A DNA stretch of 64,000 bases from an uncultured delta proteobacterium (GTDB taxonomy: Bacteria > Desulfobacterota > Desulfomonilia > UBA1062). Below are positions 1-64,000 of the stretch, one piece after another. The stretch covers positions 32,001 to 96,000 of the forward strand of contig CAVVYZ010000005.1 in NCBI GenBank assembly GCA_963752595.1. The letters are read 5' to 3'. Numbering within the stretch: position 1 is the first letter of the stretch; every line of letters begins with the position of its first letter. Both the position numbers and the translations under genes were made by a program. The notes beneath the pieces are model-generated. The model was not told the DNA's origin, did not search any database, and saw only the letters and a list, made by a program, of their open reading frames with translations.

Positions 1-243
1 GGTTGCCCACCTTGTCATGGGGTTTTTTTCTCACAATAACCTTCAGGAGCCCGCATCGAGAAAGTGAACAGCCGTCCTACTCCCCATTGATTAATTCCAT
101 GTTTCCCGGTATGGGAAATCCATGTATACATGCAAAGAAAATGCATGAGCTGAGTTCCCTTAAAAAGACAGTGCACCAGCACTCGGCCGGGGGAAAGAAG
201 TACCCTTCCCGGCTGATAAAAAACAACGGGAAAGGATGGTCAC

Positions 244-1367
244 ATGGCAAGAGTAGCATTTATCGGTTGGCGGGGCATGGTCGGTTCGGTCCTCATGGAC
301 CGGATGACCTCCGAAAAGGATTTCAAAGGTTTCGAGCCCGTGTTCTTCACCACCTCCCAGGTGGGGCAGAAAGGCCCCGGATAGGGCTGGACACCCTGCC
401 GCTCAAGGATGCATACGACATCAAGGAGCTCAAAACCGCCGATATCATCGTCACGTGCCAGGGCGGCGACTATACGAAGAAGGTCTACCCCCAGCTGCAG
501 GAAAGCCCGGCTGGAACGGCTACTGGATCGATGCAGCCTCGGCCCTGCGCATGCAGGACGACAGCATCATCGTGCTCGACCCGGTGAACCGCGAGCGTCA
601 TCGACAAGGGCCTGAAGAAGGGCATCAAAAACTATATCGGCGGTAACTGCACCGTGAGCCTCATGCTCATGGGACTCGGCGGTCTTTTCGAGCAGGGCCT
701 GGTCGAGTGGATAACCTCCATGACCTACCAGGCTGCATCCGGCGCTGGGGCAAAAAACATGCGCGAGCTGATCGAGCAGATGGCCTACATCGGCAAGTCT
801 TCGCAAGAAGCTTCTGGATAATCCCTCATCGGCAGCGCTGGACCTCGACAAGCAGGTGCACCGGCGCGATGCATGAAGACTCATTCCCCACGGAGAATTT
901 CGGGTTCCCCCTGGCCGGCAAGCGTGCATTCCATGGATCGACTCGCGCCCTGGAAAACGGCCAGAGCAGGGAAGAGTGGAAGGGGTATGCGGAGACCAAC
1001 AAGATCCTCGGGCACAAAGAAGCCCATCCCCGTAGACGGCCTCTGCGTGCGGGTAGGCGCCATGCGCTGCCACTCCCAGGCGCTCACCATCAAGCTGAAG
1101 AAGGACCTGCCGCTGGACGAGATAACGGATATCATTCAGAAGGCCAACGACTGGGTGAGGGTGATCCCCAACACCAAGCAAGAAACCCTGAAGAATCTCA
1201 CCCCCGCAGCCGTGACCGGCGGGCTCGAGGTCCCGGTGGGAAGGATCAGGAAGCTCAACATGGGCCCGAAGTACCTCACCTGCTTCACCGTAGGCGACCA
1301 GCTGCTCTGGGGAGCTGCAGAGCCGATCCGGAGGATTCTGAAGATCGTAGTGGATTATCTCTCCTGA
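244..1367 (+). CDS. asd: Aspartate-semialdehyde dehydrogenase (several apparent frameshifts)
   Basis: Starts [18 protein letters not shown]. Fragments in different frames give [47 protein letters not shown] and [13 protein letters not shown]. Confidence 0.93.
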
Positions 1368-1387
1368 GATTAGATCGATTATGTTTC

Positions 1388-1432
1388 AAAAAAGGGTGGA
1401 TGGGGGTTATCAAACCTCCATCCCCTTTTTAT
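1388..1432. terminator. Probable bidirectional intrinsic terminator
   Basis: A-tract, GGATGGGGG/CCTCCATCC stem and T-tract between convergent genes. Confidence 0.65.
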
Positions 1433-1612
1433 TCAATCAGAAAATTTCCGGCAGCTTGGCCTAAGGGGGTTGCCCTTTCTCCCTCTCCACGGTGCACCCG
1501 CAAAGGGAGTCTTAGAGAGGACTTAAGAGGCCCCGGAAATAAATACGCCCCCTCGGAAGGGGGCATGCTCGGGCCTTCCCTGGGCGGCCCTGATATATCG
1601 ACTCCTTTACTT

Positions 1613-2113
1613 CTAAAACGCCATGGAAAACAGCATTGCAATCCAGTTCGGCTTTTTTTCATCAGCCGACTTGATAATTTTTAGGTCTTCTTCCAATGCA
1701 GTGGCCGGGATATAGCCGATAGCCCCATCCGTCCTCTCGATGAAATCGATGATCCCGTCCGAGGTCGAAAATGCCTTCGGGGTCCCGGCCCTGCCGGTGA
1801 ATACCTGTTTCTTCCAGTATAAATCAAACTGCATGGCTGTCTTTCTCACGAAAGTTTCCAGGAACGTCTCGTGCGCCTGTCCGTCTTTCATGGTAACAAA
1901 GCTGATCTTCTGCCCGTCATCCCACACGGTTTTCCTGCCAAGGAATATATCCCTGATGTCGTCCTGGCTTAAAGAACTCGCCGTGACCGACTTGTTGCAG
2001 ACGATGATGACATCTTCCGCATAAGCAAGACCGCCCGAGATGATGAAGAGAAGGACGATTATTGCTAAAATACCGATTAGCGTTCGTTCTTTTCTGCTTT
2101 CCATGGCATCCAT
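1613..2113 (-). CDS. Small periplasmic PBP-like protein (phosphate ABC substrate-binding-like family)
   Basis: Signal peptide, then IIVCNKS..LSQDDIRDIFLGRKTVWDDG..YWKKQVFTG..GAIGYI. The C-terminus may be extended by an indel. Confidence 0.75.
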   Translation of the reverse strand: MDAMESRKERTLIGILAIIVLLFIISGGLAYAEDVIIVCNKSVTASSLSQDDIRDIFLGRKTVWDDGQKISFVTMKDGQAHETFLETFVRKTAMQFDLYWKKQVFTGRAGTPKAFSTSDGIIDFIERTDGAIGYIPATALEEDLKIIKSADEKKPNWIAMLFSMAF

Positions 2114-2307
2114 GCTCCTTACACGTATTTATTCAAATCCATTTGATTCCAAGTCCAGGGAACTACGGGTATTATCGGGGAATGGAAGGTGAAACTTTAC
2201 GGTCTCTTCGTCTATTGTGCAAAGTCACTGGACAGTCAGGGAGTGATGACGGAAACAGCGTCTTCATATTCAAAGATTCACCGGCAGAAAAGAAGCATTG
2301 ATAACCC

Positions 2308-3177
2308 TTACTGCTGGACGGGCTTGTATCCTTTTTGCCGCAGCAGGGCCGGTACACCCTGCTCTCCCACCAGGTGGCCGGCGCCAACGATGATGATGGT
2401 GTCTCCGTCCTTCTTCATCAATTCTTCAATGTGGGAGGCCCAGAGGGAATTTCTCCTGGTGAAAAGCGCATTCCTGATCTCGGGATATTCATCGAGGCTG
2501 ATATTCACGAGTGATTCCATCTTTGCGGTATCACCCTCTTTCCAGGCGTTCATCATCACGGCCGATTGTCCGGCGATGACTTCCAGTTCCTTCAAAGCCT
2601 GTTTCAGAAGGTCTTCCTGCATGTCCCCGAGCGTCTTCGACAGGAGGCCGATCTGATACCGGGCAGACTCGAAAAAGATCGTCTCCTTGCCGTCTTTCTT
2701 CGCTTTCGCAGAGAAATGGGCATCGATGCCCGACCCGGGGTCATACCCCAGACGCTTCAACTCCATACCGCTCAGGCTGACTGCGCACAGCCAGGGCTTG
2801 CACCCGGCAAACCGCGATGCGGGGATGCCTGCCGAGTTAAGCCTTTGTTCGAGGAGGCCGTAAGTCTTTTTCGAGATATGGTCTTTCAGGGAGGTCTTAT
2901 CCTGATACATCCCCTGCGAGATCAGAGCCTGCTGAACCTCCCGGCTGCGTGCCTCCTCCATGTCCGCCTCGAAAACGACCCTCCTGCTCCTCCTGTACGC
3001 ACGCTCTATACGGCTGTCTAAAGGATATGCATCCGGCTTGAGCACATGAACCGAGCCCAGCAGGTGCACGGTTCCTCTCGGCCCTTTCACGGACCAGAGG
3101 AAAACGGGTTTTTTTTCCGCAGCCTGCACTGCCCCGGCGAAAACAATAACTAAGCAGAAGAGTGCGAGCGCCTTCAT
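2308..3177 (-). CDS. TraB/GumN family protein
   Basis: Signal peptide MKALALFCL. Motifs LWSVKG..HLLGSVH, GIDAHF, FESARYQI, RRNSLW and VGAGHLVGEQGV. Confidence 0.88.
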   Translation of the reverse strand: MKALALFCLVIVFAGAVQAAEKKPVFLWSVKGPRGTVHLLGSVHVLKPDAYPLDSRIERAYRRSRRVVFEADMEEARSREVQQALISQGMYQDKTSLKDHISKKTYGLLEQRLNSAGIPASRFAGCKPWLCAVSLSGMELKRLGYDPGSGIDAHFSAKAKKDGKETIFFESARYQIGLLSKTLGDMQEDLLKQALKELEVIAGQSAVMMNAWKEGDTAKMESLVNISLDEYPEIRNALFTRRNSLWASHIEELMKKDGDTIIIVGAGHLVGEQGVPALLRQKGYKPVQQ

Positions 3178-3242
3178 TATGATACCGGCTTTGGTAAATT
3201 CCTTTCTCTTTCCCGGATGCATCATGTGAATAAACCCGGCAT

Positions 3243-4181
3243 TCACTGGGAAATCATGATCACCGGCTCTGACTGCCTGCCCTGTACGACCCGCATACCG
3301 GGAGGGACGTCGCTGGTGAGCCACACGTTTCCGCCGATGACGGCCCCTTTGCCGATGCGGACCCGGCCGAGGACCGTAGTGCCGGAGTAGATGATCACGT
3401 TGTCCTCTACAATTGGATGCCTCGGGATGCCCTTGACGAGCTTGCCTGTCTCGTCCTTGGGGAAGCTCACCGCGCCGAGGGTCACCCCCTGGTAGAGCCG
3501 TACGCTGCGCCCGATCTCGCATGTTTCGCCGATGACCGTGCCTGTCCCATGGTCGATGAAGAACCGCTCTGCGATCTTGGCGCCGGGATGGATATCTATG
3601 CCGGTCTGCGAATGGGCCATTTCGGTGATGATACGGGGAATCATCTCGACACCCAGGGTATGCAGCTCGTGGGCAATGCGGTAATTTGTCACGGCCTTGA
3701 TGCTCGGGTAGCAGAAAACGGCCTCTCCGGGGCTTTTCGCCGCCGGGTCGCCCTCATAGGCGGCGACCACATCGGAAGACATGAGCTTCCTGATCTTTGG
3801 TATGGCGGCTATGAAGCGCCGGGACAAACTCCGGGCCCGCTCTTCACACTCGATGGAAGCCTGCCAGTATGTCATCTCATGTGAAAAACCGATCCCCCGT
3901 TTGATCTGTTCGGAGAGGAGGCGCTCTACCTTTTCGAGGTGGTTCCCGATGATATACGGCATGGATTCGAGCGACATCTCGGAATCGCTGAAATACGCGG
4001 GGAAAATGACCATCCTCAGACGCTCGACAATCTCGGTCAACGCATCGAGGGAGGGCATCACCCTCTCCTCAGTGGGCTTGTGGTAAACGTCCTCGTATGA
4101 TTCGGGCTTGCAGAGTTCGTCGACCACCTTGTGGATGGTCCTCTCTGTCCGGCACATACCTACCCTTCTCTCATCCTCCAT
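3243..4181 (-). CDS. cysE: Serine O-acetyltransferase (EpsC-type CysE)
   Basis: GDPAAKS..YP..YRIAHEL, AHSQTGIDIHPGAKI, FFIDHGTGTVIGET, LYQGVTLGA and RHPIVEDNVIIY. Confidence 0.92.
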   Translation of the reverse strand: MEDERRVGMCRTERTIHKVVDELCKPESYEDVYHKPTEERVMPSLDALTEIVERLRMVIFPAYFSDSEMSLESMPYIIGNHLEKVERLLSEQIKRGIGFSHEMTYWQASIECEERARSLSRRFIAAIPKIRKLMSSDVVAAYEGDPAAKSPGEAVFCYPSIKAVTNYRIAHELHTLGVEMIPRIITEMAHSQTGIDIHPGAKIAERFFIDHGTGTVIGETCEIGRSVRLYQGVTLGAVSFPKDETGKLVKGIPRHPIVEDNVIIYSGTTVLGRVRIGKGAVIGGNVWLTSDVPPGMRVVQGRQSEPVIMISQ

Positions 4182-4237
4182 TATGGTAACCTCCCGGTAA
4201 ATCTCGCAAAAACCGGCTGATCAGCGAAACAAACCGC

Positions 4238-4513
4238 CTATTCGATGTCTCTGCCGCCCGGGGAAAGCGGCGTGACAGGCTGAGTCGGGTCCTTTCTCTT
4301 GTTCCTGTCACGCTTGCGCTCCTGGAGAAGAAACAGGAGGGCTTCAGTGTTGGTCTTTATATGAACAAAAATGCTCTCCAGGCCTTCGAATTTGCTGTGG
4401 TTATCCAGATTGAACTGCAATTGGTCAATAAGCTTCCTGAGAGTCTCCTCATGGAGCTCATGCTTTCTGTTTACGAATACCTTTTTGGCCTCAAGATCCA
4501 TTTCAGAGTCCAT
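4238..4513 (-). CDS. Hypothetical protein (~91 aa)
   Basis: ORF with a GGGGAG RBS before MDSEMDLEAKK; helical composition. Confidence 0.55.
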   Translation of the reverse strand: MDSEMDLEAKKVFVNRKHELHEETLRKLIDQLQFNLDNHSKFEGLESIFVHIKTNTEALLFLLQERKRDRNKRKDPTQPVTPLSPGGRDIE

Positions 4514-4594
4514 GGCTCTCCCCCTTTTGTTTTTATCATCTATAGTGTAAAAAAAATTACCCCATATCCATGCTTTGGTCAACGGATATCATCA

Positions 4595-4636
4595 TTGACA
4601 TGATGTCCTATTTAGGATAGTTCTAATTAGTACTAT
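4595..4636 (+). promoter_or_regulatory. TTGACA element plus a near-perfect 20-bp palindrome, a candidate MarR operator
   Basis: TTGACA at 4595-4600. ATAGTTCTAATTAGTACTAT at 4617-4636 has one mismatched pair and lies ~35 bp upstream of the MarR gene. Confidence 0.55.
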
Positions 4637-4671
4637 AAATGAAAGGAATGCTATCCGGATAAGGAGCGGAA

Positions 4672-5148
4672 ATGAAGCGGAAAGGTGCTTTCATCATTGC
4701 ACAGATGCACCGGATTTCCGGGCGTATCTTTTCCCGGATGCTCAAAAAGTACAAAGTCGATACTATCAGCCCTTCCCAGGGGAGGATCCTGTTTGCCCTG
4801 TGGAACAAGGATGACATCCCTATCCGCGAGCTTGCGGATAGGACTTCTCTGAAAAAATCCACGCTCACGACCATGCTTGATGCCCTCGAAAGCTCGGGAC
4901 ACGTAATTCGGGTTCCATCCGGCACTGACCGGAGGAAGATCCATATCCTCCTCACTGATAAAGACAGACGATTCAGGGAGACCTACCACCAGGTATCCCG
5001 GGAAATGGCCTCACTTTGCTATGCAGGCTTTTCTGAAGAAGAGATCGATGCATTCGAGGGTTTCCTGGAGAGGATTCTCGGAAACCTCAAGCGTATAGAA
5101 TCCGGACATGACACCTTTGCCTTCCTTCCTGGAGGGACAAAACAATGA
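4672..5148 (+). CDS. MarR family transcriptional regulator
   Basis: ISPSQGRILFALW..IRELADRTSLKKSTLTTMLDALE..DRRKIHILLT winged-helix pattern. Confidence 0.92.
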   Translation: MKRKGAFIIAQMHRISGRIFSRMLKKYKVDTISPSQGRILFALWNKDDIPIRELADRTSLKKSTLTTMLDALESSGHVIRVPSGTDRRKIHILLTDKDRRFRETYHQVSREMASLCYAGFSEEEIDAFEGFLERILGNLKRIESGHDTFAFLPGGTKQ

Positions 5149-5945
5149 TAAAGGTTCGTACATCAGGAGAGGTTACCGATTTCTGCATGGGCCGCAGCAT
5201 CGGCCCCCTGGTACCGTATGCCGTGCATGCCTTCCTGATAGGAGACACCCTTATCGATACCGGAACTGCATATGCACGCCGGGAATTCATGGGCGCACTC
5301 GTTGGAAAGCGGGTTTCTGCCGTCATCAATACCCACCACCATGAAGACCATATCGGGAACAACAGGATCATCAAAGATACCTTCGGGGCAGCAATCCATG
5401 CCCATAAAGATTCCCTCCCGTATATGGCTGACCCGGTAACATTAGGGCTCAAAGCCTACCAGCGTTTTGTATGGGGCCTGCCCGAAAAATCCGCAGGCTC
5501 TCCCTTAAGCAGCCGGATCTCAATTGCGGGCACCACGTTTGATGTTATCCCGACTCCCGGGCATTCGCCCGGCCATGTCTGCCTTTATGACCGGGAGACC
5601 GGCAGGCTGTTTACCGGGGATATCTTCTGCGGCCGGCTCGTGCGGTACCTGCGGCAGGATGAAGATTTCCCGCAGATTCTCTCCTCTCTCAAAAACCTTG
5701 CCCGCCTTGATATATCAACAATCTTCTGCGGCCTGAAAGGCATCGTAAATGACGGCAATGCAGCGCTGACCGCAAAGATCGCCTTCATGGAGAACTTGAA
5801 GCAGCAGGTCTGGGAACTTGCCGGCAAGGGCCTTCCCCGGCGGCAAATACGGATAAGCCTTCTCGGGTATGAAGACGCCATGTATTACCTGAGTACCGCC
5901 CATTTCTCCAAGCAGCATGTTATAGATTCCATTCTCGGCGAGTAA
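5145..5945 (+). CDS. MBL-fold metallo-hydrolase
   Basis: LIDTG, THHHEDHIGNN, TPGHSPGH and FTGD. ATGA overlap with the marR gene. Confidence 0.9.
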   Translation: MIKVRTSGEVTDFCMGRSIGPLVPYAVHAFLIGDTLIDTGTAYARREFMGALVGKRVSAVINTHHHEDHIGNNRIIKDTFGAAIHAHKDSLPYMADPVTLGLKAYQRFVWGLPEKSAGSPLSSRISIAGTTFDVIPTPGHSPGHVCLYDRETGRLFTGDIFCGRLVRYLRQDEDFPQILSSLKNLARLDISTIFCGLKGIVNDGNAALTAKIAFMENLKQQVWELAGKGLPRRQIRISLLGYEDAMYYLSTAHFSKQHVIDSILGE

Positions 5946-6213
5946 ACGCAATGATATCCGTGCAGAAGAATCGACATCTCCCTTGAATCTGCCTACCGAG
6001 GACGTTATTATTCATACATCTCCATCCTTCCAAGTCAATACGACCGGCAGGCAGAGAGCTGCTGCCTGGCTGTGGGTACAGTTCTGCGTTTCGAAGACCG
6101 TGGATCTAAAAAAAGTTCACCGTCGGAGGAACGTCGACAGGGAGGTCCACCATCATGTCCGATTATCTCACCGAACACAGGGACGATTACGGCGGTAGCA
6201 CCCGGCGATGCCG

Positions 6214-7167
6214 TCACGCCCTTCCGGGTAAGAGTATGTCCCGCAGGCTGAACCTGCCCACAGGACCAAGCGAGTAGGGCTTTCCGGTTGCGATCGCCCT
6301 GGCTGCGAGTATTCCGCTGCGTACGGCCGGCCCGATGCCTTCACCCATGTCAATGGTTGCGAGGCCTGCTGCATCCCCGACGAGATACGCGTTATCCAGA
6401 TTGACCGGGCCTGTATCCTGCCTGGTATAGTATGCATAACCTCTCGGCGGACAGTCTCCCTGGACTTCGACCGAGAGGTTTTTCAATTTCTCTGCAAAAG
6501 AATTCCAATGGCTCCTGATGCTCATGTGCTTTTTTTTCATCCGGGAATAGTTCCCGCCTATCCCTGCGTTGATATATCCGCCTTCTTTCGGTACGTACCA
6601 GGCATATCCGGGAAGGCCCTGCTCGAAGAACCAGAGGCGGCTCAAACCGTCTTTCCCGCTGTACGGCAGTTCCTTCTCCAGGGCAAGGATGAGAGAATCC
6701 CCGGCCCTCGGCCTTTTATCCTTGAAAAATGCAGCATGGACAGGGCAGAAAGTTCCTCCTGCTCCAACAAGGTGTTTGCAGGCAAAGGCATTGTCGATAA
6801 TATAGGAATTACCTTCCTTTCGGATGTCACGAGCCCGGTGCGTGAATACGGTAACGCCGGTACGCCCGATGAGCCAGGAGTCGAATTCATCTCTCCGGAT
6901 GGAATACTGCCTGGTGGGAAGAGTGAGCCGCTTCCCGAAAGCATTGATTTCCAGCTTCTGCATCGTAAGCATACCGTATGGGTACTCCTGGGGCCGTACG
7001 CCGAGATCTCTCAGGACTGACGGTGTTATCCAGCCCGCACACTGCTTCGCTCTCGGGAAAGATTCCTTGTCGAGAATAATGGCCTGTCTGCCGTGAGATT
7101 TGAGTTTCCATGCACAGCTGGCGCCGGCCGGACCTCCGCCTATGATGATCACCTCTGACTTGACCAC
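6214..7167 (-). CDS. FAD-dependent oxidoreductase, geranylgeranyl reductase family
   Basis: IIIGGGPAGASCA, FPRAKQCAG, RRDEFDSWL, GYAWYVPK and LVGDAAGLA..GEGIGPAVRSG. Confidence 0.88.
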   Translation of the reverse strand: MVKSEVIIIGGGPAGASCAWKLKSHGRQAIILDKESFPRAKQCAGWITPSVLRDLGVRPQEYPYGMLTMQKLEINAFGKRLTLPTRQYSIRRDEFDSWLIGRTGVTVFTHRARDIRKEGNSYIIDNAFACKHLVGAGGTFCPVHAAFFKDKRPRAGDSLILALEKELPYSGKDGLSRLWFFEQGLPGYAWYVPKEGGYINAGIGGNYSRMKKKHMSIRSHWNSFAEKLKNLSVEVQGDCPPRGYAYYTRQDTGPVNLDNAYLVGDAAGLATIDMGEGIGPAVRSGILAARAIATGKPYSLGPVGRFSLRDILLPGRA

Positions 7168-7179
7168 TTCGGTCCCCTT

Positions 7180-8301
7180 TTAGATTAACCGGCATTCCGG
7201 CTGATGCATGCCCGGCTTGGTCATCACCACCTGCCACAGCTGTATATCGCGGGAGCGGAATGCTCCGGCCGAGCTGAGCAGATAGAATCGCCACATTCTG
7301 CGGAAGCGCTCGCCATACCGGTCTTTCAAACCGTTCCAGCTTTTTTCGAAATTTTCATGCCAGGCCATCAGGGTCTTGTCATAATCCGGCCCGAAATTAT
7401 GCCAGTCTTCCATGACAAACAACCCTTCCATTGCCTCGCTGAGCTGAGCGATGGAAGGGATCTGGCCGTTCGGGAAGATATATTTGGCGTACCACGGGTT
7501 TGTGATTTTCATGCTCACATTCCCGCCGATGGTATGGAAAAACCCTATGCCGTCGGCTTTCAATGTACGGTCTACCAGTCCCATGTAATCCCGGTAGTTT
7601 TTATACCCCACATGTTCGAGGATCCCGATTGAGACTACCCTGTCATACTTCCCCTCGACGTCCCGGTAATCCTGCAGCCTGATATCGACCGGGAAGCCTT
7701 GGCAGAGCTCTTTTCCCAGCTTCACCTGCTCTTTGGAAACCGTTACGCCTGTTACCGACGCCCCGTAGCGCTCTGCGGCATACCTGGCAAACGCACCCCA
7801 TCCGCAGCCGAGGTCCAGCACCTTCATCCCGGGCTCTATTTCGACTTTCCGGCACACCAGATCCATCTTTGCAACCTGTGCATCATCAAGGTTATCCGAT
7901 GCCCTCCAGTAGCCGCAGGTATACACCATCCGGGAGTCGAGCATTAGTCGATAGAGATCATTCCCGATGTCATAGTGCCTCTTTCCCACTTCATAGGCCC
8001 TGCCGGTGCTCTGGAGATTAAAGATCCTTGCCTTGAAATTTTCCCAGACAAATCTGAAATCCCCTTTCACCGTTCTTTCAATCCCGGCACGCAGGGCACG
8101 GTCAAAGAACTGATCGATGGACGGGCAATCCCACCACCCGTCCATATATGACTCACCCAGTCCAAGCACGCCTTCACGCAGGACCCGCTCATAAAATTCA
8201 TTGCGGTGCACGGTTATATCCCAGGGGTTATCACCATTGACGCGTATGCCCGATGAAGACAGCAGGTCCTGGATGATATGCTCTGCACCTTGCTTCGGCA
8301 T
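7180..8301 (-). CDS. cfa: Cyclopropane-fatty-acyl-phospholipid synthase family methyltransferase
   Basis: LGLGESYMDGWW, HYDIGNDLY..LDSRMVYTCGYW, VLDLGCGWG, SIGILEHVG, KYIFPNG and RMWRFYL. Confidence 0.9.
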   Translation of the reverse strand: MPKQGAEHIIQDLLSSSGIRVNGDNPWDITVHRNEFYERVLREGVLGLGESYMDGWWDCPSIDQFFDRALRAGIERTVKGDFRFVWENFKARIFNLQSTGRAYEVGKRHYDIGNDLYRLMLDSRMVYTCGYWRASDNLDDAQVAKMDLVCRKVEIEPGMKVLDLGCGWGAFARYAAERYGASVTGVTVSKEQVKLGKELCQGFPVDIRLQDYRDVEGKYDRVVSIGILEHVGYKNYRDYMGLVDRTLKADGIGFFHTIGGNVSMKITNPWYAKYIFPNGQIPSIAQLSEAMEGLFVMEDWHNFGPDYDKTLMAWHENFEKSWNGLKDRYGERFRRMWRFYLLSSAGAFRSRDIQLWQVVMTKPGMHQPECRLI

Positions 8302-8405
8302 GTACCCTCCTTTTTGTCCACAGGCCATGCAGTATTTCATGATAGGGCAGGCAGGACGTTTCTCAAGACCGGGCATTCAGGAAGGTTAATTAAACTATCT
8401 TAATA

Positions 8406-8418
8406 TATCAATAAGTTA
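8406..8418. promoter_or_regulatory. IHF consensus site
   Basis: TATCAATAAGTTA matches WATCAANNNNTTR in the AT-rich region upstream of cfa. Confidence 0.5.
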
Positions 8419-8517
8419 TGAAACATATCCTTGTATATACTTTAACGTTTTGAATTAATTAAAGATATTGCTGTACTTTGCCGAGCTATCCGGTACTCCA
8501 GTAGTTTCATTACATCG

Positions 8518-8552
8518 GCCGGGCGGCGCTCGATGTTGCCCGGCTTTTTTTC
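8518..8552 (+). terminator. Intrinsic terminator on the + strand with no upstream + strand CDS
   Basis: GCCGGGCGGC/GTTGCCCGGC stem followed by a T-run. Confidence 0.65.
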
Positions 8553-8634
8553 CCAGCGGTTCCCCAGGTCATGGGAAAATGAGTATCATACGGGTCTTGG
8601 GCTATGAATTCTCTGGTATCTCTTTGGATTCGGG

Positions 8635-9717
8635 CTATTGATACGTAGCCCTGAAACGGATTACCAGCCTATGGCCGAATCCATCGGCTGATGACCGGTA
8701 TAAAATCTGCTCGTTAACATTGAATGACCAGGATATCCTCACCATATTCTCATCGAGGGGCTCGATTTGGGCATATATTCCCCCCGCTGCAGGGTCCGCC
8801 CCCAATGAAGGTATCAATGCATCATTCATTACTTCGTAATCTTTGAGATAGGTGTGCTCTTTGACAAACTCGCATACCCAGTTCCACTGGGATGCATTCC
8901 CCGATGCCAGGACCTTGCTGAATCCGCTGGAGGCGTCAAAGGTAGCCGAATCGCCCTCAGGGCTTATGATTGCGGGGATTCCTGTCTGAACGAAGGTTGC
9001 ATGCCGGTCGATTATCGCAAGAAGACCTGTCGGTCTCCGGGTGATGGTGAGATTGTAATAGAAGCACGAATCCACACTCCCCTCAATGATGTTGCCATTG
9101 CCTATAAGACAGTCCCCGGTTGTAAACAGAGGAGCCGAGCCATCCGTGGTATTTGTCGGAACACTGGAATCCAGTGTCTGGGAATCTGATGTGTTGATAT
9201 AGACGAGATAGGTGCTGAAGTGTGTTGTGTCAACGATCGCCAGGTTCGTCTTTTCATCCCTCCCGCTTAGCTCCAGTTCCTCCCACCGGCCTGTCCGTTC
9301 GTTATAATAAAGGACACCTGTCTTTGCTTCATTGACGGCCTTGCCGTCCACGATCCCGTCGTTGTTCACATCCGCATAGGGAAGATAGAGCCTTACGGGC
9401 TGCTTGAAGGTAATGCCGTCAGGGCTGAAGCTGATGCACCGGCCTGCTGCCCTGTACCCGTTCGGAAGTGCATGGGGAAGGCCGGTAGATGTAAGACTGA
9501 TGCTCTGATTGCCCTCCAGGGCATTGCGGGGGATGGATACTTGAGCGCCGGATAAACCGCTTCCTTGTTCAGATGTTGCAACGATGCCGCCTTCAGGACC
9601 GATATTAATCCCGGATATTCCTTCCACACCTCCGGTTGAGCTCGATTTCTTGCATGCAGCCTGAAACGACACAAGGATGAGAAGGCCTATGAGAAAACAA
9701 CGGCATCCGGATTTCAT
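8635..9717 (-). CDS. Hypothetical lipoprotein with a ZU5-like N-terminal region
   Basis: Lipobox-like FQAAC. IGPEGG..VSIPRNAL..FSPDGITFKQPVRLYLPY..TTHFSTY pattern and DVNNDG loop. Confidence 0.65.
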   Translation of the reverse strand: MKSGCRCFLIGLLILVSFQAACKKSSSTGGVEGISGINIGPEGGIVATSEQGSGLSGAQVSIPRNALEGNQSISLTSTGLPHALPNGYRAAGRCISFSPDGITFKQPVRLYLPYADVNNDGIVDGKAVNEAKTGVLYYNERTGRWEELELSGRDEKTNLAIVDTTHFSTYLVYINTSDSQTLDSSVPTNTTDGSAPLFTTGDCLIGNGNIIEGSVDSCFYYNLTITRRPTGLLAIIDRHATFVQTGIPAIISPEGDSATFDASSGFSKVLASGNASQWNWVCEFVKEHTYLKDYEVMNDALIPSLGADPAAGGIYAQIEPLDENMVRISWSFNVNEQILYRSSADGFGHRLVIRFRATYQ

Positions 9718-9796
9718 GAAAGATTCCTGCACCTCATTATGTATTGAGTATCCCTGTTCCTGCCGATTTCTTTGCGTTGATGCCCTTATCGTCATA

Positions 9797-9831
9797 AACC
9801 CGCCTTATCATGAAGCCATGAAAGGCGGGTT
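9797..9831 (-). terminator. Hairpin/terminator after the Spy-like gene
   Basis: AACCCGCCTT...AAGGCGGGTT inverted repeat. Confidence 0.5.
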
Positions 9832-9876
9832 CACTGGGTCATGCGCCCGAAGGCATGGGGATATCCGGCTGCGACA

Positions 9877-10332
9877 CTATTCATTCAGCGGGAAGGTATC
9901 GTTCCTTTCTCTTCCTCTTTTTTCGCGAAACTCCCTGGCGGTCGTCATGAGTCTTTTATAGCGGTCATGACCAAGGATCTTCCGCACATCGAGGAGATAC
10001 CGGAAACGCTCCATCGCAAGCTTTTCCCTGCGCAGCTCCAGCTTCTTGAACTGCTCCATTGCCGCCCGGTCGCTGGAATTCTGCTTATCAAGTATGGTAT
10101 CCAGCTCGAAACGTTCCTTTTCGAGATCACCTTTCATCTCCATCAGGGTTCTCCGGCTCTGGACGTAAAGGGTATCGAGCGCATCCTTTTCCGTCTGGCT
10201 TAAACCTAGACTCTCAGCGAGCTTGGGCATCTGCCACCACCTCCCGGGGGGCGCATCGTCACGGGCCCATGCCGCGACCGGATAGAGAAACAACGCAATC
10301 GCAATAGTATATAACCAGGCTTTACTCTTCAT
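9877..10332 (-). CDS. Periplasmic Spy/CpxP-like (heavy-metal sensor family) protein
   Basis: Signal peptide, PPGRWW..LAESLGLSQTEK and VRKILG motifs. Confidence 0.75.
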   Translation of the reverse strand: MKSKAWLYTIAIALFLYPVAAWARDDAPPGRWWQMPKLAESLGLSQTEKDALDTLYVQSRRTLMEMKGDLEKERFELDTILDKQNSSDRAAMEQFKKLELRREKLAMERFRYLLDVRKILGHDRYKRLMTTAREFREKRGRERNDTFPLNE

Positions 10333-10365
10333 GATATCTTGCCTCCTTTTCTCTTGTGCCGTACA

Positions 10366-10881
10366 TCAGACCTTTGTCTCGTCGACGGGCACGATGAAAT
10401 CCAGGGTGTCGTCGATATCGGCCGTTGACTCTTCCGGAGATATCTTCCGGTAATCCTCGGGCAGAGGGTCTTCTTCCAGGCTGCTGACCTGGGCCATGAG
10501 CCTTTCGTCTTCCTCCATCTCTTGAGCGATGCTTATCTGATCAGCGACCTTGAAATGCCCGCTGTGGTGCGTCAGGGAGAAGGTCACCAGGAGAAGGGCA
10601 AAGGCGGCTGCAGCGCCGAAGGCAAGCTGCCGGCCGAACGGCCGCACAGGGTGCCTGACCGGTTCCTCAGAGGGCAGAACCACCTTACGAGACAGCTCCG
10701 GAGCATACCTCTTCGCACGCGCCCCCAGCTGATCGAGCTGCTCCAGGATGAGCTGTCTTTCTCTCCGGCATACCGTACATGCCTGGAGATGATCCCTGCT
10801 CTGCCTGTCCAGATCATGCTCGGCAATGACAGAGCGGCTCAGTTCTTCTCCACTCAAATGTCCTCTGCCGTCCGTACTCAT
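10366..10881 (-). CDS. Zinc-binding (ZAS) transmembrane anti-sigma factor
   Basis: H..HLQACTVC motif and one TM helix; overlaps the end of the ECF sigma gene. Confidence 0.75.
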   Translation of the reverse strand: MSTDGRGHLSGEELSRSVIAEHDLDRQSRDHLQACTVCRRERQLILEQLDQLGARAKRYAPELSRKVVLPSEEPVRHPVRPFGRQLAFGAAAAFALLLVTFSLTHHSGHFKVADQISIAQEMEEDERLMAQVSSLEEDPLPEDYRKISPEESTADIDDTLDFIVPVDETKV

Positions 10882-11495
10882 AGCTTTCCCTCCTGCAGGA
10901 ATTCGTGTACGCCCTGCTCTTTGCGGAACTTATCCACGGCACGGTACAGGTGGGTCTTGACCGTGCTCTCGTTTTTTCCCAGCACCTCCGTGATTTCCCT
11001 TATGCTTAAGTCATCAAGGAACTTAAGCCTGAAGACCTCGCGTTCGGAAGCAGACAGCCGTGACATAAACCGGCCGAGGCCGTCCCAGAACTCCTTCCTC
11101 TCCAGATGGTCCTGCCCGCAGTCCTGCGCCGGAACGTGCTCCTCATCCTTCTCACGGGAAAACAGGGTGATGATGGACCGCACCCGCTTCTTCCGGTAGA
11201 AATCACGCACGGCGTTGAGCGCGATGCGGTACAGCCACGGCTTGAAAATTTCCGGGTCTTTGAGGGAGCTTACACCCCGGTAGGCATTGATGAAGACCTC
11301 CTGGGTAATGTCTTCCGCATCCATGCGCGATGATGTCCGGTAATAGACCATCCTGAATATCTCTCCCTGGAACCGGTTGATGAGCCCTTCAAAAGCGGCT
11401 CTGTCACCTGCGGCAGCCATACGTACGGCAGCCTTCAGGGAAGAGTAATCATCCGTACCCTTTTCTTGATCTTCTTGGTTCAAAGATCCGCCCAT
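10878..11495 (-). CDS. ECF RNA polymerase sigma factor
   Basis: GDRAAFEGL, DAEDITQEVF, FKPWLYRIALN and STVKTHLYRA. Confidence 0.93.
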   Translation of the reverse strand: MGGSLNQEDQEKGTDDYSSLKAAVRMAAAGDRAAFEGLINRFQGEIFRMVYYRTSSRMDAEDITQEVFINAYRGVSSLKDPEIFKPWLYRIALNAVRDFYRKKRVRSIITLFSREKDEEHVPAQDCGQDHLERKEFWDGLGRFMSRLSASEREVFRLKFLDDLSIREITEVLGKNESTVKTHLYRAVDKFRKEQGVHEFLQEGKL

Positions 11496-11661
11496 CTCTT
11501 GTCAATCCTTTAAGGGGTTTGTTGCTTCACCCACGGCCTTCAGCACTGCCTTTGCTCTATCGCGTACGGATGATCGCCTTTTTCTCATCATCAGTTCCGA
11601 CTATACCCTACAGATGCCCGGGCGTGGGATTTTGTCTACACGAATTTCTTTTAAGATACGA

Positions 11662-12162
11662 TCATCCTCCTGATTCTACCCGCCCGGGTACCGGGATCAC
11701 CAGGGGATGATGCCCGGTGAGCTCGATGACCCGCATGACATCATCCATTGAGATCACCAGAGTGCTCGTATTCACCAGCGGATGGCACTGCATGGCACTA
11801 TACGCAAGGAGGTCCCGGTCCACGATCACTTCGACGCTGCCTTCATGGTCGTTGATGACACCGAGGAGGGTAACGGAACCCGGCCTCAATCCAAGATATT
11901 TCTGCATCCTCTCGGCAGAAGCGAAGCTCAAGGACTTTGCATCGATGAGTGCCTCGAGTGCCCTGATATCCACTGCCTTGCCTGCTCCCACCGTTACCAG
12001 GATATGCCTTCGGCCTTTCCTGTCCCGTAGAAAGAGATTCTTGGTCTTGGCAGATCCGCCCGGTATATCGAGCCTGTCTGCCTGTTCACAGGTATAGACC
12101 GGCTCATGGTCATACCTCGTATAAGGTATCATGTGGAGATTCATATACTCATAGATGTCCAT
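11662..12162 (-). CDS. YbaK/ProX (PrdX) prolyl-tRNA editing protein
   Basis: HEPVYTCE, TKNLFLRDRKG, LSFASAE, PGSVT and HPLVNTST. Confidence 0.88.
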   Translation of the reverse strand: MDIYEYMNLHMIPYTRYDHEPVYTCEQADRLDIPGGSAKTKNLFLRDRKGRRHILVTVGAGKAVDIRALEALIDAKSLSFASAERMQKYLGLRPGSVTLLGVINDHEGSVEVIVDRDLLAYSAMQCHPLVNTSTLVISMDDVMRVIELTGHHPLVIPVPGRVESGG

Positions 12163-12251
12163 CCGCACTCCTGTGAAGCAACTGAAGGTCATACATGGCA
12201 CATCCTATGTCCGGGATCAAGGATCATGCCGTCTGGAGCCTTCATGGAGCC

Positions 12252-13569
12252 TCATCTCCTTGGGATGAGGCTTCTGATCTGGATAATCCAGAATCCGAGA
12301 AAATAGGTGAGGAGAAATATCACCCCTATGATGAAAAACCGCCTGAACTGCTCTTTCACGAGCCTGTCCGGCTCATAGTCCGCGTTTGCCGAAGATCTCC
12401 CCACCTTCCATGCAGGGATCTCAGCAAGGCTGCCGTACGTGCCGTGCGGAACAATCCGTTCAAGGCCGTATCGCGCTCCAGGGATCTGCCCGGATCCGTA
12501 ATGTATTTCATAAGACCTGCCCTGTTTGGGCATGAAGAGCAGATACCTGCGGGCACACCTGAGGGAGACCCGGTCAATGGCAAGCGGAGGCGCCTCTTTG
12601 TTCATGATGCGTATCCGGAAAAAATGCGCCTTTTTCATATCGGCTGTAACGGTATCCATGCTGAGATCAAGCCCGGGAATTCTGTAAATGACTCCTGCGC
12701 CTTTGCGCCGGTACAATGATTCCTCGGACATGTCGGCGGTATTGAGCTCCACCTCGCGGTAAAAACACCCGTCTGCGGCCTGGATCGATACCTGGTCAAC
12801 AGGAAGGTCAACCTTACCGAGATCGATAATGGTATCACCCTGATCATCCAAGCTGCATTTGGGCTCCTGATAAACCGCCTCGTCGATGTCCGGCCCTTTG
12901 CCTCGGAAGGCTCGCAAAGCCGCGTATGCCGCTCAAGGGATTGAAGCCCGGTCCGATGTCATCAAAAAGCCTGCATGGTTCAAGCCTTGGTTCTTCTTTG
13001 ACGGCAGGCTTTTTCAAGAGAACTCTGAGCCGCTCCGCAAACGTTTCCGGAAGGGCGACACCCATCCGGTAGGCATTGTATGAAGGCCTGAGGTCCGCCA
13101 CCCTGCCTTTGGCGATGAGCTGCCCTGCTGCCCCTTCAGCAGCGGAGAAGATCTCGATATCGGACCAGCCCGGTCTCTGGTCGGCGATGATCTCCAGATT
13201 GTTTACAAAATCTGCCCCGTTCGGGTTGCTGATGAGAAAAAAGGCCCCTTCCCCGGTTTCTTGAGACTGTACGATATCCCACCTGACTGCCTGCCTTTCC
13301 GGCTCGCGGACCGTATCGATGGAAAAGGGCACTTCTTCCCCGAGATCATCGAATATTCTGCAATCCGTAAGTCCAAGGCCCGAGCGGGTGAGGATCTCGG
13401 AGGGAACGGCAACCTTTACCAGTCCCGAAGACGCCCCTCCCTCAAGGGAGGCGGAAAAGGGGAAGTCTTCGGTCTTTACCTGGCGTGCAGAAGCCTGGCT
13501 GCATAAGATCATCCCAATGCCCACGAGGATGCCGCACCATAGTAGAGTCCTTGTCCTCTCTTTGGGCAT
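12252..13569 (-). CDS. DUF3999-like exported protein with a C-terminal TM anchor (frameshift near 12900)
   Basis: Two overlapping ORFs (12844-13581 and 12252-12917). Signal peptide, DCRIFDDLGEEVPF, IRIMNKEAPPLAI, YEIHYG..ARY and a C-terminal TM helix. Confidence 0.55.
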
Positions 13570-13587
13570 ATGTTTACACAAGGGGGT

Positions 13588-14157
13588 TCATGAAAAGATG
13601 ATATCATCCAGTCCGCGCTTGGGAACATGATGGACTCCCTCCTCATCCCGCCAGTACTCGATGCCTTCTTCAGGGCCTACCTCTTCTATCTTCACCTTTT
13701 CCAGGGGCTTGCCCAAGGCAAGGACGAGGAGGATCTCAAACTTTTTGGGGATATCGAGTGCTTCCCTGAGCCGGTTACGCTTGATCGATGCGATCATACA
13801 GCCGCCCAGGCCTTTGTCGGCTGCTCCGAGAAGAATGCTCTGGCCGGCGATCCCGTGGTCGCAACCGAAGGATTTGGTGATCGTTGTGTCTCCCAGGACA
13901 ATGATGTATGCAGATGGCCGCTGACCAGCCTCCGGCCCCGGCCAGTCTTTTAAATATCCTGCCCACCCCAGATTGGGAAAGATGAGGTTGTTCTTCTTCA
14001 GCGTACACGAGAGGATGTACCGCAATGGCTGAAGGTTCGCTGCCGACGCCGACAGCCGGGCAAGGTCGACCAGTTCCCTCAATACGCCCATCTCGACAGG
14101 CGTATCCTCGTGAAACCTCCTGTACGACCTGTTTTTTTCCACGAGCTCCCGTATCAT
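13588..14157 (-). CDS. Nitroreductase family protein
   Basis: NRSYRRF, ARLSASAANLQPLRY, DHGIAGQSILLGA..GLGGC and HHVPKR. AGGAGG RBS. Confidence 0.9.
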   Translation of the reverse strand: MIRELVEKNRSYRRFHEDTPVEMGVLRELVDLARLSASAANLQPLRYILSCTLKKNNLIFPNLGWAGYLKDWPGPEAGQRPSAYIIVLGDTTITKSFGCDHGIAGQSILLGAADKGLGGCMIASIKRNRLREALDIPKKFEILLVLALGKPLEKVKIEEVGPEEGIEYWRDEEGVHHVPKRGLDDIIFS

Positions 14158-14282
14158 AGCCAAATCCTCCTTGGTCACGTTCCATCCGGCTCAAATCAAT
14201 TGTTCATGCAAAAGCCCTGTCGTTTTCTTCTATCACCATAGCAGGCTTAACTCAAAATGAGAAATTACCTTATGCCCATTGC

Positions 14283-15014
14283 TTATGTGCTCCGCATGGA
14301 AACATCGGCCCGGGCTTTTTTGAGGTTTCTCAAGAAAGGTTTGAAGAGAAAGCTTTTTTCATCAAGACTGCAGAGCTGTTCGAACATAGGTTTTGTGACC
14401 GTAAAGGCAAGTATCTGCGGGGGGAGATACTGCCGCATGGCGATGTCTGTTGCGCCGATGATGGCCTGGGGCCTGTCCAGGTCCTCGAACAGGGGCAGGA
14501 GTTCCATGCACCCTGATCCGAAGGGCGAGATTACGGCAGGGGCATCACCGGGGATGCTCCGGTAGTTGGCCCCTATGATGAGCATGCTCAACTGGTCGGG
14601 GTTGACGAAGAAAGTGATTGTCTTGAGGTATTGGTATTTATCGGGTTTCAGAGGACCGATGAGGAGATAAGGATGCTCCATCTTGTAGGCTTTCCGCTTG
14701 TCAAACCATTGCTCCATGATGGTGCTCGAAGCCTTGAGCCCTTCCCCTTCATAGAGGAAATGCACATAATCTTCCCGCGAGCGCGTCTGCACATCGCACA
14801 GGCAGCTGCCTGCTCCTCCGCAGCCGAAATTCTCCCGGGTGATGACCAGCGCCTCGCCCTTTCTGAAATTCTCGTAAAAGCAGTAGATGCACATGTGCTT
14901 CCCCGGTTCCGGACGTATGAGCGGCTCGAATCCGCTCGTATCTGGTGAGTCATACAATCCGACCAGGGGAATGGTAAGGTCGATCTGCATGGTCAATCTC
15001 TTTTGGTCAGACAT
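14283..15014 (-). CDS. DUF169 family protein
   Basis: NFGCGGAG, ITFFVNPDQLS, SPFGSGC and IIGATDIAMRQYLP. Confidence 0.7.
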   Translation of the reverse strand: MSDQKRLTMQIDLTIPLVGLYDSPDTSGFEPLIRPEPGKHMCIYCFYENFRKGEALVITRENFGCGGAGSCLCDVQTRSREDYVHFLYEGEGLKASSTIMEQWFDKRKAYKMEHPYLLIGPLKPDKYQYLKTITFFVNPDQLSMLIIGANYRSIPGDAPAVISPFGSGCMELLPLFEDLDRPQAIIGATDIAMRQYLPPQILAFTVTKPMFEQLCSLDEKSFLFKPFLRNLKKARADVSMRST

Positions 15015-15103
15015 TATGGGCATCTCCTTTTTTTATGATATTCCCGTCTATGGGATATATTCTCTATCATTGCCTCAACCTGAGGCATATGAATTTTCAC
15101 CTC

Positions 15104-16171
15104 TTATATGAGAACATCGGAAGGGTCGAAAAGCCCGGCAGCCCCCTCGAATGTGGATGGGATCCAGTTCGGATGGTCATCCCTGTCAATGAGCCTCGCC
15201 CGCACCCCTTCACGGAAATCATGCCGGGATGTGAGGTAACGGGAGGCTTTGAGATCGGTCTTGAACACTTCAGCCAGGTCCCGGCCTTCATTATACCTCA
15301 GCAGCGCAAGGGTCCAGATCGTGGCCGAGGGAGAGCGCTGCGACAGCCGGTCGAAGACCCCCTTGCACAGATCCTGCTCAATGCTGCACTGCTTTAAATG
15401 AGAAAGGATTTCGGGTACGGAGCTCAACCCCGAGAAGTATGCCCTTACCCATGCATCCATGTCCGGCCGGCCCGGAATATCCTGGGTGAGCAAGGGTTTC
15501 AGGAGGCCGGAAACGGCCCGCACATACCCGTCCTTCTCAAAGCCGAGCTTTTCCGCATTGTCTTCGACCAGGTTCACTATGTGGCTTATCTTGCCGGAAG
15601 GGGCAAGATGAGTGGCCAGGCCTAATCGCAAGCACTCCGACCCTGAAGCCTCATAGCCTGTGAGTGCGAGAAATTCGGGGTACCCGGAAGGACATTTCCG
15701 GAACAGCCACCCGGTAGCCCCCACATCCGGGAAGAAACCGATCCGTGTTTCGGGCATTGCCATACGCGTAAGCTCCGTGGCAATCACCAGGTCGGCACCG
15801 GCAGAGATGCCCAGCCCTCCGCCCATGGTGATCCCGTCTGCAATGACCAGAACAGGCTTGAGAAAACGGTGAATGCGGAGATCGAGACAATACTCGTCTT
15901 CGAAGAACTGCATGGCTTCATTCCGTGAGTCATCGGCCACTGCCTTTGCAATGAGCCTGATGTCCCCGCCTGCACAAAAGCCTTTCGGCCCGGTGCCGGA
16001 GATGATAACGAGCCTCACCTCCTCTAGGCTTTCAGCCTCGTCCATGGCTTGATCAATCATATGAACCATGTGTACATTCAAGCTGTTCAGAACCTCCGGA
16101 CGATTAAGCACGATGTGCATCACGGCTGGTTTTCTCAAGACAATTACCGGATCGTTCAAGGAATCAGCCAT
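15104..16171 (-). CDS. 3-hydroxyisobutyryl-CoA hydrolase-like enoyl-CoA hydratase/isomerase
   Basis: LNRPEVLNSLN, FCAGGDI, GITMGGGLG, MPETRIGFFPDVG and DFREGVRARLIDRD. Confidence 0.88.
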   Translation of the reverse strand: MADSLNDPVIVLRKPAVMHIVLNRPEVLNSLNVHMVHMIDQAMDEAESLEEVRLVIISGTGPKGFCAGGDIRLIAKAVADDSRNEAMQFFEDEYCLDLRIHRFLKPVLVIADGITMGGGLGISAGADLVIATELTRMAMPETRIGFFPDVGATGWLFRKCPSGYPEFLALTGYEASGSECLRLGLATHLAPSGKISHIVNLVEDNAEKLGFEKDGYVRAVSGLLKPLLTQDIPGRPDMDAWVRAYFSGLSSVPEILSHLKQCSIEQDLCKGVFDRLSQRSPSATIWTLALLRYNEGRDLAEVFKTDLKASRYLTSRHDFREGVRARLIDRDDHPNWIPSTFEGAAGLFDPSDVLI

Positions 16172-16344
16172 GCTCTCCCTATGCCCTCGTACAGCACTCC
16201 TCTGAATAAATCTTCCTGCACCCTATCTTAAAGATAAGGTCCTACCTCATGCATGTCCAGAGTGTTTTCCTTCGATGAATGACAAAGATCTTCCCGGAGC
16301 TGATATCATGGCCGGAATCGAACACTAAAAAAAGGAATGCTGCC

Positions 16345-17646
16345 TTACTCGAGGTGTTGCCGTATACTCTCCATCTGATCCTTAACCTTTGACTTGATGG
16401 AGGCAATTTTTTCGGCATCCATCTTGAGCAGTACGGCGGATTCGGTATTCTCCAGATCGACTTCGAACGGATCGGACTGACCGAAGCCCATATTCTTGAC
16501 GAGCAGATTTGAAAAATGCACGACCTGAAGCTCTTTCGTGATGTTGTCGGCGTTTGCAAGGGAATGATGATGATTGGAGATCGAGACGTATCTCTCCGAG
16601 AATCCCCATTTTTTCAGGAGTATGCTGCCGGTTCTCCCATGATATACATCCAGGGCTTTAAACATCTCCAGGACCTCATCCTGATCTGCTGCCTGCGTCC
16701 TCTTTTCCGCCTCGCCCACTACCTGGATCAGGATCAGCTTCCCGATGTCATGAAGGAGCCCCAGGGTGAAGGCGTCTTCTTCGAGCCTTGCCTGGGCAGC
16801 GCTTGCCGTAATCTGGGAAGCATAGGCGCACGAGAGCGAATGCAGCCAGAGATTCTCCACGATCTGCGTATATTTCTTGTTGTTGATCGTATACATCCCC
16901 CGGTTGGCGATAGCGCTGACGGTCTGCTTCGTGGTTTCGAGACCGAGGCGCGATATGGCGCTCTCGAGGGTCTTATTCTCCGTCAGGCCACGGTAATAGG
17001 AAGAATTGGAGATGTTGATGAGTTTTGTCGTGATGGCGGCATCCTGCCTGAGGAGTTCGGCAATATTCTGCAGGGTAGCTCCTTTGTCCACCAGTTCCTT
17101 GAATTTCGAATGTATCTGGGGCAGCGAAGGAAGATCAATTTCTCCACGCTTAAAGCGATTGATGATATTTTCGATAAACGCGCCCTTTTTCTCAAGCCCT
17201 TTGGATTCTTTCGCAGCCTCTCCTGATGTGCCGTTTTCGGGAAGGCTGCCCTCGACCTTGAATCCTTTGTTTATCAGTTTTTTCGTAACAGTCTCACGGT
17301 TAAAGGGTTTGGTGATGAAGTCATCGCAACCGGACCGGACACAAGCAATGATAGTGTCCTTCTCAGACTGGGAGGTTACCATGAATATATTGACTCTCTT
17401 ATCCTTGGGAATTTTCCTCTCCTCTTCGATCCGTCTTATATTATTGAGCACCTCGGTTCCGTCCATGTCGGGCATGACGATGTCCAGGGTGATGAGATCG
17501 AAAGGAACCCAAGATTCCCATGCCTGCGAAAAGGCATTCAATGCCTCTGTACCGTTTTCTACAGCCAGGCATTCGCCGATCCCTTCCATGATCATCTGCA
17601 TCTTTTTCCTGCTGACGAGTTCGTCGTCAACCACTAGGATCTTCAT
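16345..17646 (-). CDS. Response regulator with REC and HDOD domains
   Basis: ILVVDD..LDIVMP..KP receiver. HDOD motifs LPSLP, DAAITTKLI, LWLHSL and GLLHDIGKL. Confidence 0.9.
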   Translation of the reverse strand: MKILVVDDELVSRKKMQMIMEGIGECLAVENGTEALNAFSQAWESWVPFDLITLDIVMPDMDGTEVLNNIRRIEEERKIPKDKRVNIFMVTSQSEKDTIIACVRSGCDDFITKPFNRETVTKKLINKGFKVEGSLPENGTSGEAAKESKGLEKKGAFIENIINRFKRGEIDLPSLPQIHSKFKELVDKGATLQNIAELLRQDAAITTKLINISNSSYYRGLTENKTLESAISRLGLETTKQTVSAIANRGMYTINNKKYTQIVENLWLHSLSCAYASQITASAAQARLEEDAFTLGLLHDIGKLILIQVVGEAEKRTQAADQDEVLEMFKALDVYHGRTGSILLKKWGFSERYVSISNHHHSLANADNITKELQVVHFSNLLVKNMGFGQSDPFEVDLENTESAVLLKMDAEKIASIKSKVKDQMESIRQHLE

Positions 17647-17727
17647 GGCAACTCCTCAGAAGATATGAAAAAGATCAGTGCTTGCATTTTTCTCGCCTTT
17701 AATACCGGGAAGCATCTATAAAAGTGC

Positions 17728-20700
17728 TCACAGCTCGGTCTTATCGAATACATCCAGACGGACATATTCCTTTTCCATCCTCTGGAGCATCTCCTCGCCG
17801 CCATCGACCTTACCGGATTTCCCCAGATTCTCCATTTCCATGGCCGCCCCTGAAAGATCGTCGGCACAAATGTTCGCAGCCCCTCCCTTGATGGAATGTG
17901 CCTCTTTGCGTACCGTTTCCGCGTCCCCCTGCTGAATGGCCTTGCGGATGATTTCTATCTGCTTGCCTACATTCTGCAGAAATCCCCCCAGAATCTCCCT
18001 GAGAAAATCCCTGTCGGCATCGAATTCATTCATTACCCTTTCCAGATCTATGGGACACCCATTTTTATCCATGGACTTATCACCTTTCCCTTCCTCTGGT
18101 TGCAGTTGTCTGGCAGAGTCACCTTTCATCGTGTCCTTCTTTTTTGTCCATCTGTCTACCATTTCAATCAATTCTTCCCTCCGGAGAGGCTTGGCTATGT
18201 AATCATCCATACCGGCTTCGATGCATTTATCACGGTATCCGGTAATGGCGTGTGCGGTCATCGCTATGATCGGGATTCTCTTCCGATGCTCCGATGATCC
18301 CGGCGGCAACTTGGAGCTTAGTTTCTCCTCCCACCCTCGAATCTGCTTTGTAGCTTCGTACCCGTCCATGATCGGCATCTGGATATCCATGAGGATGAGG
18401 TCATAACGTTTTCGCTTGAAAGCAGCTACCGCCTGCTGGCCGTTCTCCGCGACCTCGGCCTGGTACCCTGCCTTGAAGAGATGCCTCATGGCAACCTGCT
18501 GGTTGGTGGGATAATCTTCTGCAAGAAGGATCTGGATATCGCCTCGATAATCCTCCACCACGGTATGCCTGGTAATGAGTTTGGAGATCTCTTCCGTATC
18601 CTCTGCCTTGGAAATACCCATGACGGACAAAATGGCCTTTTTGAGGTCGTCCCTGCGCATCGGCTTAGGCAGATAACCCTGGATGCCGATATCCTTGCAA
18701 TACTTACCGTCACCGAGGTCTCCGAGTGATGTCAGGATAATGATGGGTATCTTCTTCAAGGATTTTACCGCCCGTATCTCTTTTGTTAATTCGAAACCAT
18801 TCATATCCGGCATATTGAAATCCAGGAGGATCAGATCAAAGGGCTCATTGAGGATAATCCCCGCCCTGAGCAGGGATACAGTCTCCTGTCCTCCCGGATA
18901 GTCGACAGGGATACAGCCCCATGTTTTCAGGTACTCCATGAGGATGAACCGGTTTGTCTCGTTGTCATCAACCACCAGCACCCGCATGCCTTTGATATCC
19001 ACCTCGTCAAGTACGGGATATATTCTCTGGTCTTTCTGCTTTGGAAAAGCAGCCGTGAAGAAAAAGGTGCTCCCCTCACCCTCGATGCTATAGACGCCGA
19101 CTTTCCCTCCCATCATCTCAACGATCTTTTTCGAGATTGCAAGCCCTAGGCCGGTGCCTCCGTACTTCCTCGTGGTAGATCCGTCCGCCTGGGTAAAGCT
19201 CTCGAATATCCTTTCCTGTTTGTCCTTGGGGATTCCGATCCCGGTATCCCGTACACTGAACTTCAGGGAGACCTTATTTTTATATTCCCTATGCTTTTCC
19301 ACCTTGATGAAAATCTCGCCCTTTTCGGTGAATTTCAGGGAATTGCCTGCCAGGTTGGCAATTACCTGGCGCAGCCTCCCCGGATCCCCCATGAGGCGCG
19401 ACGGTACATCGGGGGAGACGAAGGAAATGAATTCCAGCCCTTTCTTTTCCGACCTCATGGCAAAACTGTGGGCCAGATCCTCGATCAGAATTCTCAAGTC
19501 AAAGGGAATCTTCTCCAGCTCATACCGGTCGGCCTCTATTTTCGAGAAGTCCAGGATATCGTTGATGAGATTCAGCAGGATCTCTGATTCTCTGTTGATG
19601 ACACGGACAATATCTCTCTGGTTCTCATCCAGGCTGGTATCCATGGCAAGCTCCGTCATCCCGATGATGCCGTTCAAAGGGGTGCGGATCTCATGGCTCA
19701 TATTGGCCAGGAATTCGCTCTTGGCTCTGTTCTCGGCCTCTGCTTTGAGCTTAGCAGCCTTGAATTCCTCAGTCTGTATCCGCTCGGAGACATCCCGTAT
19801 CAGACCCCTGAAACCCACTGGATTTCCATTCGAATCCCTGATGAGGAGGATCGAGGTTTCCGTAAGGACCTTGCTGCCGTCCTTCCGGATCAGCGTCCAG
19901 CCGAAGGCCTTCTCGGGCTTCCCTGTTTCGAATACCCGTCTGAATGTCTGGAAGACCGTGCGAGCGCCTTCCTCGTCCATTAATATTTTGTAATTCCGAC
20001 CCTTCATTTCTTCGGCTGTAAATCCCATATTCCGGCCCAACGAATCATTAAAGAAGGTGAGATTGCCCGCAAGATCGGTTTCATAGTAACCCTCTTCAAT
20101 GCTCTCGAGGATTGACCGGTACTTGGCCTCGTTCTTCCTGATCTCTTCGTCCGCATTGATACGGTCGGTGATGTCCCGGGTGATACCGACAAAGCCTATG
20201 GGCTTGCCGTTGTCATCGAGCTGGATCGATGCAATGGTATCTGCCCAGAACTCGGTGCCGTCCCCGCGGGTATGCTCGAACTCGAACCTTTTCACAACAT
20301 GGGATACATCTTCACCTTGATCGACCAGGGCCATGATCTCGCCGAATTCGGAAACAACCCTCTTGAACAACTCCCGGCTCATGACATGTCGGACATTCAG
20401 TTTCAATGTCTCCTCGACTGTTGTCCTTGCGACCTGCTTCACCGAGGGGCTGACATAGGTGAAATTGAAATCAAGGTCTGCCGTCCAGATGATGTCATTG
20501 ACGTTCTCTGCCAGGAGACGGTACCGGTGCTCGCTCTCCATGAGTGCCCGCTCTGCCTGGACCCGCTTCGTGACATCCCTGACTATGCCCCGGAATCCGA
20601 CGCATTCGCCGCTGCGGGACAGTACTCGGGAAACAGAGATCTCGCAATTGATCCTTTCACCGCCCTTCTTGATGAAATCCCACGAAACCGGCGCAAGATC

Positions 20701-23700
20701 CCTGCCTGTCTTAAAGACCTCATGAAATGCCGCGAAAATGACATTTGCCTTGTCCCCATCCGCCAGGTCCCGGTAATTCATGCCCACGAGCTCTTCCCTT
20801 CTGCAGGCCGTGATCCTGCATATGGCTCCGTTGCAGAAGGTAAAGGTTCCATCAAGATTCACCTCGTAATACCCCTCCTCGATGCTCTCGAGGATGGTGC
20901 GGTACTTTTCCTCGCTTTCCTTCAGGGCATGCTCGGCATGGACACGGCGTGTGACATCCCGGCCCATTCCCCGGAAACCGATGACTTCCCCAGTCTTGGA
21001 AAGAATGCGCGACACCGAGACCTCGATAAAGATCTGCTCGCCATCGTTTTTCCTGAAGAACTCCCACTGAGTGGAGCCCAGATCCTTGCCTGTCTTAAAG
21101 ACCGTGTTGAAAGTTTTAAATATGACATTGGATGTACCGCCCTTTACAAAACTGCTGTAGTTCGAACCTATGAGCTCACTACTCGTACATCCGAAAATCC
21201 GGCTCATGGAATCGTTAGAAAAGGTAATTTTTCCATCCAGGTCCACCTCGTAGTAACCCTCCTCGATACTCTCGAGGATGGTGCGATATCTCTCTTCGCT
21301 GTCCTTTAATGCGCGCTCGGCCTTTACGCGTTTCGTGACATCCCGGACAATCCCCTGGAAGCCTCTCAATTCACCGCTCTTGGTTAGGGCGCGCGACACC
21401 GAGACCTCGATAAAGATCTGCTCGCCGTCGCTTTTTCTGAAAAATTCCCATTCGGCAGACTCCACATCCTTGCCGGTCGTGAACACGTCATTAAAGGTCT
21501 TATAGATGCCGCGTGCCGTGTTATCGCCTACAAACGAACTATAGCTCATGCCGATGAGTTCTTCATACGTGCATCCGAGAATCCGGCATAGGGAATCATT
21601 GGAAAACGCGAAGTTCCCCTTGAGGTCCACTTCATAATAACCTTCTTCGATGCTCTCAAGAATGGTGCGGTACTTGAACTCGCTCTCTTTCAGCTTGTGC
21701 TCGACCTGGACCCGCTTCGTAACATCTCTGGTAATCCCTCTGAACCCCTTGCATTCACCTCCGCTTGACAATATGCGGGAGATGGAGAACTCGACGTAGA
21801 TCCTCTGTCCATCGTTCCTGATGAATTCGAATTCGACGGATTCAAGATCTTTTCCTGTATTGAAAACCGTACTGTACGTATCTGAAGCAACCTTTGCTTT
21901 ATCTTCATCCGTGAAACGGCTGAAATTCGACCCGATGAGTTCCTGCATGGGGACCTGGGTGATCCTGCAAAGGGAATCGTTTGCAAAGGTGAAGTTTCCC
22001 GTGAGATCTACTTCATAATACCCTTCTTCGATGCTCTCGAGAATGGACCGGTACTTCTCCTCGCTCTTTTTGAGCTGCCTCTGTACCTGGATGCGGTCGG
22101 TCACATCCCGAGCAGACCCCTGCACCCCTGTAGGCACGCCGTTCTTGGAAACGAGGAGGTTTTTGTATTCCAGGATGTGCTCTTTCCCATCATTCGTAAA
22201 AATTACCGTGAGCAGGCCTTCATCCAGATTTTTTTCCTTGATGCGCTTCAGGTATTCGCCGAAGAACGGCTTGTGCCGTTCCGGGATCAGGTCAATGAGG
22301 TTCATGCGGCGGGTCATCTTTTCCCGATAGCCCCATGCATTCTTGGACTGCTCGTTCGTTTCTTCGAAATCAAAATTCCCGTCAAGGTCGTGGAAGTAGA
22401 GAAAATCCGATACATTGTTGAAGATATTCCGGTAGCGCTGCTCGCTTTCTATGAGGGCATGCTCGGACTGGATCCGGTGGGTGACATCCCGGATCATCCC
22501 GCGGAACCCTATACACCCACCATCCTTGCTCAGGATGCGGGAGATCGATCCCTCAATATAGATTTTGCGGCCGTCTCTTTTCCTGATAAACTCCCACTCG
22601 GCCATCGGCTTGTCTTTCTGCGACTCGAATACCTCATGAAAGGTGTTGGAGATCTCCTTCACTAACCCATCATCCATGAATGAGGCATAGTTCGTGCCTA
22701 ACAGTTCCGTGCTGGTGGTCCCTAAGATCCGGAACAGGGAATCATTGCCGAAGGTGAATCTGCCCTTGAGATCTATCTCATAATAGCCTTCCTCAATACT
22801 CTCAAGGATAGTCCGGTACTTCTCTTCGCTCTTCTTGAGCTGCTTTTCGGCATGCAGACGATCCGTGATATCACGGGCAGAACCGCGTACACCGACCGGA
22901 TTGCCTTCCTTATCATATGTCAGGGTATTCCTGTATTCGAGGATACGTTCTGCTCCATCTTTATCAATAATGCATAAGGGTCCCTCATCCTGCCCTTTCT
23001 GTATTATTACCTCCAAGTATTGATCCAACTGGCCACGAAAGCGCTCGGGCATGATATCGCGAAGATTCGTCCTGCCCTGGCTGTCCCTCATGTCTTTCCA
23101 GTTATCCCTGACCGTGTTGTTGCATTCATCATATCTGAAGTAGCCTTCCAGATCGTGGAAGTAGAGATAGTCGGATACATTGTTGAAGATATCCCGGTAG
23201 CGCTGCTCGCTCCGTTTGAGCTGTATTTTCCCCTTAATCCGGTCCGTGATGTCGCTGGCGATCCCCCGTACACCCGCCGGGACGCCGTCCTCGCAAATGA
23301 GAGAATTCCGGTATTCAAGGATACGTTCGCTGCCATCGGTATTGATGACAGAGATAAGCCCTTTGTCTTTGCCTTTCTCTTTAATCCTCTTAAGATATTC
23401 AGAGAACAGGGGCTTATATTTATCGGGCATGAAATCCTTGATATTGCTGTAACGGTTTTCTTCGCCCCTGTAGCCCCACGACTGCTTCATCATATCATTG
23501 GTTTCTTCGAAATCGAAGTTTCCTTCAAGGTCATGGGTAAAGACATAGTCCGAGATGCTGTCGAAAAGGTCGCGGTACTTTTCCTCACTTTTTACGAGGG
23601 CCTCTGTGGCATTGAATCGCTCGGTAATATCCCGGGCAAGCCCACGGGCGCCCATCGGGCCGTTTTCACCGGAAATGAGGAAGGACTTGTATTCAAATAT

Positions 23701-24626
23701 CCGCTCGCCGCCGTTAATGCTCAAGAGCCTGATGATGCCTTCGGCTTTACCTTCTGCCCTGACCCTCTTTACATACTCATCGAATTCACCGCGCACCCTT
23801 GCAGGGATGAGGTCTTTGAGGTTCAGCCGGAGAAGGTCTTTCTCGGTGTAGCCTTCCACCTCCTCATCCACCAGCTTCATCTCTTTGATGAAGCCTTCCA
23901 TGTCATGAAAAAACATGAAGTCGGACGTGTTCTCGAATACGAAGCGGTACTTATCCTCCAGATCTCTGATCTCCCGACTGAATCCCTCTCCCCTCACCAG
24001 CCCTTCCAGACATCCTTTCACTGCCCCGTGCATCAAGCCCTGAACATCTGCCTCCCCTCCGGGAACGAAATTAGTATTATCTATGAGCCTTTCCCCTATG
24101 ATCACGAGGGGATAGATCGAAAGGGATTCCATCAGAACATTTGGAGGAGTCTTCTTCATACATAGAGACACAAGATAATGCATGATTCCGCCCTGTTCAG
24201 CGAAAGTAGCTTGCCCATGAAGGACTTGAAAGATCCATGGGAAAGGAATTGTGCCGGAAGGCTGCTGATATCGAGACAGATGCGCACTCCTTTCCATACG
24301 CTCCCCAGGACCTTGTTTACTTCCGAGCTGAGAAACGAGATGAAGGAATCTCCATCGGCAGGGATGTCTTTGTTTGCAAAGCGGGAAAAGCCGGTAATGT
24401 TGGAGGCTGCCTGGTTGATTTCCCCATGTGCGCTTGATTCGGGAATATCTTGTGACTCATGCCCGTTGACAAAGGTGATGAGCTTGTGGCCTTTTTGCAG
24501 GGCATTCGCTGCAAAGCCCTCGATTACGCTTTTGCATTCGTCGTCGCTCGCATAGTAGCATCCAAGATAATCCCCGACCCTTACATGTTTCAGCTCCGAG
24601 GTAATCTGTTTGTAACTCTCGGACAT
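17728..24626 (-). CDS. Giant hybrid sensor histidine kinase: MEDS + 11 PAS + HisKA/HATPase + 2 REC + Hpt (one indel near 24160)
   Basis: ORF 24156-24626 (MEDS-like, ending ILCLY) joins ORF 17728-24297. Motifs FLANMSHEIRTPLNG, GDPGRLRQ, DTGIGI, GGTGLGL, two receivers and AHSIKGGAAN. Confidence 0.9.
21007..21426. repeat. Intragenic PAS-domain duplication: identical 36-nt blocks 384 nt apart
   Basis: GCGCGACACCGAGACCTCGATAAAGATCTGCTCGCC occurs at 21007-21042 and 21391-21426. Confidence 0.85.
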
Positions 24627-25059
24627 ATGGCCTCACCTCTCTGCCGGGTATGACTTCCCATAAGGCAGCTTGCAGGGTAAATACCGCCGGTTTGCTCGGA
24701 TTCATTCTGATGGAAGGGATGGAATCTGTACGTCCTGCCGTTCATCATCGCCGTCAGGCCGCATATCGTGCTTGATCTTCCTACGTGCTTCCTCTTGGAC
24801 GATACTATCCCCGCCCTCATCAAAGCAATACCCCCGCACACCTTATCTGTCTCTTCATACCATCGGGTTTTTTGAGGAAATTAATTAAGGTAATATTATG
24901 GAATCAGCAGACAGGTATCTATCATGCGGGAAATGGATAAACAGGAAAAGAGCTTTCTCCGGTAAAAAGATGTCCTTCCTTGAGAAACAGGAATCGATAC
25001 TATTGGATCCTTTTGTCCATTATCCTTCGCCACACAGAAAATGCCGGGTTGAGGAAGGG

Positions 25060-25791
25060 CTATCTCTTGTACTTGGTAAAGGTAATGGCCTTCTTCATCG
25101 ATTCGGTAAATAGCTTCTTGGACCTTTCCTGACCATCAGGGGTAATATCGCCTTTTATCCACTCCCTGCAGGAAGACGAGTCGTCGATATCCATGAGATC
25201 TTCGAAATAATACACGCACAGCCGGGTGTCGTTTCCTGCTCCCGCCCTTATTCCAAAGGCCTCGACCATGAAGCACTTGGGAATGACGAACCCGCTATAG
25301 GCCAATTTATCGCCCCGCATCACGGGTTTGACGTTCTTCATGCCTTCTTTGATGACATAATCCATTTCATCATTGGTGAAAATATCCGAACGTACCGCCA
25401 TAAAATGCTCATACCGGTCCATGTTGATATCTTCATAATCGGAGACCAGCTTGTTCTTCACATCTGCGAACATATCCGTGTCCCAGTAGCTCTTGCTTAT
25501 CTTGTCCACCCTGATGATGACGCCTTTTCTGAGAACATTGTCATCGCCTACCTCTGCAAAGAGGTAGGAATTGTAGCTCACGAGGAGCCCGCGTGCCCCG
25601 TGAACACTCTGATGGTGACTTGACGTGCTGACCTGACCGATATACCGGAATTGAGGGTTTATCCGGATCTGCACCTTCGGGTCTGCCATTGAGGTAAAGG
25701 TGTTGTTTTCCACCTTCCTCTCAAAGGTTATGGCGGAGCAGCCGGAGAATACCACGAAGCTCACAGCCAGTATTCCGAACCATTTTTTCAT
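25060..25791 (-). CDS. Hypothetical lipoprotein
   Basis: MKKWFGILAVSFVVFSGC lipoprotein signal. Confidence 0.7.
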   Translation of the reverse strand: MKKWFGILAVSFVVFSGCSAITFERKVENNTFTSMADPKVQIRINPQFRYIGQVSTSSHHQSVHGARGLLVSYNSYLFAEVGDDNVLRKGVIIRVDKISKSYWDTDMFADVKNKLVSDYEDINMDRYEHFMAVRSDIFTNDEMDYVIKEGMKNVKPVMRGDKLAYSGFVIPKCFMVEAFGIRAGAGNDTRLCVYYFEDLMDIDDSSSCREWIKGDITPDGQERSKKLFTESMKKAITFTKYKR

Positions 25792-25953
25792 GTCTTACCC
25801 CCTGCACCCGTACAAACATCACACATCATGATGGAAGTATGGTCCTATATCATTTACAATCGACTGAAATCATATCACAGTTTATACATTTTCACCAGGA
25901 GCGTTAATTGCACTCTGTTTTATCCCCCCCGATTACTCTTCATCTTATGAGTA

Positions 25954-27447
25954 CTACCGTGCTTCCAGCACCTCGATCCTGAGCTTGCCCATCACGTTCA
26001 CAATGGGTACCAGGGATTGCATTGTTTCGCCTTCCACGAACTTGATATGCGTTGCATCCGCCGGCATCTGGCTCATCGTGGGATCTACGGCCACCCAGCT
26101 TCCCTGCACGAAGCTCTCGGCCCATGCGTGGTAGAGAAAGCCTTTGAAGTCACTGGAATAAACGATGCCGTTTGCAATGCGTGTCGGGATTCCCAGACTG
26201 CGCGCAAATGCGGCATAGAGATAGGCATGTCCCTGGCATTCGGCTTTCTTCCGGGAGAGAACGTCAAGCGCGGTGAAGGCATCCACAGGTTCCTGCTCGA
26301 TATTTTCCCTGATCCATTTCAACAGAGCATGGATCTGTTCTTCCCGGGTGGATGCCGCACGGACGATCTGCCCGGCAATCGTACGGATCTCGACGTTATT
26401 GCCGGGCACGGTGTAGCTCGGTTTGAGATACATCCCGGGCAAGGCTCCTTCCTCCTGCGGATTCCGTGATTTTTCTTTCACTCCCGAAACCACGCGGCAG
26501 AAGATCCTCTCGCCCCTCCTCTCGATTTCCTGGCGATCTCCCGAGGGCAGTGTCATATCGCCCGGGAACCCATCGATGTATACTTCGAGAAAGGTCGTTG
26601 CCGGCGGATCAGGTATGGATCGAGCGACCTTGATGAGGCTGAACGCAAGAAGGCTCTCGTCTTTATTGAGGCTCGATTCCACAAGATAGCGTCTGGCCTC
26701 CTGCTCGCTCTCCAGACCTGATACGAATGCCCCGCCCATCGCTGTCTCAAGCAGCGGCAGGCCTTTTCCGTCGATCCAGGAGGTCACCTCCTGCCCCTGG
26801 TAGCCCGTTTTCATCTTGAATGCCTCCCCACTGAACAGATCGCTCCGTTGATACGCGAGGATCTCCTGGCTAACGCCGGTTATACATTGAGACTCGCCGT
26901 CATAGATCTGATATTCATACTTTTCCCCTACTCCCAGACCTTTGAGAAGCGGATAGAGGTACAGGACGCTCCCGGGGTAGAGCCTGGCCGGTGCTTTGAT
27001 CGCATCTTCAGTGTTCACCCCTCTGGAGGATCTGACGACCTTGAGTTTCCCTTCTTTGACCTCACCGGTGAGCCCGAGCCTGTTGCCGTCTATCTCATAC
27101 TCATAGGTAAAACGGAGGAGACATAAATCCCTGTCCACCAGGTCGTAGGAGGTAAGCGAGACGCTTTTATCCATCATGAGGAAGCGAAAGTGGAAGAATG
27201 CCTGGCTCCGGACCTCGAAGAGATCTTTTTCCTTCGCCGACGGCGTGATGACGAAGTGAGTGAATCCGATCTTGCTGCCGTTGAATACGACACCTGTCCA
27301 ATATTCGTTTGCCGGGAGCTTATCGAGCTCGTAGTGAGGAGGATCGTTCAAGGGAATATCCACGTCATGGAAGTGCCGGCCGGCGCACCCGTTCAAGAGA
27401 AGCATAATGCATGCCGCAGCCCACAGGTAGCTCACACTTCGGTACAT
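25954..27447 (-). CDS. Transglutaminase-like domain lipoprotein
   Basis: LLLNGC lipobox. Cys-His-Asp triad in AECQGHA..ARSLGIPTR..YHAWAE..WVAVDPT. Confidence 0.85.
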   Translation of the reverse strand: MYRSVSYLWAAACIMLLLNGCAGRHFHDVDIPLNDPPHYELDKLPANEYWTGVVFNGSKIGFTHFVITPSAKEKDLFEVRSQAFFHFRFLMMDKSVSLTSYDLVDRDLCLLRFTYEYEIDGNRLGLTGEVKEGKLKVVRSSRGVNTEDAIKAPARLYPGSVLYLYPLLKGLGVGEKYEYQIYDGESQCITGVSQEILAYQRSDLFSGEAFKMKTGYQGQEVTSWIDGKGLPLLETAMGGAFVSGLESEQEARRYLVESSLNKDESLLAFSLIKVARSIPDPPATTFLEVYIDGFPGDMTLPSGDRQEIERRGERIFCRVVSGVKEKSRNPQEEGALPGMYLKPSYTVPGNNVEIRTIAGQIVRAASTREEQIHALLKWIRENIEQEPVDAFTALDVLSRKKAECQGHAYLYAAFARSLGIPTRIANGIVYSSDFKGFLYHAWAESFVQGSWVAVDPTMSQMPADATHIKFVEGETMQSLVPIVNVMGKLRIEVLEAR

Positions 27448-27560
27448 ACTCCCTCCTCGATATCGATAAAAAAAGTATCCTACCATACCTTGGAGGTTAT
27501 AGGGAGTACCTGAGAGATCGAAGCGGGTACTTTAAGGGGAAAGAGGTTCCATGCAAGGCA

Positions 27561-28265
27561 TCAGGAACCCTGTCTCAGATAACCCTTCCGCATGATGTCT
27601 CCCGCTTTCTTTCCACAGTTGAAAAGGAGGTCATAGATTGAGAGGTTGGAGATAAAATCACCCCAGAGCTGAGGATAGACGAGAACCGGAGGGTTTATGA
27701 AGGAGATGGCGATCCCGGCCTCATGGAACAGGCCTTCATCGAGGTATTTGCGGGCAGAAGAAAAGGCCAGAAATCCGGATGCCCCGAGGTCGCGGCAGAT
27801 TGCGACGAGGAGGCCGGTCCCGGACTCACGGATGCCCAGGTCGGAAAGGAGCACGAGCCGGGCCGGAATATCGAGACAGCCCATGACATGGGCTATCATG
27901 TCCGAATCGATGTCCCTGATCGTCTCGTTTTTTTCGGCAAATGCCCTTTGAAAGGGGGGAAGATGGTCTTCGAGGTAGGGCGCATGGGCATATGCAGTCC
28001 TTATGCTTTCGATGTGCTTTCTCTTCCAGCTTCCCTCGTTGCACACCCTTACCTCGTCTATCTTCTGAAGACCTCTGCCCTTCTTCCACACGGGCACAGC
28101 CATCCAGAAAGCACCGGAATCGTTTTTAAACCGGTTGCGGGTGATCCATGAACCGCCCCTGGGGAACTGGACAGAATCGAGGATAACGAAGACCTCGGAA
28201 TTCATGGCCTTCGCGAAATACCCGGGATAGGGGCAGAAATAAGGCTGGTGCGCGCTTATTATCAT
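27561..28265 (-). CDS. WbqC family protein
   Basis: HQPYFCPYPGYF, FVILDSVQF, WITRNR and YPQLWGDFISNLSIYDLLFNCG. Confidence 0.9.
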   Translation of the reverse strand: MIISAHQPYFCPYPGYFAKAMNSEVFVILDSVQFPRGGSWITRNRFKNDSGAFWMAVPVWKKGRGLQKIDEVRVCNEGSWKRKHIESIRTAYAHAPYLEDHLPPFQRAFAEKNETIRDIDSDMIAHVMGCLDIPARLVLLSDLGIRESGTGLLVAICRDLGASGFLAFSSARKYLDEGLFHEAGIAISFINPPVLVYPQLWGDFISNLSIYDLLFNCGKKAGDIMRKGYLRQGS

Positions 28266-28304
28266 ATGGGCGGAATAATAAGCGGCATGGAGCGAAAAAC
28301 AATT

Positions 28305-28802
28305 CTAGAGATCGTAGAGGGTAGCGTCCACCTGTGGTTTCGGCTTCTTCCCGGCCGATGCGGATTTCTGTTCGAAAAGGAAAGGATCTTCGCCTTCCAG
28401 CAGATCGCCCATCTCCTGCTCGATCCTGTCCGGGTCATCGCCCCTCTCCATGCGGCTCAAGGCCTCTTCCATGCCGGACCCCATCCTCAAGCCGGTTGCC
28501 TCGGAGAGCTTGCGCATGAGGCGGGCTGCCTGCCGCGGGTCGTCCTCGTTGATCTTGCCTGCTTCGGATGCCAGCATGGCAAAAGCCTTTTCCATCTTCG
28601 ACTCGTCCATGGGAGGCATACCGTCTTCCCCATCGCCTTCGCTTTTGCTTTTACCGGTAATGGCTGCGAACAGGGAAACCTTCCGTCTTAAGGCAGTATC
28701 TTTGCACTTTGGGCAACTCGGGACCTTCTCGGTATTCACCGATTTGGAGAAAAAGTTATAGATCGTATTGCAGTTCCCGCAGTAGAATTCATAGATCGGC
28801 AT
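28305..28802 (-). CDS. FmdB-family zinc-ribbon protein
   Basis: MPIYEFYCGNC..CPKC followed by an acidic helical tail. Confidence 0.85.
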   Translation of the reverse strand: MPIYEFYCGNCNTIYNFFSKSVNTEKVPSCPKCKDTALRRKVSLFAAITGKSKSEGDGEDGMPPMDESKMEKAFAMLASEAGKINEDDPRQAARLMRKLSEATGLRMGSGMEEALSRMERGDDPDRIEQEMGDLLEGEDPFLFEQKSASAGKKPKPQVDATLYDL

Positions 28803-28926
28803 GGCACATCCTCTTTAATCTTTTCTCTGGCATATATATGGTCAAAACGGCACCCGAAATCAAGAGGGTATTTCCTGAAGAAAAAGATCATGCTACGATG
28901 GGGAAAACCTGCTTTGGGAGAAGCGT

Positions 28927-29346
28927 ATGACAAAAGACGAGATCCTTCAGTTCATCAATGCAAACCCCGCATGCTGCCTTGCCACCGTCGAAGATGATCG
29001 CCCGAGGGTCCGCGGGATGCTCATGTACCGGGCAGACGAAACCGGCATCCTGTTCCATACGGGCGAATTCAAGGATCTCTTCCGTCAGATACAGAAGAAC
29101 CCGCACGCCGAAGCCTGTTTTACCAGCCCTGACGGCGGCATTCAGGTCCGGGTGAGCGGCACTGTCCGGATCATCGAGGACCTGGACCTGAAAAAGGAAA
29201 TCGTAGCCGCCAGAGAGTTTCTCCAGATGTGGGTATACGAAAACGGTTATGATACGCTCAAGGTCTTCCGTTTATCGGACTGCACAGCCACGGTCTGGAC
29301 CTTTGAGACGAACTTCATGCCCAAGGAATATATGGAGCTTACATGA
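28927..29346 (+). CDS. Pyridoxamine 5'-phosphate oxidase-like FMN-binding protein
   Basis: LATVEDDRPRVR, FHTGEFKDLFRQIQKNP and QVRVSG. Confidence 0.82.
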   Translation: MTKDEILQFINANPACCLATVEDDRPRVRGMLMYRADETGILFHTGEFKDLFRQIQKNPHAEACFTSPDGGIQVRVSGTVRIIEDLDLKKEIVAAREFLQMWVYENGYDTLKVFRLSDCTATVWTFETNFMPKEYMELT

Positions 29347-29755
29347 CCGACATGATCTTGGTCAGCTTGGTGAGCTTGATGGGGTGGGAGAGCATGCCCT
29401 CCACCTTGAGCTCGCCGCTCAAGATCTGTTTCAGCACGGTCATACCGGTCTCATCGAAGTAGTACGGCAGGCCGAACTTGATGCTGATGGAATTAAGCCC
29501 GATGATCTTGTCCGAATCGGTCCTTATGACGAGGTCCGGCTTTCCTACGATGCCTTGTTCGATCGTGGCTCTGCCGCCCTTGAAGATAATCGTTACCGTG
29601 GCTTCGATATCCTTGAGGTCTATGGCCACGATACTGTAAAGGCTCTGAAACGTCTTGAGCTTGGCAGGGTTCTGCTTGAGGTTTGATTCCAGCAGCTCGC
29701 CCAGGACAAAGGAAAATGGGACCTCCCCTGCATTGTTCTCAACGATGTCGCACAT
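29339..29755 (-). CDS. SCP2 (sterol-carrier)-like protein
   Basis: VTIIFKGGRATIEQG..PDLVI..ILSGELKVEG pattern. Confidence 0.6.
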   Translation of the reverse strand: MCDIVENNAGEVPFSFVLGELLESNLKQNPAKLKTFQSLYSIVAIDLKDIEATVTIIFKGGRATIEQGIVGKPDLVIRTDSDKIIGLNSISIKFGLPYYFDETGMTVLKQILSGELKVEGMLSHPIKLTKLTKIMSVM

Positions 29756-29770
29756 ATTATACTCCTTTGT

Positions 29771-29813
29771 AAAAAAACGGCAGGGGAGGACAAGGGCACC
29801 CTATCCCCCTGCC
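29771..29813 (-). terminator. Intrinsic terminator after adh
   Basis: GGCAGGGG/CCCCTGCC stem followed by a T-run on the minus strand. Confidence 0.6.
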
Positions 29814-29822
29814 TTGGGGTTA

Positions 29823-30986
29823 TTAAAACGTCTTCTGAAAGATGCCGAGCACCTCAGAAGAGTCCATAACGAGTCTCGGGTTGTTTACGATCGACCCGTC
29901 CGAGAGGCTCATATCCGCAGCTTTTTCGAGATCCGCTATCTTCACGCTGAACTCGGAGAGCTTCTGGGGATGAGCTATCTTCCGGGTGAAGTCCCTTATG
30001 CCGCGGATGGCAGCATGTGCCGCATCCAGGTCATCCATGCCTTTTTCGCGCACTCCGATGGCTTCAGCGACCATGGCATATCCGTCGGCTGATTCCTCAA
30101 GGTTGAATTCCATACAATCGGCCAGGAGGATCCCGTTGGCGACGCCGTGCGGGACATGGGCTACGGCGCCGATGGAATGGGCCATGGCGTGCACGATACC
30201 GACCATGGCATTCCCGAATGCCCAGCCGGCGATGGTGGCTGCTATCTGGACCTGACCCCGTGCATGGAGGTCTGAGCCGTTCTCCACGCAAACCGGAAGA
30301 AACTTGTACAGCAGCCGTATTGCGTGGAGCGCCAGTGCGTCCGTTATGGGCTCGCGCGGGATGGAGTGGATGGCCTCGACCGCATGGGTCATGGCATCCA
30401 TCCCGGTGCTTGCAGTGAGAAGGCGCGGGAGCTTTTCCGTCATTTTGGGATCGAGGATCGCGAGCCGCGGGATATTGTTATTTTCCACCAGAAGGCGTTT
30501 CTGGCCCATCTCTTTATCCATGATCACCGCTACATTCGTCACCTCGCTTCCGGTTCCTGCAGTCGTAGGGATTACGATATGAGGCATCTGAGGCCGGCTC
30601 AGGAGCTGCACGCCGTTATAATCCCGCAACGTTCCGCCCTCGGTCATGAGGATGCACATGCCCTTGGCAGTATCGATGACGCTGCCGCCGCCTACGCTGA
30701 TCACGATATCGGCGCCGTTCTTCCCGGCGAACTCGGCCCCTGCATTAACCACCTCCACACCCGTATCCTGAGGTATGTCGCTGAAGACACCCACACACTT
30801 ATTCCCCAGTGTTTTGACAACGGGATCCACGAGCCCGGCATTGATGATGCCCTTGTCGGCCACCACCACGGCTTTTGTGCCGCCGAGTGATCCCATCTCC
30901 ATCTCGACATCTCTCGATGACCCTACCCCGAAGACGATCTTGGTCGGGCCGAAATAATTGAATGATAAATCCGCATCGTATCCCAT
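29823..30986 (-). CDS. Iron-containing alcohol dehydrogenase
   Basis: VGGGSVIDTAK, IPTTAGTGSEVT, DAMTHAVEA, VHAMAH and PHGVANG. Confidence 0.92.
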   Translation of the reverse strand: MGYDADLSFNYFGPTKIVFGVGSSRDVEMEMGSLGGTKAVVVADKGIINAGLVDPVVKTLGNKCVGVFSDIPQDTGVEVVNAGAEFAGKNGADIVISVGGGSVIDTAKGMCILMTEGGTLRDYNGVQLLSRPQMPHIVIPTTAGTGSEVTNVAVIMDKEMGQKRLLVENNNIPRLAILDPKMTEKLPRLLTASTGMDAMTHAVEAIHSIPREPITDALALHAIRLLYKFLPVCVENGSDLHARGQVQIAATIAGWAFGNAMVGIVHAMAHSIGAVAHVPHGVANGILLADCMEFNLEESADGYAMVAEAIGVREKGMDDLDAAHAAIRGIRDFTRKIAHPQKLSEFSVKIADLEKAADMSLSDGSIVNNPRLVMDSSEVLGIFQKTF

Positions 30987-31041
30987 GAGCTTTCTCCTTA
31001 CTTCGGAGGCCCTTCAAACATCCGGTCCTTAGCACTTACGA

Positions 31042-31494
31042 TCAGCCGATCCATGTAAAGTGAACCTTATCCTTCACGTCATCAGGCCATTCGGTGTCCA
31101 CTTTGCCCAGGATATCGATGACCTTGTTGACCGTCTTGATATTTCTCACCACATAGGGCAGATCGCCCTTCATCTTGAGCTTGCCCTGGAGCAGTCCCTT
31201 GGTGGCATCGAGCTCCTTGAACGCAACCTGCTTCCAGCGCATATAATCTCCGGTCATGACGAACTTGGCACTCTCGGCCTTCTCTTTGTCGCAGACGGCG
31301 AATTCGCCCACGTCGCCGTGCCAGTAGTCCATGTAGACATAGACAGGATCGGGTACGTTCTTCGAAGGATCCGGGTTGCAGATGAGGGAGACGCTCCCTT
31401 CCCAGTCCTTTGCAATCCCCTTGTACTCCGGATCAGCCTGGATAGCAGCCTTATATGCATCCATCCATTCCTGTGTCAGTGCACGCTTACCCAT
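31042..31494 (-). CDS. SCP2 sterol-binding domain protein
   Basis: TQEW..YK..WEG, MDYWHG and WKQV..ELDATKGLLQGKLKMKGDL. Confidence 0.8.
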   Translation of the reverse strand: MGKRALTQEWMDAYKAAIQADPEYKGIAKDWEGSVSLICNPDPSKNVPDPVYVYMDYWHGDVGEFAVCDKEKAESAKFVMTGDYMRWKQVAFKELDATKGLLQGKLKMKGDLPYVVRNIKTVNKVIDILGKVDTEWPDDVKDKVHFTWIG

Positions 31495-31519
31495 ATCGTT
31501 ACCTCCTGATTCATATTTT

Positions 31520-33379
31520 TTATTGGTAGAGTCTTTCTTTCAGCTCATCGAGACCGAGCTCTACAAGCTTTTCCTGTCTGGGGAACCCCCGCTCATCAAG
31601 CCCCCGGATGGCATAATATTCGCTGAGGAGCAGATTCATATCCGGCACCGATCCTGCGGCGCCGCCCTCTTCCAGGGCCGTCATGATCCGCTTGGGCAGG
31701 ACATCGTCTTTTTTCGATACCCCGAGCAGGTTGTTGAAACCGCGCTTGAGCGTCCAGTCGCGCATGCCGGACCGGAGGAGATCATCGAACCCGAACTCGG
31801 AACCGGTAACGGCGTTGAAGGCTGCAAGAAGGGTTTCAGGCTTTATGGAATAGGCCACGTAGTGGCAGATGGCCAGCGAGTTGGCCAGAATGCCGTAGTT
31901 TTCTGAATTGTAGACCAGGGCTGCCTTGCCTTCACTGGTCGTCCCCTGATAGTCGTCCTTCATGTCGAAGAGCTCCGGCCAGGAGGCCATCCCCTGCTCG
32001 GTTGCCAAGGCAAAGTGCTGGAGATGACACGCGCCCCGGTTGGACATCATGTAGGCCAGGCCCATGCCGTGGAAGCCTCTGGGGTCGTGCATCGGGGCTT
32101 CGAGGCCCTTGACGTGAACCACGGCATCGATGGCATCGCCGCCTATCTTTGTGGCCGCCTTCACTGCACCTTCTGCCAGGATGTCTCCGAATCCTTCCCT
32201 GAATGCGATCTTTGTCACGAGGGCAATCACTGCATCCATGTTTCCCCAGGTGAGCTCCAGTCCGTCAAGCTGTTCCTTCGTGACCCGTCCCTTTTCATAG
32301 AGCTCCATGGCAAGAGCAATGGCGGAGCCGCAGCTGATGGTGTCCATGCCGTAGCGGTTGCAGAGCTCGTTGGCCTTGATGACTGCCGAAAGGTCTCCGT
32401 TCATCAGCATGGTTCCGAACACGGCGCAAGTCTCGTACTCGGGACCGGGGCCTTCAACCGACCGGTACGGCCCGTCATCCACCTTGACCACCCTCTTGCA
32501 GGCAATGGGGCAGTTGGCGCAGGCGTGCGCCTTGGTCAGATATTTCTCCCGCATGGTGGGGCCGCTCAAGTTATTCGAGAGATCATATGCACCTCCCGAG
32601 GTCCAGTTCTTCACCGGGACGTCGCCGGTTACCATACCGAGGTCCATATTCGCATCCGAGCCCATCAGATGAAGTCCTTCGGCAAGGGCCGACTCCTTGA
32701 TTTCCTGCATGGCCGCCTTCTGGGCCAGCTTGAACTTCTCATCATCGAACTTCTCGACCTTGCCCGTGCCCCTGACCTGGATCGCCTTGAGCTTCTTTGA
32801 TCCCATGACGGCACCGAGCCCTGCCCTGCCGCTGAAATGGCCCTTGTCATTGCCGATGGCGGCGATCCTCACGAGGTTCTCACCCGCAGGCCCTATGACG
32901 AGGACTTTTAATGACTTATCCTGGAGCTTGAGAATGTCTGTCGTCTCGTAAATATCCTTGCCCCACAGGTGGGCTGCATCGAACAGCTCGGCCTTGGAAT
33001 CTCCCACCGAGAGATAGACCGGTGAGTCTGCCTTGCCTTCGATGACGATCCCGTCATACCCTGCCCGTTTGAGGTCGGGGCCGAAGGTGCCGCCGCAGGC
33101 CGATTCCGCCCAGATACCCGTCTGAGGTGATTTTGCGCAGATGGAAAACCTGGATGTACCCGGAAAACCGCTTCCCACCATGGGGCCGGTCATGATCATA
33201 AGCGGATTGTCGGGAGAGAGCGGGTCGACCGCCAGGGGATAGCGATCGAGGAAAAACTTTGCCGCCAGGCAGCTTCCCCCGATATACTTCTTCAGATCTT
33301 CGGAACCGATGGTGAAGTCCCTGCATTCCTTTCGAGAAAGATTTACCAGTAAAAATTTCCCGGCATATCCTCCGGCCAT
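31520..33379 (-). CDS. aor: Aldehyde:ferredoxin oxidoreductase (W/Mo-bisPTT family)
   Basis: KSPQTG..ESACGG, IGPAGEN, GRAGLGAVMGSKKLKAI, CANCPIAC, GPEYET, GMDTISCG, HDPR and RGACH. Confidence 0.92.
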   Translation of the reverse strand: MAGGYAGKFLLVNLSRKECRDFTIGSEDLKKYIGGSCLAAKFFLDRYPLAVDPLSPDNPLMIMTGPMVGSGFPGTSRFSICAKSPQTGIWAESACGGTFGPDLKRAGYDGIVIEGKADSPVYLSVGDSKAELFDAAHLWGKDIYETTDILKLQDKSLKVLVIGPAGENLVRIAAIGNDKGHFSGRAGLGAVMGSKKLKAIQVRGTGKVEKFDDEKFKLAQKAAMQEIKESALAEGLHLMGSDANMDLGMVTGDVPVKNWTSGGAYDLSNNLSGPTMREKYLTKAHACANCPIACKRVVKVDDGPYRSVEGPGPEYETCAVFGTMLMNGDLSAVIKANELCNRYGMDTISCGSAIALAMELYEKGRVTKEQLDGLELTWGNMDAVIALVTKIAFREGFGDILAEGAVKAATKIGGDAIDAVVHVKGLEAPMHDPRGFHGMGLAYMMSNRGACHLQHFALATEQGMASWPELFDMKDDYQGTTSEGKAALVYNSENYGILANSLAICHYVAYSIKPETLLAAFNAVTGSEFGFDDLLRSGMRDWTLKRGFNNLLGVSKKDDVLPKRIMTALEEGGAAGSVPDMNLLLSEYYAIRGLDERGFPRQEKLVELGLDELKERLYQ

Positions 33380-33624
33380 GGGCTACCTCCTTTTTTACAG
33401 AGCAATTCTAGATTAATGTAAAGCATGCGGGTGTTTTCTTCAATCGAGGGGGAACTGAATCTTCTGTAACAGGCATCTGCATATCGTTGTACGATAATAT
33501 ATTATATTCTCATAAACAGAATTCAAAATTCTATGATCCGGTTGTCGAGCGAGAATCCGGGATACGGCATCGTCTCCACGAGGCAACCGGCTCGTGATAC
33601 TGTTCATCCAACCAAAATTGTGTA

Positions 33625-33672
33625 TTTTTCATACTTAAGTAGGATGAGAAAGGGATCTCTTTCCTGAATAAT
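33625..33672 (+). promoter_or_regulatory. Conserved activator box plus -10-like element (copy 1)
   Basis: TTTTTCATACTTAAGTAGGATGAGAA at 33625-33650 and AATAAT at 33667-33672. Near-identical to the box at 54822. Confidence 0.65.
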
Positions 33673-33715
33673 CTATCAACTCAGAATTCTATGAGTAAAG
33701 AGAGAGGAGACGCAC

Positions 33716-35578
33716 ATGGCTAACCTTATTATGGATGAAAGGGACCAGAAATTCGTTCTGTTCGAGATGCTCGGGGCGGAAAAACTCTGCGATGCTCCGA
33801 AGTATGCAGAGTTCTCCCGGGATATGTTTGAAATGATCCTGAGCGAGGCTCAGAAATTCGCTGTCGAAGAAGTGCTGCCTACACTGGTGGAATCCGACAA
33901 GACGGGCTGCAAGCTCATAAACGGGCAGGTCCATGTCCCGGAGTGCTTCCAGCGTCCGTACAAGCTCTTCTGCGAGGCCGGCTGGAACTGCATGTCATTT
34001 CCTCCGGAGCACGGCGGCCAGGGGCTGCCGTTTCTCATGAGGGTGGCAGCGCATGAGTGGTTCACGCACAACTTTTCTTTCATCTCCTACCCGGGTCTCG
34101 GCGAGGGTGCAGCGCACCTCATCGAATCGTACGGCACGAAAGAGCAGAAGGAAAAATATCTCCCCAACATGCTCACCGGCCAGTGGGGCGGCACCATGTG
34201 CCTGACCGAGCCCGGCGCCGGCACCGACGTGGGCAACCTGAGCACCAGGGCGATCCGTCAGCCTGACGGGACGTTCCTCATCAAGGGCACCAAGATGTTC
34301 ATCACCGGCGGCGATCACGACCTGGCGGAGAACATCATCCACCCGGTGCTCGCCCGCATCGAGGGCGACCCGGCCGGGACAAAGGGCATTTCGATCTTCC
34401 TCGTTCCCAAGTACCTCATCAATGAAGACGGCACTCCCGGCGCACGCAACGACTTCGAGATCGCCAAGATCGAGGAGAAGATGGGCATCCACGGGAGCGC
34501 AACCTGCGTCATCAATTTCGGCGACAACGGCAAATGCAAGGCCGAGCTCATGGGACAGGAACGCGAGGGCATGAAGATCATGTTCCAGATGATGAACGAA
34601 GCCCGGATCTCCACGGGGCTGCAGGGCCTCACCAGTGCGAGCATCGCGTATCTCCACGCGCTCCAGTACGCCAAGGAACGGCTTCAGGGCGCATCGCTGA
34701 TGAATTTCAACAACGCGGAAGCACCGCGCGTGGCCATCATCGAGCATCCGGATGTACGCCGCAACCTCCTGTGGATGAAGTCCAACGTCGACAGCATGCG
34801 CGCCCTCATGTATTACGCGACCATCTGCGGCGACAGGGCATTGACCGCGACCGATGAAGCTGAAATGGATAAATGGATGGGCATCTTCGAAGTGCTCACG
34901 CCTATCTGTAAGGCATACACCACGGATATCGGGTTCAGGGTCACCGAAACAGCCATGCAGGTATACGGCGGATACGGCTATTGCAGCGAGTATCCCGTGG
35001 AGCAGTTCATGCGGGATGAGAAGATCGCCAGCATCTACGAAGGCACCAACGGCATCCAGTCCCTGGACCTCGTGGGAAGGAAGCTCGGCATGAAGAAAGG
35101 CACCTACTTCATGCACATGCTCGGCGAGATGAATGCAACCGTGTCAGCAGCCAAGGGAAACCAGGCCGTCAAGGACCTTGCCGACGATGTGCAGGCAGGG
35201 ATCAATGCTTTGACCGACATGAGCCTCTATTTTGCATCCTGCGCCAAGGCCGGGAAGTTCCTCATCCCGGTGGGAAACGCGTATCCGTTCCTCATGATGA
35301 TGGGCAAGGTCATCTCTGCCTGGATGCTGCTCTGGCAGGCAGACATCGCATCCGGCAAGCTTGCCGCCCTGTGCAACGAGAAGGGCGTGGACATCGCCGA
35401 CCAGGCCGCACTGGGGAATCTTGCAAAGGATAACAAAGAGGCTGCCTTCTATGACGGCAAGCTCAAAGGCGCACGCTACTTCATCAAGAACGTGCTGCCT
35501 GAGATCGAGGGCACCATCAGGTCGATAAAGAGCGAAGATCTCTCCATAATGAACATCTCACAGGAGAGCTTTGCTTAA
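33716..35578 (+). CDS. Acyl-CoA dehydrogenase (~600-aa FadE5/DmdC-like type)
   Basis: GGTMCLTEPGAGTDVG, GTKMFITGGDHD, EEKMGIHGSATC, MMNEAR, QVYGGYGY and IYEGTNGIQSLDL. Confidence 0.92.
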   Translation: MANLIMDERDQKFVLFEMLGAEKLCDAPKYAEFSRDMFEMILSEAQKFAVEEVLPTLVESDKTGCKLINGQVHVPECFQRPYKLFCEAGWNCMSFPPEHGGQGLPFLMRVAAHEWFTHNFSFISYPGLGEGAAHLIESYGTKEQKEKYLPNMLTGQWGGTMCLTEPGAGTDVGNLSTRAIRQPDGTFLIKGTKMFITGGDHDLAENIIHPVLARIEGDPAGTKGISIFLVPKYLINEDGTPGARNDFEIAKIEEKMGIHGSATCVINFGDNGKCKAELMGQEREGMKIMFQMMNEARISTGLQGLTSASIAYLHALQYAKERLQGASLMNFNNAEAPRVAIIEHPDVRRNLLWMKSNVDSMRALMYYATICGDRALTATDEAEMDKWMGIFEVLTPICKAYTTDIGFRVTETAMQVYGGYGYCSEYPVEQFMRDEKIASIYEGTNGIQSLDLVGRKLGMKKGTYFMHMLGEMNATVSAAKGNQAVKDLADDVQAGINALTDMSLYFASCAKAGKFLIPVGNAYPFLMMMGKVISAWMLLWQADIASGKLAALCNEKGVDIADQAALGNLAKDNKEAAFYDGKLKGARYFIKNVLPEIEGTIRSIKSEDLSIMNISQESFA

Positions 35579-35621
35579 GCCCCTGAAAGGTCCTGCCGGA
35601 GCCGTTATCATAAACTGGTAA

Positions 35622-35691
35622 AGGCTGCCTCCTCTTCCTCTCCCCCCGTTTCCGGGGGAGAGGGAGGAGAGAGGATGCAGCCTAATTTTTT
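35622..35691 (+). terminator. Long hairpin terminator after the acyl-CoA dehydrogenase
   Basis: AGGCTGC..CTCTCCCCC/GGGGGAGAG..GCAGCCT followed by TTTTTT. Confidence 0.65.
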
Positions 35692-35838
35692 CAAGCACAA
35701 CAGCGCCGGATACTCGTTAATCGGGGTTAAAACCACCCCCTCATTCCCCCTTCCTTGATAAAATTCAAGCATCAGTATAAATAAATAGTGTTATATGGTA
35801 TATGATTGAAAAAAATCTGCCGGGCGGAGTATGCCTTT

Positions 35839-38628
35839 ATGATCAGCAGCGTCCTGAAAACGAAGCTTGCCATCCCGCCTGCCCAGGCCAATTGGATGAG
35901 CAGGCCCCGGTTGATAAGGCTCCTGAACTCCGGGTTGGAACACAAGCTTACCATTGTTACCGCACCCGCGGGTTTCGGAAAGACAACGCTGCTGGGCGAA
36001 TGGGCAGGGAGCCGGCGAAATATTTTTTCCTGGCTTTCTCTGGATGAGGGCGACAACGATAGTTTGCGTTTCTGGATTCATTTCATTTCATCCCTCCGGA
36101 TGCCGCGGCCGGGGCTCGGCAAGGCAGCTCTCGAAATGCTCCAGTCTTACTCTCCCTCGCAGCTTCCCGTGGAAACGTGCCTGACAACCCTGATCAATGA
36201 ACTATTTGAAGAGAACAAGACCTTTGTCATGGTTCTCGACGACTATCACCTCATCAGCAACCCAGCCATACACACCGACTTGAAGTTTCTCATCGATCAC
36301 ATCCCTCCCCGGTTCCATCTCGTCTTCTCGACCCGGGTAAAAGTCCCGTTTCCCGTCGGGCGCCTGAGAATCAAAAACCAGCTGACCGAGCTCAATGCCG
36401 ATGACTTACGCTTCACGGCCCAGGAGATATCGCTCTTCGCCAAAAAGGTGATCGGGACCAAGCTTGCCGATGCAGATATACCCGCGCTTGGCGCCTACTC
36501 AGAGGGATGGGCTGCAGGATTGCAGATCGCTGCCATCGCCATAAAAAAAGACATGCCCGGAGATGTCCCGCTGGTTTCCAAAGGTTATGAGCACATGATC
36601 GAGTATTTCATGGAAGAGGTGTTTTCCTCCCATCCTGAAAGGATCCAGACATTCCTGCTGGAAACTTCCATTCTCGAACGATTGAGCGGACCGCTGTGCG
36701 ATGCCGTCACCGGGCAGAAAGACAGCGCGGCGACACTCGAAGCGCTCTGTGCAGGAAACATGCTCATCGTTCCTCTGGACCACGAGCGCCGCGAGTACCG
36801 CTACCATGTCCTGTTTGCCGACACGCTGAAAAGCCGCCTCCGGAAACTCGATCCCGGACGCATCCGGAGCCTGCATGCCTTAGCTTCAAGGTGGTTTGTG
36901 GAGAACGACATGCCCGATGAGGGCATCCGCCATGCAATCGAGTCAGAAGACTGGGATCGGGCGGTGGATCTTGTGGACAAATACGCGGGGATCGCGCTGC
37001 TGCGGGGTGAATCGTCGACTGCTCTGCGATGGATGAAGTCGCTGCCTCCGAAGAATATCAGCTCCCACCCCGGGCTCTCCACCGGGTATGCCTGGGCGTT
37101 GTTCTTAAGCAACTTGAGGAACAGGACGGGAATACCCTATGAGGTAATCGGACAGTTCTTAAGGGATGCGGAGAAGGCCTACCTGGAGAAGAATTATGCA
37201 GCAAGGTCGTTTTCCGTGCGTGAACGCCAGGTCATCGGACATGCCAATGCACTGCGGGTATATCTGGCCTATGAACGGGGAGAACCGGCCAATAAGATCA
37301 TCGACCTGTGCAAGCGCAGCCTGACAGGCACGGAAGGAGACTTCCCCATCGTGCGGGCCGGTGTCTACAACATCCTCGGGATGACCTATATGAACATGGA
37401 CGAGCCCGAGGCCGCTGCGAGGGCACTGGAAGAAGCGAGGACCATCGGGTTCGTCGAAGGATTGTGCTTCTCGGTCGTCACGATCGACTGCTTCCGGGCG
37501 TATCTTGCAAAAATCCGCGGAAGGCTCCGGGAATCGGAATCCATGTGCCGCGAGTCTATGAAGACCATCAACGAATCCTTCATAAAGACCCGAAGGTTGC
37601 CGCCTGAGATGCTCGGGCTCATCCAGCTGGTGCTTTCCTATATCCTCATCGAGAAAAACGAACTCAAGACCGCGGACCGGATGCTCCATGAAATCATCAG
37701 GCCGATCCGGCTGCTCAAGGAGACGTTTACCGCCATATCGCACTATACACTGCTCGCCCGCACCAGACTCAGCCAGGGAGCAGACCTGAAGGATGTCTTT
37801 TCCCTGTTGACGGAAATCGGGCTCATGGAGCAGTCATGCCCCGGAGCCGGGGCGCATTCCGCTGCGCTGCGCATCCGGTTCCTGCTCCAGCGCTACCGTG
37901 ACAACCCTTCTTTCCTGGAATCCGCCTTCCGGCTGGCAGACCAGTACGGCTTTCAATTAAGCAGCCAGGCAAGGCCGTACATCAATCCTTTGGCAAAACA
38001 GTGGTATCACACGGAGCAGCTCTCCCTGGTCCGGCTCTCGCTTGCCGAGGCGGACGTGAGGCCCCGGAGCCGGTGCCGCCTCCCCCTTGAGGAGGTACTC
38101 CCTTTTCTTGAAGCAGTCTTGGCCAAGGCAGGGAAAGAAGGCTGGGGTGAGCTGGAAATCGAAGCGCTCATGCTGACCGCACTGGTGCATCATGCACGAG
38201 AGGACGAAGGACAGGCAATGGCTGCACTCGAAAGCGCCTTTTCTCTGGCCGAGCCGGAAGGATATGTACGCATCTTTGCCGAGGAAGGAGCGCCCATGGC
38301 CGGGCTGCTTCGCCAGGCAATCGCCAAGGGCATATATCCTGGTTTTGCCGCCAAGCTGCTGGAGGCCGCACAAGGGGAATCCGGAAGCGGCCGGCCTTCA
38401 TCAGCCATTCCGGATGACCTGTTCAACGCGCAGATAGAACGTTTGAGCCGGCAGGAAAACGCCATCCTCAAACTCATTGCAGACGGCCTCTCGAACCAGG
38501 AAATTGCCGATGAGCTCTGCATTGCCCTGACAACGGTCAAAACTCACAATTACAATATCTTCAGCAAGCTCAACGTAAAAAAGCGCTTCCAGGCAGTAAA
38601 AAAGGCAAAACAATTGAATCTTCTGTAA
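35839..38628 (+). CDS. MalT/AlkS-like large ATP-binding LuxR (LAL) regulator
   Basis: LKTKLAIP, APAGFGKTTL (Walker A), WLSLDEGDND, VLDDYH, EGWAAGLQ, YRYHVLF and the C-terminal LuxR HTH GLSNQEIADEL..TVKTH. Confidence 0.92.
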   Translation: MISSVLKTKLAIPPAQANWMSRPRLIRLLNSGLEHKLTIVTAPAGFGKTTLLGEWAGSRRNIFSWLSLDEGDNDSLRFWIHFISSLRMPRPGLGKAALEMLQSYSPSQLPVETCLTTLINELFEENKTFVMVLDDYHLISNPAIHTDLKFLIDHIPPRFHLVFSTRVKVPFPVGRLRIKNQLTELNADDLRFTAQEISLFAKKVIGTKLADADIPALGAYSEGWAAGLQIAAIAIKKDMPGDVPLVSKGYEHMIEYFMEEVFSSHPERIQTFLLETSILERLSGPLCDAVTGQKDSAATLEALCAGNMLIVPLDHERREYRYHVLFADTLKSRLRKLDPGRIRSLHALASRWFVENDMPDEGIRHAIESEDWDRAVDLVDKYAGIALLRGESSTALRWMKSLPPKNISSHPGLSTGYAWALFLSNLRNRTGIPYEVIGQFLRDAEKAYLEKNYAARSFSVRERQVIGHANALRVYLAYERGEPANKIIDLCKRSLTGTEGDFPIVRAGVYNILGMTYMNMDEPEAAARALEEARTIGFVEGLCFSVVTIDCFRAYLAKIRGRLRESESMCRESMKTINESFIKTRRLPPEMLGLIQLVLSYILIEKNELKTADRMLHEIIRPIRLLKETFTAISHYTLLARTRLSQGADLKDVFSLLTEIGLMEQSCPGAGAHSAALRIRFLLQRYRDNPSFLESAFRLADQYGFQLSSQARPYINPLAKQWYHTEQLSLVRLSLAEADVRPRSRCRLPLEEVLPFLEAVLAKAGKEGWGELEIEALMLTALVHHAREDEGQAMAALESAFSLAEPEGYVRIFAEEGAPMAGLLRQAIAKGIYPGFAAKLLEAAQGESGSGRPSSAIPDDLFNAQIERLSRQENAILKLIADGLSNQEIADELCIALTTVKTHNYNIFSKLNVKKRFQAVKKAKQLNLL

Positions 38629-38721
38629 CGCTCTCTTGCACCATCTTTCCGTATTGAATCCTGGGGGTTTCCCCGCAGCAGGAGGGATGCTAAAAAGAGT
38701 CTGGCATTGCCGTATCAGGGA

Positions 38722-38734
38722 AATCAATAAGTTA
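38722..38734. promoter_or_regulatory. IHF consensus site upstream of the hydrogenase operon
   Basis: AATCAATAAGTTA matches WATCAANNNNTTR. Confidence 0.45.
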
Positions 38735-39134
38735 AAGCCAGCGGCAAAAGAGATAGTCATCGAGCTGCCCCAGTCAATTTGATGGGAGATGCCATTCATT
38801 CTTATGAAACCGATCTTGGTAAGCTGAGACGACTTATGGTGATTGATAGCGGTGGCCGCCTCATCTGGGAGTGAAGATAGTGTAATGATATTTCTAAAAA
38901 GAAGATAAATCGACTCCGCCCCAGATTTTTTCGGCCGGCTCCATCATACAGGTTTAATGTTTTTAATGAGCACCTGTCCGAAACTATCCGGGTAGAAAAA
39001 TCATTGGATTCATGCCTTGTCCTTATGATCCTGCACATTATTTTCTTAATTGTGATGAAGAATTCATCATCGGGCAGTGGGAGTTCCTACTCGATGCGAT
39101 GCATGCTTTTCATCACAACAGCCTTTGAGGAATA

Positions 39135-40172
39135 ATGATGAGCTATGTAGTCCTGAATAAAGACCAGCTGAACAACTTCATCGTACAGCTCTCGGCAAGG
39201 CAGAAGGTGGTTGCCGCGGTCCATAAGGGGAATAACCAGTATGCATTCGAGGAGGTGCGGTCCGGGGACCGGATCTCGATCAGGTATATACCGACCATCC
39301 TGCCTCTAAAAAAGTATTTCGTGCCCCAGTATGAGACTCTGCTCGAGTATGACGTCAGGGAAGTCCCGAAGACCAAGGTGGTCGTGGAGTACGAGCCTCT
39401 GGTGCTGTTCGGGGTCCATACCTGCGACCTGGCAGGGATCCAGTGCCTGAACATCGTCCTTTCGGACAGGCCCAAGGACCTGCACTACCTGTTCCGGAAG
39501 AACAAGCTGATCATCATGGGCCTGGAATGCAACGATTACTGCGACGGCTATGCCAGCTGCTCACTGATGGGCAACCATCTGCCCTTCGGCGGATACGACC
39601 TGTTCTTTACCGAGCTCGACGAGTCGTTCATCATCCATGTTCAGACAAAGACAGGCGATGATCTCATAGAACAAATGGATTTCATCAGGAAGGCTGAGCC
39701 GTCCCACATGAACGCCCTCGAAGAGGTCCGGGCCCGCAAGAGGGAGATCTTCAGAAACGAGGTGGATCTGGAGCGGGATGAAATACCAATTCTGTTCGAC
39801 AAAGGCTTCGACCATCCCGTGTGGAAAGAGATCGGGGAGCGCTGCCTTTCCTGCGGAAACTGCACCAATGTCTGCCCCACCTGCTACTGCTTCGATGTCA
39901 TGGACATCCCGAACCTCGATCTTACCACAGGCAGGAGGGTCAGGGTCTGGGATTCCTGCCAGAACGAGCCATTTGCCAAGATAGCCAGCGGAGAGAGCTT
40001 CCGGGCCGAGAGGAGCGACCGGCTGCGCCACCGCTTCTACCGGAAGTTCAAGTACCACAACCAGCGGTTCAATCGGTATTACTGCACCGGATGCGGGAGA
40101 TGCACCCGCACTTGTATGGCAAAGATCAATCTCAAGGAAACCATTACCGCGCTGAAGAAGGTGCCGCTATGA
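39135..40172 (+). CDS. Group 3b hydrogenase iron-sulfur (beta, AsrA-like) subunit
   Basis: FGVHTCDL, CLSCGNCTNVCPTCYCF, WDSC and CTGCGRCTRTC. Confidence 0.88.
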   Translation: MMSYVVLNKDQLNNFIVQLSARQKVVAAVHKGNNQYAFEEVRSGDRISIRYIPTILPLKKYFVPQYETLLEYDVREVPKTKVVVEYEPLVLFGVHTCDLAGIQCLNIVLSDRPKDLHYLFRKNKLIIMGLECNDYCDGYASCSLMGNHLPFGGYDLFFTELDESFIIHVQTKTGDDLIEQMDFIRKAEPSHMNALEEVRARKREIFRNEVDLERDEIPILFDKGFDHPVWKEIGERCLSCGNCTNVCPTCYCFDVMDIPNLDLTTGRRVRVWDSCQNEPFAKIASGESFRAERSDRLRHRFYRKFKYHNQRFNRYYCTGCGRCTRTCMAKINLKETITALKKVPL

Positions 40173-41011
40173 GCAGGGAGAAGGTGATCATCAGGAATTC
40201 TTCCTATGAGATAAAGCCTGCCGGGATCGTCCGGAAAAGGGTGCTCACGGACAAGGAACAGCTGTTCGAGATAGCGTTCGACAGCGGAGAGCTCCTCGAC
40301 CACGAGCCGGGCCAGTTCGTCGAGGTGTCCATCCCCGGGGCCGGAGAAGCCCCGATCTCCGTCTGCTCCTCGCCCACGCTGCAGGGGAGCTTTGAGCTCT
40401 GCGTGAGGAAGATCGGCAAGGTGACCACTGTCCTGCACCACCTGGAGGTGGGCGACGAGATCGGCATCAGGGGGCCGTTCGGCAAGGGCTTCCCGGTCAG
40501 CATCCTCGAAGGTAACGACCTCCTGATGATAGCGGGCGGCCTCGGGCTGGCCCCGCTGCGCTCGCTCATCAATTACGTCATGGACAACCGCCGCGACTTC
40601 GGTCATGTTTCCATCCTGCTGGGCTGCAATACGCCAGGGAGCATCCTGTTCGGCGACGAGGTCGAAGCCTGGGGCGAGCGCACCGATGTCAGCTTCGAGT
40701 GCACGGTGGACAGGGCCGAACCCGACTGGAAGGGGCATGTTGGGGTGATAACCACGCTGATACCGGGTATCAGCCTCGACCCCCACTATACCTTCGGCAT
40801 CATCGTCGGCCCGCCGGTGATGTACAAGTTCGTGATAAAAGAGCTGCTCGGCAAGGGCGTTCCCGAGGACCAAATCCTGGTGTCCCTGGAGAGGCACATG
40901 AAGTGCGGCCTGGGCAAGTGCGGCCACTGCCAGATCCATAATATCTACTGCTGCCAGGACGGGCCTGTCTTCCGCTACAGCCGGATAAAAAACTTGCGGG
41001 GTGCTATCTGA
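40169..41011 (+). CDS. Group 3b hydrogenase FAD/NAD(P)-binding (gamma) subunit
   Basis: PGQF..GEAPISVCS, RGPFGKGF, AGGLGLAPLRS and LERHMKCGLGKCGHC..CQDGPVF. Confidence 0.88.
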   Translation: MSREKVIIRNSSYEIKPAGIVRKRVLTDKEQLFEIAFDSGELLDHEPGQFVEVSIPGAGEAPISVCSSPTLQGSFELCVRKIGKVTTVLHHLEVGDEIGIRGPFGKGFPVSILEGNDLLMIAGGLGLAPLRSLINYVMDNRRDFGHVSILLGCNTPGSILFGDEVEAWGERTDVSFECTVDRAEPDWKGHVGVITTLIPGISLDPHYTFGIIVGPPVMYKFVIKELLGKGVPEDQILVSLERHMKCGLGKCGHCQIHNIYCCQDGPVFRYSRIKNLRGAI

Positions 41012-41764
41012 ATGGAAAAACCGAAGACCGCCTTCTTCGATTTTGCCTGCTGTGAAGGGTGCCAGCTTCAGGTGGCCAATCTGGGGGAGACTCTCCTGGA
41101 TCTGCTGGGCTCCATCGAGCTGGTCGAGTTCCGCGAGGCGATGTCCGAGAAATGGGACAAAAACTATGACATCGCCGTCATCGAGGGGAGCATTACCACC
41201 CCGCATGCCGCAGAGCGGATACGCAGGATCAGGGAGCGATCAAGGATTCTGATTGCGTACGGATCGTGCGCGACCATAGGCGGGGTAAACGGGATCAAGA
41301 ACTCGTTTGACCTGGATGAGATACGCCAATACGTCTATACCCATGATTACCGGTTCTATCCCTCGGAAAAGACCAGGGCCGTGCATCAAACGGTGCAGGT
41401 GGATTATTTCGTGACCGGCTGCCCGGTGTATCCGCCCGAGTTCCTCGAGGTGCTGAAGGCTGTCCTCCTGGGCATCCCGTACCATGTGCCGGATAAAGCC
41501 GTGTGCGTCGAATGCAAGCTCAACGAGAATATCTGCATGTACGACCGCGGGGTCACCTGCCTGGGCCCGGTAACCAGGGCCGGGTGCAACTCCTGGTGCA
41601 TAAATAACGGGAACATCTGCTACGGATGCAGGGGCATGGTTTCCAACCCCGCCGAGAACGCCATGAAGCAGGTGATCGAGATGTACCGGATCCCCCTGGA
41701 TCTGATCATCAGGAAAATGGACATGTACAACAAATGCAGAGAGATCGACGAACATGGATCATAA
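41012..41764 (+). CDS. [NiFe]-hydrogenase small (delta) subunit
   Basis: FACCEGCQ, IEGSI, GSCATIGG, GCPV, VCVECK and CLGPVTRAGC..CYGCRG. Confidence 0.9.
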   Translation: MEKPKTAFFDFACCEGCQLQVANLGETLLDLLGSIELVEFREAMSEKWDKNYDIAVIEGSITTPHAAERIRRIRERSRILIAYGSCATIGGVNGIKNSFDLDEIRQYVYTHDYRFYPSEKTRAVHQTVQVDYFVTGCPVYPPEFLEVLKAVLLGIPYHVPDKAVCVECKLNENICMYDRGVTCLGPVTRAGCNSWCINNGNICYGCRGMVSNPAENAMKQVIEMYRIPLDLIIRKMDMYNKCREIDEHGS

Positions 41765-43082
41765 GACCATAAAGGTGGATGTCGAGTACCTGACCCGTGT
41801 GGAAGGCCACGGCAACATCGTGGTGGATGTCAGGAACGGGGTGCTCGAAAAGTGTAACCTGGAGATCGTGGAAGCGCCAAGATTCTTTGAGGGCATGCTC
41901 CGTGGCCGGTCCATATTCGAGGCCCAGCATATCACCTCCAGGATCTGTGGCATCTGCGCATGCGCCCATACATTATCGTCGGTTCAGGCTGCCGAGGATG
42001 CCTTAAGCATCAGCCCGAGCCCCCAGACCGTGAAGCTGCGGGAGCTCCTCCTGGACGTGGAGATTCTCGACAGCCATATCCTCCACATCTACCTGCTGGC
42101 CCTCCCGGACCTGCTGGGCGTCAAGAGCTTTGTCCCCCTGATCGACACCCACCACAAGGTCGTCCGGAGGGCCCTGCGGATGAAGAAGACCTGCAACGAC
42201 ATCTGCGACATCCTGGTGGGCCGGCATGTCCACCCCATTTCCTGTATCGCTGGCGGCTTCACGAAGCTTCCCGCGCCGGATGACCTTGAAGAGATGCACG
42301 CTCTCTTAAAGGGGATGCGGCCAGACATGGACGCCACCGTGGACTTGGTGCTTCAGCTCTCCTTCCCCAAGTTTGAAAGGAAGACCGAGTATGTGGCGCT
42401 GGTGAACGATTCGCCGGATTATCCCCTGCTGTACGGAGATATCGGGTCATCGGACGGAAAGCGCGTGCGCAAGAAAGACTTCCGGAGTGTGACCAACGAG
42501 TTCATGGTGGAGCATTCCTCTGCAAAATTTGCAAGGTTCGCCCGGGACTCGTATGCGGTGGGCGCCCTGGCAAGGATGAATCTGAACTTCGACAAGTTGA
42601 GCCCGGGCGCGAAGATGATCGCCCATGCCGCAGGTTTCAAGCCCCCGGTACACAATCCGTACCTGAACACCGTTGCGCAGCTGATCGAGTGCGCCTATTG
42701 CCTGGAGCATGCAATCCGCATCGTGGAGCACTTCCGGGGCAGCGGGGTCGATCAGGACGAGCTGATCCTGGTTGGCCTGAACGAAAAGCATGAGATCCCG
42801 GTGCGTGCGGGGGACGGAGTCGGCGCCGTGGAGGCTCCGCGCGGCATTCTGTTCCATAATTACGCAACGGACGAACAGGGCGTTATCGTACAGGCGAACT
42901 GCATCATCCCGACCGCGCAGAACATCAACAACATCGAACACGACATGCGCAAACTCGTGCCCGAGATCCTCGACAGATCACAGGAGGAGATCACCCTGGC
43001 GCTCGAGATGCTGGTGAGGGCCTATGACCCCTGCATATCGTGCTCTGCGCACTTCCTCAATGTGCGCTTTAAAGACTCCTGA
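41754..43082 (+). CDS. [NiFe]-hydrogenase large (alpha) subunit, group 3b
   Basis: TRVEGHG, L1 SRICGICACAH, EAPRGILFH and L2 RAYDPCISCSAH, followed by a cleavable tail. Confidence 0.93.
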   Translation: MDHKTIKVDVEYLTRVEGHGNIVVDVRNGVLEKCNLEIVEAPRFFEGMLRGRSIFEAQHITSRICGICACAHTLSSVQAAEDALSISPSPQTVKLRELLLDVEILDSHILHIYLLALPDLLGVKSFVPLIDTHHKVVRRALRMKKTCNDICDILVGRHVHPISCIAGGFTKLPAPDDLEEMHALLKGMRPDMDATVDLVLQLSFPKFERKTEYVALVNDSPDYPLLYGDIGSSDGKRVRKKDFRSVTNEFMVEHSSAKFARFARDSYAVGALARMNLNFDKLSPGAKMIAHAAGFKPPVHNPYLNTVAQLIECAYCLEHAIRIVEHFRGSGVDQDELILVGLNEKHEIPVRAGDGVGAVEAPRGILFHNYATDEQGVIVQANCIIPTAQNINNIEHDMRKLVPEILDRSQEEITLALEMLVRAYDPCISCSAHFLNVRFKDS

Positions 43083-43084
43083 TC

Positions 43085-43639
43085 ATGGAGCTGTCTAACG
43101 AGGTGGAAAAGGCGCTTTCCCCATCAAAAACCGGAAAGACCATCTATGTCCTTACAGGGAATACGCTACGGGGAGATGACGGCGTCGGGCCTTACATTGC
43201 AGGCAGACTTGGGTCGGATGAATCACCCGGCAGGGAACTGCGAGATATCAAAAACAAAGGCAAGGAATATAGCGAGCTGCGAAGAATGAACCCGGCCGAG
43301 ATTCAAAAGTGCTCAGTCATTCTCGATGCAGGCGAACGGCCCGAGGTCTTCATCGACCGGATCATCCGGGAAAGACCGTCGAAGACGATCTTCATAGATG
43401 CCGCAGATTTTTATGGTGAAGCCGGCGAAGTACGTGTACTCCCTTCAAGCACCCTGGATGATTCCTCCATGAGCACCCACCGCTTTCCGCTCAGTGCCGT
43501 GGCGCGAATTATCCAAGAGGATACCAGGGCCGAAGTGATCATTGTCGGAATCCAGATCCGTACGGTTCATTTCGGCAGTCAGATGGATCGACGTATAGAA
43601 GCGAGTGCCGAGAAAATCATCGAATTGCTTCTGCCTTGA
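43085..43639 (+). CDS. Hydrogenase maturation protease (HycI-like)
   Basis: GNTLRGDDGVGP, DAGERPE, FIDAADF and STHRFPL. Confidence 0.88.
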   Translation: MELSNEVEKALSPSKTGKTIYVLTGNTLRGDDGVGPYIAGRLGSDESPGRELRDIKNKGKEYSELRRMNPAEIQKCSVILDAGERPEVFIDRIIRERPSKTIFIDAADFYGEAGEVRVLPSSTLDDSSMSTHRFPLSAVARIIQEDTRAEVIIVGIQIRTVHFGSQMDRRIEASAEKIIELLLP

Positions 43640-43709
43640 TGTTTCTTAAGCCCTTCATATACATTCGGATTGTTAAAATTGACAAACAGATTGAATCATT
43701 TCTTAGGGA

Positions 43710-44090
43710 ATGATCATCTCTGGCTATAAGAGATCATTAATTCGGGAGAAAGATGCGTATGGAGGAGATAAAATAGACAGAGAATCTTTTCCTGATCAAC
43801 GTCAACTATTATTTCCGGTCGGGAGTTTTAATTGTCGCTCATCATTTTCCGTTTACCGGAATTACTTGTGGTTCATTTATATTACATCTGCGATAGATGA
43901 TAGTTTTCAGGCCTTCCTGAAAAGCTACGATTATCAGATGATATCTATACTATCATGGCCTTATGTTTGGACTATAGATTATGTGGCACGATCTCTATCT
44001 ATCAGGCACCCTAATTTCTATTCGGATCAGTTGCCCCCGTTATCTCTATACATATTGTTAATTTTCGGACATTGGTTCAGATTGTACTGA
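43710..44090 (+). other. AT-rich segment with a doubtful ORF or gene remnant
   Basis: 126-aa ORF, visibly AT-richer than its flanks, with no recognisable motif. Confidence 0.3.
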
Positions 44091-44180
44091 CATATTATTG
44101 CCGGTCAAGTCATCTTCAATAGGGTAATAAAGTATGGTAAACGATACAGCGATATCGAATTGTAAAGTACGAAAGCAGGC

Positions 44181-44774
44181 ATGGGGAAAAATATGAGTGG
44201 TAAAACAAAGGGTACCCGAGGGAGGGATAAGGCTACTTCACGTGATACGATTGAAGAATGCGCAATCGGGCTATTCCAATCCAAAGGGGTGGAGAAAACA
44301 TCAGTCAACGAGATCGTAAAAAAGGCAGGGATCGCCAAAGGTACTTTTTATCTGTATTTCAAGGACAAGGACGACCTTGTAGACACCGTCATCAGCCGAT
44401 ACACCAGAGAATTCCTCGACCAAGTAATCATCCCCTTCCTGAATGTACCGAAGATCATTATCCTCTCGGATGCTATCATCAATTATTTTTCTCAGAACAG
44501 AATGCTGCTCATCGAGCTTCGGAAGAACCTCCAGAGCGGCAAGCCGTACCCTTCGACACGCCGGACCATCCGGGGTTTTTCTGAGCTCATCCTCAATTAT
44601 TTAAATCAATACGAAGACTATAAGATCGACAACTGGGAACTCTATACCAAAGTCCTCCTGGGGCTCATTCTGGATGTCTGCTATAAGGCCCTGATCGAGG
44701 AGAACTTCTCTTCGATCCAAGAAGCGAAAAATATGCTGAGCGATCTCCTGAAGCGTTTCTTCAGCTGCGATTAA
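44181..44774 (+). CDS. TetR/AcrR family regulator
   Basis: LFQSKGVEKTSVNEIVKKAGIAKGTFYLYFKDKDDL. Confidence 0.92.
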   Translation: MGKNMSGKTKGTRGRDKATSRDTIEECAIGLFQSKGVEKTSVNEIVKKAGIAKGTFYLYFKDKDDLVDTVISRYTREFLDQVIIPFLNVPKIIILSDAIINYFSQNRMLLIELRKNLQSGKPYPSTRRTIRGFSELILNYLNQYEDYKIDNWELYTKVLLGLILDVCYKALIEENFSSIQEAKNMLSDLLKRFFSCD

Positions 44775-44782
44775 ATTTTGCC

Positions 44783-44888
44783 TTGCCTTTTATGACCAGC
44801 GGTCATATTATTGCTTGAACGACCCTGGATCACTTTCCAGAGAACAATGAAGGCGGGTTTTTACTGCATTTAAATTGACCGGAGGTCA
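44783..44888 (+). promoter_or_regulatory. Sigma70-like promoter with two TGACC-N3-GGTCA operators
   Basis: TTGCCT (44783)-17 bp-TATTAT (44806). TATGACCAGCGGTCATA at 44791-44807 and TGACCGGAGGTCA at 44876-44888. Confidence 0.7.
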
Positions 44889-44908
44889 TTAAAGAAAGGA
44901 GAGCCTCG

Positions 44909-46876
44909 ATGAAAGCAACGTGGGATATCCCGGAAGTGATGCTGGATAATCGAAACGATTTCCTGAACGATTTCTATCAGCGCTTTACCCTCCGCAAGGC
45001 GCGGCAGCCCCTGAAAATGACCGAAGAGTTGACCAAGGATTATCTGTTCCCCACATTCTACGGTGATGTGTCCTGCGCTATGGCAGTGTTCATGTGCTCC
45101 TATGATAAAGCTGCAGCCTTGGTGAGCGAGCAGCTGAGCCCTCAGATCGTTCCCGTGAGAATGCCCAGGGGGCGTGCCCTGGCAGCCTTCTCCTGCTACG
45201 AGTATAAAAAGGTCATGGGGGTACGGCCGTACAACGAGATTGCCATTGCTATCCCGATCATGGTCGATCCGGACTGCAATATCCCTGTCCTTCCCATGGT
45301 CACCAATTCCTTCAGCCGGTTCGGATACTATATTGCCGGGATGCCGGTTACCTCGAAAGAAAACACGATCCGGGGCAGGAAGATCTGGGGCCTGCCCAAG
45401 GTGACTCAGGATATCGATATCTATCACGAAGCAGGGAATTGCATAGTAAAGGCAATGGATGAGAGCGGAGATGTGTACCTGTCGCTGCGCATCCCCATGC
45501 AGGGCACGCCTACCGAGTTCGATGTCACTTCCTACCTGTATACGCAGCTTGGGGGAAAGTTGCTCCAGAACCGGACAGACTTCAAAGCTTCTTTCAATGT
45601 AAAGAAAAACATGCAGCTTCTCTTGAAAAAGAACGAGAGGCCGGACCATCCTTACATCGAGCTGGGCAGCACCTCCTTTGCCCCGCTGCTCAAAAGGCTC
45701 GAGATAGAAGAAACTCCCTTCCAGACACGCTATGCCGAGCATATGTCATCCTGCTTCGACCTACCCAACGAGCAGGCGCCCAGCTGGGCTCAGACCATTC
45801 ATGTAAGCGGCTATACACTGGATGATGAAGCCGGCATGAAGCTTGAATCCAAAGATATGAAGATCGCTTTTTTCGGGGCCGGTTCCATCGGCGCTTCTGT
45901 AGGCGGCTGGGTCGCTCCCTTCCACGAAGAGACCTACTTCATCGATCAGGGGAAAATTCTCGATGCACTGAAATCGAGCGGTATAACGCTCTATCAGGGG
46001 GATAAGAAAAAAGAGACGACAGCGCATGTTCCGGTCAAGATAATTGAAGACATCTCGGATCTGAAGTCCATGGATGTAGTCGTTGTCGGTGTGAAGAACT
46101 TCAGCCTCGAATCGGTTGCCGGGCTGATCAAAGCCAATTCGAAAGAAGATGTGATCATCGTATCCATGGCCAACGGGATAGATAATCAGTCGATCCTGCC
46201 CAAGTACTTTTCTAAGGTGATCTACTGCATCGTCAGCTACAATGCATGGATGGACCATCCGGTAACCGTGGGATACCAGAAGCGGGGGCCGCTCGTCCTG
46301 GGAACGCCCGACAACAGCCTGCTGACCGAAATGAACACCATTGCCGAGATCTTCAGCCAAGGCGTGGAGACCGTGGTTACCGATCATTTCCAGGATGCAG
46401 TACACTCGAAGATCGTGGTGAACCTTACCAACCCCGTGACAACTCTGGTGGGCCATGGGTTCAGGGAAATCTCGGATTTCGATACCTTTCAGAAAATCCT
46501 CAGCAATACGCTGTACGAAGGAGTACGGATCGTTCATGCTGCCGGGTTCAAGGAGTGCAAGCTTGGCGGCATGCCTCCGTGGTTCCTCCTGAAGGCGTCC
46601 GCCCTTCTCCCGAGGTCTCTCACCAGGCCATTGTTCAGAAAGAATGTGGCAAAGATGGTCATGTCCAGCATGAGCCAGGATATCATTCAGCGCGGGGGAA
46701 CTGACTCCGAGCTCGATTCACTGACCGGGTATATCCTTAAGCTTGCCGGGCAGAACAGAATAAAAGCGCCGTATAACGAAACCATCTACGAGCTCGGGAA
46801 AGAGCTCTTCAGCAAGCCGGGCTTTTCCCCTATGGATGTGCGGGATGTATGGGCAAAGATACAGCAGAAGCTGTGA
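44909..46876 (+). CDS. Fusion of an acetoacetate decarboxylase-superfamily domain and a ketopantoate reductase (PanE/ApbA)-like domain
   Basis: N-terminal part: PYNEIAI..MPVT..GRKIWGLPK. C-terminal part: FFGAGSIG, MANGI, SKIVVNL and SSMSQDI..SELDSLTG..APYNE. Confidence 0.82.
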   Translation: MKATWDIPEVMLDNRNDFLNDFYQRFTLRKARQPLKMTEELTKDYLFPTFYGDVSCAMAVFMCSYDKAAALVSEQLSPQIVPVRMPRGRALAAFSCYEYKKVMGVRPYNEIAIAIPIMVDPDCNIPVLPMVTNSFSRFGYYIAGMPVTSKENTIRGRKIWGLPKVTQDIDIYHEAGNCIVKAMDESGDVYLSLRIPMQGTPTEFDVTSYLYTQLGGKLLQNRTDFKASFNVKKNMQLLLKKNERPDHPYIELGSTSFAPLLKRLEIEETPFQTRYAEHMSSCFDLPNEQAPSWAQTIHVSGYTLDDEAGMKLESKDMKIAFFGAGSIGASVGGWVAPFHEETYFIDQGKILDALKSSGITLYQGDKKKETTAHVPVKIIEDISDLKSMDVVVVGVKNFSLESVAGLIKANSKEDVIIVSMANGIDNQSILPKYFSKVIYCIVSYNAWMDHPVTVGYQKRGPLVLGTPDNSLLTEMNTIAEIFSQGVETVVTDHFQDAVHSKIVVNLTNPVTTLVGHGFREISDFDTFQKILSNTLYEGVRIVHAAGFKECKLGGMPPWFLLKASALLPRSLTRPLFRKNVAKMVMSSMSQDIIQRGGTDSELDSLTGYILKLAGQNRIKAPYNETIYELGKELFSKPGFSPMDVRDVWAKIQQKL

Positions 46877-47093
46877 TCAATATGGGCTGAAAAAAGGATC
46901 CAGGTGCTGCCGCGTTGAAAGCGAATATCTTAAAAAGATCGTCAGCACGTGCACGTTGCGTACATAGGTCGGGTGACAGAAGTATCTCATACCTTGCTTC
47001 ATGGAAGCCTCATGGCTTTGAAGAAGGTGAGCTCTGTCCCCCATTGTGACCCTGAGCCTTCAGGCCCCAAGTCCTGACAAAAAAGGCTCCTCC

Positions 47094-47870
47094 TCAATCG
47101 TCCATGAGGTTTCTCGGCCCGTAGAGGATGGCCTCCATCAGTGGCATGTACTGGAAGAAGAGCGGCTTTTCGCTCAGTTCCAAATCTTTAAGCTGCAGGG
47201 CGATGCTGTGTTTGTCGCCGAGGCTGAGCTGCGCTGCGCTTCCGCTCATGCTTTTGCCGAACTCGAGGGGATTCATGTAAATGTTCGCTGCCAGCGGAAC
47301 GCCGTCTTTCACTGAATAGGTCTTGAACCTGTTCACCTTCTCCTGGGATGTTTTCAGCTTTTTGCCTTTGAGCGTGAGGATCTTTTCCCCGCCTTCGGAA
47401 AGCGTGCAGGCCGGCATGGAGCCTTCATGGGAGAAAGCGATGTCTGCGAGGAACTTGGGATATCCGTACATCTCGACACCGCCTTTGCGTGCCCGTTCGG
47501 TGGTTACGGGAAGCTGCCAGACATATGCCGAAAAGTATCTCCGCGCCATCATACTCAACACGGTGAGACCCGGTATGGCTTTTTTGCGGAAAGTTATGGG
47601 GAAAGAGATGGAAAATTCGTTATAGGGGTCGATGTCTGTCCTGCGGTACTCGAAGGCCGTAAACGCGACCAGCGCCCTGCCTTTCCAGACCTCAACCGGG
47701 TGCATGTCAGGCAGGGGAAGATGTCTCCGGACTTTCTCGACAGGGGCGGTGAAGATAGCCGTCATGGCCGTGTTGTCATAGTAGAATACGGGGAGCTTGC
47801 CCTCGAGAGACAGATCCTTTGTCATCATATCCCACTGAACAACGCCTTTGAAAAAATCTCCTTTTTTCAT
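47094..47870 (-). CDS. Acetoacetate decarboxylase-superfamily protein
   Basis: AFEYRRTDIDPYNEFSI and LPVTTERARKGGVEMYGYPKFLA. Confidence 0.85.
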   Translation of the reverse strand: MKKGDFFKGVVQWDMMTKDLSLEGKLPVFYYDNTAMTAIFTAPVEKVRRHLPLPDMHPVEVWKGRALVAFTAFEYRRTDIDPYNEFSISFPITFRKKAIPGLTVLSMMARRYFSAYVWQLPVTTERARKGGVEMYGYPKFLADIAFSHEGSMPACTLSEGGEKILTLKGKKLKTSQEKVNRFKTYSVKDGVPLAANIYMNPLEFGKSMSGSAAQLSLGDKHSIALQLKDLELSEKPLFFQYMPLMEAILYGPRNLMDD

Positions 47871-47951
47871 ACATCCTCCTCGATTATTTTCATGGATACT
47901 GTTCTTTTTTGAGCTTCCCGCTACAGGCATGGCCTGCTCAGGTTTTTCCTC

Positions 47952-48794
47952 TCAATCCTTCTTCTCTGCGTAAGTCCTCGCAACATACCTGCTGAACAGG
48001 CCGCTTAAGCTGACTGCGGTTACGGGGAAGAACCTCGTGAGCAGGTCAAGGACCTTTGCATCGGTGCCTATCAGGATGCGCCTCCTGTTCCGCTTGATCC
48101 CTGCAATGATGATCTTTGCAGCATCATCCGCGGTTGTCCTGAAAAGCTCGTCCTCGTAGAGCCTCTGGGCCTTCTCCTTGGACAGCGAGTACATTGCCCG
48201 GTTCACGCGGGCGTTCTTTGCGATGTTGGTCTTGATCCCTCCTGGATGCACGCAACTCACCCGGATATTCGTACCGTGCATCTCCTGGGCAAGGGTTTCC
48301 GTGTATCCCTTGACCGCAAACTTTGCAGAGCAGTAGGGGCCGTTATTGGGATTGGGCATGATCCCGTTGATGCTGGAGACGTTGACGATGTGGCCTTCCG
48401 GCTGCTTCTTCAAGTAGGGAAGGAATGCCATGGTGCCGTGCACGACGCCCCAGAAGTCGATGCCCATGAGCCACTCGAAGTCTTCCAGCGGAACGGTTTC
48501 CAGGAAATCGCCCAGGGCGACTCCTGCATTGTTTATGACCATATCTATGCCGCCGTGGTTCCGGGCAGCCTCTTCGGCAAAGCCGAATACCTGGTCTCGC
48601 TTCGACACATCCACGATATGGGTCGAAACATTCACCCCTGCGCCGACGAGCGCGGTTGTCTCCTGCAGCCCTGCCCCGTCGATATCCGCAAGGGCAAGGT
48701 TGCATCCTTCGTCTGCAAGATTGACGGCAAGCATCCTGCCGATACCCGAAGCAGCACCTGTGACCGCCGCAGTCTTATTTTTCAAAATCTTCAT
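47952..48794 (-). CDS. Short-chain dehydrogenase/reductase
   Basis: TGAASGIG, NNAG, YCSAK and HPGGIKTNI. Confidence 0.92.
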   Translation of the reverse strand: MKILKNKTAAVTGAASGIGRMLAVNLADEGCNLALADIDGAGLQETTALVGAGVNVSTHIVDVSKRDQVFGFAEEAARNHGGIDMVINNAGVALGDFLETVPLEDFEWLMGIDFWGVVHGTMAFLPYLKKQPEGHIVNVSSINGIMPNPNNGPYCSAKFAVKGYTETLAQEMHGTNIRVSCVHPGGIKTNIAKNARVNRAMYSLSKEKAQRLYEDELFRTTADDAAKIIIAGIKRNRRRILIGTDAKVLDLLTRFFPVTAVSLSGLFSRYVARTYAEKKD

Positions 48795-48818
48795 GATCGT
48801 CTTTTCCTCCGGTGTGTA

Positions 48819-49958
48819 CTACCTGCCGCTTCCGGCAAGGCCTGCAAGATCCCGTATCAAGTCGAGCTTCTTCATGGGTGAGCTGCCGAGCAGTGCCTGC
48901 ACCTGCCGGGCATCACGGAAGCGCTTCTCCTGTCCGTAGTCCTTCATATAGCCATTGCCTCCCAGAACCTGCACACCGTCGGTGACTGCCTCGCAGGCCA
49001 GCTCATGAACATGGAGACCGGCCGCGATACAGTGAGAGCCCCATGCTTTCCCTTCCTGCTCAAGGGCCAGGCAGGCCTGGGCAACGCACATCTCAGCCAC
49101 GTCGGCCTTGATTGCCATGCCGGCAAGCAGCATGCTCACCTCGCTCCACTGAATGATCTCGCGTCCGCCCTGGGAGCGCTCTTTCGAGTATGCCAGCGCT
49201 TCGCCCAGCGAGCCCTTCATGATGGCTGAGTTCATGGCTGCCGCAGCCACGTGCATCTTCATGGAGGCCTGCTTGAAATAGTCCCTGCCTTTGCCCTTTT
49301 CCCCGATGAGCTGTGTCTCAACTCCCTGGAGGGTGACATCTATGGCAGGGCATGCGTGCATCCCAAGGCTGAAGATGGGATCGCTCTTCGAAAGTCCTTT
49401 GTCCGAGAGATCGACCAGAAAAAATGAATAGGAGCCTCCCGTGCCGGTGCGGGCCGGGATAATCGCCTTCTGCGCCAGGCCTCCCAGCACGAGGAATTCG
49501 AGCTTGCCGGTCAACGCATAGCCTTTGCCCGACTTGGTAGCGCTGGGGATTTTATCCGTGTGGGAGGGGTCGGTGTAGGACGGGAACGCGACCAGGAATT
49601 CCCGTGCGGTTGACGCCTTGGGAAAGATGTCTCCTGCGAGCCCGTCTGCCTTTGCCGCAAGCAGGATCTCCTGAGCCAGGGCATTGGTGAATACTATCCC
49701 GCCCAGAGAGCTGTCGGCCCGACAGATGTTGTCGAGGATGACGCACAGTGTGCTTATGCTCCCGCCGATGCCGCCGAGCCCCTCGGGAAGCATGACTCCA
49801 AGGAACCCCACTTCGTAGGCCTTGTTCAGGACGTCTTCGAAGAAATCACCAAAGGGGTAGCGGTCGTTTTCCTCGGTCTTTTTTGCGAGCTCTCTGGCCG
49901 CAAAGGACTGCGCCAGCTCTTCAAAGGGTTTCAGATCGCTTTTGAATGAGGTCAGCAT
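48819..49958 (-). CDS. Acyl-CoA dehydrogenase-like protein with degenerate catalytic motifs
   Basis: ACAD fold motifs (PEGLGG, ALAYSKERSQGG, VQVLGGNGYMKDYGQEKRFRDA), but no TEPxxGSD and no YEG. Confidence 0.82.
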   Translation of the reverse strand: MLTSFKSDLKPFEELAQSFAARELAKKTEENDRYPFGDFFEDVLNKAYEVGFLGVMLPEGLGGIGGSISTLCVILDNICRADSSLGGIVFTNALAQEILLAAKADGLAGDIFPKASTAREFLVAFPSYTDPSHTDKIPSATKSGKGYALTGKLEFLVLGGLAQKAIIPARTGTGGSYSFFLVDLSDKGLSKSDPIFSLGMHACPAIDVTLQGVETQLIGEKGKGRDYFKQASMKMHVAAAAMNSAIMKGSLGEALAYSKERSQGGREIIQWSEVSMLLAGMAIKADVAEMCVAQACLALEQEGKAWGSHCIAAGLHVHELACEAVTDGVQVLGGNGYMKDYGQEKRFRDARQVQALLGSSPMKKLDLIRDLAGLAGSGR

Positions 49959-49976
49959 TGGTTCCTCCTTGTATGA

Positions 49977-51506
49977 TTAGTCTTCAAAGACGTTTGCCTG
50001 CGGCACCTGGGGTGCGATAAGGCACTTGAAAGTATTGAGCCGGTTGAGCTGGTTGGTGCCCTCGTAGATCTGCAGAAGCTTGATGTCGCGGAGCATCTTC
50101 TCTACCCCGGCATCCTGACGCAACCCCGTAGAGCCCATGAGTTCGATGGCCATCTGGCAGTTGTGTACGCCGATGTCCGTGCCGGCGAATTTCGCCAGAG
50201 AAGCCCAGCCCGAGCAGCACAGCTGGTCCTGAGGCTTTGCCCAGTCATAGTAGAGCTTCCGCATGAACTTTCCGGAAGATTCCGTATCAAGGGTCGGCGC
50301 GACCACTTTATCGAAGTAGGCCTGGGGCATGAGACGGAAGTAATAGTAGAGGGGCTTGAGCTGGAGGAGCCTGTACATGCCGCGAAGGCTGTTGGCGTAG
50401 TTCGCTTCCACATAGGCGAGCCTTCCCAGTGCGACGTTCTTGTACATCTCGGCAAGCAGGCATTGCACCCACTCGCTTTTTACGAGGAGCTTACCGTTTA
50501 CCGTAGTCGTCGATGCATAGTTCAGAGCTGCCTCAAAGGCTCCCCGTGCGACGCCGACCCCGAAGGCGCATACGCCGGGACGCGTTGCCGAAACCACGTA
50601 GTCGATGTAGCGCTGGGAGAGGTCCTTCATGGGCTTTTTCGAGATCTTCTTCATCAGATCCGCACTGAAGAGCACCTGGTCGTCCGGGATGAAGCAGTCT
50701 TCGAAGATGAGCACGCTGGCAGGGCATACCCGCTGGCCCATCTTGTTTTCATGGGTACCGAAGGAAAAGCCCTTGGTGCCTGTCTTTACCATCATGCCCA
50801 CGCCCGACACAGAAGGCTTCTTGAGGTCGGAATATGCAAGGAGTACGGTCCAGGTCGACACGTGCCCCATGGAGATGAATACCTTGGTGCCGTTGACGAT
50901 ATAGCCGCCATTGACCTTCTTTGCATGGCAGCTGACCTTGCCCTTGTCTACGAGATCCACCTCTTCCACATCGGTTCCCGCACCGGGCTCGGTGGTGGCA
51001 AGGGCAATGAGACAGGGCTTGCCGGTCTTCTCACCTTCCACGACCTCGCTGATGACCTTTTTTGCCAGGGCCGGGTTGGCCGAAGCGATCAGCCCTGCCA
51101 CGCCGAGGTAGTGGACGCCGATGACGTTCATGATCCCGACACAGACAGAACTGACTTCTTCGGCAAAATAAGACATGGAAGGCATGCTGCTCCCCTTGCC
51201 TCCGAACATCCTGGGTATCCACTTGGTGTAGAAGCCCCATTTATTGGCGATGTCGACGAGCTCCAGGGGCATGTAATCAGGGTCTTCGTGGGTCTTCCGG
51301 TCGAGTTCGAGGGCCCTGGGCCTTGCCACTTCTTCATTGAACTTGCGGGCAAGGGCAATGACCTCCTGTATCTCCTTGATCATGTGCTTCGGCATGCGCG
51401 GGGCATACGGCAGGCTCAAATGGATGTCCTCGAACTTCGGAAAACGGGACAGTCTGGCCGATACTTCAGATCTGGACAGCATATTACCCTCCTCTTTGTC
51501 GGTCAT
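49977..51506 (-). CDS. Acyl-CoA dehydrogenase (extended)
   Basis: ATTEPGAGTDV, NGTKVFISMG, ENKMGQR and EKMLRDIKLLQIYEGTNQLNR. Confidence 0.88.
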   Translation of the reverse strand: MTDKEEGNMLSRSEVSARLSRFPKFEDIHLSLPYAPRMPKHMIKEIQEVIALARKFNEEVARPRALELDRKTHEDPDYMPLELVDIANKWGFYTKWIPRMFGGKGSSMPSMSYFAEEVSSVCVGIMNVIGVHYLGVAGLIASANPALAKKVISEVVEGEKTGKPCLIALATTEPGAGTDVEEVDLVDKGKVSCHAKKVNGGYIVNGTKVFISMGHVSTWTVLLAYSDLKKPSVSGVGMMVKTGTKGFSFGTHENKMGQRVCPASVLIFEDCFIPDDQVLFSADLMKKISKKPMKDLSQRYIDYVVSATRPGVCAFGVGVARGAFEAALNYASTTTVNGKLLVKSEWVQCLLAEMYKNVALGRLAYVEANYANSLRGMYRLLQLKPLYYYFRLMPQAYFDKVVAPTLDTESSGKFMRKLYYDWAKPQDQLCCSGWASLAKFAGTDIGVHNCQMAIELMGSTGLRQDAGVEKMLRDIKLLQIYEGTNQLNRLNTFKCLIAPQVPQANVFED

Positions 51507-51577
51507 TTCCTAAAAACGGCGGTGAGGCCGGTTGTAAACAAATATTTCAATATTTTAAGGCGTTGTCTTCATCCCCG

Positions 51578-52252
51578 TCATCTCCCGCCATCCGGGAGCA
51601 TGGGAACGATCATGTCGCCGATTTCGGCCCTGCCCATATCCGTCAGATACATGGAGACCATGGAATGTGTAAGGGCCATGAGATTGTCGATGGCTTCGTC
51701 CCGGGTAAACCGGCGGTCCACCAGATAGCTTAAGGCCACATGCAGGCACATGCCTATGATAATGTGCCCCAAGAGCGCGCCGTTTACGTCTTTCAGGAAG
51801 CCCAATTCTTCCCACTTGCGGAAATCTTCTTCGATATCGGATGCGAAGCCCTGAAAAAATTTCCAGAGGACGATATCCTGCTCTTCATCCACACCGAAGC
51901 CGCCGCGCAGGATCAGGAGGACCTGATCCGGGTTCGCCTCCACATAGTCGAAGAAAGCGGCATACGCCGGTCTCCACTGCTGAATGCGTTCGCGGGCGTC
52001 GCCGGGCTTCCTGGTCCGGCTCAGATCTTTGAGCTTTGCCCTTAAGCTTTCGAGCGTCTCGCGGGTGATCTGCTCGAACAGGTCCCGCTTATCCTTGAAA
52101 TGAGTGTAGATGCTTCCCGTGGATATGCCTGCAGCCTTGACGATATCCGCAATCCGGGCCTTGTGATACCCCTTTTCGCTGAATACCTTGATGGCAGCCT
52201 GGAATATCATCTCCCGTGTCTCGGCCTTGCGCGCCTCCAATGGATTCGACAT
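51578..52252 (-). CDS. TetR/AcrR family regulator
   Basis: AAIKVFSEKGYHKARIADIVKAAGISTGSIYTHFKDK. Confidence 0.92.
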   Translation of the reverse strand: MSNPLEARKAETREMIFQAAIKVFSEKGYHKARIADIVKAAGISTGSIYTHFKDKRDLFEQITRETLESLRAKLKDLSRTRKPGDARERIQQWRPAYAAFFDYVEANPDQVLLILRGGFGVDEEQDIVLWKFFQGFASDIEEDFRKWEELGFLKDVNGALLGHIIIGMCLHVALSYLVDRRFTRDEAIDNLMALTHSMVSMYLTDMGRAEIGDMIVPMLPDGGR

Positions 52253-52396
52253 CGCTTCTTTCCTTGAGAATATTATATAGCATAATAAAAGTGAATCAAA
52301 ATTTCTAAGCTATAAATAATTACACATGTTATCTTTCCAGTCAATATAATATATTGAAAGAAACTTATCTCGATACTTGAGAAGAGGGAATCTCAT

Positions 52397-52432
52397 AAAA
52401 AAAGGGAATGGGATACAAAATCCCATTCCCTC
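52397..52432 (-). terminator. Intrinsic terminator after the FN3 gene
   Basis: AGGGAATGGGAT/ATCCCATTCCCT stem with a T-run on the minus strand. Confidence 0.75.
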
Positions 52433-52456
52433 ACCTTTTGATTGCACAATAGGAGG

Positions 52457-53056
52457 TTATCTTTTTTTGAAGTAGTACCGGCTGCTTTTATACACCTGGC
52501 CGCTTGACGTAGTGCCTTCCACGTACCAGTATACCGTGTTGCCGGAAGAAACATCATATCTCCACCAGGATGACGGGAAAACGCACGAAGTGCCGGTTCC
52601 GTTGTAGATATTGTAATAGTTCCTGGCATCCTTTGAGACAAAGACCTTGTACCTCGCCATGCCGGTGCCTTTCCAGGTGAACGTGGGTGCAGTGCTCAGA
52701 ACCGCGCCGTTTTGCGGGGTGAGCGGCGAGAGAGTGGGTGTTGTGGTCGGCGCAGGAACATACACGCTCGTCTCGCTGGAGTATCCCGATTCATTGCCCG
52801 ATGTGTCATATGCAGTTAAAGCCAGATAGTAGGTTTTCCCGGTTCCCACGTTGGCGAACTGATAACTCGTGACCTTCCCAACATCTACTGCCGTGCTGTA
52901 CACGCCCGACTGGGTCCCGGTATAGATGATATACCCTGCGAGGTCGCTCTCGGTGTTCGCACTCCAGTTGACGAGAATCGATGCAGCACATCCCAGGGCC
53001 GGATAAAAAAATAATAATGAAAATATGACAAGGACTATATTCCAAGAATGCTTCAT
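52457..53056 (-). CDS. Secreted fibronectin type III domain protein
   Basis: Signal peptide, W.ANTESDLAGY.IY..YYLALTAYDTSGNESGYS and a second beta domain PTFTW..YWYV. Confidence 0.8.
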   Translation of the reverse strand: MKHSWNIVLVIFSLLFFYPALGCAASILVNWSANTESDLAGYIIYTGTQSGVYSTAVDVGKVTSYQFANVGTGKTYYLALTAYDTSGNESGYSSETSVYVPAPTTTPTLSPLTPQNGAVLSTAPTFTWKGTGMARYKVFVSKDARNYYNIYNGTGTSCVFPSSWWRYDVSSGNTVYWYVEGTTSSGQVYKSSRYYFKKR

Positions 53057-53098
53057 AGGTTGCCTCCAGTAGTTTTATTGACTGTGGAAAGACTCAAG

Positions 53099-53113
53099 GC
53101 AATTGGTGAGCCA
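53099..53113 (-). promoter_or_regulatory. Candidate sigma54 (-24/-12) promoter
   Basis: Minus strand reads TGGCTCACCAATTGC (TGGC-N7-TTGC), ~43 bp upstream of the FN3 gene start. Confidence 0.55.
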
Positions 53114-53312
53114 AGTTGGAAACGGTAATGATACTGCAAAAATAGAGGATTGATCAGCTGAGAAGAACGACAGTTTCGTCGAAAATCGTACAATTTTTGT
53201 AATTTGACTTTGTTGAATATGCGGGACGGGGCCTTATGTTCTATATAGACCCGGTTTCGCTCATAACGGGCATCTCCAGCCGGCATGCCCTTAAAATATC
53301 CAAGGAGGCTTT

Positions 53313-54398
53313 ATGAACTCAGGGGATGATAAGCTTCATCCATCAGGAATCGGAACGGGCATGGATCGGACTGAGAATGTACCCATGCCGACATGGGTGG
53401 ATGTCGCACTGACACGGCGAGAATTTCTCGAAGCTGCTGCAACCGCTGCCTTTGTTGCAGGCGTAGGCGGGCCTGCATGGAGTGCCGTTACAAAGGGCTC
53501 GATCCCGTACCGTACATTGGGGCGTACAGGCGAGAAGGTCTCCATAGTCGGATTGGGAGGCGCTCACCTTGGGGTACAGGACGATGAACAGGAAAGCGTC
53601 CGCATCATCCGTACTGCACTCGACAGCGGGATCAATTTCCTCGACAACTCCTGGGACTATAACAGCGGCAGGAGCGAGATCCGCATGGGCAAAGCCTTGC
53701 TCGACGGATACCGGCAGAAAGCGTTCCTCATGACCAAGATAGACGGCAGAACCAGGAAGGAAGCTGCTCGCCAGCTCGAAGAATCGCTCCAAAGGCTCCG
53801 GACCGATCACATCGACCTCCTGCAGTTCCATGAGATAATCCGTATGGAGGATCCGGACCGCATCTTCGCACAAGGAGGTGCACTGGAGGCAGTACTGGAA
53901 GCTCGGCAGGCGGGGAAAGTCCGGTATATCGGCTTTACCGGGCATAAGAGCCCGGATATCCACCTGAAAATGCTTCAGACAGCCTCCCGGAACAATTTCC
54001 GTTTCGATGCCGTGCAGATGCCGCTCAACCTGATGGATGCCCATTACAACAGTTTTGGGAAAAAAGTCCTGCCGGTTCTCGTGAAGGAAGGGATAGGCGT
54101 TCTCGGCATGAAGCCCATGGGCGATAAGATCATTCTGGAGAGCAAGACCGTGACGCCCATCGAGTGCCTGCACTATGCGATGAACCTGCCGACCAGCGTC
54201 GTGATTACCGGCTGCGACTCGTGGCCGATCCTGCAGCAGGCACTGGATGCCGCAAGAAGCTTCCGGCCCATGGATTCCGGTGCGGTAGATACGCTCCTGA
54301 GGAAAACCGCACATGCTGCTGAGAATGGTCGGTTCGAGCTCTACAAGACATCCCGCACCTTCGACAGCACCCACAGGAATCCCGAATGGCTCGGATAA
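53313..54398 (+). CDS. Aldo/keto reductase with a twin-arginine-like signal
   Basis: LTRREFLEAAA, YRTLGRTGEKVS, GINFLDNSWDY, ESLQRLRTDHIDLLQFH and GKVRYIGFTGH. Confidence 0.88.
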   Translation: MNSGDDKLHPSGIGTGMDRTENVPMPTWVDVALTRREFLEAAATAAFVAGVGGPAWSAVTKGSIPYRTLGRTGEKVSIVGLGGAHLGVQDDEQESVRIIRTALDSGINFLDNSWDYNSGRSEIRMGKALLDGYRQKAFLMTKIDGRTRKEAARQLEESLQRLRTDHIDLLQFHEIIRMEDPDRIFAQGGALEAVLEARQAGKVRYIGFTGHKSPDIHLKMLQTASRNNFRFDAVQMPLNLMDAHYNSFGKKVLPVLVKEGIGVLGMKPMGDKIILESKTVTPIECLHYAMNLPTSVVITGCDSWPILQQALDAARSFRPMDSGAVDTLLRKTAHAAENGRFELYKTSRTFDSTHRNPEWLG

Positions 54399-54459
54399 TT
54401 TGACACTTCCGGCACCGGATACTATTAAAGAATCATTCACCATCTTGGGAGGTTTGGCA

Positions 54460-54645
54460 ATGAACATCATATCAGAAAAAGAAGAAACAAAAAAAGCCAT
54501 CAGATGGATTTCGGAGCACCTGGAAGAGAATCCCGACCAGCCGGTGAGGAAGCTCATAGACAAGGCTATTTTTGAATTCAATCTTTCCCCTGCCCATGCG
54601 GAATTCCTGACACGCTTTTTCCATGAGCGGGCAGCAGGAAAGTAG
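54460..54645 (+). CDS. Small hypothetical protein (61 aa)
   Basis: GGAGG RBS. The KKAIRWISE..LIDKA..FNLSP..EFL pattern resembles small deltaproteobacterial proteins (recollection only). Confidence 0.65.
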   Translation: MNIISEKEETKKAIRWISEHLEENPDQPVRKLIDKAIFEFNLSPAHAEFLTRFFHERAAGK

Positions 54646-54821
54646 CTGCCGGAAGATTAGCGGGCCCGGACGGTTTTCCTTTGCATACTTACCCAGGGTA
54701 GAAGGGCGTCAAAGGGTATTCTGAGGAATTCCAGACTGCCCTCCCCGCTCATACGCCCGGTATACCAGGGTCTCCCTCCTGACCGGTCCATGAAAAATCT
54801 CTCTTCGTTTTAAATTCATCC

Positions 54822-54870
54822 TTTTTCATACCTTAGTATGATGAAAAGTGGTGTCTTATAATAGTATAAT
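54822..54870 (+). promoter_or_regulatory. Conserved activator box plus TATAAT (copy 2)
   Basis: TTTTTCATACCTTAGTATGATGAAAA at 54822-54847 and TATAAT at 54865-54870. Confidence 0.68.
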
Positions 54871-54927
54871 CATATGATCAAGCCGGAAAGATCGTTTCCG
54901 CTTGCGATATGATTTGGGAGGCTTTCA

Positions 54928-56970
54928 ATGGAATATCGAGATGATACACTCTGCGGTTTCTTTCATAAGCGGGTCCGGGAAATGGATGGAAACAGGCCCT
55001 TTCTCATGGGGAGATTCGACGGGCGGGGAGACCCCGTATCCGAATTCCAAACCATTACCTGGGGCGAGACGAGGAGGCTTTCCCTCGAACTTGCGTCAGG
55101 ATTGACGGCGCTCGGCGTGAGCCGTGGTGACAAGATCGCGATCTTTTCCGAGAGCCGTCCGCGCTGGATCATTGCCGACCAGGCCATACTGGCCATAGGC
55201 GGGGTCGAGGTGCCATTGTACCCCACTCTGTCGAAAGAAGAATTCTCTTACATGATCGGCGACAGCGGCTCGAAGGTCGTCTTCTGCTCCACGGCGGAAA
55301 AGGCAGAGATGGCCCGCTCGGTCCGCCCGGATACCTCGCTTGAGATCATCATCACCATGAGTTCGTACCGGGGGGACCCGGGCGATAAGGTCTACCACTT
55401 TAACGAGATCATCGAGATGGGGAGGAAAAACTTCGACCTCCCGAAGCTTGAACAGGAAATTGCTCGTGCAAAGCCCGAAGACCTCGCCAGCATCATTTAC
55501 ACCTCCGGAACAACCGGCATGCCCAAGGGTGTGATGCTCACCCACGCAAACTGGATCGCTTCCATACACCAGTTCAGCGACCCTACCCTCATCCGCCGCC
55601 AGGCCCTTGATACGAATTCCCGCCTGCTCTTCCTGGTGCACCTGCCCATATGCCATGTCTACGGCCGCACCTGCGACTACCACGTCGGCGGGATCAAGCA
55701 GGGAGGCATCCTGGCATTCGAACCCGACTTCAGCCGTATTCCCAAGACGTTGAAAGAGCTTCGGCCCAACGTGATCATCAGCATCCCGCGGTTCTTCGAA
55801 AAGGTCTACGATCAGATCAATGCGATCATATCGCGGCAGCCTCCGCGGGTGGGCAAAATCTTCGCCTGGGCCATGCGCCAGGGGCAGAAATACACCGATG
55901 CCATGGCAAAAGGGACCCGGCTTGGCATACTGGACCTGTGGCTGTTTTCCCAGGCCAATATCCTCGTGTTCAACAGGATACGCAAGGAGGTGGGCATCGA
56001 CCGCCTCGTCATGGCAGGCTCCGGCGGCGGGAAGCTCTCGGCAGAGGTCTGCACCTTCTTCCGCTCCATGGGGGTCCAGCTCTGCGAAGGCTACGGCCTC
56101 ACGGAGACTGCAGCCGTACTGAACTACAATGCCCCGGAGTTCTGGGGACTGGACAGGGACAATCTCACCAGGTTCCAGAACAGGATGATCGACTGGACCA
56201 TCGACTGCATGGTCCGGAAGCAGGCTGAAGGCAAGTCTCCTTACACGAACCCCTTGCGCTCGCTCAAGCTCATGGTCGCTTACCTGTCCCTTGCATACCG
56301 CCTCCAGGTCAAGGCAGGGACAGTGGGCAAACCCGTCATCCGGACCGAAGAGAAGATCGCGGACGACGGGGAGATCCTCGCAAAGGGCCCCCAGATCTTC
56401 AAAGGCTACTGGGGCATGCCCGAGGAGAACGAAAAGACCTTTACCCCTGACGGCTGGTTCTGCACCGGCGACATCGGACGGTTCGACGAAGACGGGTTCC
56501 TGGAGATAACGGACAGGAAAAAGGATCTCTTCGTCACTTCCGGCGGCAAGAACGTTGCCCCGCACCCGATAGAGCTCGCCGTCATATCCCGCCCTTATAT
56601 CGACCAGGCATGCCTCGTGGGCGACGGGGAAAAATATCTGGCGGCACTCATCGTACCGGACTTTCCCGAGCTGAATCGATATGCAAAGGAATCGGGGATC
56701 TCCTGTAGAGAGCCGGAAGAGCTCATCCTGAATGAAAAGGTAAAGGCCCTGCTCCAGAGCCAGGTGGATGAAGTGAACAGCCACCTTTCCCGCTACGAGC
56801 AGATCAAGTATTTCACCCTGCTTGCACGACCTTTCAGCGTGGAGGGCGGCGAGCTGACGCCCACGCTCAAGCTCAAGCGTCGGGTCATCAAGGAGCGCTT
56901 CCAAGATCAGATCGCATCGATGTTCCGGGTTCAGGCGCAGGCTGCCGGAAAGCAGGAAGCAGGCAGATAA
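54928..56970 (+). CDS. Long-chain fatty acid--CoA ligase
   Basis: IIYTSGTTGMPKGVMLTH, EGYGLTET, GWFCTGDIG, TDRKKDLFVTSGGKNVAP and ELTPTLKLKR. Confidence 0.92.
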   Translation: MEYRDDTLCGFFHKRVREMDGNRPFLMGRFDGRGDPVSEFQTITWGETRRLSLELASGLTALGVSRGDKIAIFSESRPRWIIADQAILAIGGVEVPLYPTLSKEEFSYMIGDSGSKVVFCSTAEKAEMARSVRPDTSLEIIITMSSYRGDPGDKVYHFNEIIEMGRKNFDLPKLEQEIARAKPEDLASIIYTSGTTGMPKGVMLTHANWIASIHQFSDPTLIRRQALDTNSRLLFLVHLPICHVYGRTCDYHVGGIKQGGILAFEPDFSRIPKTLKELRPNVIISIPRFFEKVYDQINAIISRQPPRVGKIFAWAMRQGQKYTDAMAKGTRLGILDLWLFSQANILVFNRIRKEVGIDRLVMAGSGGGKLSAEVCTFFRSMGVQLCEGYGLTETAAVLNYNAPEFWGLDRDNLTRFQNRMIDWTIDCMVRKQAEGKSPYTNPLRSLKLMVAYLSLAYRLQVKAGTVGKPVIRTEEKIADDGEILAKGPQIFKGYWGMPEENEKTFTPDGWFCTGDIGRFDEDGFLEITDRKKDLFVTSGGKNVAPHPIELAVISRPYIDQACLVGDGEKYLAALIVPDFPELNRYAKESGISCREPEELILNEKVKALLQSQVDEVNSHLSRYEQIKYFTLLARPFSVEGGELTPTLKLKRRVIKERFQDQIASMFRVQAQAAGKQEAGR

Positions 56971-57007
56971 GGCTCGTGGACTTTCTCAGGGCAAAGAGGA
57001 CGTTGTC

Positions 57008-58183
57008 ATGAAAGAATGCGTGATCGTTGACGGTGTACGGACTGCGAATGCCAGGGCTCATGCGGGAAAAGGCTGGTTCCGGAACGTGCGGCCGGAAAGC
57101 CTGCTCATCGCGTGCTATAATGCCCTTTTCGAGCGGAACCCGGATGTCAGGCCGGAGCACGTCGAAGCGGTTTTCTGCGGCTGTGCAAATATAACAGGCA
57201 TGCAGAACGATATCGGAAGGCTTGCCTGGCTTGCCGGCGGGTTTCCCGAGACCGTTGCCTCCAATACTCTCACCCAGCAGTGCCCTTCGGGCATGTCTGC
57301 GCTGGAGCACGCCGCAAGGGCGATCATGTGTGGAGAGGGCGATACCTACATCGTCTCAGGCATCGAGGACATGCAGAAGGTCCCCATGGCCATGGGCATG
57401 GATTTCGCGCCTGTGCTCTTCGAACGGTATGATGCTTTAGAGATTCCCATGGGATCGACCGCCGAGAAGGTGGCCAGGCTCTACGGCATCAGCCGGGCAG
57501 ACCAGGAGAACATGGCGCTCTGGAGCCACAGGAAGGCTTCCGATGCCACAATGGCGGGCAAATTCAAAAGCGAGCTCGTGCCAGTTGCGGGACACAGAGA
57601 AGACGGCACGCCGTTCATGGTCGAAGAAGACCAGTGGATCAGGCCCGATATATCTCTGGAAAAAATGGCAGCCATGCAGCCGGTTTTCGACCCGAGCGGC
57701 GTGGTGACCGCTGCCACATCGTCTCCTCTGACCGCGGGCGGGGCCGCGCTGCTCCTCATGGAGCGTAAGAAAGCGGACAAGAGGGGCCTTTCCTACCATC
57801 TCAAGTACGTCCACGGCTCCATGGCAGGCTGCGACCCCACCCTCATGGGGATAGGACCTATCCCTGCCTGCCGGAAACTGCTCGAACGGACCGGCCTCGC
57901 CGTCCGGGACATCGATGTCTGGGAGCTCAACGAGGCCTTTGCAAGCCAGGCGCTCGCCTGTCTGCGGGAGCTCGGCATCGCACAGAACGCTCCTTTCGAG
58001 AACGTGAACGTCTGGGGTGGAGCGCTGGCCCTGGGACATCCTCTGGGAGAATCCGGGGCACGGATCGTCGTGACGCTGAACAGCATCATGAAGACCGACA
58101 GGAAAAAGTCAAGGTACGGCATCGCCACGCTCTGCGGCGGTTTCGGGAACGGCAATGCCGTACTGCTGAAAAGGGTGGGATAG
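57008..58183 (+). CDS. 3-ketoacyl-CoA thiolase
   Basis: [18 protein letters not shown] and LCGGFGNG. Confidence 0.92.
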
Positions 58184-58277
58184 AAGCTTTTGCCTCGCTG
58201 ACAGACGATTGAATCCGACCCGGCAAGGGAATGTGCCCGGCGATATTCGGTACGCTATTATGTAAAAGGAGGATCAT

Positions 58278-59045
58278 ATGAACTTTGAAACATTGCTTAT
58301 TGAAAGGCACGCATATGTGGCGGTACTTACCCTGAACCGCCCGCCGAACAATGCAGTGAGCTACATCATGCTGCAGGAGATCGACAAGGCACTGACAGAG
58401 GTGGCAGCGGACAGGGAAGCGCGGGCACTGGTGATTACCGGTGCAGGAGAGAAGAGCTTATGCGCAGGCATGGATGTGGTGGATGCAATCAACCACCCGG
58501 ATGTAGGCGAAGTGGGCAGGGCCTTATGGACAAGGTGGACCTCTTCGAGAAGCCGACCTTTGCGGCCATCAACGGCCACGCCCTGGGGGGCGGGTGCGAG
58601 CTGGCACTGGCCTGCCATTTCCGGTACATGGCGGAAAACCCCAATGCCAACATAGGCTGCCCCGAGATCAACCTGGGCATTATGCCGGGCTGGGGCGGGA
58701 CACAGAGGATGACACGGCTCCTGGGCAGATCCAAGGCACTGGAACTCATGCTTAACGCAAGACGCCTGAGCCCCCGGGAGGCTTTTCCGTCGGCCTGGTG
58801 GACGGCTCTTTGCACCTGAGCAGCTCATGCCCCAGGTCATGGAGATCGCCGCCGCCCTTTCCGAGAAGGCGCCGCTTTCCGTCACGCGCCATCATCAAGG
58901 CCTCTACCACGTTTGTAAACAAAGGGATCGAAGAAGGACTCAAGGCCGAGGAAGAGGAGAGCAAGATCTGCTCGCCATCCAAGGATGCCATCGAGGGGTT
59001 CACGGCATTCATGGAGAAGAGAAACCCGAGTTCAAGGGCGAATAA
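58278..59045 (+). CDS. Enoyl-CoA hydratase (frameshifted)
   Basis: LNRPPNN, CAGMD, AAINGHALGGGCELALAC, PEINLGIMPGWGGTQR and AFMEKR, spread over several frames. Confidence 0.85.
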
Positions 59046-59067
59046 GAATAGTTTCCTGGAGGAGAAT

Positions 59068-60207
59068 ATGGACGTAAAAAAGATTGCAGTAATCGGCGCC
59101 GGCGCCATGGGCAACGGCATCGCCCAGGTTGGGCTCATGGCAGGGTATACCGTTCCATGCACGACATGGAGCAGCGCTTCGTGGACAGGGGCGTGAGCAC
59201 GATCAAGGAGAGCCTGGCTAAGTTCGTGGGCAAGGGCAAGATCACCGAAGACCAGAACAAGGACATGCTTGCCCGGCTCCTGCCCACGACCGACCTCAAG
59301 GCAGCGGTGGCGGATGCGGACCTGGTCATCGAGGCCGTGTTCGAAGACCTGGGCCTCAAGAAGAAGATCTTCGCCGAGCTGGATGCCTATGCCCCGGAGC
59401 GAACCATCCTGGCGAGCAACACCTCGTCCATGAGCATCACCGAGATCGCCTCGGCAACCAAGCGGCCGGAGAAGGTCGTGGGCATGCACTTCTTCAACCC
59501 CGCGGTGCTCATGAAGCTCGTGGAGGTCATCTACGCAAAGCAGTCAGCGGATGCGAGCCATCCAGACCACCTTTGACGTGGCCAAAAAGATGGACAAGAT
59601 CCCGGTCATCGTGAAGAAGGACTCGCCGGGATTCATCTACAACCGGGTGAATGCGCCCACCGCCCTGCTGCTCCAGCTCATCCTGGACAAGGGAGCCCCA
59701 CCCCCGCCCAGTTCGACGCGGCATTCAAGGCCTTCATGCCCATGACCCCCTTCGAGCTCCTCGATTATGTGGGTCTCGACATCGTGCTGCACACGCAGAA
59801 GTACTATTCAGAAACGCTCTCGAAGGATTACACCCCGGGAAAGGCGCTGGTCGATCTGGTATCAAGTCCGGAAACCTCGGCAAAAAAACCGGCAAAGGCC
59901 TGTACGACTGGTCTGCAGGCAGGCCCGCCATCGACACCTCGAACCCCACCACCGAGTACGATTCACGCACATGGTTGCCCTGCAGGTGAATGAGGCCACC
60001 AAACTCCTGGAGGAAGGCGTGGCGAAGACCCCAAGGATATCGACCTCGCCATGGCCAACGGAGGCGGCGGCATCGGCCCTTCGCGCTGGCCAAGGGCATC
60101 GGCTACGACAAGCTCGTGATCCGAAATGCAACGAGCTGGCCGACAAGTTCGGCATCGAAACCTTCCGGCCCACAAAGACCATGCTCGAAGGCAAGGTCGG
60201 GGTGTAA
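59068..60207 (+). CDS. 3-hydroxyacyl-CoA dehydrogenase (frameshifted)
   Basis: IAVIGAGAMGNGIAQ, IEAVFE, ASNTSS, GMHFFNP, KDSPGFIYNR, MTPFELLDYVGLD and GKKTGKGLYD. Confidence 0.87.
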
Positions 60208-60323
60208 CCGGCCCGGCCCGGCAAAAGGCAGAAGCCCAGGGATCATCCGTACCCGGCGATGAACCGCTTGTCTTCGCTCATAGAAGGGTCGCAGAGAACA
60301 TAATTGCCGGTTGGACGTTTTTG

Positions 60324-60361
60324 AAAAAGGGGAAGAGTTCCGGAAACTCTTCCCCTTTTTA
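60324..60361. terminator. Bidirectional intrinsic terminator
   Basis: AAAAGGGGAAGAGTT/AACTCTTCCCCTTTT between convergent operons. Confidence 0.8.
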
Positions 60362-63300
60362 TTATGCAGTCATAACTTCTGCCGCAGGAACCCTTTCTTC
60401 CGATATCTGTCCGGTGTGATCTGCCGCGAGGAAGAGGTACATGGCCGGCACAACGAACAGGGTGAACAGTGTCCCGATAGCTATGCCGGTCGTGATCACG
60501 AGTCCCATGTTGAATCGGCCTGCAGCTCCGGCTCCGGACGCGAAGACGAGCGGCATTACGCCCAACACCATAGCTGCCGTGGTCATGAGGATCGGCCTTA
60601 AGCGTATGGTCGCAGCCTCCTCGATGGCCTCGCGTTTTACCCTTCCCTCCCGCTGAAGGTCATTGGCGAACTGGACGATGAGGATGCCGTGCTTGCTGAT
60701 AAGGCCTACGAGCGTCACCAGCCCGACCTCGGTGTAGATGTTCAGGCTCGCGCCGCCGATGCCCAGGCTGATGAAGATCAAAGCCCCGCAGATGGACATG
60801 GGCACGCTGACGAGTACGATGACCGGATCGCGGAAGCTCTCGAACAATGCAGCCAGAGCCAGAAAGATGATGATGAGCGCAAAGGCGAATGTGACGAGGA
60901 GAGCACTCGATTCCTGAACGTACTGCCGCGACTCGCCTCCGTAGTCGATGCTGTAGCCCTGGGGCAGCACCTCACCGGCAGCCTTATTGAGGGCATCCAA
61001 TGCCTGGCCCTGGGTGATGCCGGGAGAAGGAACTCCCGAGATGGTGGCGGAGTTGAGCTGCTGGAAGTGATTGAGCGACACCGGCACCACACCGGTCTTG
61101 AGATGCGCAATGGTGGAAAGCGGTATCGATTCACCTTCGGCAGTATTGACATAGTAATTGTTCAACTGGTCGGCCGTGAGCCGCTCGCTCTGCATCACCT
61201 GGGGAATCACCTTGTACGAACGGCCGGACATGCTGAAATAGTTCACATAGCCCCCGCCCAGCATTGAGGCAAGGGACCCGCCCAGATCAGCCATGGTCAG
61301 GCCCAGCTGTGCGGCCTTGTCCCGGTCGAACTCCACCATGACCTGCGGCTTGTCGATCTTGAGGTCGGTGTCCACGAACATGAACATCCCGCTGGCGGCC
61401 GCCTTATCCTTCATGGCCTGGGAGACCTCGTTCAGCCGTTCGAAGGAGTCGGTGGTGCCGATCACAAACTGCACCGGCATTCCATGTCCGGATCCGGGCA
61501 GGGACGGAGGCGGGAAGGCCACCCCCCGGGCCCCGGCGATGCTCCCGAGCTTGGCCTGTATCTCGGGCTGGAGCTCGCCGGCCGAACGGCCCCGCTCGCC
61601 CCAGGGTTTGAGCACCAGGCCCACAAAGGCCGAGTTGAGTCCGGAGAATCCCTCTACCTGGAATATATGATCGATTTCCGGTATGGGTGCCAGGGCATCA
61701 TAAACCTGTTTGGAATAGAGCTGCGTCTGCTGCAGGCTGGCATCCGGGGCAGCAGACAGCATGGTCATGAAGAAGCCCTGGTCCTCCTGTGGTGCGAGCT
61801 CGCTCCGGGCGCTGACAAACAGGAAGTAGTTGCTCAGGAGGATGACGCCTGCGAACACCCCGACCACGGGCAGCGAGTTCAGCGCCCCTTTGAGCAGCCG
61901 GGCATAGCCGGACCTGATGCGGTTGAATCTCTCGTCGATGAAATCCGTGAAACGGTGCCGCGAGTCTTGTCCCGGGTGCTTGAGGAACCGCGAGCACATC
62001 ATGGGCGAAAGCGTCAGCGCGATGACAGCCGAAACGAACACTGCGCCTGCCAGCGTGTAGGCGAACTCGGTGAACAAGGTCCCGGTGAGGCCTCCCATGA
62101 ATCCGATGGGTATGTATACCGCGATCAGAACCACGGTCATGGCGACTATAGGCCCGCCGAGCTCGCGGGCACCCCGGAGAGCGGCTTCCTGGAGCGGGAC
62201 GCCCTCTTCCAGGTGGCGGTGCACGTTTTCCACCACGATGATCGCATCGTCCACCACGAGGCCGATGGCGAGCACCAGTGCCAGGAGCGTCATGAGGTTG
62301 ATGGTGTAACCCAGGATGAGCATGATGAAGAATGCACCGATCAGCGATAACGGTATGGCCACGGTCGGGATGAGCACCGAGCGTACCGAGCCCAGAGAGA
62401 GGAAGATAACCAGAGTCACGATGAGCAGGGCCTCGATCAGGGTAATCACCACCTCATGGATCGAGCTGTTCACGTAGTCCGTGGCATCGTAGACGATACG
62501 GCCGTCCAGCCCCTGGGGAAGCTGATGGGCAATGGCCGGGAATACCTTGCGCACTTCTTCCACGACCGAGAGCAGGTTCGCGTTCGGAGCCACCTTGATG
62601 GCCATGAACACCGCGCTCTTGCCGTCGAAATGCACCGCCGAGTCGTAGTTCTCCGCACCGAGCGTTACATTGGCGATGTCTCCGAGGCGGACGATGGCCC
62701 CGTCAACCGACTTGACAGCGAGGTTGCGGAATTCTTCCACCGAGTGCAGGCCTGTTGCTGCGGTGAGATTTACGGTTACCATCTGTCCCTGCGTGCGGCC
62801 CAGAGCCGAGATGAAGTCGTTGGCCGAGAGCGCGTTCCTCACGTCCGTGGCGGTCAGGCCGTGGGCGGACATCCGGGCCGGATCGAGCCATGCCCGCAAC
62901 GCGAACTCCTGCTTGCCGAAGATCTCGGCCGTCTGAACTCCCTCCACTGCCTGCAGCTTCGGCTGCACGACCCTGATGAGGTAATCCGTGATCTTGTTCG
63001 TGGGCAGGTCCTCGCTGTAAAACCCCATGATCATCGAGCCGATGTCCTCGCCTGTAGACAGGCTGATCACAGGCTGCTGGGCCTCCCTGGGAAGCTGGTT
63101 CACCACCGCGTTGACCTTGGTGTTGATCTCGGTGAGCGCCTTGTTCGCATCGTAGTTCAGACGCAGGTTCGCCGTGATGGTGCTCACGCTCTGCGAGCTC
63201 GACGAGGTGAGATAGTCGATGCCGTTCGCCTGGGCAATGGAGTTTTCGAGCGGGGTCGTGATGAAGCCGGACACGAGCTCGGGATCGGCCCCCGTATACA

Positions 63301-63448
63301 CGGTCATGACCGTGACCACGGCATTCTGGGTTTCCGGATATTGGCGCACCGGCAGCAGATTGATCGACCTCAAGCCCAGGACCAGGATCAGGAGGCTCAT
63401 CACGGTGGCAAGAACGGGCCTGCGCACGAAGATATCTGTAAATTTCAT
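60362..63448 (-). CDS. RND efflux permease (AcrB/MexW-MexI type)
   Basis: MKFTDIFVRRPVLA, AIGLVVDDAIIVVEN, GLISKHGILIV and RLRPILMTT. Confidence 0.95.
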   Translation of the reverse strand: MKFTDIFVRRPVLATVMSLLILVLGLRSINLLPVRQYPETQNAVVTVMTVYTGADPELVSGFITTPLENSIAQANGIDYLTSSSSQSVSTITANLRLNYDANKALTEINTKVNAVVNQLPREAQQPVISLSTGEDIGSMIMGFYSEDLPTNKITDYLIRVVQPKLQAVEGVQTAEIFGKQEFALRAWLDPARMSAHGLTATDVRNALSANDFISALGRTQGQMVTVNLTAATGLHSVEEFRNLAVKSVDGAIVRLGDIANVTLGAENYDSAVHFDGKSAVFMAIKVAPNANLLSVVEEVRKVFPAIAHQLPQGLDGRIVYDATDYVNSSIHEVVITLIEALLIVTLVIFLSLGSVRSVLIPTVAIPLSLIGAFFIMLILGYTINLMTLLALVLAIGLVVDDAIIVVENVHRHLEEGVPLQEAALRGARELGGPIVAMTVVLIAVYIPIGFMGGLTGTLFTEFAYTLAGAVFVSAVIALTLSPMMCSRFLKHPGQDSRHRFTDFIDERFNRIRSGYARLLKGALNSLPVVGVFAGVILLSNYFLFVSARSELAPQEDQGFFMTMLSAAPDASLQQTQLYSKQVYDALAPIPEIDHIFQVEGFSGLNSAFVGLVLKPWGERGRSAGELQPEIQAKLGSIAGARGVAFPPPSLPGSGHGMPVQFVIGTTDSFERLNEVSQAMKDKAAASGMFMFVDTDLKIDKPQVMVEFDRDKAAQLGLTMADLGGSLASMLGGGYVNYFSMSGRSYKVIPQVMQSERLTADQLNNYYVNTAEGESIPLSTIAHLKTGVVPVSLNHFQQLNSATISGVPSPGITQGQALDALNKAAGEVLPQGYSIDYGGESRQYVQESSALLVTFAFALIIIFLALAALFESFRDPVIVLVSVPMSICGALIFISLGIGGASLNIYTEVGLVTLVGLISKHGILIVQFANDLQREGRVKREAIEEAATIRLRPILMTTAAMVLGVMPLVFASGAGAAGRFNMGLVITTGIAIGTLFTLFVVPAMYLFLAADHTGQISEERVPAAEVMTA

Positions 63449-63464
63449 AGGTCAGCCTTTTTCC

Positions 63465-64000
63465 TTACTTGTCCATGGGTTTCGGTGCAGCATCGTTCAG
63501 CGGCCGGACTTTGTTGTCTATGATGACCGGGCTCCCGCTCCTGAGCTTGAGCTGCCCGCTCGTGACCACTGTCTCCCCTTCCCTGATGCCGGAGAGAACG
63601 GCGATCTGATCGCCCCGGGAAGGACCCACGGTGATGAAGGTCTGCCTGGCAAAGAGGGCGGGTTTCCCGTCCTTGCCTTTGTCATCCACGAGATAGACGG
63701 TCTCGCCGTAGGGATTGAAGACCACTGCTGTCCTGGGCAGCGTCAGATAGCTCTGCGCCTGACCGGCCTTGACCTCGACCGAGACAAACATGCCCGGCAG
63801 AAGCTCGTGCCCCGGATTTGCGATCTTCGCTTCGATGCGCACATTGCGCGTGCTCGTCTCCACCTGGGGATTGATGGCGCTCACTGTCCCGCTGAAAGTC
63901 TTGCCCGGGTAGGCATCGGAGGTTGCGGCAATAGTCTGGCCTTTCATGATCCGGGACAGCTCCTGCTGAGGCAGGGAGAAGTCCACATACAGATAATCCA
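63465..64000 (-). CDS. RND efflux periplasmic adaptor (MFP), 5' end truncated by the window
   Basis: VDFSLPQQEL, FSGTVSAINP..TRNV, LLPGMF and VVTSGQLKL. Confidence 0.9.
   Translation of the reverse strand, partial: DYLYVDFSLPQQELSRIMKGQTIAATSDAYPGKTFSGTVSAINPQVETSTRNVRIEAKIANPGHELLPGMFVSVEVKAGQAQSYLTLPRTAVVFNPYGETVYLVDDKGKDGKPALFARQTFITVGPSRGDQIAVLSGIREGETVVTSGQLKLRSGSPVIIDNKVRPLNDAAPKPMDK

Follow-up and report, generated by a model that had tools for sequence, protein, structure and literature searches.

A four-gene AOR–SCP2–ADH–SCP2 cassette conserved across Desulfobacterota, a candidate route for the oxidation of poorly soluble alcohols

Introduction

The stepwise interconversion of alcohol, aldehyde and acid by an alcohol dehydrogenase (ADH) and an aldehyde:ferredoxin oxidoreductase (AOR) is established chemistry, and so is the binding of lipids by SCP2 domains such as those of UbiJ and UbiT. 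The ADH plus tungsten AOR routes represented by CaAFOR of Clostridium autoethanogenum (9G7J), the AOR of Pyrococcus furiosus (1AOR) and the Class I WORs share with the locus described here a single-subunit AOR, its Fe–S cysteines, the catalytic Glu and His and a neighbouring ADH; genes for a polyferredoxin or an FAD subunit are missing from the cassette. In the sections of the WOR classification on which we draw (PMC13328260), characterised AORs are presented as broad-range and Class I WORs are mostly assigned to aldehyde detoxification; the words SCP, sterol and lipid do not appear in its main text. The present cassette differs from the known route by two built-in SCP2 genes and an altered second shell of the AOR.

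Thermus thermophilus TT1886 (1WFR, 2CX7), which we take to be TTHA0401, belongs by sequence and fold to the same SCP2 subfamily as the first of these two proteins, SCP2a. As described in the relevant part of PMC5597230, TTHA0401 is in the FadR regulon and in an operon with a Zn-dehydrogenase, and this operon, unlike the present cassette, is without AOR or Fe-ADH. UbiJ and UbiT (6H6O; the parts cited of PMC9499169 and bioRxiv 10.1101/2020.03.22.002311) are likewise SCP2-fold accessories encoded with enzymes acting on hydrophobic intermediates; they serve quinone biosynthesis in proteobacteria, whereas the cassette has a redox catabolism context and two SCP2 families. A presumed Sterolibacterium precedent, in which a steroid C26 aldehyde would be handled by a tungsten AOR and SCP2, was dropped, the portions cited of two papers naming an NAD-dependent ALDH and no SCP term (PMC7411048; PMC11061730). 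No paper treating aldehyde ferredoxin oxidoreductase, SCP2 and alcohol dehydrogenase together was found in the literature searched, which was short on subscription journals, and related searches gave only a fungal paper mentioning SCP2 among the matches listed.

Results

Four genes follow one another on the minus strand of the window, i.e. the entire 64-kb stretch of DNA analysed. The first, aor (33379-31520, 619 aa, PF02730 and PF01314), is predicted to encode a single-subunit tungsten-type aldehyde:ferredoxin oxidoreductase (WorL) and is followed by scp2a (31494-31042, 150 aa, PF02036) for a free-standing SCP2-fold protein resembling Thermus TT1886, adh (30986-29823, 387 aa, PF00465 and PF25137) for a group III (iron-type) alcohol dehydrogenase, and scp2b (29755-29339, 138 aa, PF02036) for a second, divergent SCP2-fold protein. 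All four open reading frames, which had been recognized in an earlier note on this DNA, were confirmed, and the spacing of 25 bp (aor/scp2a) and 55 bp (scp2a/adh) reported there was exact; adh and scp2b lie 67 bp apart. The note had also correctly placed two divergent plus-strand genes, for an acyl-CoA dehydrogenase (33716-35578) and a MalT-like LuxR regulator (35806-38628, PF17874 and PF00196). Their implied role proved incidental and both were rejected as members of the conserved unit, as orthologues were present at only one (L001) of the 26 loci with enough upstream DNA. A HisKA_3/NarL-type two-component pair was located upstream of 18 of 34 loci. In one lineage (genomes G217 and G272), aor is preceded on its own strand by genes for an acyl-CoA dehydrogenase and for a ligase that is matched best, though below cut-off, by models of long-chain-fatty-acid-CoA ligases, the ligase lying directly upstream.

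The complete set aor-scp2a-adh-scp2b was present in this order in 25 of the 34 loci found with SCP2a, five more ending at contig ends, and the order was kept down to ∼50% AOR identity across Desulfobacterota, which upholds the linkage proposed from the window. Because ∼8 SCP2 genes per 4.1 Mb give a chance of ∼0.6% that one lies at most 1.5 kb from a given gene, and because the gene order is kept in other genomes, chance clustering was excluded. When 351 Desulfobacterota genomes were searched in reverse from the ADH, scp2b was directly behind 19 of the 20 unfused matches of at least 374 bits, the remaining match running into a contig edge, and scp2a was directly in front of 19. In the corresponding search from the AOR, scp2a adjoined 15 of the 23 matches of at least 50% identity; one was at a contig edge, two were from genomes holding scp2a-adh-scp2b elsewhere, and five members of the AOR clade (one in G022, two each in G169 and G139) had no SCP2 gene in the flanking stretches examined, indicating that this clade has no strict need of an adjacent SCP2. 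At 42-46% identity, an SCP2 neighbour was seen for one of nine hand-picked AORs. The AOR tree was a quick version, with long branches flagged.

The tightest unit is SCP2a-ADH-SCP2b and not AOR-SCP2. It is retained in genomes with aor at a different site, is known as a fusion of all three parts and is seen again around a zinc ADH of unrelated origin. The fusion, P0263, was obtained by HMMER search and carries SCP2a, Fe-ADH and SCP2b on one chain of 717 aa; no AOR-SCP2a fusion was detected among the nine longer HMMER matches scanned, and a word-indexed search, a weak method which missed P0263, revealed no longer SCP2a fusions. In 4 of 19 metagenome loci the two SCP2 genes sandwich a non-homologous Zn-ADH, an arrangement more readily explained by a common ligand than by a common protein interface. 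At L029, L033, L053 and L056, scp2a stays with adh rather than with aor. Other arrangements comprised a cassette split into aor-scp2a and adh-scp2b in G345 (L042, L090), scp2a-type genes directly adjoining aor in 9 of 30 loci of a phylum sample centred on an Anaerolinea record, and scp2a next to scp2b without either enzyme (L032, L111, L112, L115, L118, L139-L141). The association of SCP2 genes with the enzymes is real as a linkage, with the correction to the earlier note that these genes are tied more closely to the ADH, and to one another, than to the AOR. Genes of the scp2a type are also neighbours of genes for methylmalonyl-CoA mutase, 3-hydroxyacyl-CoA dehydrogenase and acyl-CoA ligases at sites with no ADH or AOR, and hence the ligand may be an acid or acyl-CoA instead of an aldehyde.

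The SCP2 fold claimed for both small proteins was borne out by PF02036 and Foldseek in agreement. SCP2a scored 39.8 bits and SCP2b 23 bits, the latter barely over the cut-off of 21.3, and the top Foldseek matches of both AlphaFold2 models (pLDDT 89.8 and 81.5, respectively) were exclusively SCP2-fold chains. SCP2a was closest to Thermus TT1886/2CX7 in fold (E 1e-10, TM 0.76/0.87) and matched 1WFR/2CX7 in sequence (E 4e-14), while the best fold match of SCP2b was the UbiJ SCP2 domain 6H6O (E 1.5e-7). Relatives of SCP2a measure 140-143 aa compared with 150 aa here, the final eight residues being of low confidence, and its basic residues R86, K88, K93, K99, K105, K107, K109, R117 and K120 are conserved in 85% or more of the 52 rows. 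SCP2b carries an inserted GLP-x-x-F-D hairpin, and its residues 88-99 have low pLDDT as a monomer. Complex prediction for SCP2a with SCP2b gave an ipSAE of 0.43 versus 0.00 for the best of three controls, with contacts agreeing by at least 97% between runs and a partner pLDDT of at least 84. In calibration 116 of 157 solved complexes passed the mark, as did 2 of 215 mismatched pairs, and the passes at an ipSAE of 0.60 or below comprised 18 of the 157 solved complexes plus both mismatches; a heterodimer is weakly predicted, and its signal could stem from resemblance to solved SCP2 dimers. Among close relatives, SCP2a identity (79-87%) was as high as that of the AOR (74-85%).

The AOR domains AFOR_N and AFOR_C scored above curated cut-offs (251 and 421 bits), and the top PDB matches were 9G7J, 9MQX and 1AOR. 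Residues C287, C290, C294 and C505, the [4Fe-4S] cysteines, align with those of 1AOR and are invariant across 30 cassette AORs, as are E316, H452 and H431, the last at the position of Tyr427 in P. furiosus AOR; the protein is a predicted tungsten-type aldehyde oxidoreductase with intact catalytic residues. The second shell of AOR sensu stricto consists of Thr243, Glu313, Tyr427 and His448 in P. furiosus numbering (PMC12096430). Glu313 and His448 are kept in the cassette AORs, Tyr427 is replaced by His in 30 of 30 and Thr243 by Ser in 21 of 30, while none of the 30 rows has Tyr at the position of Tyr452. Tyr-to-His, found also in C. formicoaceticum AOR and in ASOR, and Thr-to-Ser are each given as a single tolerated change (PMC12096430), and the window AOR combines both. 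As in Class I WORs (PMC13328260), WorL is alone, no WorS polyferredoxin or WorN gene being present in the window cluster or among the conserved neighbours of other loci. An operon resembling TupABC is present in the host, its genes being matched best by the models for TupA, TupB and WtpC, all below cut-off, and moeA genes adjoin cassettes L029 and L030 and the aor of L157.

In the ADH, D197, H201, H266 and H280, presumably the metal ligands if roles are transferred from FucO, are invariant in 30 rows together with GGGS 99-102 and D44. None of 17 NCBIfam families for named Fe-ADH equivalogs (ErcA, FucO, GbsB, EutG, AdhE and others) matched at cut-off (best 310 versus 550 bits). The best PDB match, 9LDL (E 9e-95), is the ALDH-ADH fusion BdhE, the closest solved and characterised relative by sequence match, whose substrate section reports oxidation of ethanol and choline, slower than by AdhE, and names no long-chain alcohol (PMC12454647). 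The window ADH stands alone at 387 aa without the fused ALDH domain; BdhE has a fused NAD-dependent ALDH and a channel, whereas in the cassette the aldehyde step would lie on a separate tungsten-type enzyme, and by analogy the role of the BdhE channel may be taken by the two SCP2 proteins. Two ALDH-ADH fusions (L091, L092) nest within the SCP2-flanked ADH clade (FastTree, support 95), and an SCP2-like gene lies behind the fusion of L092.

Hosts of the cassette include uncultured Desulfomonilia and Smithellaceae. The window host genome, which is 84% complete, had 36 matches to PF00441 (acyl-CoA dehydrogenase), frameshifted pieces included, and no dsrA was found in it; a sulfhydrogenase-like NiFe hydrogenase operon is encoded within the window itself. 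Acyl-CoA dehydrogenase candidates numbered 19-62 (median 32) in 19 bacterial cassette genomes versus 1-40 (median 12.5) in 30 others, these counts being unscored first-look candidates from genomes that, where related, are not independent. The cassette was also present in two genomes of one Halobacteriota class (G374 and G540), both without a PF00441 match. mcrA was detected in G374 and not found in G540 (1.4 Mb), and the lack of PF00441 in the mcrA-bearing G374 leaves no obvious entry of the product into beta-oxidation there.

Discussion

The ADH plus AOR route is already known, and what is new here is a four-gene version with two SCP2 genes. The alcohol–aldehyde–acid route put forward in the earlier note is supported, and the hydrophobic nature of its substrate, also proposed there, is supported indirectly. 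We suggest, with a probability of about 0.55, that the unit oxidizes primary alcohols of low solubility to free acids, the SCP2 pair presenting the substrates. The iron-type ADH would likely convert alcohol to aldehyde with NAD+ and the tungsten-type AOR would likely convert aldehyde to free acid with ferredoxin, while SCP2a and SCP2b, possibly as the weakly predicted heterodimer, would bind both hydrophobic compounds, alcohol and aldehyde, and hand them over to the enzymes. The probable substrates are alkanols of medium to long chain length, or else methyl-branched/isoprenoid alcohols, and the oxidative direction appears the probable one. In bacterial hosts with beta-oxidation, a separate acyl-CoA ligase would activate the acid, and the electrons of NADH and reduced ferredoxin would be released as H2.

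An unlikely, though still serious, alternative is that a broad-range short- to medium-chain ADH/AOR pair serves electron donor use or detoxification, with the SCP2s as co-regulated lipid/acyl-CoA buffers and no hand-over. The use of ethanol by BdhE (substrate section of PMC12454647), the detoxification role mostly assigned to Class I WORs (in the sections cited of PMC13328260), the AOR-clade members without SCP2 and the retention of the cassette in an mcrA-bearing genome without an acyl-CoA dehydrogenase match all agree with it. From mere co-regulated buffers, however, one would not expect fusion to both sides of the ADH as in P0263, flanking of two unrelated ADH families, or SCP2s moving with the cassette into an archaeon. 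The degree of conservation of SCP2a, which in close relatives equals that of the enzymes, also counts against this alternative.

That the unit runs in reverse, the AOR reducing a fatty or isoprenoid acid with reduced ferredoxin, the ADH making the alcohol, either to drain electrons or to provide fatty alcohols for the synthesis of wax esters or ether lipids, and SCP2 carrying the products, seems improbable. Acids are converted to alcohols by AOR and ADH in acetogens and Thermoanaerobacter, according to the parts cited of PMC12727526 and PMC10816221, a WS/DGAT gene is near the distant scp2a-scp2b pair L032, and FAD_binding_4/CCG genes precede the SCP2-less AOR-clade members L088 and L089; yet genes for wax esters or ether lipids are not among the conserved neighbours of the four-gene cassette, the same-strand ligase and acyl-CoA dehydrogenase of G217 and G272 fit catabolism, and low-potential electrons would be scarce in syntrophic hosts. 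Least probable, in our estimate, are stable structural subunits extending the substrate tunnels, SCP2a of the AOR and SCP2b of the ADH, in place of mobile carriers. Such subunits would suit the split in G345 and the scp2a-type genes beside aor in the Anaerolinea-centred sample, and the triple fusion does put both SCP2 domains on the ADH chain; against them stand the loci where adh, not aor, retains scp2a, the sandwich common to structurally unrelated Fe- and Zn-ADHs, and the SCP2 genes paired without either enzyme.

If oxidation of hydrophobic alcohols with SCP2 presentation, the reading we prefer, is taken further, a heterodimeric SCP2a/SCP2b would be a portable carrier that makes whichever iron or zinc ADH it flanks a long-chain/isoprenoid oxidase and delivers the aldehyde to AOR, and a methanogen lineage would have acquired the unit from Smithellaceae-type syntrophs, gaining hydrophobic alcohols as electron donors (NADH and reduced ferredoxin) without beta-oxidation. 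This extended version is speculative and we consider it doubtful, a little less probable than the buffer alternative and a little more so than the reductive one; the archaeal copy offers a testable case of a new methanogenic electron donor. Anoxic sediments and digesters receive fatty and isoprenoid alcohols derived from waxes, chlorophyll and ether lipids, and the literature searched gave no characterised entry enzyme acting on these alcohols anaerobically. The cassette is a four-protein candidate for such entry in uncultured Desulfomonilia and Smithellaceae. SCP2 would be a type of accessory protein absent from the main text of the current WOR classification, and the SCP2 cassette a third way of handling a reactive aldehyde, besides fusion (AdhE/BdhE) and microcompartments. 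The AOR/ADH pair may also prove useful for long-chain acid reduction.

A promoter scan gave five candidates versus 4.1 in shuffles, i.e. nothing above shuffles, and its list did not include a GC-rich hairpin with a run of seven U (29771..29813, minus strand) between adh and the ribosome-binding site of scp2b. Its folding energy is -25 kcal/mol, with a z of -1.48 from the single sequence. In six farther cassettes, adh-scp2b gaps of 9-24 nt leave no room for it. Among 18 close relatives the 8-bp stem is paired in 95.6% of cells, with compensatory changes in four of the eight pairs and a covariation score matched by 0 of 500 shuffles, and the hairpin is likely an attenuating terminator or an mRNA-stabilizing element.

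Gene order and conservation of the unit

The earlier note had proposed a cluster of aor, an SCP2 gene, an iron-type adh and a second SCP2-like gene, and all four genes were found at that place on the minus strand of the window: aor (619 aa) is separated by 25 bp from scp2a (150 aa), which lies 55 bp from adh (387 aa), and a 67 bp gap leads to scp2b (138 aa). The SCP2 fold expected for both small proteins was borne out, as both passed the cut-off of PF02036, the SCP2 domain model (SCP2b barely), and their AlphaFold2 models matched SCP2-fold chains, namely Thermus TT1886 for SCP2a (pLDDT 89.8) and the SCP2 domain of UbiJ for SCP2b (pLDDT 81.5). Neither gene retrieved the other by tblastn (E 1e-4) in their own genome, and the two proteins are members of different SCP2 subfamilies. 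The window's assembly is 84% complete, and several genes outside the cassette are frameshifted. Between adh and scp2b, a GC hairpin followed by a U run (29813-29771, minus strand), by itself unremarkable (z −1.48), showed compensatory changes in four of eight stem pairs among 18 close relatives, and gaps of 9-24 nt left no space for one in six farther cassettes. Such a hairpin would either reduce expression of scp2b or stabilise the transcript upstream of it.

The proposed linkage proved to be conserved, since all four genes stood together in 25 of the 34 genome loci collected with SCP2a. In these 34 loci aor was directly upstream of scp2a in 30 and adh directly downstream in 31; the nine loci lacking the full set comprised five cut by contig ends, two with scp2a-adh-scp2b but no aor, and two distant ones. 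The two loci without an adjoining aor had an aor orthologue (67-69%) elsewhere in the same genome. As this search began from SCP2a, it was reversed, starting from AOR and from ADH in 351 Desulfobacterota genomes. With three AOR candidates scored per genome, the AOR matches split into 23 at ≥614 bits (at least 50% identity) and a next tier at ≤538 bits. Fifteen of the 23 adjoined scp2a, one lay at a contig edge and two belonged to genomes with scp2a-adh-scp2b elsewhere, while for five no SCP2 gene was found nearby; in the next tier, one of nine hand-picked loci had an SCP2 neighbour. All AORs of at least 50% identity, SCP2-less members included, formed one clade in a quick tree (48 rows, support 99). 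Unfused ADH matches of at least 374 bits were followed by scp2b in 19 of 20 cases and preceded by scp2a in 19 of 20. The ADH-SCP2 linkage is thus tighter than the AOR-SCP2 linkage. The two divergent genes also assigned to the setting of the cluster, for the acyl-CoA dehydrogenase and the MalT-like regulator, recurred poorly, being present in only one of 26 loci with room to show them; a HisKA_3/NarL-type pair lay upstream in 18 of the 34 loci.

The cassette also occurred in two records titled Nitrospirota (L027, L028), with identities of 74-79% and a position within Desulfomonilia sequences; a transposase gene lay nearby at L027 and an integrase gene at L028. The SCP2-less AOR-clade members L088 and L089 were preceded by FAD_binding_4, CCG and FAD_binding_4 genes and followed by an acyl-CoA dehydrogenase.

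The chemistry of ADH with AOR and the carrier role of SCP2 proteins are each already known. No literature combining SCP2, ADH and AOR was found in a search outside which most subscription journals lay. The four-gene unit is a real, conserved and uncharacterised variant of a known route, to which the present analysis adds the two-family SCP2 sandwich, a triple fusion, an exchange of Fe- for Zn-ADH, a weakly predicted SCP2a/SCP2b heterodimer and a copy of the cassette in a methanogen lineage.

The SCP2a-ADH-SCP2b core

SCP2a-ADH-SCP2b forms the core of the unit. When 1.84 billion representatives were searched with a profile, one hit was P0263, a protein of 717 residues joining an N-terminal SCP2a, an Fe-ADH (43% identical to that of the window) and an SCP2b-like C-terminus (28%, E 6e-14); being a singleton on two contigs, this fusion may be an artefact. 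An actinobacterial SCP2a used as query led to 19 metagenome loci, of which four had scp2a-ZnADH-scp2b, two had scp2a-FeADH-scp2b (one annotated Myxococcota), and three had scp2a and scp2b next to each other, close to genes for 3-hydroxyacyl-CoA dehydrogenase and methylmalonyl-CoA mutase. In a phylum sample around an Anaerolinea record (151 genomes, 28 with a match), the neighbour of scp2a among the 30 loci listed was aor in nine, Fe-ADH in six, scp2b in four and another gene in 11, four of these 11 adjoining acyl-CoA ligases.

Fe- and Zn-ADHs are unrelated in fold, and their exchange is therefore probably better explained by a ligand common to both, or by contact between SCP2a and SCP2b, than by a fixed enzyme interface. 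Complex prediction for SCP2a with SCP2b gave an ipSAE of 0.43 against 0.00 for the best control (contact agreement ≥97%, partner pLDDT ≥84). The pair thereby passed a mark that 116 of 157 solved complexes attained, as did 2 of 215 mismatches; passing values of at most 0.60 took in only 18 of the 157 solved complexes but both mismatches, and the model argues weakly for a heterodimer.

Features of the two enzymes

The four Fe-S cysteines, Glu316 and His452 of AOR were kept in all 30 aligned cassette copies. The position of Tyr427 of Pyrococcus furiosus AOR was His in all 30, that of Thr243 was Ser in 21 and Thr in nine, and that of Tyr452 was Tyr in none. Passages of PMC12096430 describe a conserved AOR second shell of Thr, Glu, Tyr and His, and the same Tyr-to-His change in C. 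formicoaceticum AOR and in ASOR. As the cassette has no small-subunit gene, its AOR fits Class I as outlined in parts of PMC13328260, in whose main text the terms SCP, sterol and lipid are absent. The host genome carries a TupABC-like operon (L102, G000:C5:314500-319500), whose best models, below cut-off, were those of tungstate transport, with a regulator containing a periplasmic-binding domain upstream.

ADH retained what we take to be the metal ligands and the Asp marking NAD use, reached the cut-off of no named NCBIfam family, and had as its best solved relative the ALDH-ADH fusion BdhE (9LDL). The BdhE section of PMC12454647 reports oxidation of ethanol and choline, slower than by AdhE, and names no long-chain substrate. 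Two BdhE-like fusions (L091:2671-5919 and L092:3620-6331) nested inside the SCP2-flanked ADH clade (FastTree only), one of them being followed by an SCP2-like gene; the sequences suggest that the ADH domain of BdhE may derive from this clade.

Substrate and host metabolism

A hydrophobic substrate is indicated indirectly. TT1886, the fold match of SCP2a, is presumably TTHA0401. SCP2 domains bind lipids, UbiT binding the isoprenoid tail of ubiquinone (passages in bioRxiv 10.1101/2020.03.22.002311 and PMC9499169), and TTHA0401 is described in part of PMC5597230 as FadR-regulated and co-transcribed with a Zn-dehydrogenase. Two of the compared genomes (G217, G272) have genes for an acyl-CoA dehydrogenase and a long-chain-type ligase ahead of aor and in the same orientation. 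First-look acyl-CoA dehydrogenase candidates numbered 19-62 in 19 bacterial cassette genomes versus 1-40 in 30 others, although these counts are unscored, the genomes are related rather than independent, and 10 of the 30 also reached at least 19. A weak hint of methyl-branched or isoprenoid chains comes from phytoene-desaturase-like genes in the vicinity of several members of the clade (L048, L082, L085, L086) and from methylmalonyl-CoA mutase near SCP2 pairs. Syntrophic oxidation with H2 release fits the host, as dsrA was not found in its 84% complete assembly, PF00441 (acyl-CoA dehydrogenase) had 36 matches, frameshifted pieces included, and a four-gene NiFe hydrogenase operon of sulfhydrogenase (group 3b-like) type lies at 39135-43082 of the window.

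The archaeal copies bear on the same question. The cassette ADH was present in 2 of 24 genomes of one Halobacteriota class (loci L033, L157 and L161): G374, with scp2a-adh-scp2b, aor elsewhere and mcrA at 229 bits, and G540, with all four genes in cassette order, in which mcrA was not found. In several Halobacteriota records the accession numbers of AOR and SCP2a directly follow one another, an argument against mis-binning. The ADHs of the archaea nested among Smithellaceae-type sequences and a grouping of 15 bacterial rows without them was rejected (AU p 0.00055; group chosen after viewing an earlier tree, midpoint root), pointing to a probable transfer of the cassette ADH into archaea. Neither genome had a PF00441 match, and no obvious path leads from the archaeal cassette into beta-oxidation; it either accepts shorter alcohols as well or takes hydrophobic alcohols only as far as the acid. 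Overall, carrier-assisted oxidation of hydrophobic alcohols appears the most likely function, at slightly better than even odds (about 0.55); in such a route the SCP2 proteins might also shuttle the aldehyde.

Other SCP2-associated and neighbouring genes

In the host, a second, frameshifted AOR (L035:619-12142, C17) lies behind genes for an acyl-CoA dehydrogenase and two SCP2 proteins, and after it come those for an acyl-CoA ligase, two HGD-D subunits and BadFG-type activators; L070 and L072-L074 have clusters that resemble this one. L041:6083-9058 (G000:C1) encodes a 991-aa PFL-like glycyl radical enzyme with an N-terminal SCP2 domain; the enzyme reached no named family and is a candidate for radical chemistry on a lipid. 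At L037:9042-10133 (G000:C5), a flavodoxin-like NADPH-dependent FMN reductase carries an SCP2 domain fused to its C-terminus, and another frameshifted AOR gene lies ∼2 kb away. Within the window, a 2189-aa ORF (17728-24297) reads as many PAS-like repeats with a histidine-kinase/receiver-like C-terminus, judged from its sequence alone.

Follow-up and report, generated by a model that had tools for sequence, protein, structure and literature searches.

The window, a 64,000-nucleotide stretch of DNA from an uncultured delta proteobacterium, carries two sets of beta-oxidation genes, each preceded by a copy of the same short box, together with a gene for a MalT-like regulator. We asked which protein reads this box and what effect it has on the genes downstream. 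The genome holding the window (G000) was compared with genomes of its genus (G001, G004 and G010 among them), with more distant relatives and with metagenomes.

Two copies of a 16-bp inverted repeat

The two 26-bp copies lie where a preliminary description had placed them and are identical at 22 of 26 positions:

33625-33650, + strand: box 1 (26 bp), core 33629-33644, T-tract on the left
54822-54847, + strand: box 2 (26 bp), palindromic core 54826-54841

The palindrome extends one base further at both ends than the CATAC-N4-GTAKG first described, giving a 16-bp core, TCATAC-N4-GTAKGA. Across all 31 contigs of G000, only these two boxes fall within 4 mismatches of either copy, and the next best sites differ at 6-7 positions. 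A shared 26-mer at ≤4 mismatches occurs in 148 of 3,056,628 pairs of upstream regions (2,473 regions, 150 bp each), an upper bound on chance since repeats and overlapping frames were left in the count. A scan with a symmetric matrix scored the two boxes at 29.4 and 28.6 bits, followed by sites at 22.2, 20.5, 20.0 and 19.0 bits; one of 12 permuted matrices likewise gave two hits above 24 bits. The lower scores lie within the range of the permuted matrices and the neighbouring genes, where seen, are not lipid genes, and these sites were rejected as further members. The shared box is real, but the regulon proposed around it comprises only two promoters in G000. In G004, box 1 is identical at 26/26 positions and sits inside a 28-bp invariant block with an unrelated left flank; the core of box 2 is also identical there.

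A fixed distance to the predicted -10 elements

Each box is followed by a predicted -10 hexamer, AATAAT starting 42 bp and TATAAT 43 bp from the motif start, as originally reported:

33667-33672, + strand: predicted -10 AATAAT of box 1, 22 bp past the core, conserved in G004
54865-54870, + strand: predicted -10 TATAAT of box 2, 23 bp past the core, TATAAA in G004

Box 2 has two alternative -10 candidates, TATAAT at 54857-54862 (offset 35) and TAGTAT at 54862-54867. A hexamer of the form.A...T lies 22 or 23 bp past the core at 12 of 13 sites (6/7 genus sites and 6/6 sites near Anaerolineae LuxR genes), against a background of 52 in 429 positions. The statement that there is no clear -35 is roughly right, except that a weak hexamer resembling a -35 (ATGAGA at box 1, ATGAAA at box 2) overlaps each box at its right end. 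The word TTCATCC does occur upstream of both boxes (33603-33609 and 54815-54821), but at unequal distances and without conservation: the first stretch is absent from G004 and the second reads differently there, which rules these words out as extra MalT boxes.

The predicted targets

The genes and features around the boxes are as follows:

33716-35578, + strand: acyl-CoA dehydrogenase (ACAD), 620 aa, predicted to be controlled from box 1 (Pfam; NCBIfam below cut-offs)
35622-35692, + strand: GC-rich hairpin with a T run behind it, a likely terminator between ACAD and the regulator gene (fold -46.7 kcal/mol)
54928-56970, + strand: long-chain acyl-CoA ligase-like gene, the first past box 2
57008-58183, + strand: thiolase (Pfam)
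58278-59045, + strand: enoyl-CoA hydratase, frameshifted in the assembly, intact at 256 aa in relatives
59068-60207, + strand: 3-hydroxyacyl-CoA dehydrogenase (HADH), frameshifted in the assembly, intact at 379 aa in G004
29339-33379, - strand: divergent AFOR - SCP2 - Fe-ADH - SCP2 cluster, sharing the gap with box 1 and having its own conserved upstream block

In four DNA read runs, the operon is covered in short pieces only. The complete beta-oxidation cycle originally attributed to these genes holds for G000 only: the G004 operon has no thiolase, and the target sets of G001 and G010 are different, with close thiolase orthologues (79-82%) directly behind the regulator gene and box. Two of the five target genes, the hydratase and HADH, are broken in this assembly, and their frameshifts are probably assembly errors. 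The counterpart of the hairpin in G004 folds at -34.9 kcal/mol; a terminator scan made no call at 35622-35692. Two further roles for the box were considered and set aside. For leftward control of the AFOR cluster by box 1, neither G000 nor G004 has a -10 at 22-23 bp to the left of the box, and autoregulation of the regulator gene is opposed by the hairpin behind ACAD and by the lack of a box before that gene in either genome.

The adjacent regulator is a MalT-like STAND protein

35839-38628, + strand: MalT-like STAND regulator (LAL), 929 aa, with NOD, TPR_MalT and LuxR/GerE HTH domains, the predicted binder

LAL has an N-terminal NOD ATPase with Walker A GFGKT and Walker B DDYH, aligns to the MalT structure 8bob (E 5.8e-49), and contains a superhelical TPR-type sensor (Pfam TPR_MalT, 110.9 bits, cut-off 45) and a C-terminal LuxR/GerE HTH (63.2 bits) with a TVKTH helix. 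It is not MalT in the strict sense, with 361.5 bits against an NCBIfam cut-off of 537 and lipid catabolism genes as its predicted targets. The best PDB matches to the HTH are LiaR and VraR, and LAL has no receiver domain. The K and T of its helix align with LiaR K177 and T178, residues that read DNA (PMC4482077).

The box accompanies LAL and same-helix genes

The LAL gene is present in 4 of 12 genus genomes, and the box adjoins it in all four, with a degenerate copy in G010. The genus evidence comprises four related genomes, three of which supplied the search pattern; the G010 box was missed by the search patterns. Searched at up to 2 mismatches, the pattern has no match in the eight LAL-negative genus genomes. 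Six ACAD orthologues (81-83%) in LAL-negative genomes have a TTGACA-type promoter in place of the box, and ligase orthologues in LAL-negative genus genomes are likewise under other promoters. The box precedes different genes in G001 and G010, where the LALs are 53-61% identical. A third G001 site, before an aquaporin-family gene, has 1 mismatch and no -10 at 22-23 bp.

Outside the genus, LALs of 41-43% identity whose helix is almost unchanged are encoded in five incomplete genomes of Desulfobacterales/Desulfobacteraceae. None of the five gave a match at 1 mismatch, and no box was found beside their LAL genes either. The box was not found in G015 and G019 (LALs 36-38%), and one pattern gave no convincing box at plasmid MalT-like genes (33-40%) of Acaryochloris, Chroococcidiopsis, Deinococcus and Chlorohelix. 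A sample of 400 other genomes of the phylum contains no exact match. With one mismatch there are 11 matches, against 24 for the reversed pattern used as control, and no LuxR gene lies within 1.5 kb of any of the 11.

Metagenomes yielded 115 exact matches. At 63 of these, a LuxR-HTH gene ends within 150 bp, and all 63 genes carry T[VI]KTH, also when the gene-finding profile is free of LAL; approximately 53 of the 63 loci belong to one Bacteroidota group. The other 52 have no LuxR gene in the locus DNA (27 of 58 among loci of at least 2 kb). A profile of 42 box-adjacent HTHs ranks LAL first in G000, at 82.9 bits with the next at 48.3.

LAL as the probable binder and activator

Judged from sequence, the 16-bp inverted repeat is very probably the binding site of the adjacent LAL, which would activate the ACAD and ligase-thiolase-hydratase-dehydrogenase promoters from approximately -42. 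The original proposal that LAL binds the box is supported, as a prediction, because the box and LAL co-occur in the genus, because three rival regulators are excluded (see below), and because the motif adjoins same-helix genes in unrelated taxa at a fixed distance from the -10. By analogy with MalT, a ligand would bind the TPR sensor, LAL would exchange ADP for ATP and oligomerise, its LuxR HTH domains would read, as a pair, the two GTAKGA half-sites, and the protein would recruit sigma-70 polymerase, with the site near -42 standing in for a strong -35. Oligomerisation and activation of MalT depend on ligand and ATP (PMC10427625), and we infer the same dependence for LAL. Our guess for the ligand, at roughly even odds, is a long-chain fatty acid or the corresponding CoA ester or alcohol.

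LAL might instead bind the box as a repressor over a weak -35, to be released by ligand. The combinations ATGAGA-17-AATAAT and ATGAAA-18-TATAAT do score as sigma-70 promoters overlapping the boxes, and a LAL-family repressor is reportedly on record in Streptomyces. However, the -35-like hexamer belongs to the box and is altered in relatives (ATGAGG), the spacing stays at 22-23 bp across three phyla, as is usual for activators, and MalT, the Actinoplanes MalT-like protein and AlkS all activate from such a position. We consider repression improbable.

Chances are slimmer that the binder is a NarL-type response regulator encoded at another genomic location. In its 16-bp layout the box is like the CesR motif TCAGHCTnnAGDCTGA (PMC4447274); a kinase-regulator pair lies directly behind HADH in G004; and the LAL HTH itself best matches two-component regulators. 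Yet orthologues of the kinase-paired G004 regulator (76-84%) occur in seven box-negative genomes, and neither G001 nor G010 has one above 43%; the five response-regulator HTHs of G000 reach 38-48 bits against the 82.9 of LAL and do not have TVKTH. Co-occurrence of box and response regulator, traced in the genus for the G004-operon regulator, was not found.

TetR proteins recognise palindromic sites and are frequent regulators of fatty-acid genes, and one of the two TetR regulators of the window (44181-44774 and 51578-52252), the latter 2.6 kb from box 2, could act on the palindrome as a FadR-like repressor. The box does not co-occur with either gene. Orthologues of the 51578 protein (64-71%) are present in five box-negative genomes whereas the best match in box-positive G001 is 47%; four box-negative genomes carry the 44181 gene, and a search of G004 and G010, both box-positive, did not find it. 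The motif elsewhere adjoins LuxR genes, and we regard a TetR operator as very improbable. Least probable of all, the boxes would be functionless remnants of a recent promoter duplication or repeat, as might be suggested by there being only two copies, separated by 21 kb, in a stretch that carries insertions compared with G004, but box 1 is unchanged in G004 despite its unrelated left flank and the box recurs before the different genes of G001 and G010.

Comparison with known systems

The closer known analogue of LAL, as a predicted activator at its box, is a MalT-like regulator of Actinoplanes sp. SE50/110, ACSP50_3915, rather than AlkS. ACSP50_3915 is an activator, shown by deletion and overexpression, that lies within its own target cluster, as LAL would (PMC7567727); its motif, TCATCC-5-GGATGA, is likewise a palindrome of MalT-box-like hexamers and ends 34.4 nt before the start site. 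The two differ in spacer (4 here, 5 there), half-site (GTAKGA here, GGATGA there) and number of promoters (2 here, 17 there), and the Actinoplanes targets are not lipid catabolism genes.

E. coli MalT shares with LAL the NOD, sensor and HTH architecture and the T[VI]KTH helix. The two proteins are 28% identical across the first 483 aa and 34% identical in the C-terminal part; BLASTP gave no alignment of the sensor domains. The LAL half-site GTAKGA is one base from the MalT hexamer GGA(T/G)GA and, at 22-23 bp before the predicted -10, would end near -35. At E. coli malP, GGATGA precedes CAAACT, which we take to be the -10, by 22 bp, matching the box spacing. A single inverted pair is present here, not several upstream direct-repeat boxes; E. 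coli MalT recognises directly repeated sites and responds to maltotriose (PMC10427625).

AlkS of Pseudomonas putida GPo1 resembles the predicted role of LAL as a LuxR/MalT activator of hydrocarbon catabolism with an inverted repeat next to the -35, but its repeat is 20 bp, its targets are aerobic alkane genes, and a box before its own gene gives feedback (PMC8784404). With no box before LAL in G000 or G004 and no monooxygenase target, the present system was set apart from AlkS. As Alcanivorax alkB2 shows, a site homologous to a known operator need not be functional (PMC8784404). The operators of LiaR, CesR and VraR are 16-bp inverted repeats that share the TCA..C....G..TGA arrangement and are flanked at one end by an A/T tract; unlike LAL, these regulators are two-component proteins switched by phosphorylation, and the inner operator bases differ (PMC4447274 and PMC4482077).

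A possible operator rule across phyla

More broadly, it is an evenly balanced possibility that the T[VI]KTH clade of LuxR-type HTHs carries one portable operator grammar across phyla, fused to unlike sensors and capturing beta-oxidation promoters here. The operator would be a palindrome near TCATAC-N4-GTATGA with its right half ending 22-23 bp before the -10 or the Bacteroidota -7. The HTH module would be joined to a STAND ATPase here; its partner would be a short, hydrophobic N-terminal segment in the LuxR-DUF4199 pairs of Bacteroidota and a membrane domain of MFS-like type in a third group. Within this anaerobic lineage, the module may have taken over housekeeping beta-oxidation genes through replacement of their promoters. 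Mechanistically the system is of a known type; what is added is a usable cross-phylum operator rule.

Beta-oxidation is usually controlled by repressors of the FadR/TetR type. Here, an uncharacterised STAND regulator of an uncultured anaerobe is matched to a short operator at two promoters, which points by contrast to an activator; were the portable grammar true, fat breakdown would be under a STAND switch that a ligand turns on. Should the ligand prove to be a long-chain lipid, LAL and its box would form a candidate anaerobic lipid biosensor. The box and its spacing would also yield predicted targets for many unstudied LuxR-type regulators, such as the Bacteroidota LuxR-DUF4199 pairs, for which a single literature search found no paper. 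The Bacteroidota-type -7 word lies 22 bp from the core in 36 of 41 contexts.

Two related promoter boxes precede beta-oxidation genes

We compared the two 26-bp boxes that the preliminary description had paired as a shared promoter element, together with their surroundings:

33625–33650: box 1, 91 bp upstream of the acyl-CoA dehydrogenase (ACAD) gene (33716–35578), in a gap shared with a divergent cluster
Beyond box 1: the divergent cluster, encoding aldehyde:ferredoxin oxidoreductase (AFOR), two SCP2 proteins and an iron alcohol dehydrogenase
3' of the ACAD gene: a strong hairpin, followed by the gene for a 929-residue MalT-like regulator (35839–38628, + strand)
54822–54847: box 2, 106 bp upstream of genes for a ligase (from 54928), thiolase, hydratase and 3-hydroxyacyl-CoA dehydrogenase

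The boxes are identical at 22 of 26 positions, and −10-like hexamers (AATAAT, TATAAT) lie at offsets of 42 and 43 bp, both as described. The core is symmetric, but over 16 bp (TCATAC-N4-GTAKGA) rather than the CATAC-N4-GTAKG first proposed; a T tract lies on its left. The word TTCATCC does precede each box, but at unequal distances, and is not kept in the closest relative. Any −35 element is weak, consistent with the claim that none is clear, but such a weak element overlaps each box. A scan of the window's genome (G000, 4.12 Mb) gave no third site within 5 mismatches of either box, and among its 2,473 upstream regions, repeats included, 148 of 3,056,628 pairs share a 26-mer equally close.

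The regulator is a MalT-like STAND protein

The regulator contains Walker A and Walker B motifs, a TPR_MalT region and a GerE helix-turn-helix (HTH). Over its first 483 residues it shares 28% identity with E. coli MalT; it scores below the MalT equivalog cut-off, and its nearest named relative (84%) comes from a record labelled Syntrophaceae bacterium (L038). It belongs to the MalT-like STAND family and is neither MalT proper nor an AlkS system. The K and T of its HTH helix (TVKTH) align with LiaR K177 and T178, which contact DNA (PMC4482077); the position of LiaR K174 is T in the regulator.

The box accompanies the regulator within the genus

Of the 12 genus genomes, four encode the regulator (G000; G004, 84% identity; G010, 61%; G001, 53%), and a box lies at the regulator locus in each of them. 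In G004, box 1 is identical and box 2 has three changes, all outside the core. In G001 a box separates the regulator gene from that of a different, divergently oriented ACAD (46%), and a second lies upstream of thiolase-hydratase-dehydrogenase genes; G010 has a degenerate copy (7 of 26 positions mismatched) between the regulator and a thiolase gene. The boxes of L038 and L039 are the same as those of G004 and G001 and were not counted as separate cases.

We built a 20-base pattern from these genus sites and searched 41 genomes at up to 2 mismatches. Its exact matches, in G000, G004 and G001, are circular since it was derived from those sites; it misses the degenerate G010 copy and was not found (≤2 mismatches) in the eight regulator-less genus genomes. 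At the 2-mismatch level it gave three matches (G001, G016, G036) versus 16 for the reversed control.

Absence of the box does not mean absence of the genes. The box occurs only in G000 and G004 among 30 ACAD loci and among 15 ligase loci examined; of eight thiolase loci, those of G001 and G010 have it immediately upstream. At six box-less ACAD orthologues (81–83% identity) the promoter is of the TTGACA type and is accompanied by a different conserved word. At L174–L179, upstream of ACAD orthologues in genomes without the regulator, this word, approximately ATATTGTCATACAAT, lies just 3' of the conserved TTGACA promoter and is likely the operator of a different regulator. As the simplest history, we infer that an older regulator–box–thiolase unit captured the ACAD and ligase genes in the G000/G004 line.

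Three rival candidate binders are distributed differently from the box. Five genomes without the box encode close orthologues of the TetR at 51578, and no orthologue in G001 exceeds 47%. The TetR at 44181 has counterparts in four genomes lacking the box; none was found in G004 or in G010. The NarL-type regulator encoded 3' of the operon in G004 occurs in seven box-negative genomes, with none above 43% in G001 or G010. These distributions are a pattern rather than a statistic because the genomes compared are kin and partly incomplete.

The same box adjoins LuxR-type genes in unrelated lineages

Scanning metagenome contigs for exact matches to the box yielded 115 stretches (83 distinct 40-base contexts; long flanks for only 80 of the 115). 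Of these, 63 have a LuxR-HTH gene whose end is no more than 150 bp from the box, every one encoding T[VI]KTH; no such gene was found in the available flanking DNA of the other 52. A profile of seven other G000 HTH proteins, made without the regulator, recovers an equal number, 63. About 53 of these form one group, a 150–180-residue, Bacteroidota-typical LuxR protein followed by DUF4199; eight encode a 479-residue type whose N-terminus is weakly MFS-like; the remaining two encode a close regulator orthologue and an unassigned protein. When 42 HTH domains next to the box were made into a profile, leaving out orthologues of the regulator, the regulator was the top-scoring of all frames in G000 (82.9 bits, versus 48.3 for the next).

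In the Bacteroidota-type loci (L060, L062, L069, L074, L112 and about 50 alike) the small LuxR gene is followed by the full box, a second half box ~31 bp further along, a −7 word that trails this half box by 22 bp, and the DUF4199 gene (once DUF6223); LuxR and DUF4199 are a predicted, uncharacterised activator-target pair. At L059, L065, L067, L116 and L119 (479-residue type) the box lies 70–120 bp past the stop codon.

Two Anaerolineae records (L046, L047) carry six variant boxes around MalT-like HTH genes with the helix T[VI]KTHNYNIF. In G193, which belongs to a different family of this phylum, the 210 kb examined (C28:146000–356000; L257–L267) hold 14 MalT-like genes, interspersed with SDR genes, with further copies on other contigs. 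G193 has three perfect TCATMC-N4-GKATGA boxes, and 14 matches at ≤1 mismatch versus 6 for the reversed control.

The association has limits. In five incomplete genomes with regulators 41–43% identical and a nearly identical helix there is no match at 1 mismatch and no box adjoining the regulator gene; thus the helix alone does not determine the box. In two of the five (L040, L044; Desulfobacteraceae) the ligase gene divergent from the regulator has a canonical TTGACA-17-GATAAT promoter; a conserved word lies 3' of it. Four hundred other genomes of the phylum gave no exact match.

Spacing is consistent with activation from the box

A.A...T hexamer (background, 52 of 429 positions) starts 22 or 23 bp past the core at six of seven genus sites, the seventh having TATAAA at 23 bp, and at all six Anaerolineae sites, where it reads TAnnnT. 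The Bacteroidota −7 consensus is TAnnTTTG, and in the Bacteroidota loci nAnnTTTG follows the second half-site by 22 bp in 36 of 41 contexts. In E. coli malP, CAAACT, which we take to be the −10 element, lies 22 bp past GGATGA. The motif of an Actinoplanes MalT-like activator, TCATCC-5-GGATGA, is described as having its 3' end 34.4 ± 1.0 nt upstream of 17 start sites, with the MalT core given as GGA(T/G)GA (PMC7567727). Taken with the box spacing, the Actinoplanes and malP spacings place the window's palindrome centres near −42.5 and −43.5. The same 16-bp layout is seen in the lactococcal CesR motif, as presented in PMC4447274.

The palindrome, its conservation and spacing, its co-occurrence with the regulator and the regulator's domains are all observed, and we regard the shared box as real. 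The window's regulator is very probably the binder of the box and, by analogy, likely activates from it. In MalT, ligand binding by the sensor is described as leading to ADP/ATP exchange, oligomerisation and DNA binding (PMC10427625). The regulator's sensor would likewise bind a ligand, with ADP/ATP exchange and oligomerisation following; two HTH domains would occupy the two half-sites and activate a promoter without a good −35 element. The predicted system would resemble MalT, the Actinoplanes activator and AlkS (reviewed in PMC8784404). Because of the targets and the SCP2, alcohol dehydrogenase and AFOR neighbours, candidate ligands are a long-chain acid, acyl-CoA or alcohol. A literature search reaching few subscription journals turned up neither a beta-oxidation regulon under a MalT-like regulator nor any work on LuxR-DUF4199.

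Frameshifts and neighbouring genes

Aligned with G004, the hydratase-dehydrogenase stretch opens 21 gaps over 1,979 columns, versus none in ACAD or the regulator and one in the ligase. Its mismatches by codon position (65, 34, 197) resemble those of intact genes (ligase 59, 39, 177), and several other G000 genes are frameshift-split against G004, including C14:130066–131926 and C17:161514–167044; the assembly seems indel-prone in patches. Short contigs from four runs of one study also gain or lose bases at several of these positions, but they depart from the window's sequence at many further letters and may come from relatives. Assembly error is likelier than recent decay.

The block at 33440–33530, before the AFOR cluster, is shared with G004, contains an AT-rich palindrome, ATAATATATTAT, and is a probable separate promoter and operator. 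Between the regulator and the acetoacetate-decarboxylase-like gene (39135–46537) lie a NiFe hydrogenase (sulfhydrogenase-like) operon, a maturation protease, a TetR and two unassigned ORFs; at the corresponding position G004 lacks this stretch and carries a PAAR-domain ORF. The box-less cluster at 47094–52252 (TetR, two ACADs, SDR, acetoacetate-decarboxylase-like) is kept in G004.

Follow-up and report, generated by a model that had tools for sequence, protein, structure and literature searches.

A fusion of an acetoacetate decarboxylase-fold and a PanE-fold domain in an uncultured delta proteobacterium: a candidate 2-oxo-acid aldolase coupled to a 2-hydroxyacid dehydrogenase

Proteins of the acetoacetate decarboxylase (ADC) fold are widespread, only few of them have to our knowledge been assayed, and the decarboxylase label mostly fits them poorly. 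Here we describe such a protein, encoded in a 64-kb window (the whole stretch of DNA that was analysed), in which the ADC-fold domain is fused to a domain of the PanE/ApbA fold. The best structural matches of the ADC half are acetoacetate decarboxylases (C. acetobutylicum 3BH2, C. violaceum 3BGT; Z 21.3–22.5, 12–13% identity), whose K115, E76 and Y74 have equivalents in it, whereas equivalents of R29, E61 and K116 are gone and no solventogenesis genes lie near the fusion. MppR, Sbi00515 and Swit_4259 (4JM3, 4ZBT, 5UPB) share the fold (Z 18.6–19.9), the Schiff-base lysine and an arginine before a conserved glycine at 11–16% identity; the present subfamily differs from them by a 50-aa N-terminal extension and a PanE-like partner. 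E. coli PanE and the PanE-fold D-mandelate dehydrogenase (3WFI, 8WL1; 15–24% identity) have the fold and the full catalytic set in common with the PanE half, and D-mandelate dehydrogenase also an Asp at the end of strand β2. By contrast, the PanE half has no equivalents of PanE N194 and N241 and carries an extra helical insert.

Route I non-phosphorylative sugar-acid pathways (e.g., that of the L-KDF aldolase FucH), whose aldolases we take to belong to the DHDPS/NAL or HpcH families, have a make-up similar to the genes found in genome G079 and at loci L004 and L278. The accessible parts of the descriptions list a dehydrogenase, a lactonase, a dehydratase and an aldolase, with protein-family mosaicism (PMC6336799, PMC11199699). 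Compared with that scheme, the aldolase slot would here be filled by an ADC fold, and a PanE-fold dehydrogenase would be added at most loci of the cassette. An engineered cascade of aldolases and E. coli ketopantoate reductase (KPR) makes 2,4-dihydroxy acids with the pair of reactions proposed here, via 4-hydroxy-2-oxo acids, but it is artificial, runs in the synthetic direction and employs unrelated aldolases (PMC10127515, in its accessible part). Our searches of a largely open literature found no paper on an architecture of ADC plus ketopantoate/2-dehydropantoate 2-reductase, nor on ADC-like Schiff-base or retro-aldol chemistry.

The features of the locus are the following:
44181..44774, + strand: predicted TetR-family repressor of a subfamily dedicated to the ADC-PanE cassette (Pfam TetR_N; orthologue positions)
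44783..44811, + strand: σ70-like promoter candidate (-35 TTGCCT, 17-nt spacer, -10 TATTAT; 9/12 match)
44793..44805: operator 1, palindrome TGACC-N3-GGTCA, between the -35 and -10 boxes of the promoter candidate
44876..44888: operator 2, TGACC-N3-GGTCA, just 5' of the ribosome-binding site
44909..46876, + strand: fusion ORF of 655 aa (uninterrupted reading frame, Pfam domains, homologues)
44909..45778, + strand: ADC-fold domain, aa 1–290, predicted Schiff-base 2-oxo-acid aldolase or hydratase-aldolase
45398..45400, + strand: codon of K164, predicted Schiff-base lysine (K115 of C. acetobutylicum ADC)
45779..45853, + strand: linker, about aa 291–315 (low model confidence)
45854..46873, + strand: PanE/ApbA-fold domain, aa 316–655, predicted NAD(H)-linked (R)-2-hydroxyacid/2-oxoacid oxidoreductase

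The two-domain ORF is real and conserved, and not an artefact. It is uninterrupted, as had been claimed in an earlier, sequence-only reading of this DNA, and its three Pfam matches (ADC, aa 34–188, 48.9 bits; ApbA, 319–467, 69 bits; ApbA_C, 494–631, 55.8 bits) all exceed the curated cut-offs; TIGR00745 scored 151 bits (cut-off 141.35). The ADC half contains G156-R-K-I-W160-G-L-P-K164, and the PanE half G323-A-G325-S-I-G328, K501-I-V-V-N505 and S587-M-S-Q-D591. The Schiff-base lysine, GxGxxG and KxxxN motifs named in that reading are present, while its 'SM.QD..E' is loose in spacing because E601 lies ten residues past D591. All three domains recur in 35 of 54 proteins retrieved by our search (47–99% identity), of which P0001 is near-identical to the query. 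In public sequencing runs, a 260-nt contig (45632–45891) crosses the junction with 2 differences and 0 gaps, a support that comes from assembled contigs and not from raw reads; a contig of a relative covers the whole gene, its sole listed gap inside the ORF being in frame and 3 nt long. A stop or indel at the junction, which the sequence-only reading had named as grounds for abandoning the fusion, was not seen, nor are the homologues always unlinked. The linker varies in length and sequence among the other fusions, the stretch from the last ADC motif to the Rossmann motif measuring 17 to 53 aa across 11 fused proteins. The full-length structure model (pTM 0.56, from a 20-row alignment) says nothing firm on domain packing.

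The halves belong together well beyond this genome. Related loci numbered 113 (L032, L114 and L115 were left out, and no ADC was found in L024), of which 39 are fusions, 46 keep the halves as neighbouring genes with the order unchanged, 20 carry only ADC and 8 were too short to classify. Fused or adjacent halves therefore account for 85 of 105 informative loci in several phyla, with ADC preceding PanE at every paired locus; L054, counted among the split loci, may be an assembly error. In one Spirochaetota order, ADC is directly upstream in 15 of 21 genomes with the PanE subfamily. A tree built on the 94 rows, out of 160, that remained when filtered at 92% identity indicates that fusion arose at least twice, the monophyly test on fusions having been run with 20 solo rows omitted and after inspection of the first tree. 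Several lineages retain only the ADC half, L029 and L049 being losses within the fused clade. The cassette is patchy and accessory: it is present in 7 of 12 genomes of the window's genus, and the ADC subfamily in 5 of 401 sampled genomes of its phylum. A search without positive control found no PanE subfamily member in 301 genomes of the phylum of L031, and an Atlas search with homologue P0085 returned generic ADC clusters only. The sequence-only reading had proposed a bifunctional enzyme that channels a keto intermediate. Two catalytic domains that plausibly are both intact do belong together, and a shared keto-acid intermediate is plausible; the idea of channelling sits badly with relatives that are mostly split, with the variable spacer and with the lineages that have the ADC half alone.

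The pair also has a regulator that travels with it. TetR orthologues are directly upstream of the ADC gene in 27 of 28 cases (two sets of 122 genomes). Among loci L001–L112 with at least 250 nt upstream (10 were too short), TetR and the exact operator occurred together at 29, either one without the other at none, and neither at 71. The two sites before the fusion ORF are the only exact TGACC-N3-GGTCA sites in the window, and in genomes G509 and G804 the two preceding the cassette are the only ones genome-wide. Regulon searches gave near-chance numbers, with 4 further exact operators in this genome (6 in total, about 4.4 expected) and 0–3 extra ones in each of ten other genomes, and showed no conservation. 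Promoter-like sites are no more frequent in the region than in shuffles (4 versus 4.2), so the promoter candidate is notable only for its overlap with operator 1.

The ADC domain was modelled with high confidence (pLDDT 95.8), and the model has the predicted β-cone fold of the ADC-like superfamily (PF06314). The VIA structure comparison gave Z 22.5 to 3BGT (rmsd 2.3, 215 aligned), Z 19.9 to MppR and Z 18.7 to Sbi00515, the next unrelated fold scoring 5.8. Near-invariant in 94 aligned rows are Y51, Y108, E110, N152, R155, W160, K164 and R274; K164, E110 and Y108 are present in 94/94 and align with K115, E76 and Y74 of C. acetobutylicum ADC. Arg29, Glu61 and Lys116, which we take to be functional residues of the latter enzyme, correspond to V54, S95 and V165 in a mapping made at about 12% identity with positions 54 and 165 placed by eye. 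An hhalign comparison of the ADC half (A2) with C. acetobutylicum ADC reached no significance (probability 0.4) and gives local register only. Given the replacements, the ADC half is probably not a genuine acetoacetate decarboxylase. R155, invariant in 94/94 rows just before the conserved Gly, occupies the position of Sbi00515 R114, presumably a carboxylate binder; at this position the genome's three further ADC paralogues carry Gly or Trp. PDB titles list MppR and Sbi00515 in complexes with pyruvate, and the ADC half may work like these aldolase-dehydratases. We do not file it with them since Sbi00515 Gln118, presumably the partner of the carboxylate site, is replaced by the invariant W160. 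In these comparisons they resemble it by fold only; our ADC family profile matched 0 PDB chains by sequence, and the broader profile A4 matched true ADCs and 3CMB only, neither MppR nor Sbi00515.

The PanE half belongs to the PanE/ApbA family (PF02558 plus PF08546, TIGR00745 and the catalytic Lys/Asn/Ser/Glu set). It contains D346, K396, N422, K501, N505, N508, S587 and E601, and equivalents of K72, N98, K176, N180, N184, S244 and E256 of E. coli PanE are all kept. According to the accessible part of PMC10127515, five of the PanE residues (N98, K176, N184 and S244 are named) hold the 2-oxo acid for (R)-specific reduction, while N194 and N241 bind the 4-OH of 4-hydroxy-2-oxo acids. The latter two are replaced by F518 and V584, and an extra hydrophobic helical segment lies around aa 552–580. 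An invariant Asp (D346; 38/38) closes strand β2 as in the NADH-using D-mandelate dehydrogenase 3WFI, which suggests NAD rather than NADP as cofactor; this is not certain as an Arg follows the Asp in many relatives according to the profile. The cofactor site was read from HMMER alignments, the MAFFT placement of E. coli R31 being unreliable. The PanE half forms a discrete subfamily, with full-length matches dropping from about 211 to 146 bits, and scores far below the cut-offs of all PRK equivalog models (closest in NCBIfam PRK08229, 125 versus 371). The loss of Asn194/Asn241, the NAD-type Asp and the genome's own panB and PanE together make a true ketopantoate reductase unlikely. The Asn test is not absolute because the other PanE of this genome likewise lacks both (Y and H instead). 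A 'malate dehydrogenase' match (9S3K, E 0.53) disappeared with a profile search and was dropped.

Taking these data together we propose, with about an even chance of being right, that the protein couples a retro-aldolase for 2-oxo acids to an NAD-linked dehydrogenase for (R)-2-hydroxy acids. The PanE-like half would convert an (R)-2-hydroxy acid and NAD+ to the 2-oxo acid, which the ADC-like half would cleave via a Lys164 Schiff base to pyruvate (or another 2-oxo acid) and an aldehyde. A 4-hydroxy-2-oxo acid (2-keto-3-deoxy acid) or a dehydrated 2-oxo-3-enoate would be the likely intermediate. Within this proposal we lean somewhat towards the dehydrogenase acting first; reduction of the 2-oxo-acid product (pyruvate, glyoxylate) after cleavage is a real but less favoured order. 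Retention of K164, E110 and Y108, loss of R29, E61 and K116 and an R155 as in Sbi00515 argue for the aldolase, and the full PanE catalytic set plus the β2 Asp for the dehydrogenase. The patchy, accessory distribution and the operators confined to the cassette in G509 and G804 also count in its favour.

Further support comes from genomes in which a DHDPS-type pyruvate aldolase is found in the equivalent setting, next to either TetR and operator or dehydratase and amidohydrolase; there are few of them. Genome G079 has the same TetR (57% identity) and no ADC-PanE match. Its TetR gene lies between an SDR-IlvD-MFS-SDR-FGGY operon and a divergent DHDPS/YagE-like aldolase gene followed by an amidohydrolase gene, with operators at both promoters; among 28 TetR loci it alone has an exact operator on that upstream side. 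The gene order at L004 is fusion-SAF-UxaA-amidohydrolase, and at L278, in another phylum, amidohydrolase-SAF-like-UxaA-DHDPS aldolase-MFS. No close copy of the L278-type aldolase was found in the genome of L004, and the ADC profile, which did match in the 401-genome sample, had 0 matches in that of L278. L015 also has UxaA after the fusion; it is of the same genus as L004, and the UxaA proteins are 96% identical. With the UxaA-type dehydratase and amidohydrolase following the gene at L004, a sugar acid would be a further source of the intermediate proposed above. The DHDPS aldolase gene itself adjoins genes of 2-hydroxyacid redox enzymes, for a D-2-hydroxyacid dehydrogenase at L246 and of LUD/LutABC type at L248, and in L273 a lactate-racemase domain is about 4 kb away. 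These informative contexts, with dehydratase, amidohydrolase and aldolase, point to sugar-acid-type catabolism. The argument for displacement draws on few loci, with one genome behind the TetR case and one genus behind that of fusion plus UxaA.

Several findings count against our proposal. The ADC half is structurally slightly closer to true ADCs (Z 21–22.5) than to MppR/Sbi00515, Gln118 is replaced by W160, and ADC occurs without a PanE gene at 20 of the 105 informative loci. ADC-bearing genomes are not enriched in UxaA (11/17 versus 32/52) or amidohydrolase (13/17 versus 35/52), both of which are common in the family. ADC and DHDPS aldolase are not significantly exclusive (overlap 1/17, expected 2.6, p=0.25, with kin that are not independent) and occur together in G078, G781, G1159 and the genome of L015. 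G074 and G075 have the full TetR-ADC-PanE set, and neither UxaA nor amidohydrolase was found in them; most cassette loci are without upstream Route I genes, and other neighbours are heterogeneous. In the window no dehydratase or lactonase gene lies near the fusion, UxaA and amidohydrolase genes being located elsewhere in this genome. It is tempting to speculate, as a possible but doubtful extension, that the ADC fold is a non-homologous 2-keto-3-deoxy-acid aldolase which replaces the DHDPS type in anaerobic bacteria and, with the NAD-linked PanE-fold dehydrogenase, oxidises and cleaves 2,4-dihydroxy (3-deoxy-aldonic) acids. If true, this would be a self-contained, TetR-gated two-step catabolic route in several phyla, fused more than once, and the natural reverse of the engineered aldolase/KPR cascade. 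F518 and V584 count against a polyhydroxy substrate since a hydrophobic side chain fits better.

An unlikely alternative is a metal-free β-decarboxylating dehydrogenase, whose PanE half would oxidise a (2R)-hydroxy dicarboxylate (of the D-malate, 3-alkylmalate or isocitrate type) and whose ADC half would decarboxylate the 2-oxo-3-carboxy acid via a Schiff base. Both halves would be used and no other gene would be needed, which matches a self-contained cassette; a second carboxylate could be held by R25 and R274, two further basic residues that are invariant, and the best structural matches of the ADC half are decarboxylase-annotated ADCs. However, R29, E61 and K116 of the proven decarboxylase have no equivalents, the displacing protein in G079 and L278 is an aldolase family member, and no dicarboxylate-related neighbour was found to recur at related loci.

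The chemistry of our proposal could also serve another substrate class, a long-chain or aromatic 2-hydroxy-3-enoate or 2,4-dihydroxy acid that would be oxidised, hydrated and cleaved to pyruvate and a hydrophobic aldehyde. F518/V584 and the hydrophobic insert would suit such a substrate; 14 loci have AMP-binding ligases in their flanking regions, thioesterases and GH5 hydrolases are each found beside the genes of two lineages, and the distant PanE-like relative P0439 is fused to an α/β hydrolase. Lipid catabolism had been put forward in the sequence-only reading, but the acyl-CoA dehydrogenase pair beside the fusion is on the opposite strand, comes with a TetR of its own and lacks homologues (E<1e-15) at all 111 related loci, so that lipid neighbours are not conserved. 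Moreover, the AMP-binding neighbours represent several subfamilies (mostly 28–46% identical mutually) in genomes rich in such genes, and no transporter or aldehyde dehydrogenase recurs at related loci. We therefore regard this substrate class as improbable.

The cassette might instead be anabolic or detoxifying, with the ADC half condensing pyruvate and an aldehyde and the PanE half forming a (2R)-2,4-dihydroxy acid with NADH, as an aldehyde or electron sink or in small-product synthesis. Reduction is the favoured direction for PanE-type enzymes, and the gene order is always ADC then PanE. The aldolase–ketopantoate reductase cascade does work in vitro in the synthetic direction (PMC10127515, accessible part). 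The associated genes are nevertheless of catabolic types (dehydratases, amidohydrolase, MFS transporters) and no biosynthetic cluster or exporter recurs at related loci, which leaves this option quite improbable.

We give very little credence to pantoate metabolism, i.e., a PanB-independent ketopantoate aldolase with a ketopantoate reductase that would together supply CoA synthesis or, run backwards, degrade pantoate. Aldol addition of a 2-oxo acid to formaldehyde yields ketopantoate, the PanE half exceeds the TIGR00745 subfamily cut-off, SSF- or BASS-family transporters are encoded downstream in single lineages, and PanE-only paralogues adjoin Ntn amidases; but the genome has panB and a better PanE (247 versus 151 bits), every PanE equivalog cut-off is missed, N194 and N241 are lost and the distribution is patchy. 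Equally remote is the view that the halves are co-regulated for different steps or substrates, fusion being a by-product of tight adjacency: ADC-only lineages (including L029 and L049) and PanE-only paralogues that pair with an IclR and a ThDP enzyme or UxaA would fit it, whereas pairing in a fixed order across phyla, the Spirochaetota order and repeated fusion do not.

The cassette connects a single discrete subfamily of ADC with a single discrete one of PanE, and both with a dedicated predicted repressor and a sharply defined operator. Its replacements in other genomes can now be seen, and its function is directly testable. If the coupled aldolase–dehydrogenase proposal holds, it would add a new fold to the keto-deoxy-acid aldolases and give a poorly understood fold a new job, the breakdown of sugar-acid-like compounds by anaerobic bacteria, as a catabolic step in uncultured anaerobes of sediment, peat and digester type. 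It would also provide a naturally occurring aldolase and reductase with which chiral 2,4-dihydroxy acids could be made, and the misannotation of the fusions in public records as '2-dehydropantoate 2-reductase' would be corrected. As to the ThDP enzyme beside PanE-only paralogues, an assignment as glyoxylate carboligase was dropped because AHAS scores higher (209 versus 149 bits).

The fusion gene consists of a single uninterrupted frame of 655 aa (44909–46876, + strand) and contains the motifs named by the sequence-only reading. Its three Pfam domains all score above cut-off (ADC, aa 34–188; ApbA, aa 319–467; ApbA_C, aa 494–631). It passes TIGR00745 narrowly (151 against a cut-off of 141.35) and falls far below the cut-off of every PanE equivalog model. 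A whole-length search found all three domains in 35 of 54 proteins, and a near-identical 260-nt contig covers the junction without a gap. A contig from a relative also covers the whole gene, in frame. Several housekeeping genes on contigs C1, C2 and C12 of the same assembly seem frameshifted (split tblastn matches), and apparent breaks in individual genes at other places in it call for caution; the fusion itself is confirmed by its relatives.

The nearest relatives of the fusion protein (86–88% identity) are labelled as Desulfomonilia or UBA1062 bacteria, and remoter ones as Syntrophobacteraceae, Spirochaetota, Desulfobacteraceae, Myxococcales or Acidobacteriota. There are hundreds of shorter relatives (691 and 496 matches, not all close), and a clear gap in scores sets the PanE half apart as a discrete subfamily. 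An ADC half is encoded at 113 of the 114 loci examined: 39 are fused, 46 are split with the PanE gene next downstream in the same orientation, and 20 are ADC-only, lacking a PanE gene over 1.5 kb or more; 8 are too short to judge. These counts contain near-copies; filtered at 92%, the rows divide into 24 fused, 50 split and 20 solo. In the tree, the window's fusion belongs to a clade with good support that holds 16 fused rows and 2 solo ones, and the remaining 8 fused rows are placed elsewhere, among split forms. ADC-only genes of about 310 aa (L029, L049, P0055–P0058) are nested within the fused clade; that of L029 retains part of the linker followed by a stop, and its PanE half has therefore been lost secondarily. 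The pair is a conserved two-gene operon whose PanE half is sometimes lost and which was fused at least twice, because a quick-tree test run without the solo rows rejects monophyly of all fused rows (p-AU 0.0035) and the linkers differ (spacers of 17–53 aa). The cassette is accessory: 7 of the 12 genomes in the genus and 17 of the 52 in the family carry the ADC half. Distant ADC relatives (22–28%) occur on plasmids of cultured Acinetobacter and Moraxella (L172, L173) and Shinella (L174:4613-8218); the Shinella protein keeps an arginine at the position of R155, and its gene is flanked by one for a flavin oxidoreductase and one for an aldehyde dehydrogenase, a setting that fits an aldehyde-releasing reaction.

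The upstream TetR gene is the sole recurring neighbour of the cassette (29 loci). Two palindromes separate it from the fusion gene:
44793, operator palindrome TGACC-N3-GGTCA, inside promoter-like spacing
44876, operator palindrome TGACC-N3-GGTCA
The TetR regulon looks local, to judge from the sites: TetR and operator occur together at 29 loci and singly at none (neither at 71, too short at 10), the TetR gene is single-copy and directly precedes the ADC gene in 27 of 28 copies, and in two Spirochaetota genomes the cassette's two operators are the only exact sites genome-wide. Two further exact operators with the window's spacers occur in AT-rich intergenic DNA of its own genome (G000:C15:157658 and G000:C29:1818), one between acyl-CoA ligase-like and thioredoxin-like genes and the other amid insertion sequences.

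The modelled ADC half (pLDDT 95.8) matches 3BGT (Z 22.5), 3BH2 (21.3), MppR (19.9), and Sbi00515 and Swit_4259 (both 18.7); its strong structural matches are confined to the ADC superfamily, the next Z being 5.8. In an alignment of low identity, made partly by eye, K115, E76 and Y74 of the C. acetobutylicum decarboxylase correspond to K164, E110 and Y108, whereas R29, E61 and K116 are replaced by V54, S95 and V165. R155 is invariant (94 of 94 rows) and coincides with R114 of Sbi00515, whose Q118 is W160 in the fusion; in Sbi00515, R114 and Q118 bind the carboxylate of the Schiff base formed with pyruvate. These residues suggest 2-oxo-acid binding by the ADC half, and aldolase or hydratase-aldolase activity as likelier for it than acetoacetate decarboxylation. 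According to PMC7820114, MppR is an aldolase acting on pyruvate, and an aldolase role has been proposed for two archaeal ADC-like proteins.

The PanE half, which has an added hydrophobic helical segment, retains the equivalents of E. coli PanE K72, N98, K176, N180, N184, S244 and E256. N194 and N241 are replaced by F518 and V584. According to PMC10127515, N194 and N241 serve the 4-OH, the 2-oxo-acid end falls to N98, K176, N184 and S244, and the product is (R). D346 ends strand β2 in 38 of 38 aligned rows. D-mandelate dehydrogenase, which uses NADH, likewise has an aspartate there; in 3HWR and 5HWS the residue is alanine or glycine, followed by arginine. We infer an NAD(H)-linked (R)-2-hydroxyacid oxidoreductase, distinct from the pantothenate enzyme. 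A more distant PanE-like domain is fused behind an α/β hydrolase (Hydrolase_4) in P0439 (612 aa).

We regard the chances as even that the fusion oxidizes an (R)-2-hydroxy acid and then cleaves the product by a Schiff-base retro-aldol reaction, every catalytic step being deduced. The PanE half would transfer hydride from the (R)-2-hydroxy acid to NAD+ at K501/N422/E601. The resulting 2-oxo acid would form a Schiff base at K164 with its carboxylate held by R155, and E110 would assist retro-aldol cleavage, preceded by water addition if the substrate were a 2-oxo-3-enoate; aldehyde and pyruvate would be released. A β-decarboxylating dehydrogenase is an unlikely alternative to this oxidation and cleavage, and a synthetic or sink direction of the fusion appears improbable.

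In a few genomes other genes take the place of the cassette. The genome G079 has the TetR gene and no match to the fusion. Two one-mismatch operators follow TetR, then genes for an SDR, an IlvD-family dehydratase, an MFS transporter, a second SDR and an FGGY kinase. On its other side, TetR is separated by an exact operator from genes for a divergent DHDPS/YagE-like aldolase and an amidohydrolase; no exact operator lies upstream of TetR in the other 27 of the 28 TetR loci. A further exact operator precedes another gene pair:
L234:1140-4085 (G079), KARI-like and IlvD pair behind its own exact operator (perfect extended site for this TetR), in a sugar-acid-type cluster
The KARI-like enzyme is possibly a catabolic oxidoisomerase rather than one of amino-acid synthesis. 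Across two phyla, this DHDPS aldolase subfamily is paired with an IlvD-type or a split UxaA-type dehydratase, and the same UxaA subfamily follows the fusion at L004 and L015 and precedes IclR-PanE at L153–L155. The order at L004 is fusion, SAF, UxaA, amidohydrolase, and at L278 amidohydrolase, SAF-like, UxaA, DHDPS aldolase, MFS; no close copy of the DHDPS aldolase was found in the genome of L004 and no ADC-profile match in that of L278. Since the DHDPS aldolase has as direct neighbours a D-2-hydroxyacid dehydrogenase in L246 and LUD-type genes for lactate utilisation in L248, and lies near a lactate-racemase domain in L273, aldolase plus 2-hydroxyacid redox enzyme is a recurring pairing. In composition these gene sets correspond to Route I non-phosphorylative sugar-acid catabolism as given in PMC6336799 and PMC11199699, the contexts being few and partly from close kin. 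Neither UxaA (11 of 17 ADC-bearing against 32 of 52 family genomes) nor the amidohydrolase (13 of 17 against 35 of 52) is enriched with ADC, and mutual exclusion of ADC and DHDPS aldolase is not significant (overlap 1 of 17, expected 2.6, p 0.25). Four genomes carry both, and G074 and G075, which possess the full cassette, lack UxaA and the amidohydrolase.

Loss of the 4-OH-binding asparagines is easier to reconcile with a hydrophobic substrate than with a sugar acid. The same oxidation and cleavage of lipid-like substrates is a minor possibility in our estimate. Lipid catabolism had been proposed for the fusion, whose convergent neighbours are:
47094–51506, SDR, paired acyl-CoA dehydrogenases and a second ADC-like gene, with their own TetR
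No homologue of these acyl-CoA dehydrogenases occurs at any of 111 related loci; the lipid inference is thus unsupported, because this neighbour does not travel with the fusion gene. A Pfam scan of 87 neighbours, mostly immediate ones, found no common theme. The three other ADC-family genes of the window's genome (window 47094-52252, − strand; L125:4114-10322; L126:6087-10368) each lie beside an acyl-CoA dehydrogenase pair, two of them also beside an SDR; they lack the R155 equivalent and appear to form an ADC subfamily of their own, related to lipids. In two lineages the split pair is flanked by GH5 hydrolases (L069:4389-5957, L100:4349-5914), that of L069 carrying a GH5 C-terminal domain, as in endoglycoceramidases.

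PanE-only paralogues occur in operons of IclR, PanE and a ThDP enzyme, the last again a C–C-cleaving or C–C-forming partner for a 2-oxo acid. In such operons (L118, L119:5109-8820, L120:5762-9388) the PanE-like protein is ~51% identical to the fusion domain, the AHAS-like ThDP enzyme is below all NCBIfam cut-offs, and ADC is absent. In two lineages (L153–L155, L122) PanE-only paralogues adjoin Ntn (penicillin-amidase-family) hydrolases just 28% identical to each other. The window's genome has an orthologue (63%) of the IclR fronting PanE-only operons (L167, G000:C2:188033-191243); its gene is transcribed divergently from genes resembling those of 2-hydroxyacyl-CoA dehydratase and adjoins a LeuB-like gene.

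A role in pantoate metabolism is highly improbable; the window's genome carries panB and a separate PanE that scores higher than the fusion's PanE half. We think it just as implausible that the halves catalyse unrelated, co-regulated steps. Both folds are already known, and public Pfam annotation already shows the fused architecture, though the name given to it is misleading; no paper on the ADC–PanE pairing was found in the literature searched, which was of incomplete coverage. The cassette is a regulated module of two enzymes, uncharacterised and fused more than once, that offers a testable hypothesis.

Elsewhere in the window are the following genes, assigned from sequence except for the protease:
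35806–38628, MalT-like regulator of 940 aa, upstream of the hydrogenase-like genes
39135–43639, + strand, four hydrogenase-like genes and a maturation protease
43085–43639, + strand, the maturation protease (Pfam HycI)
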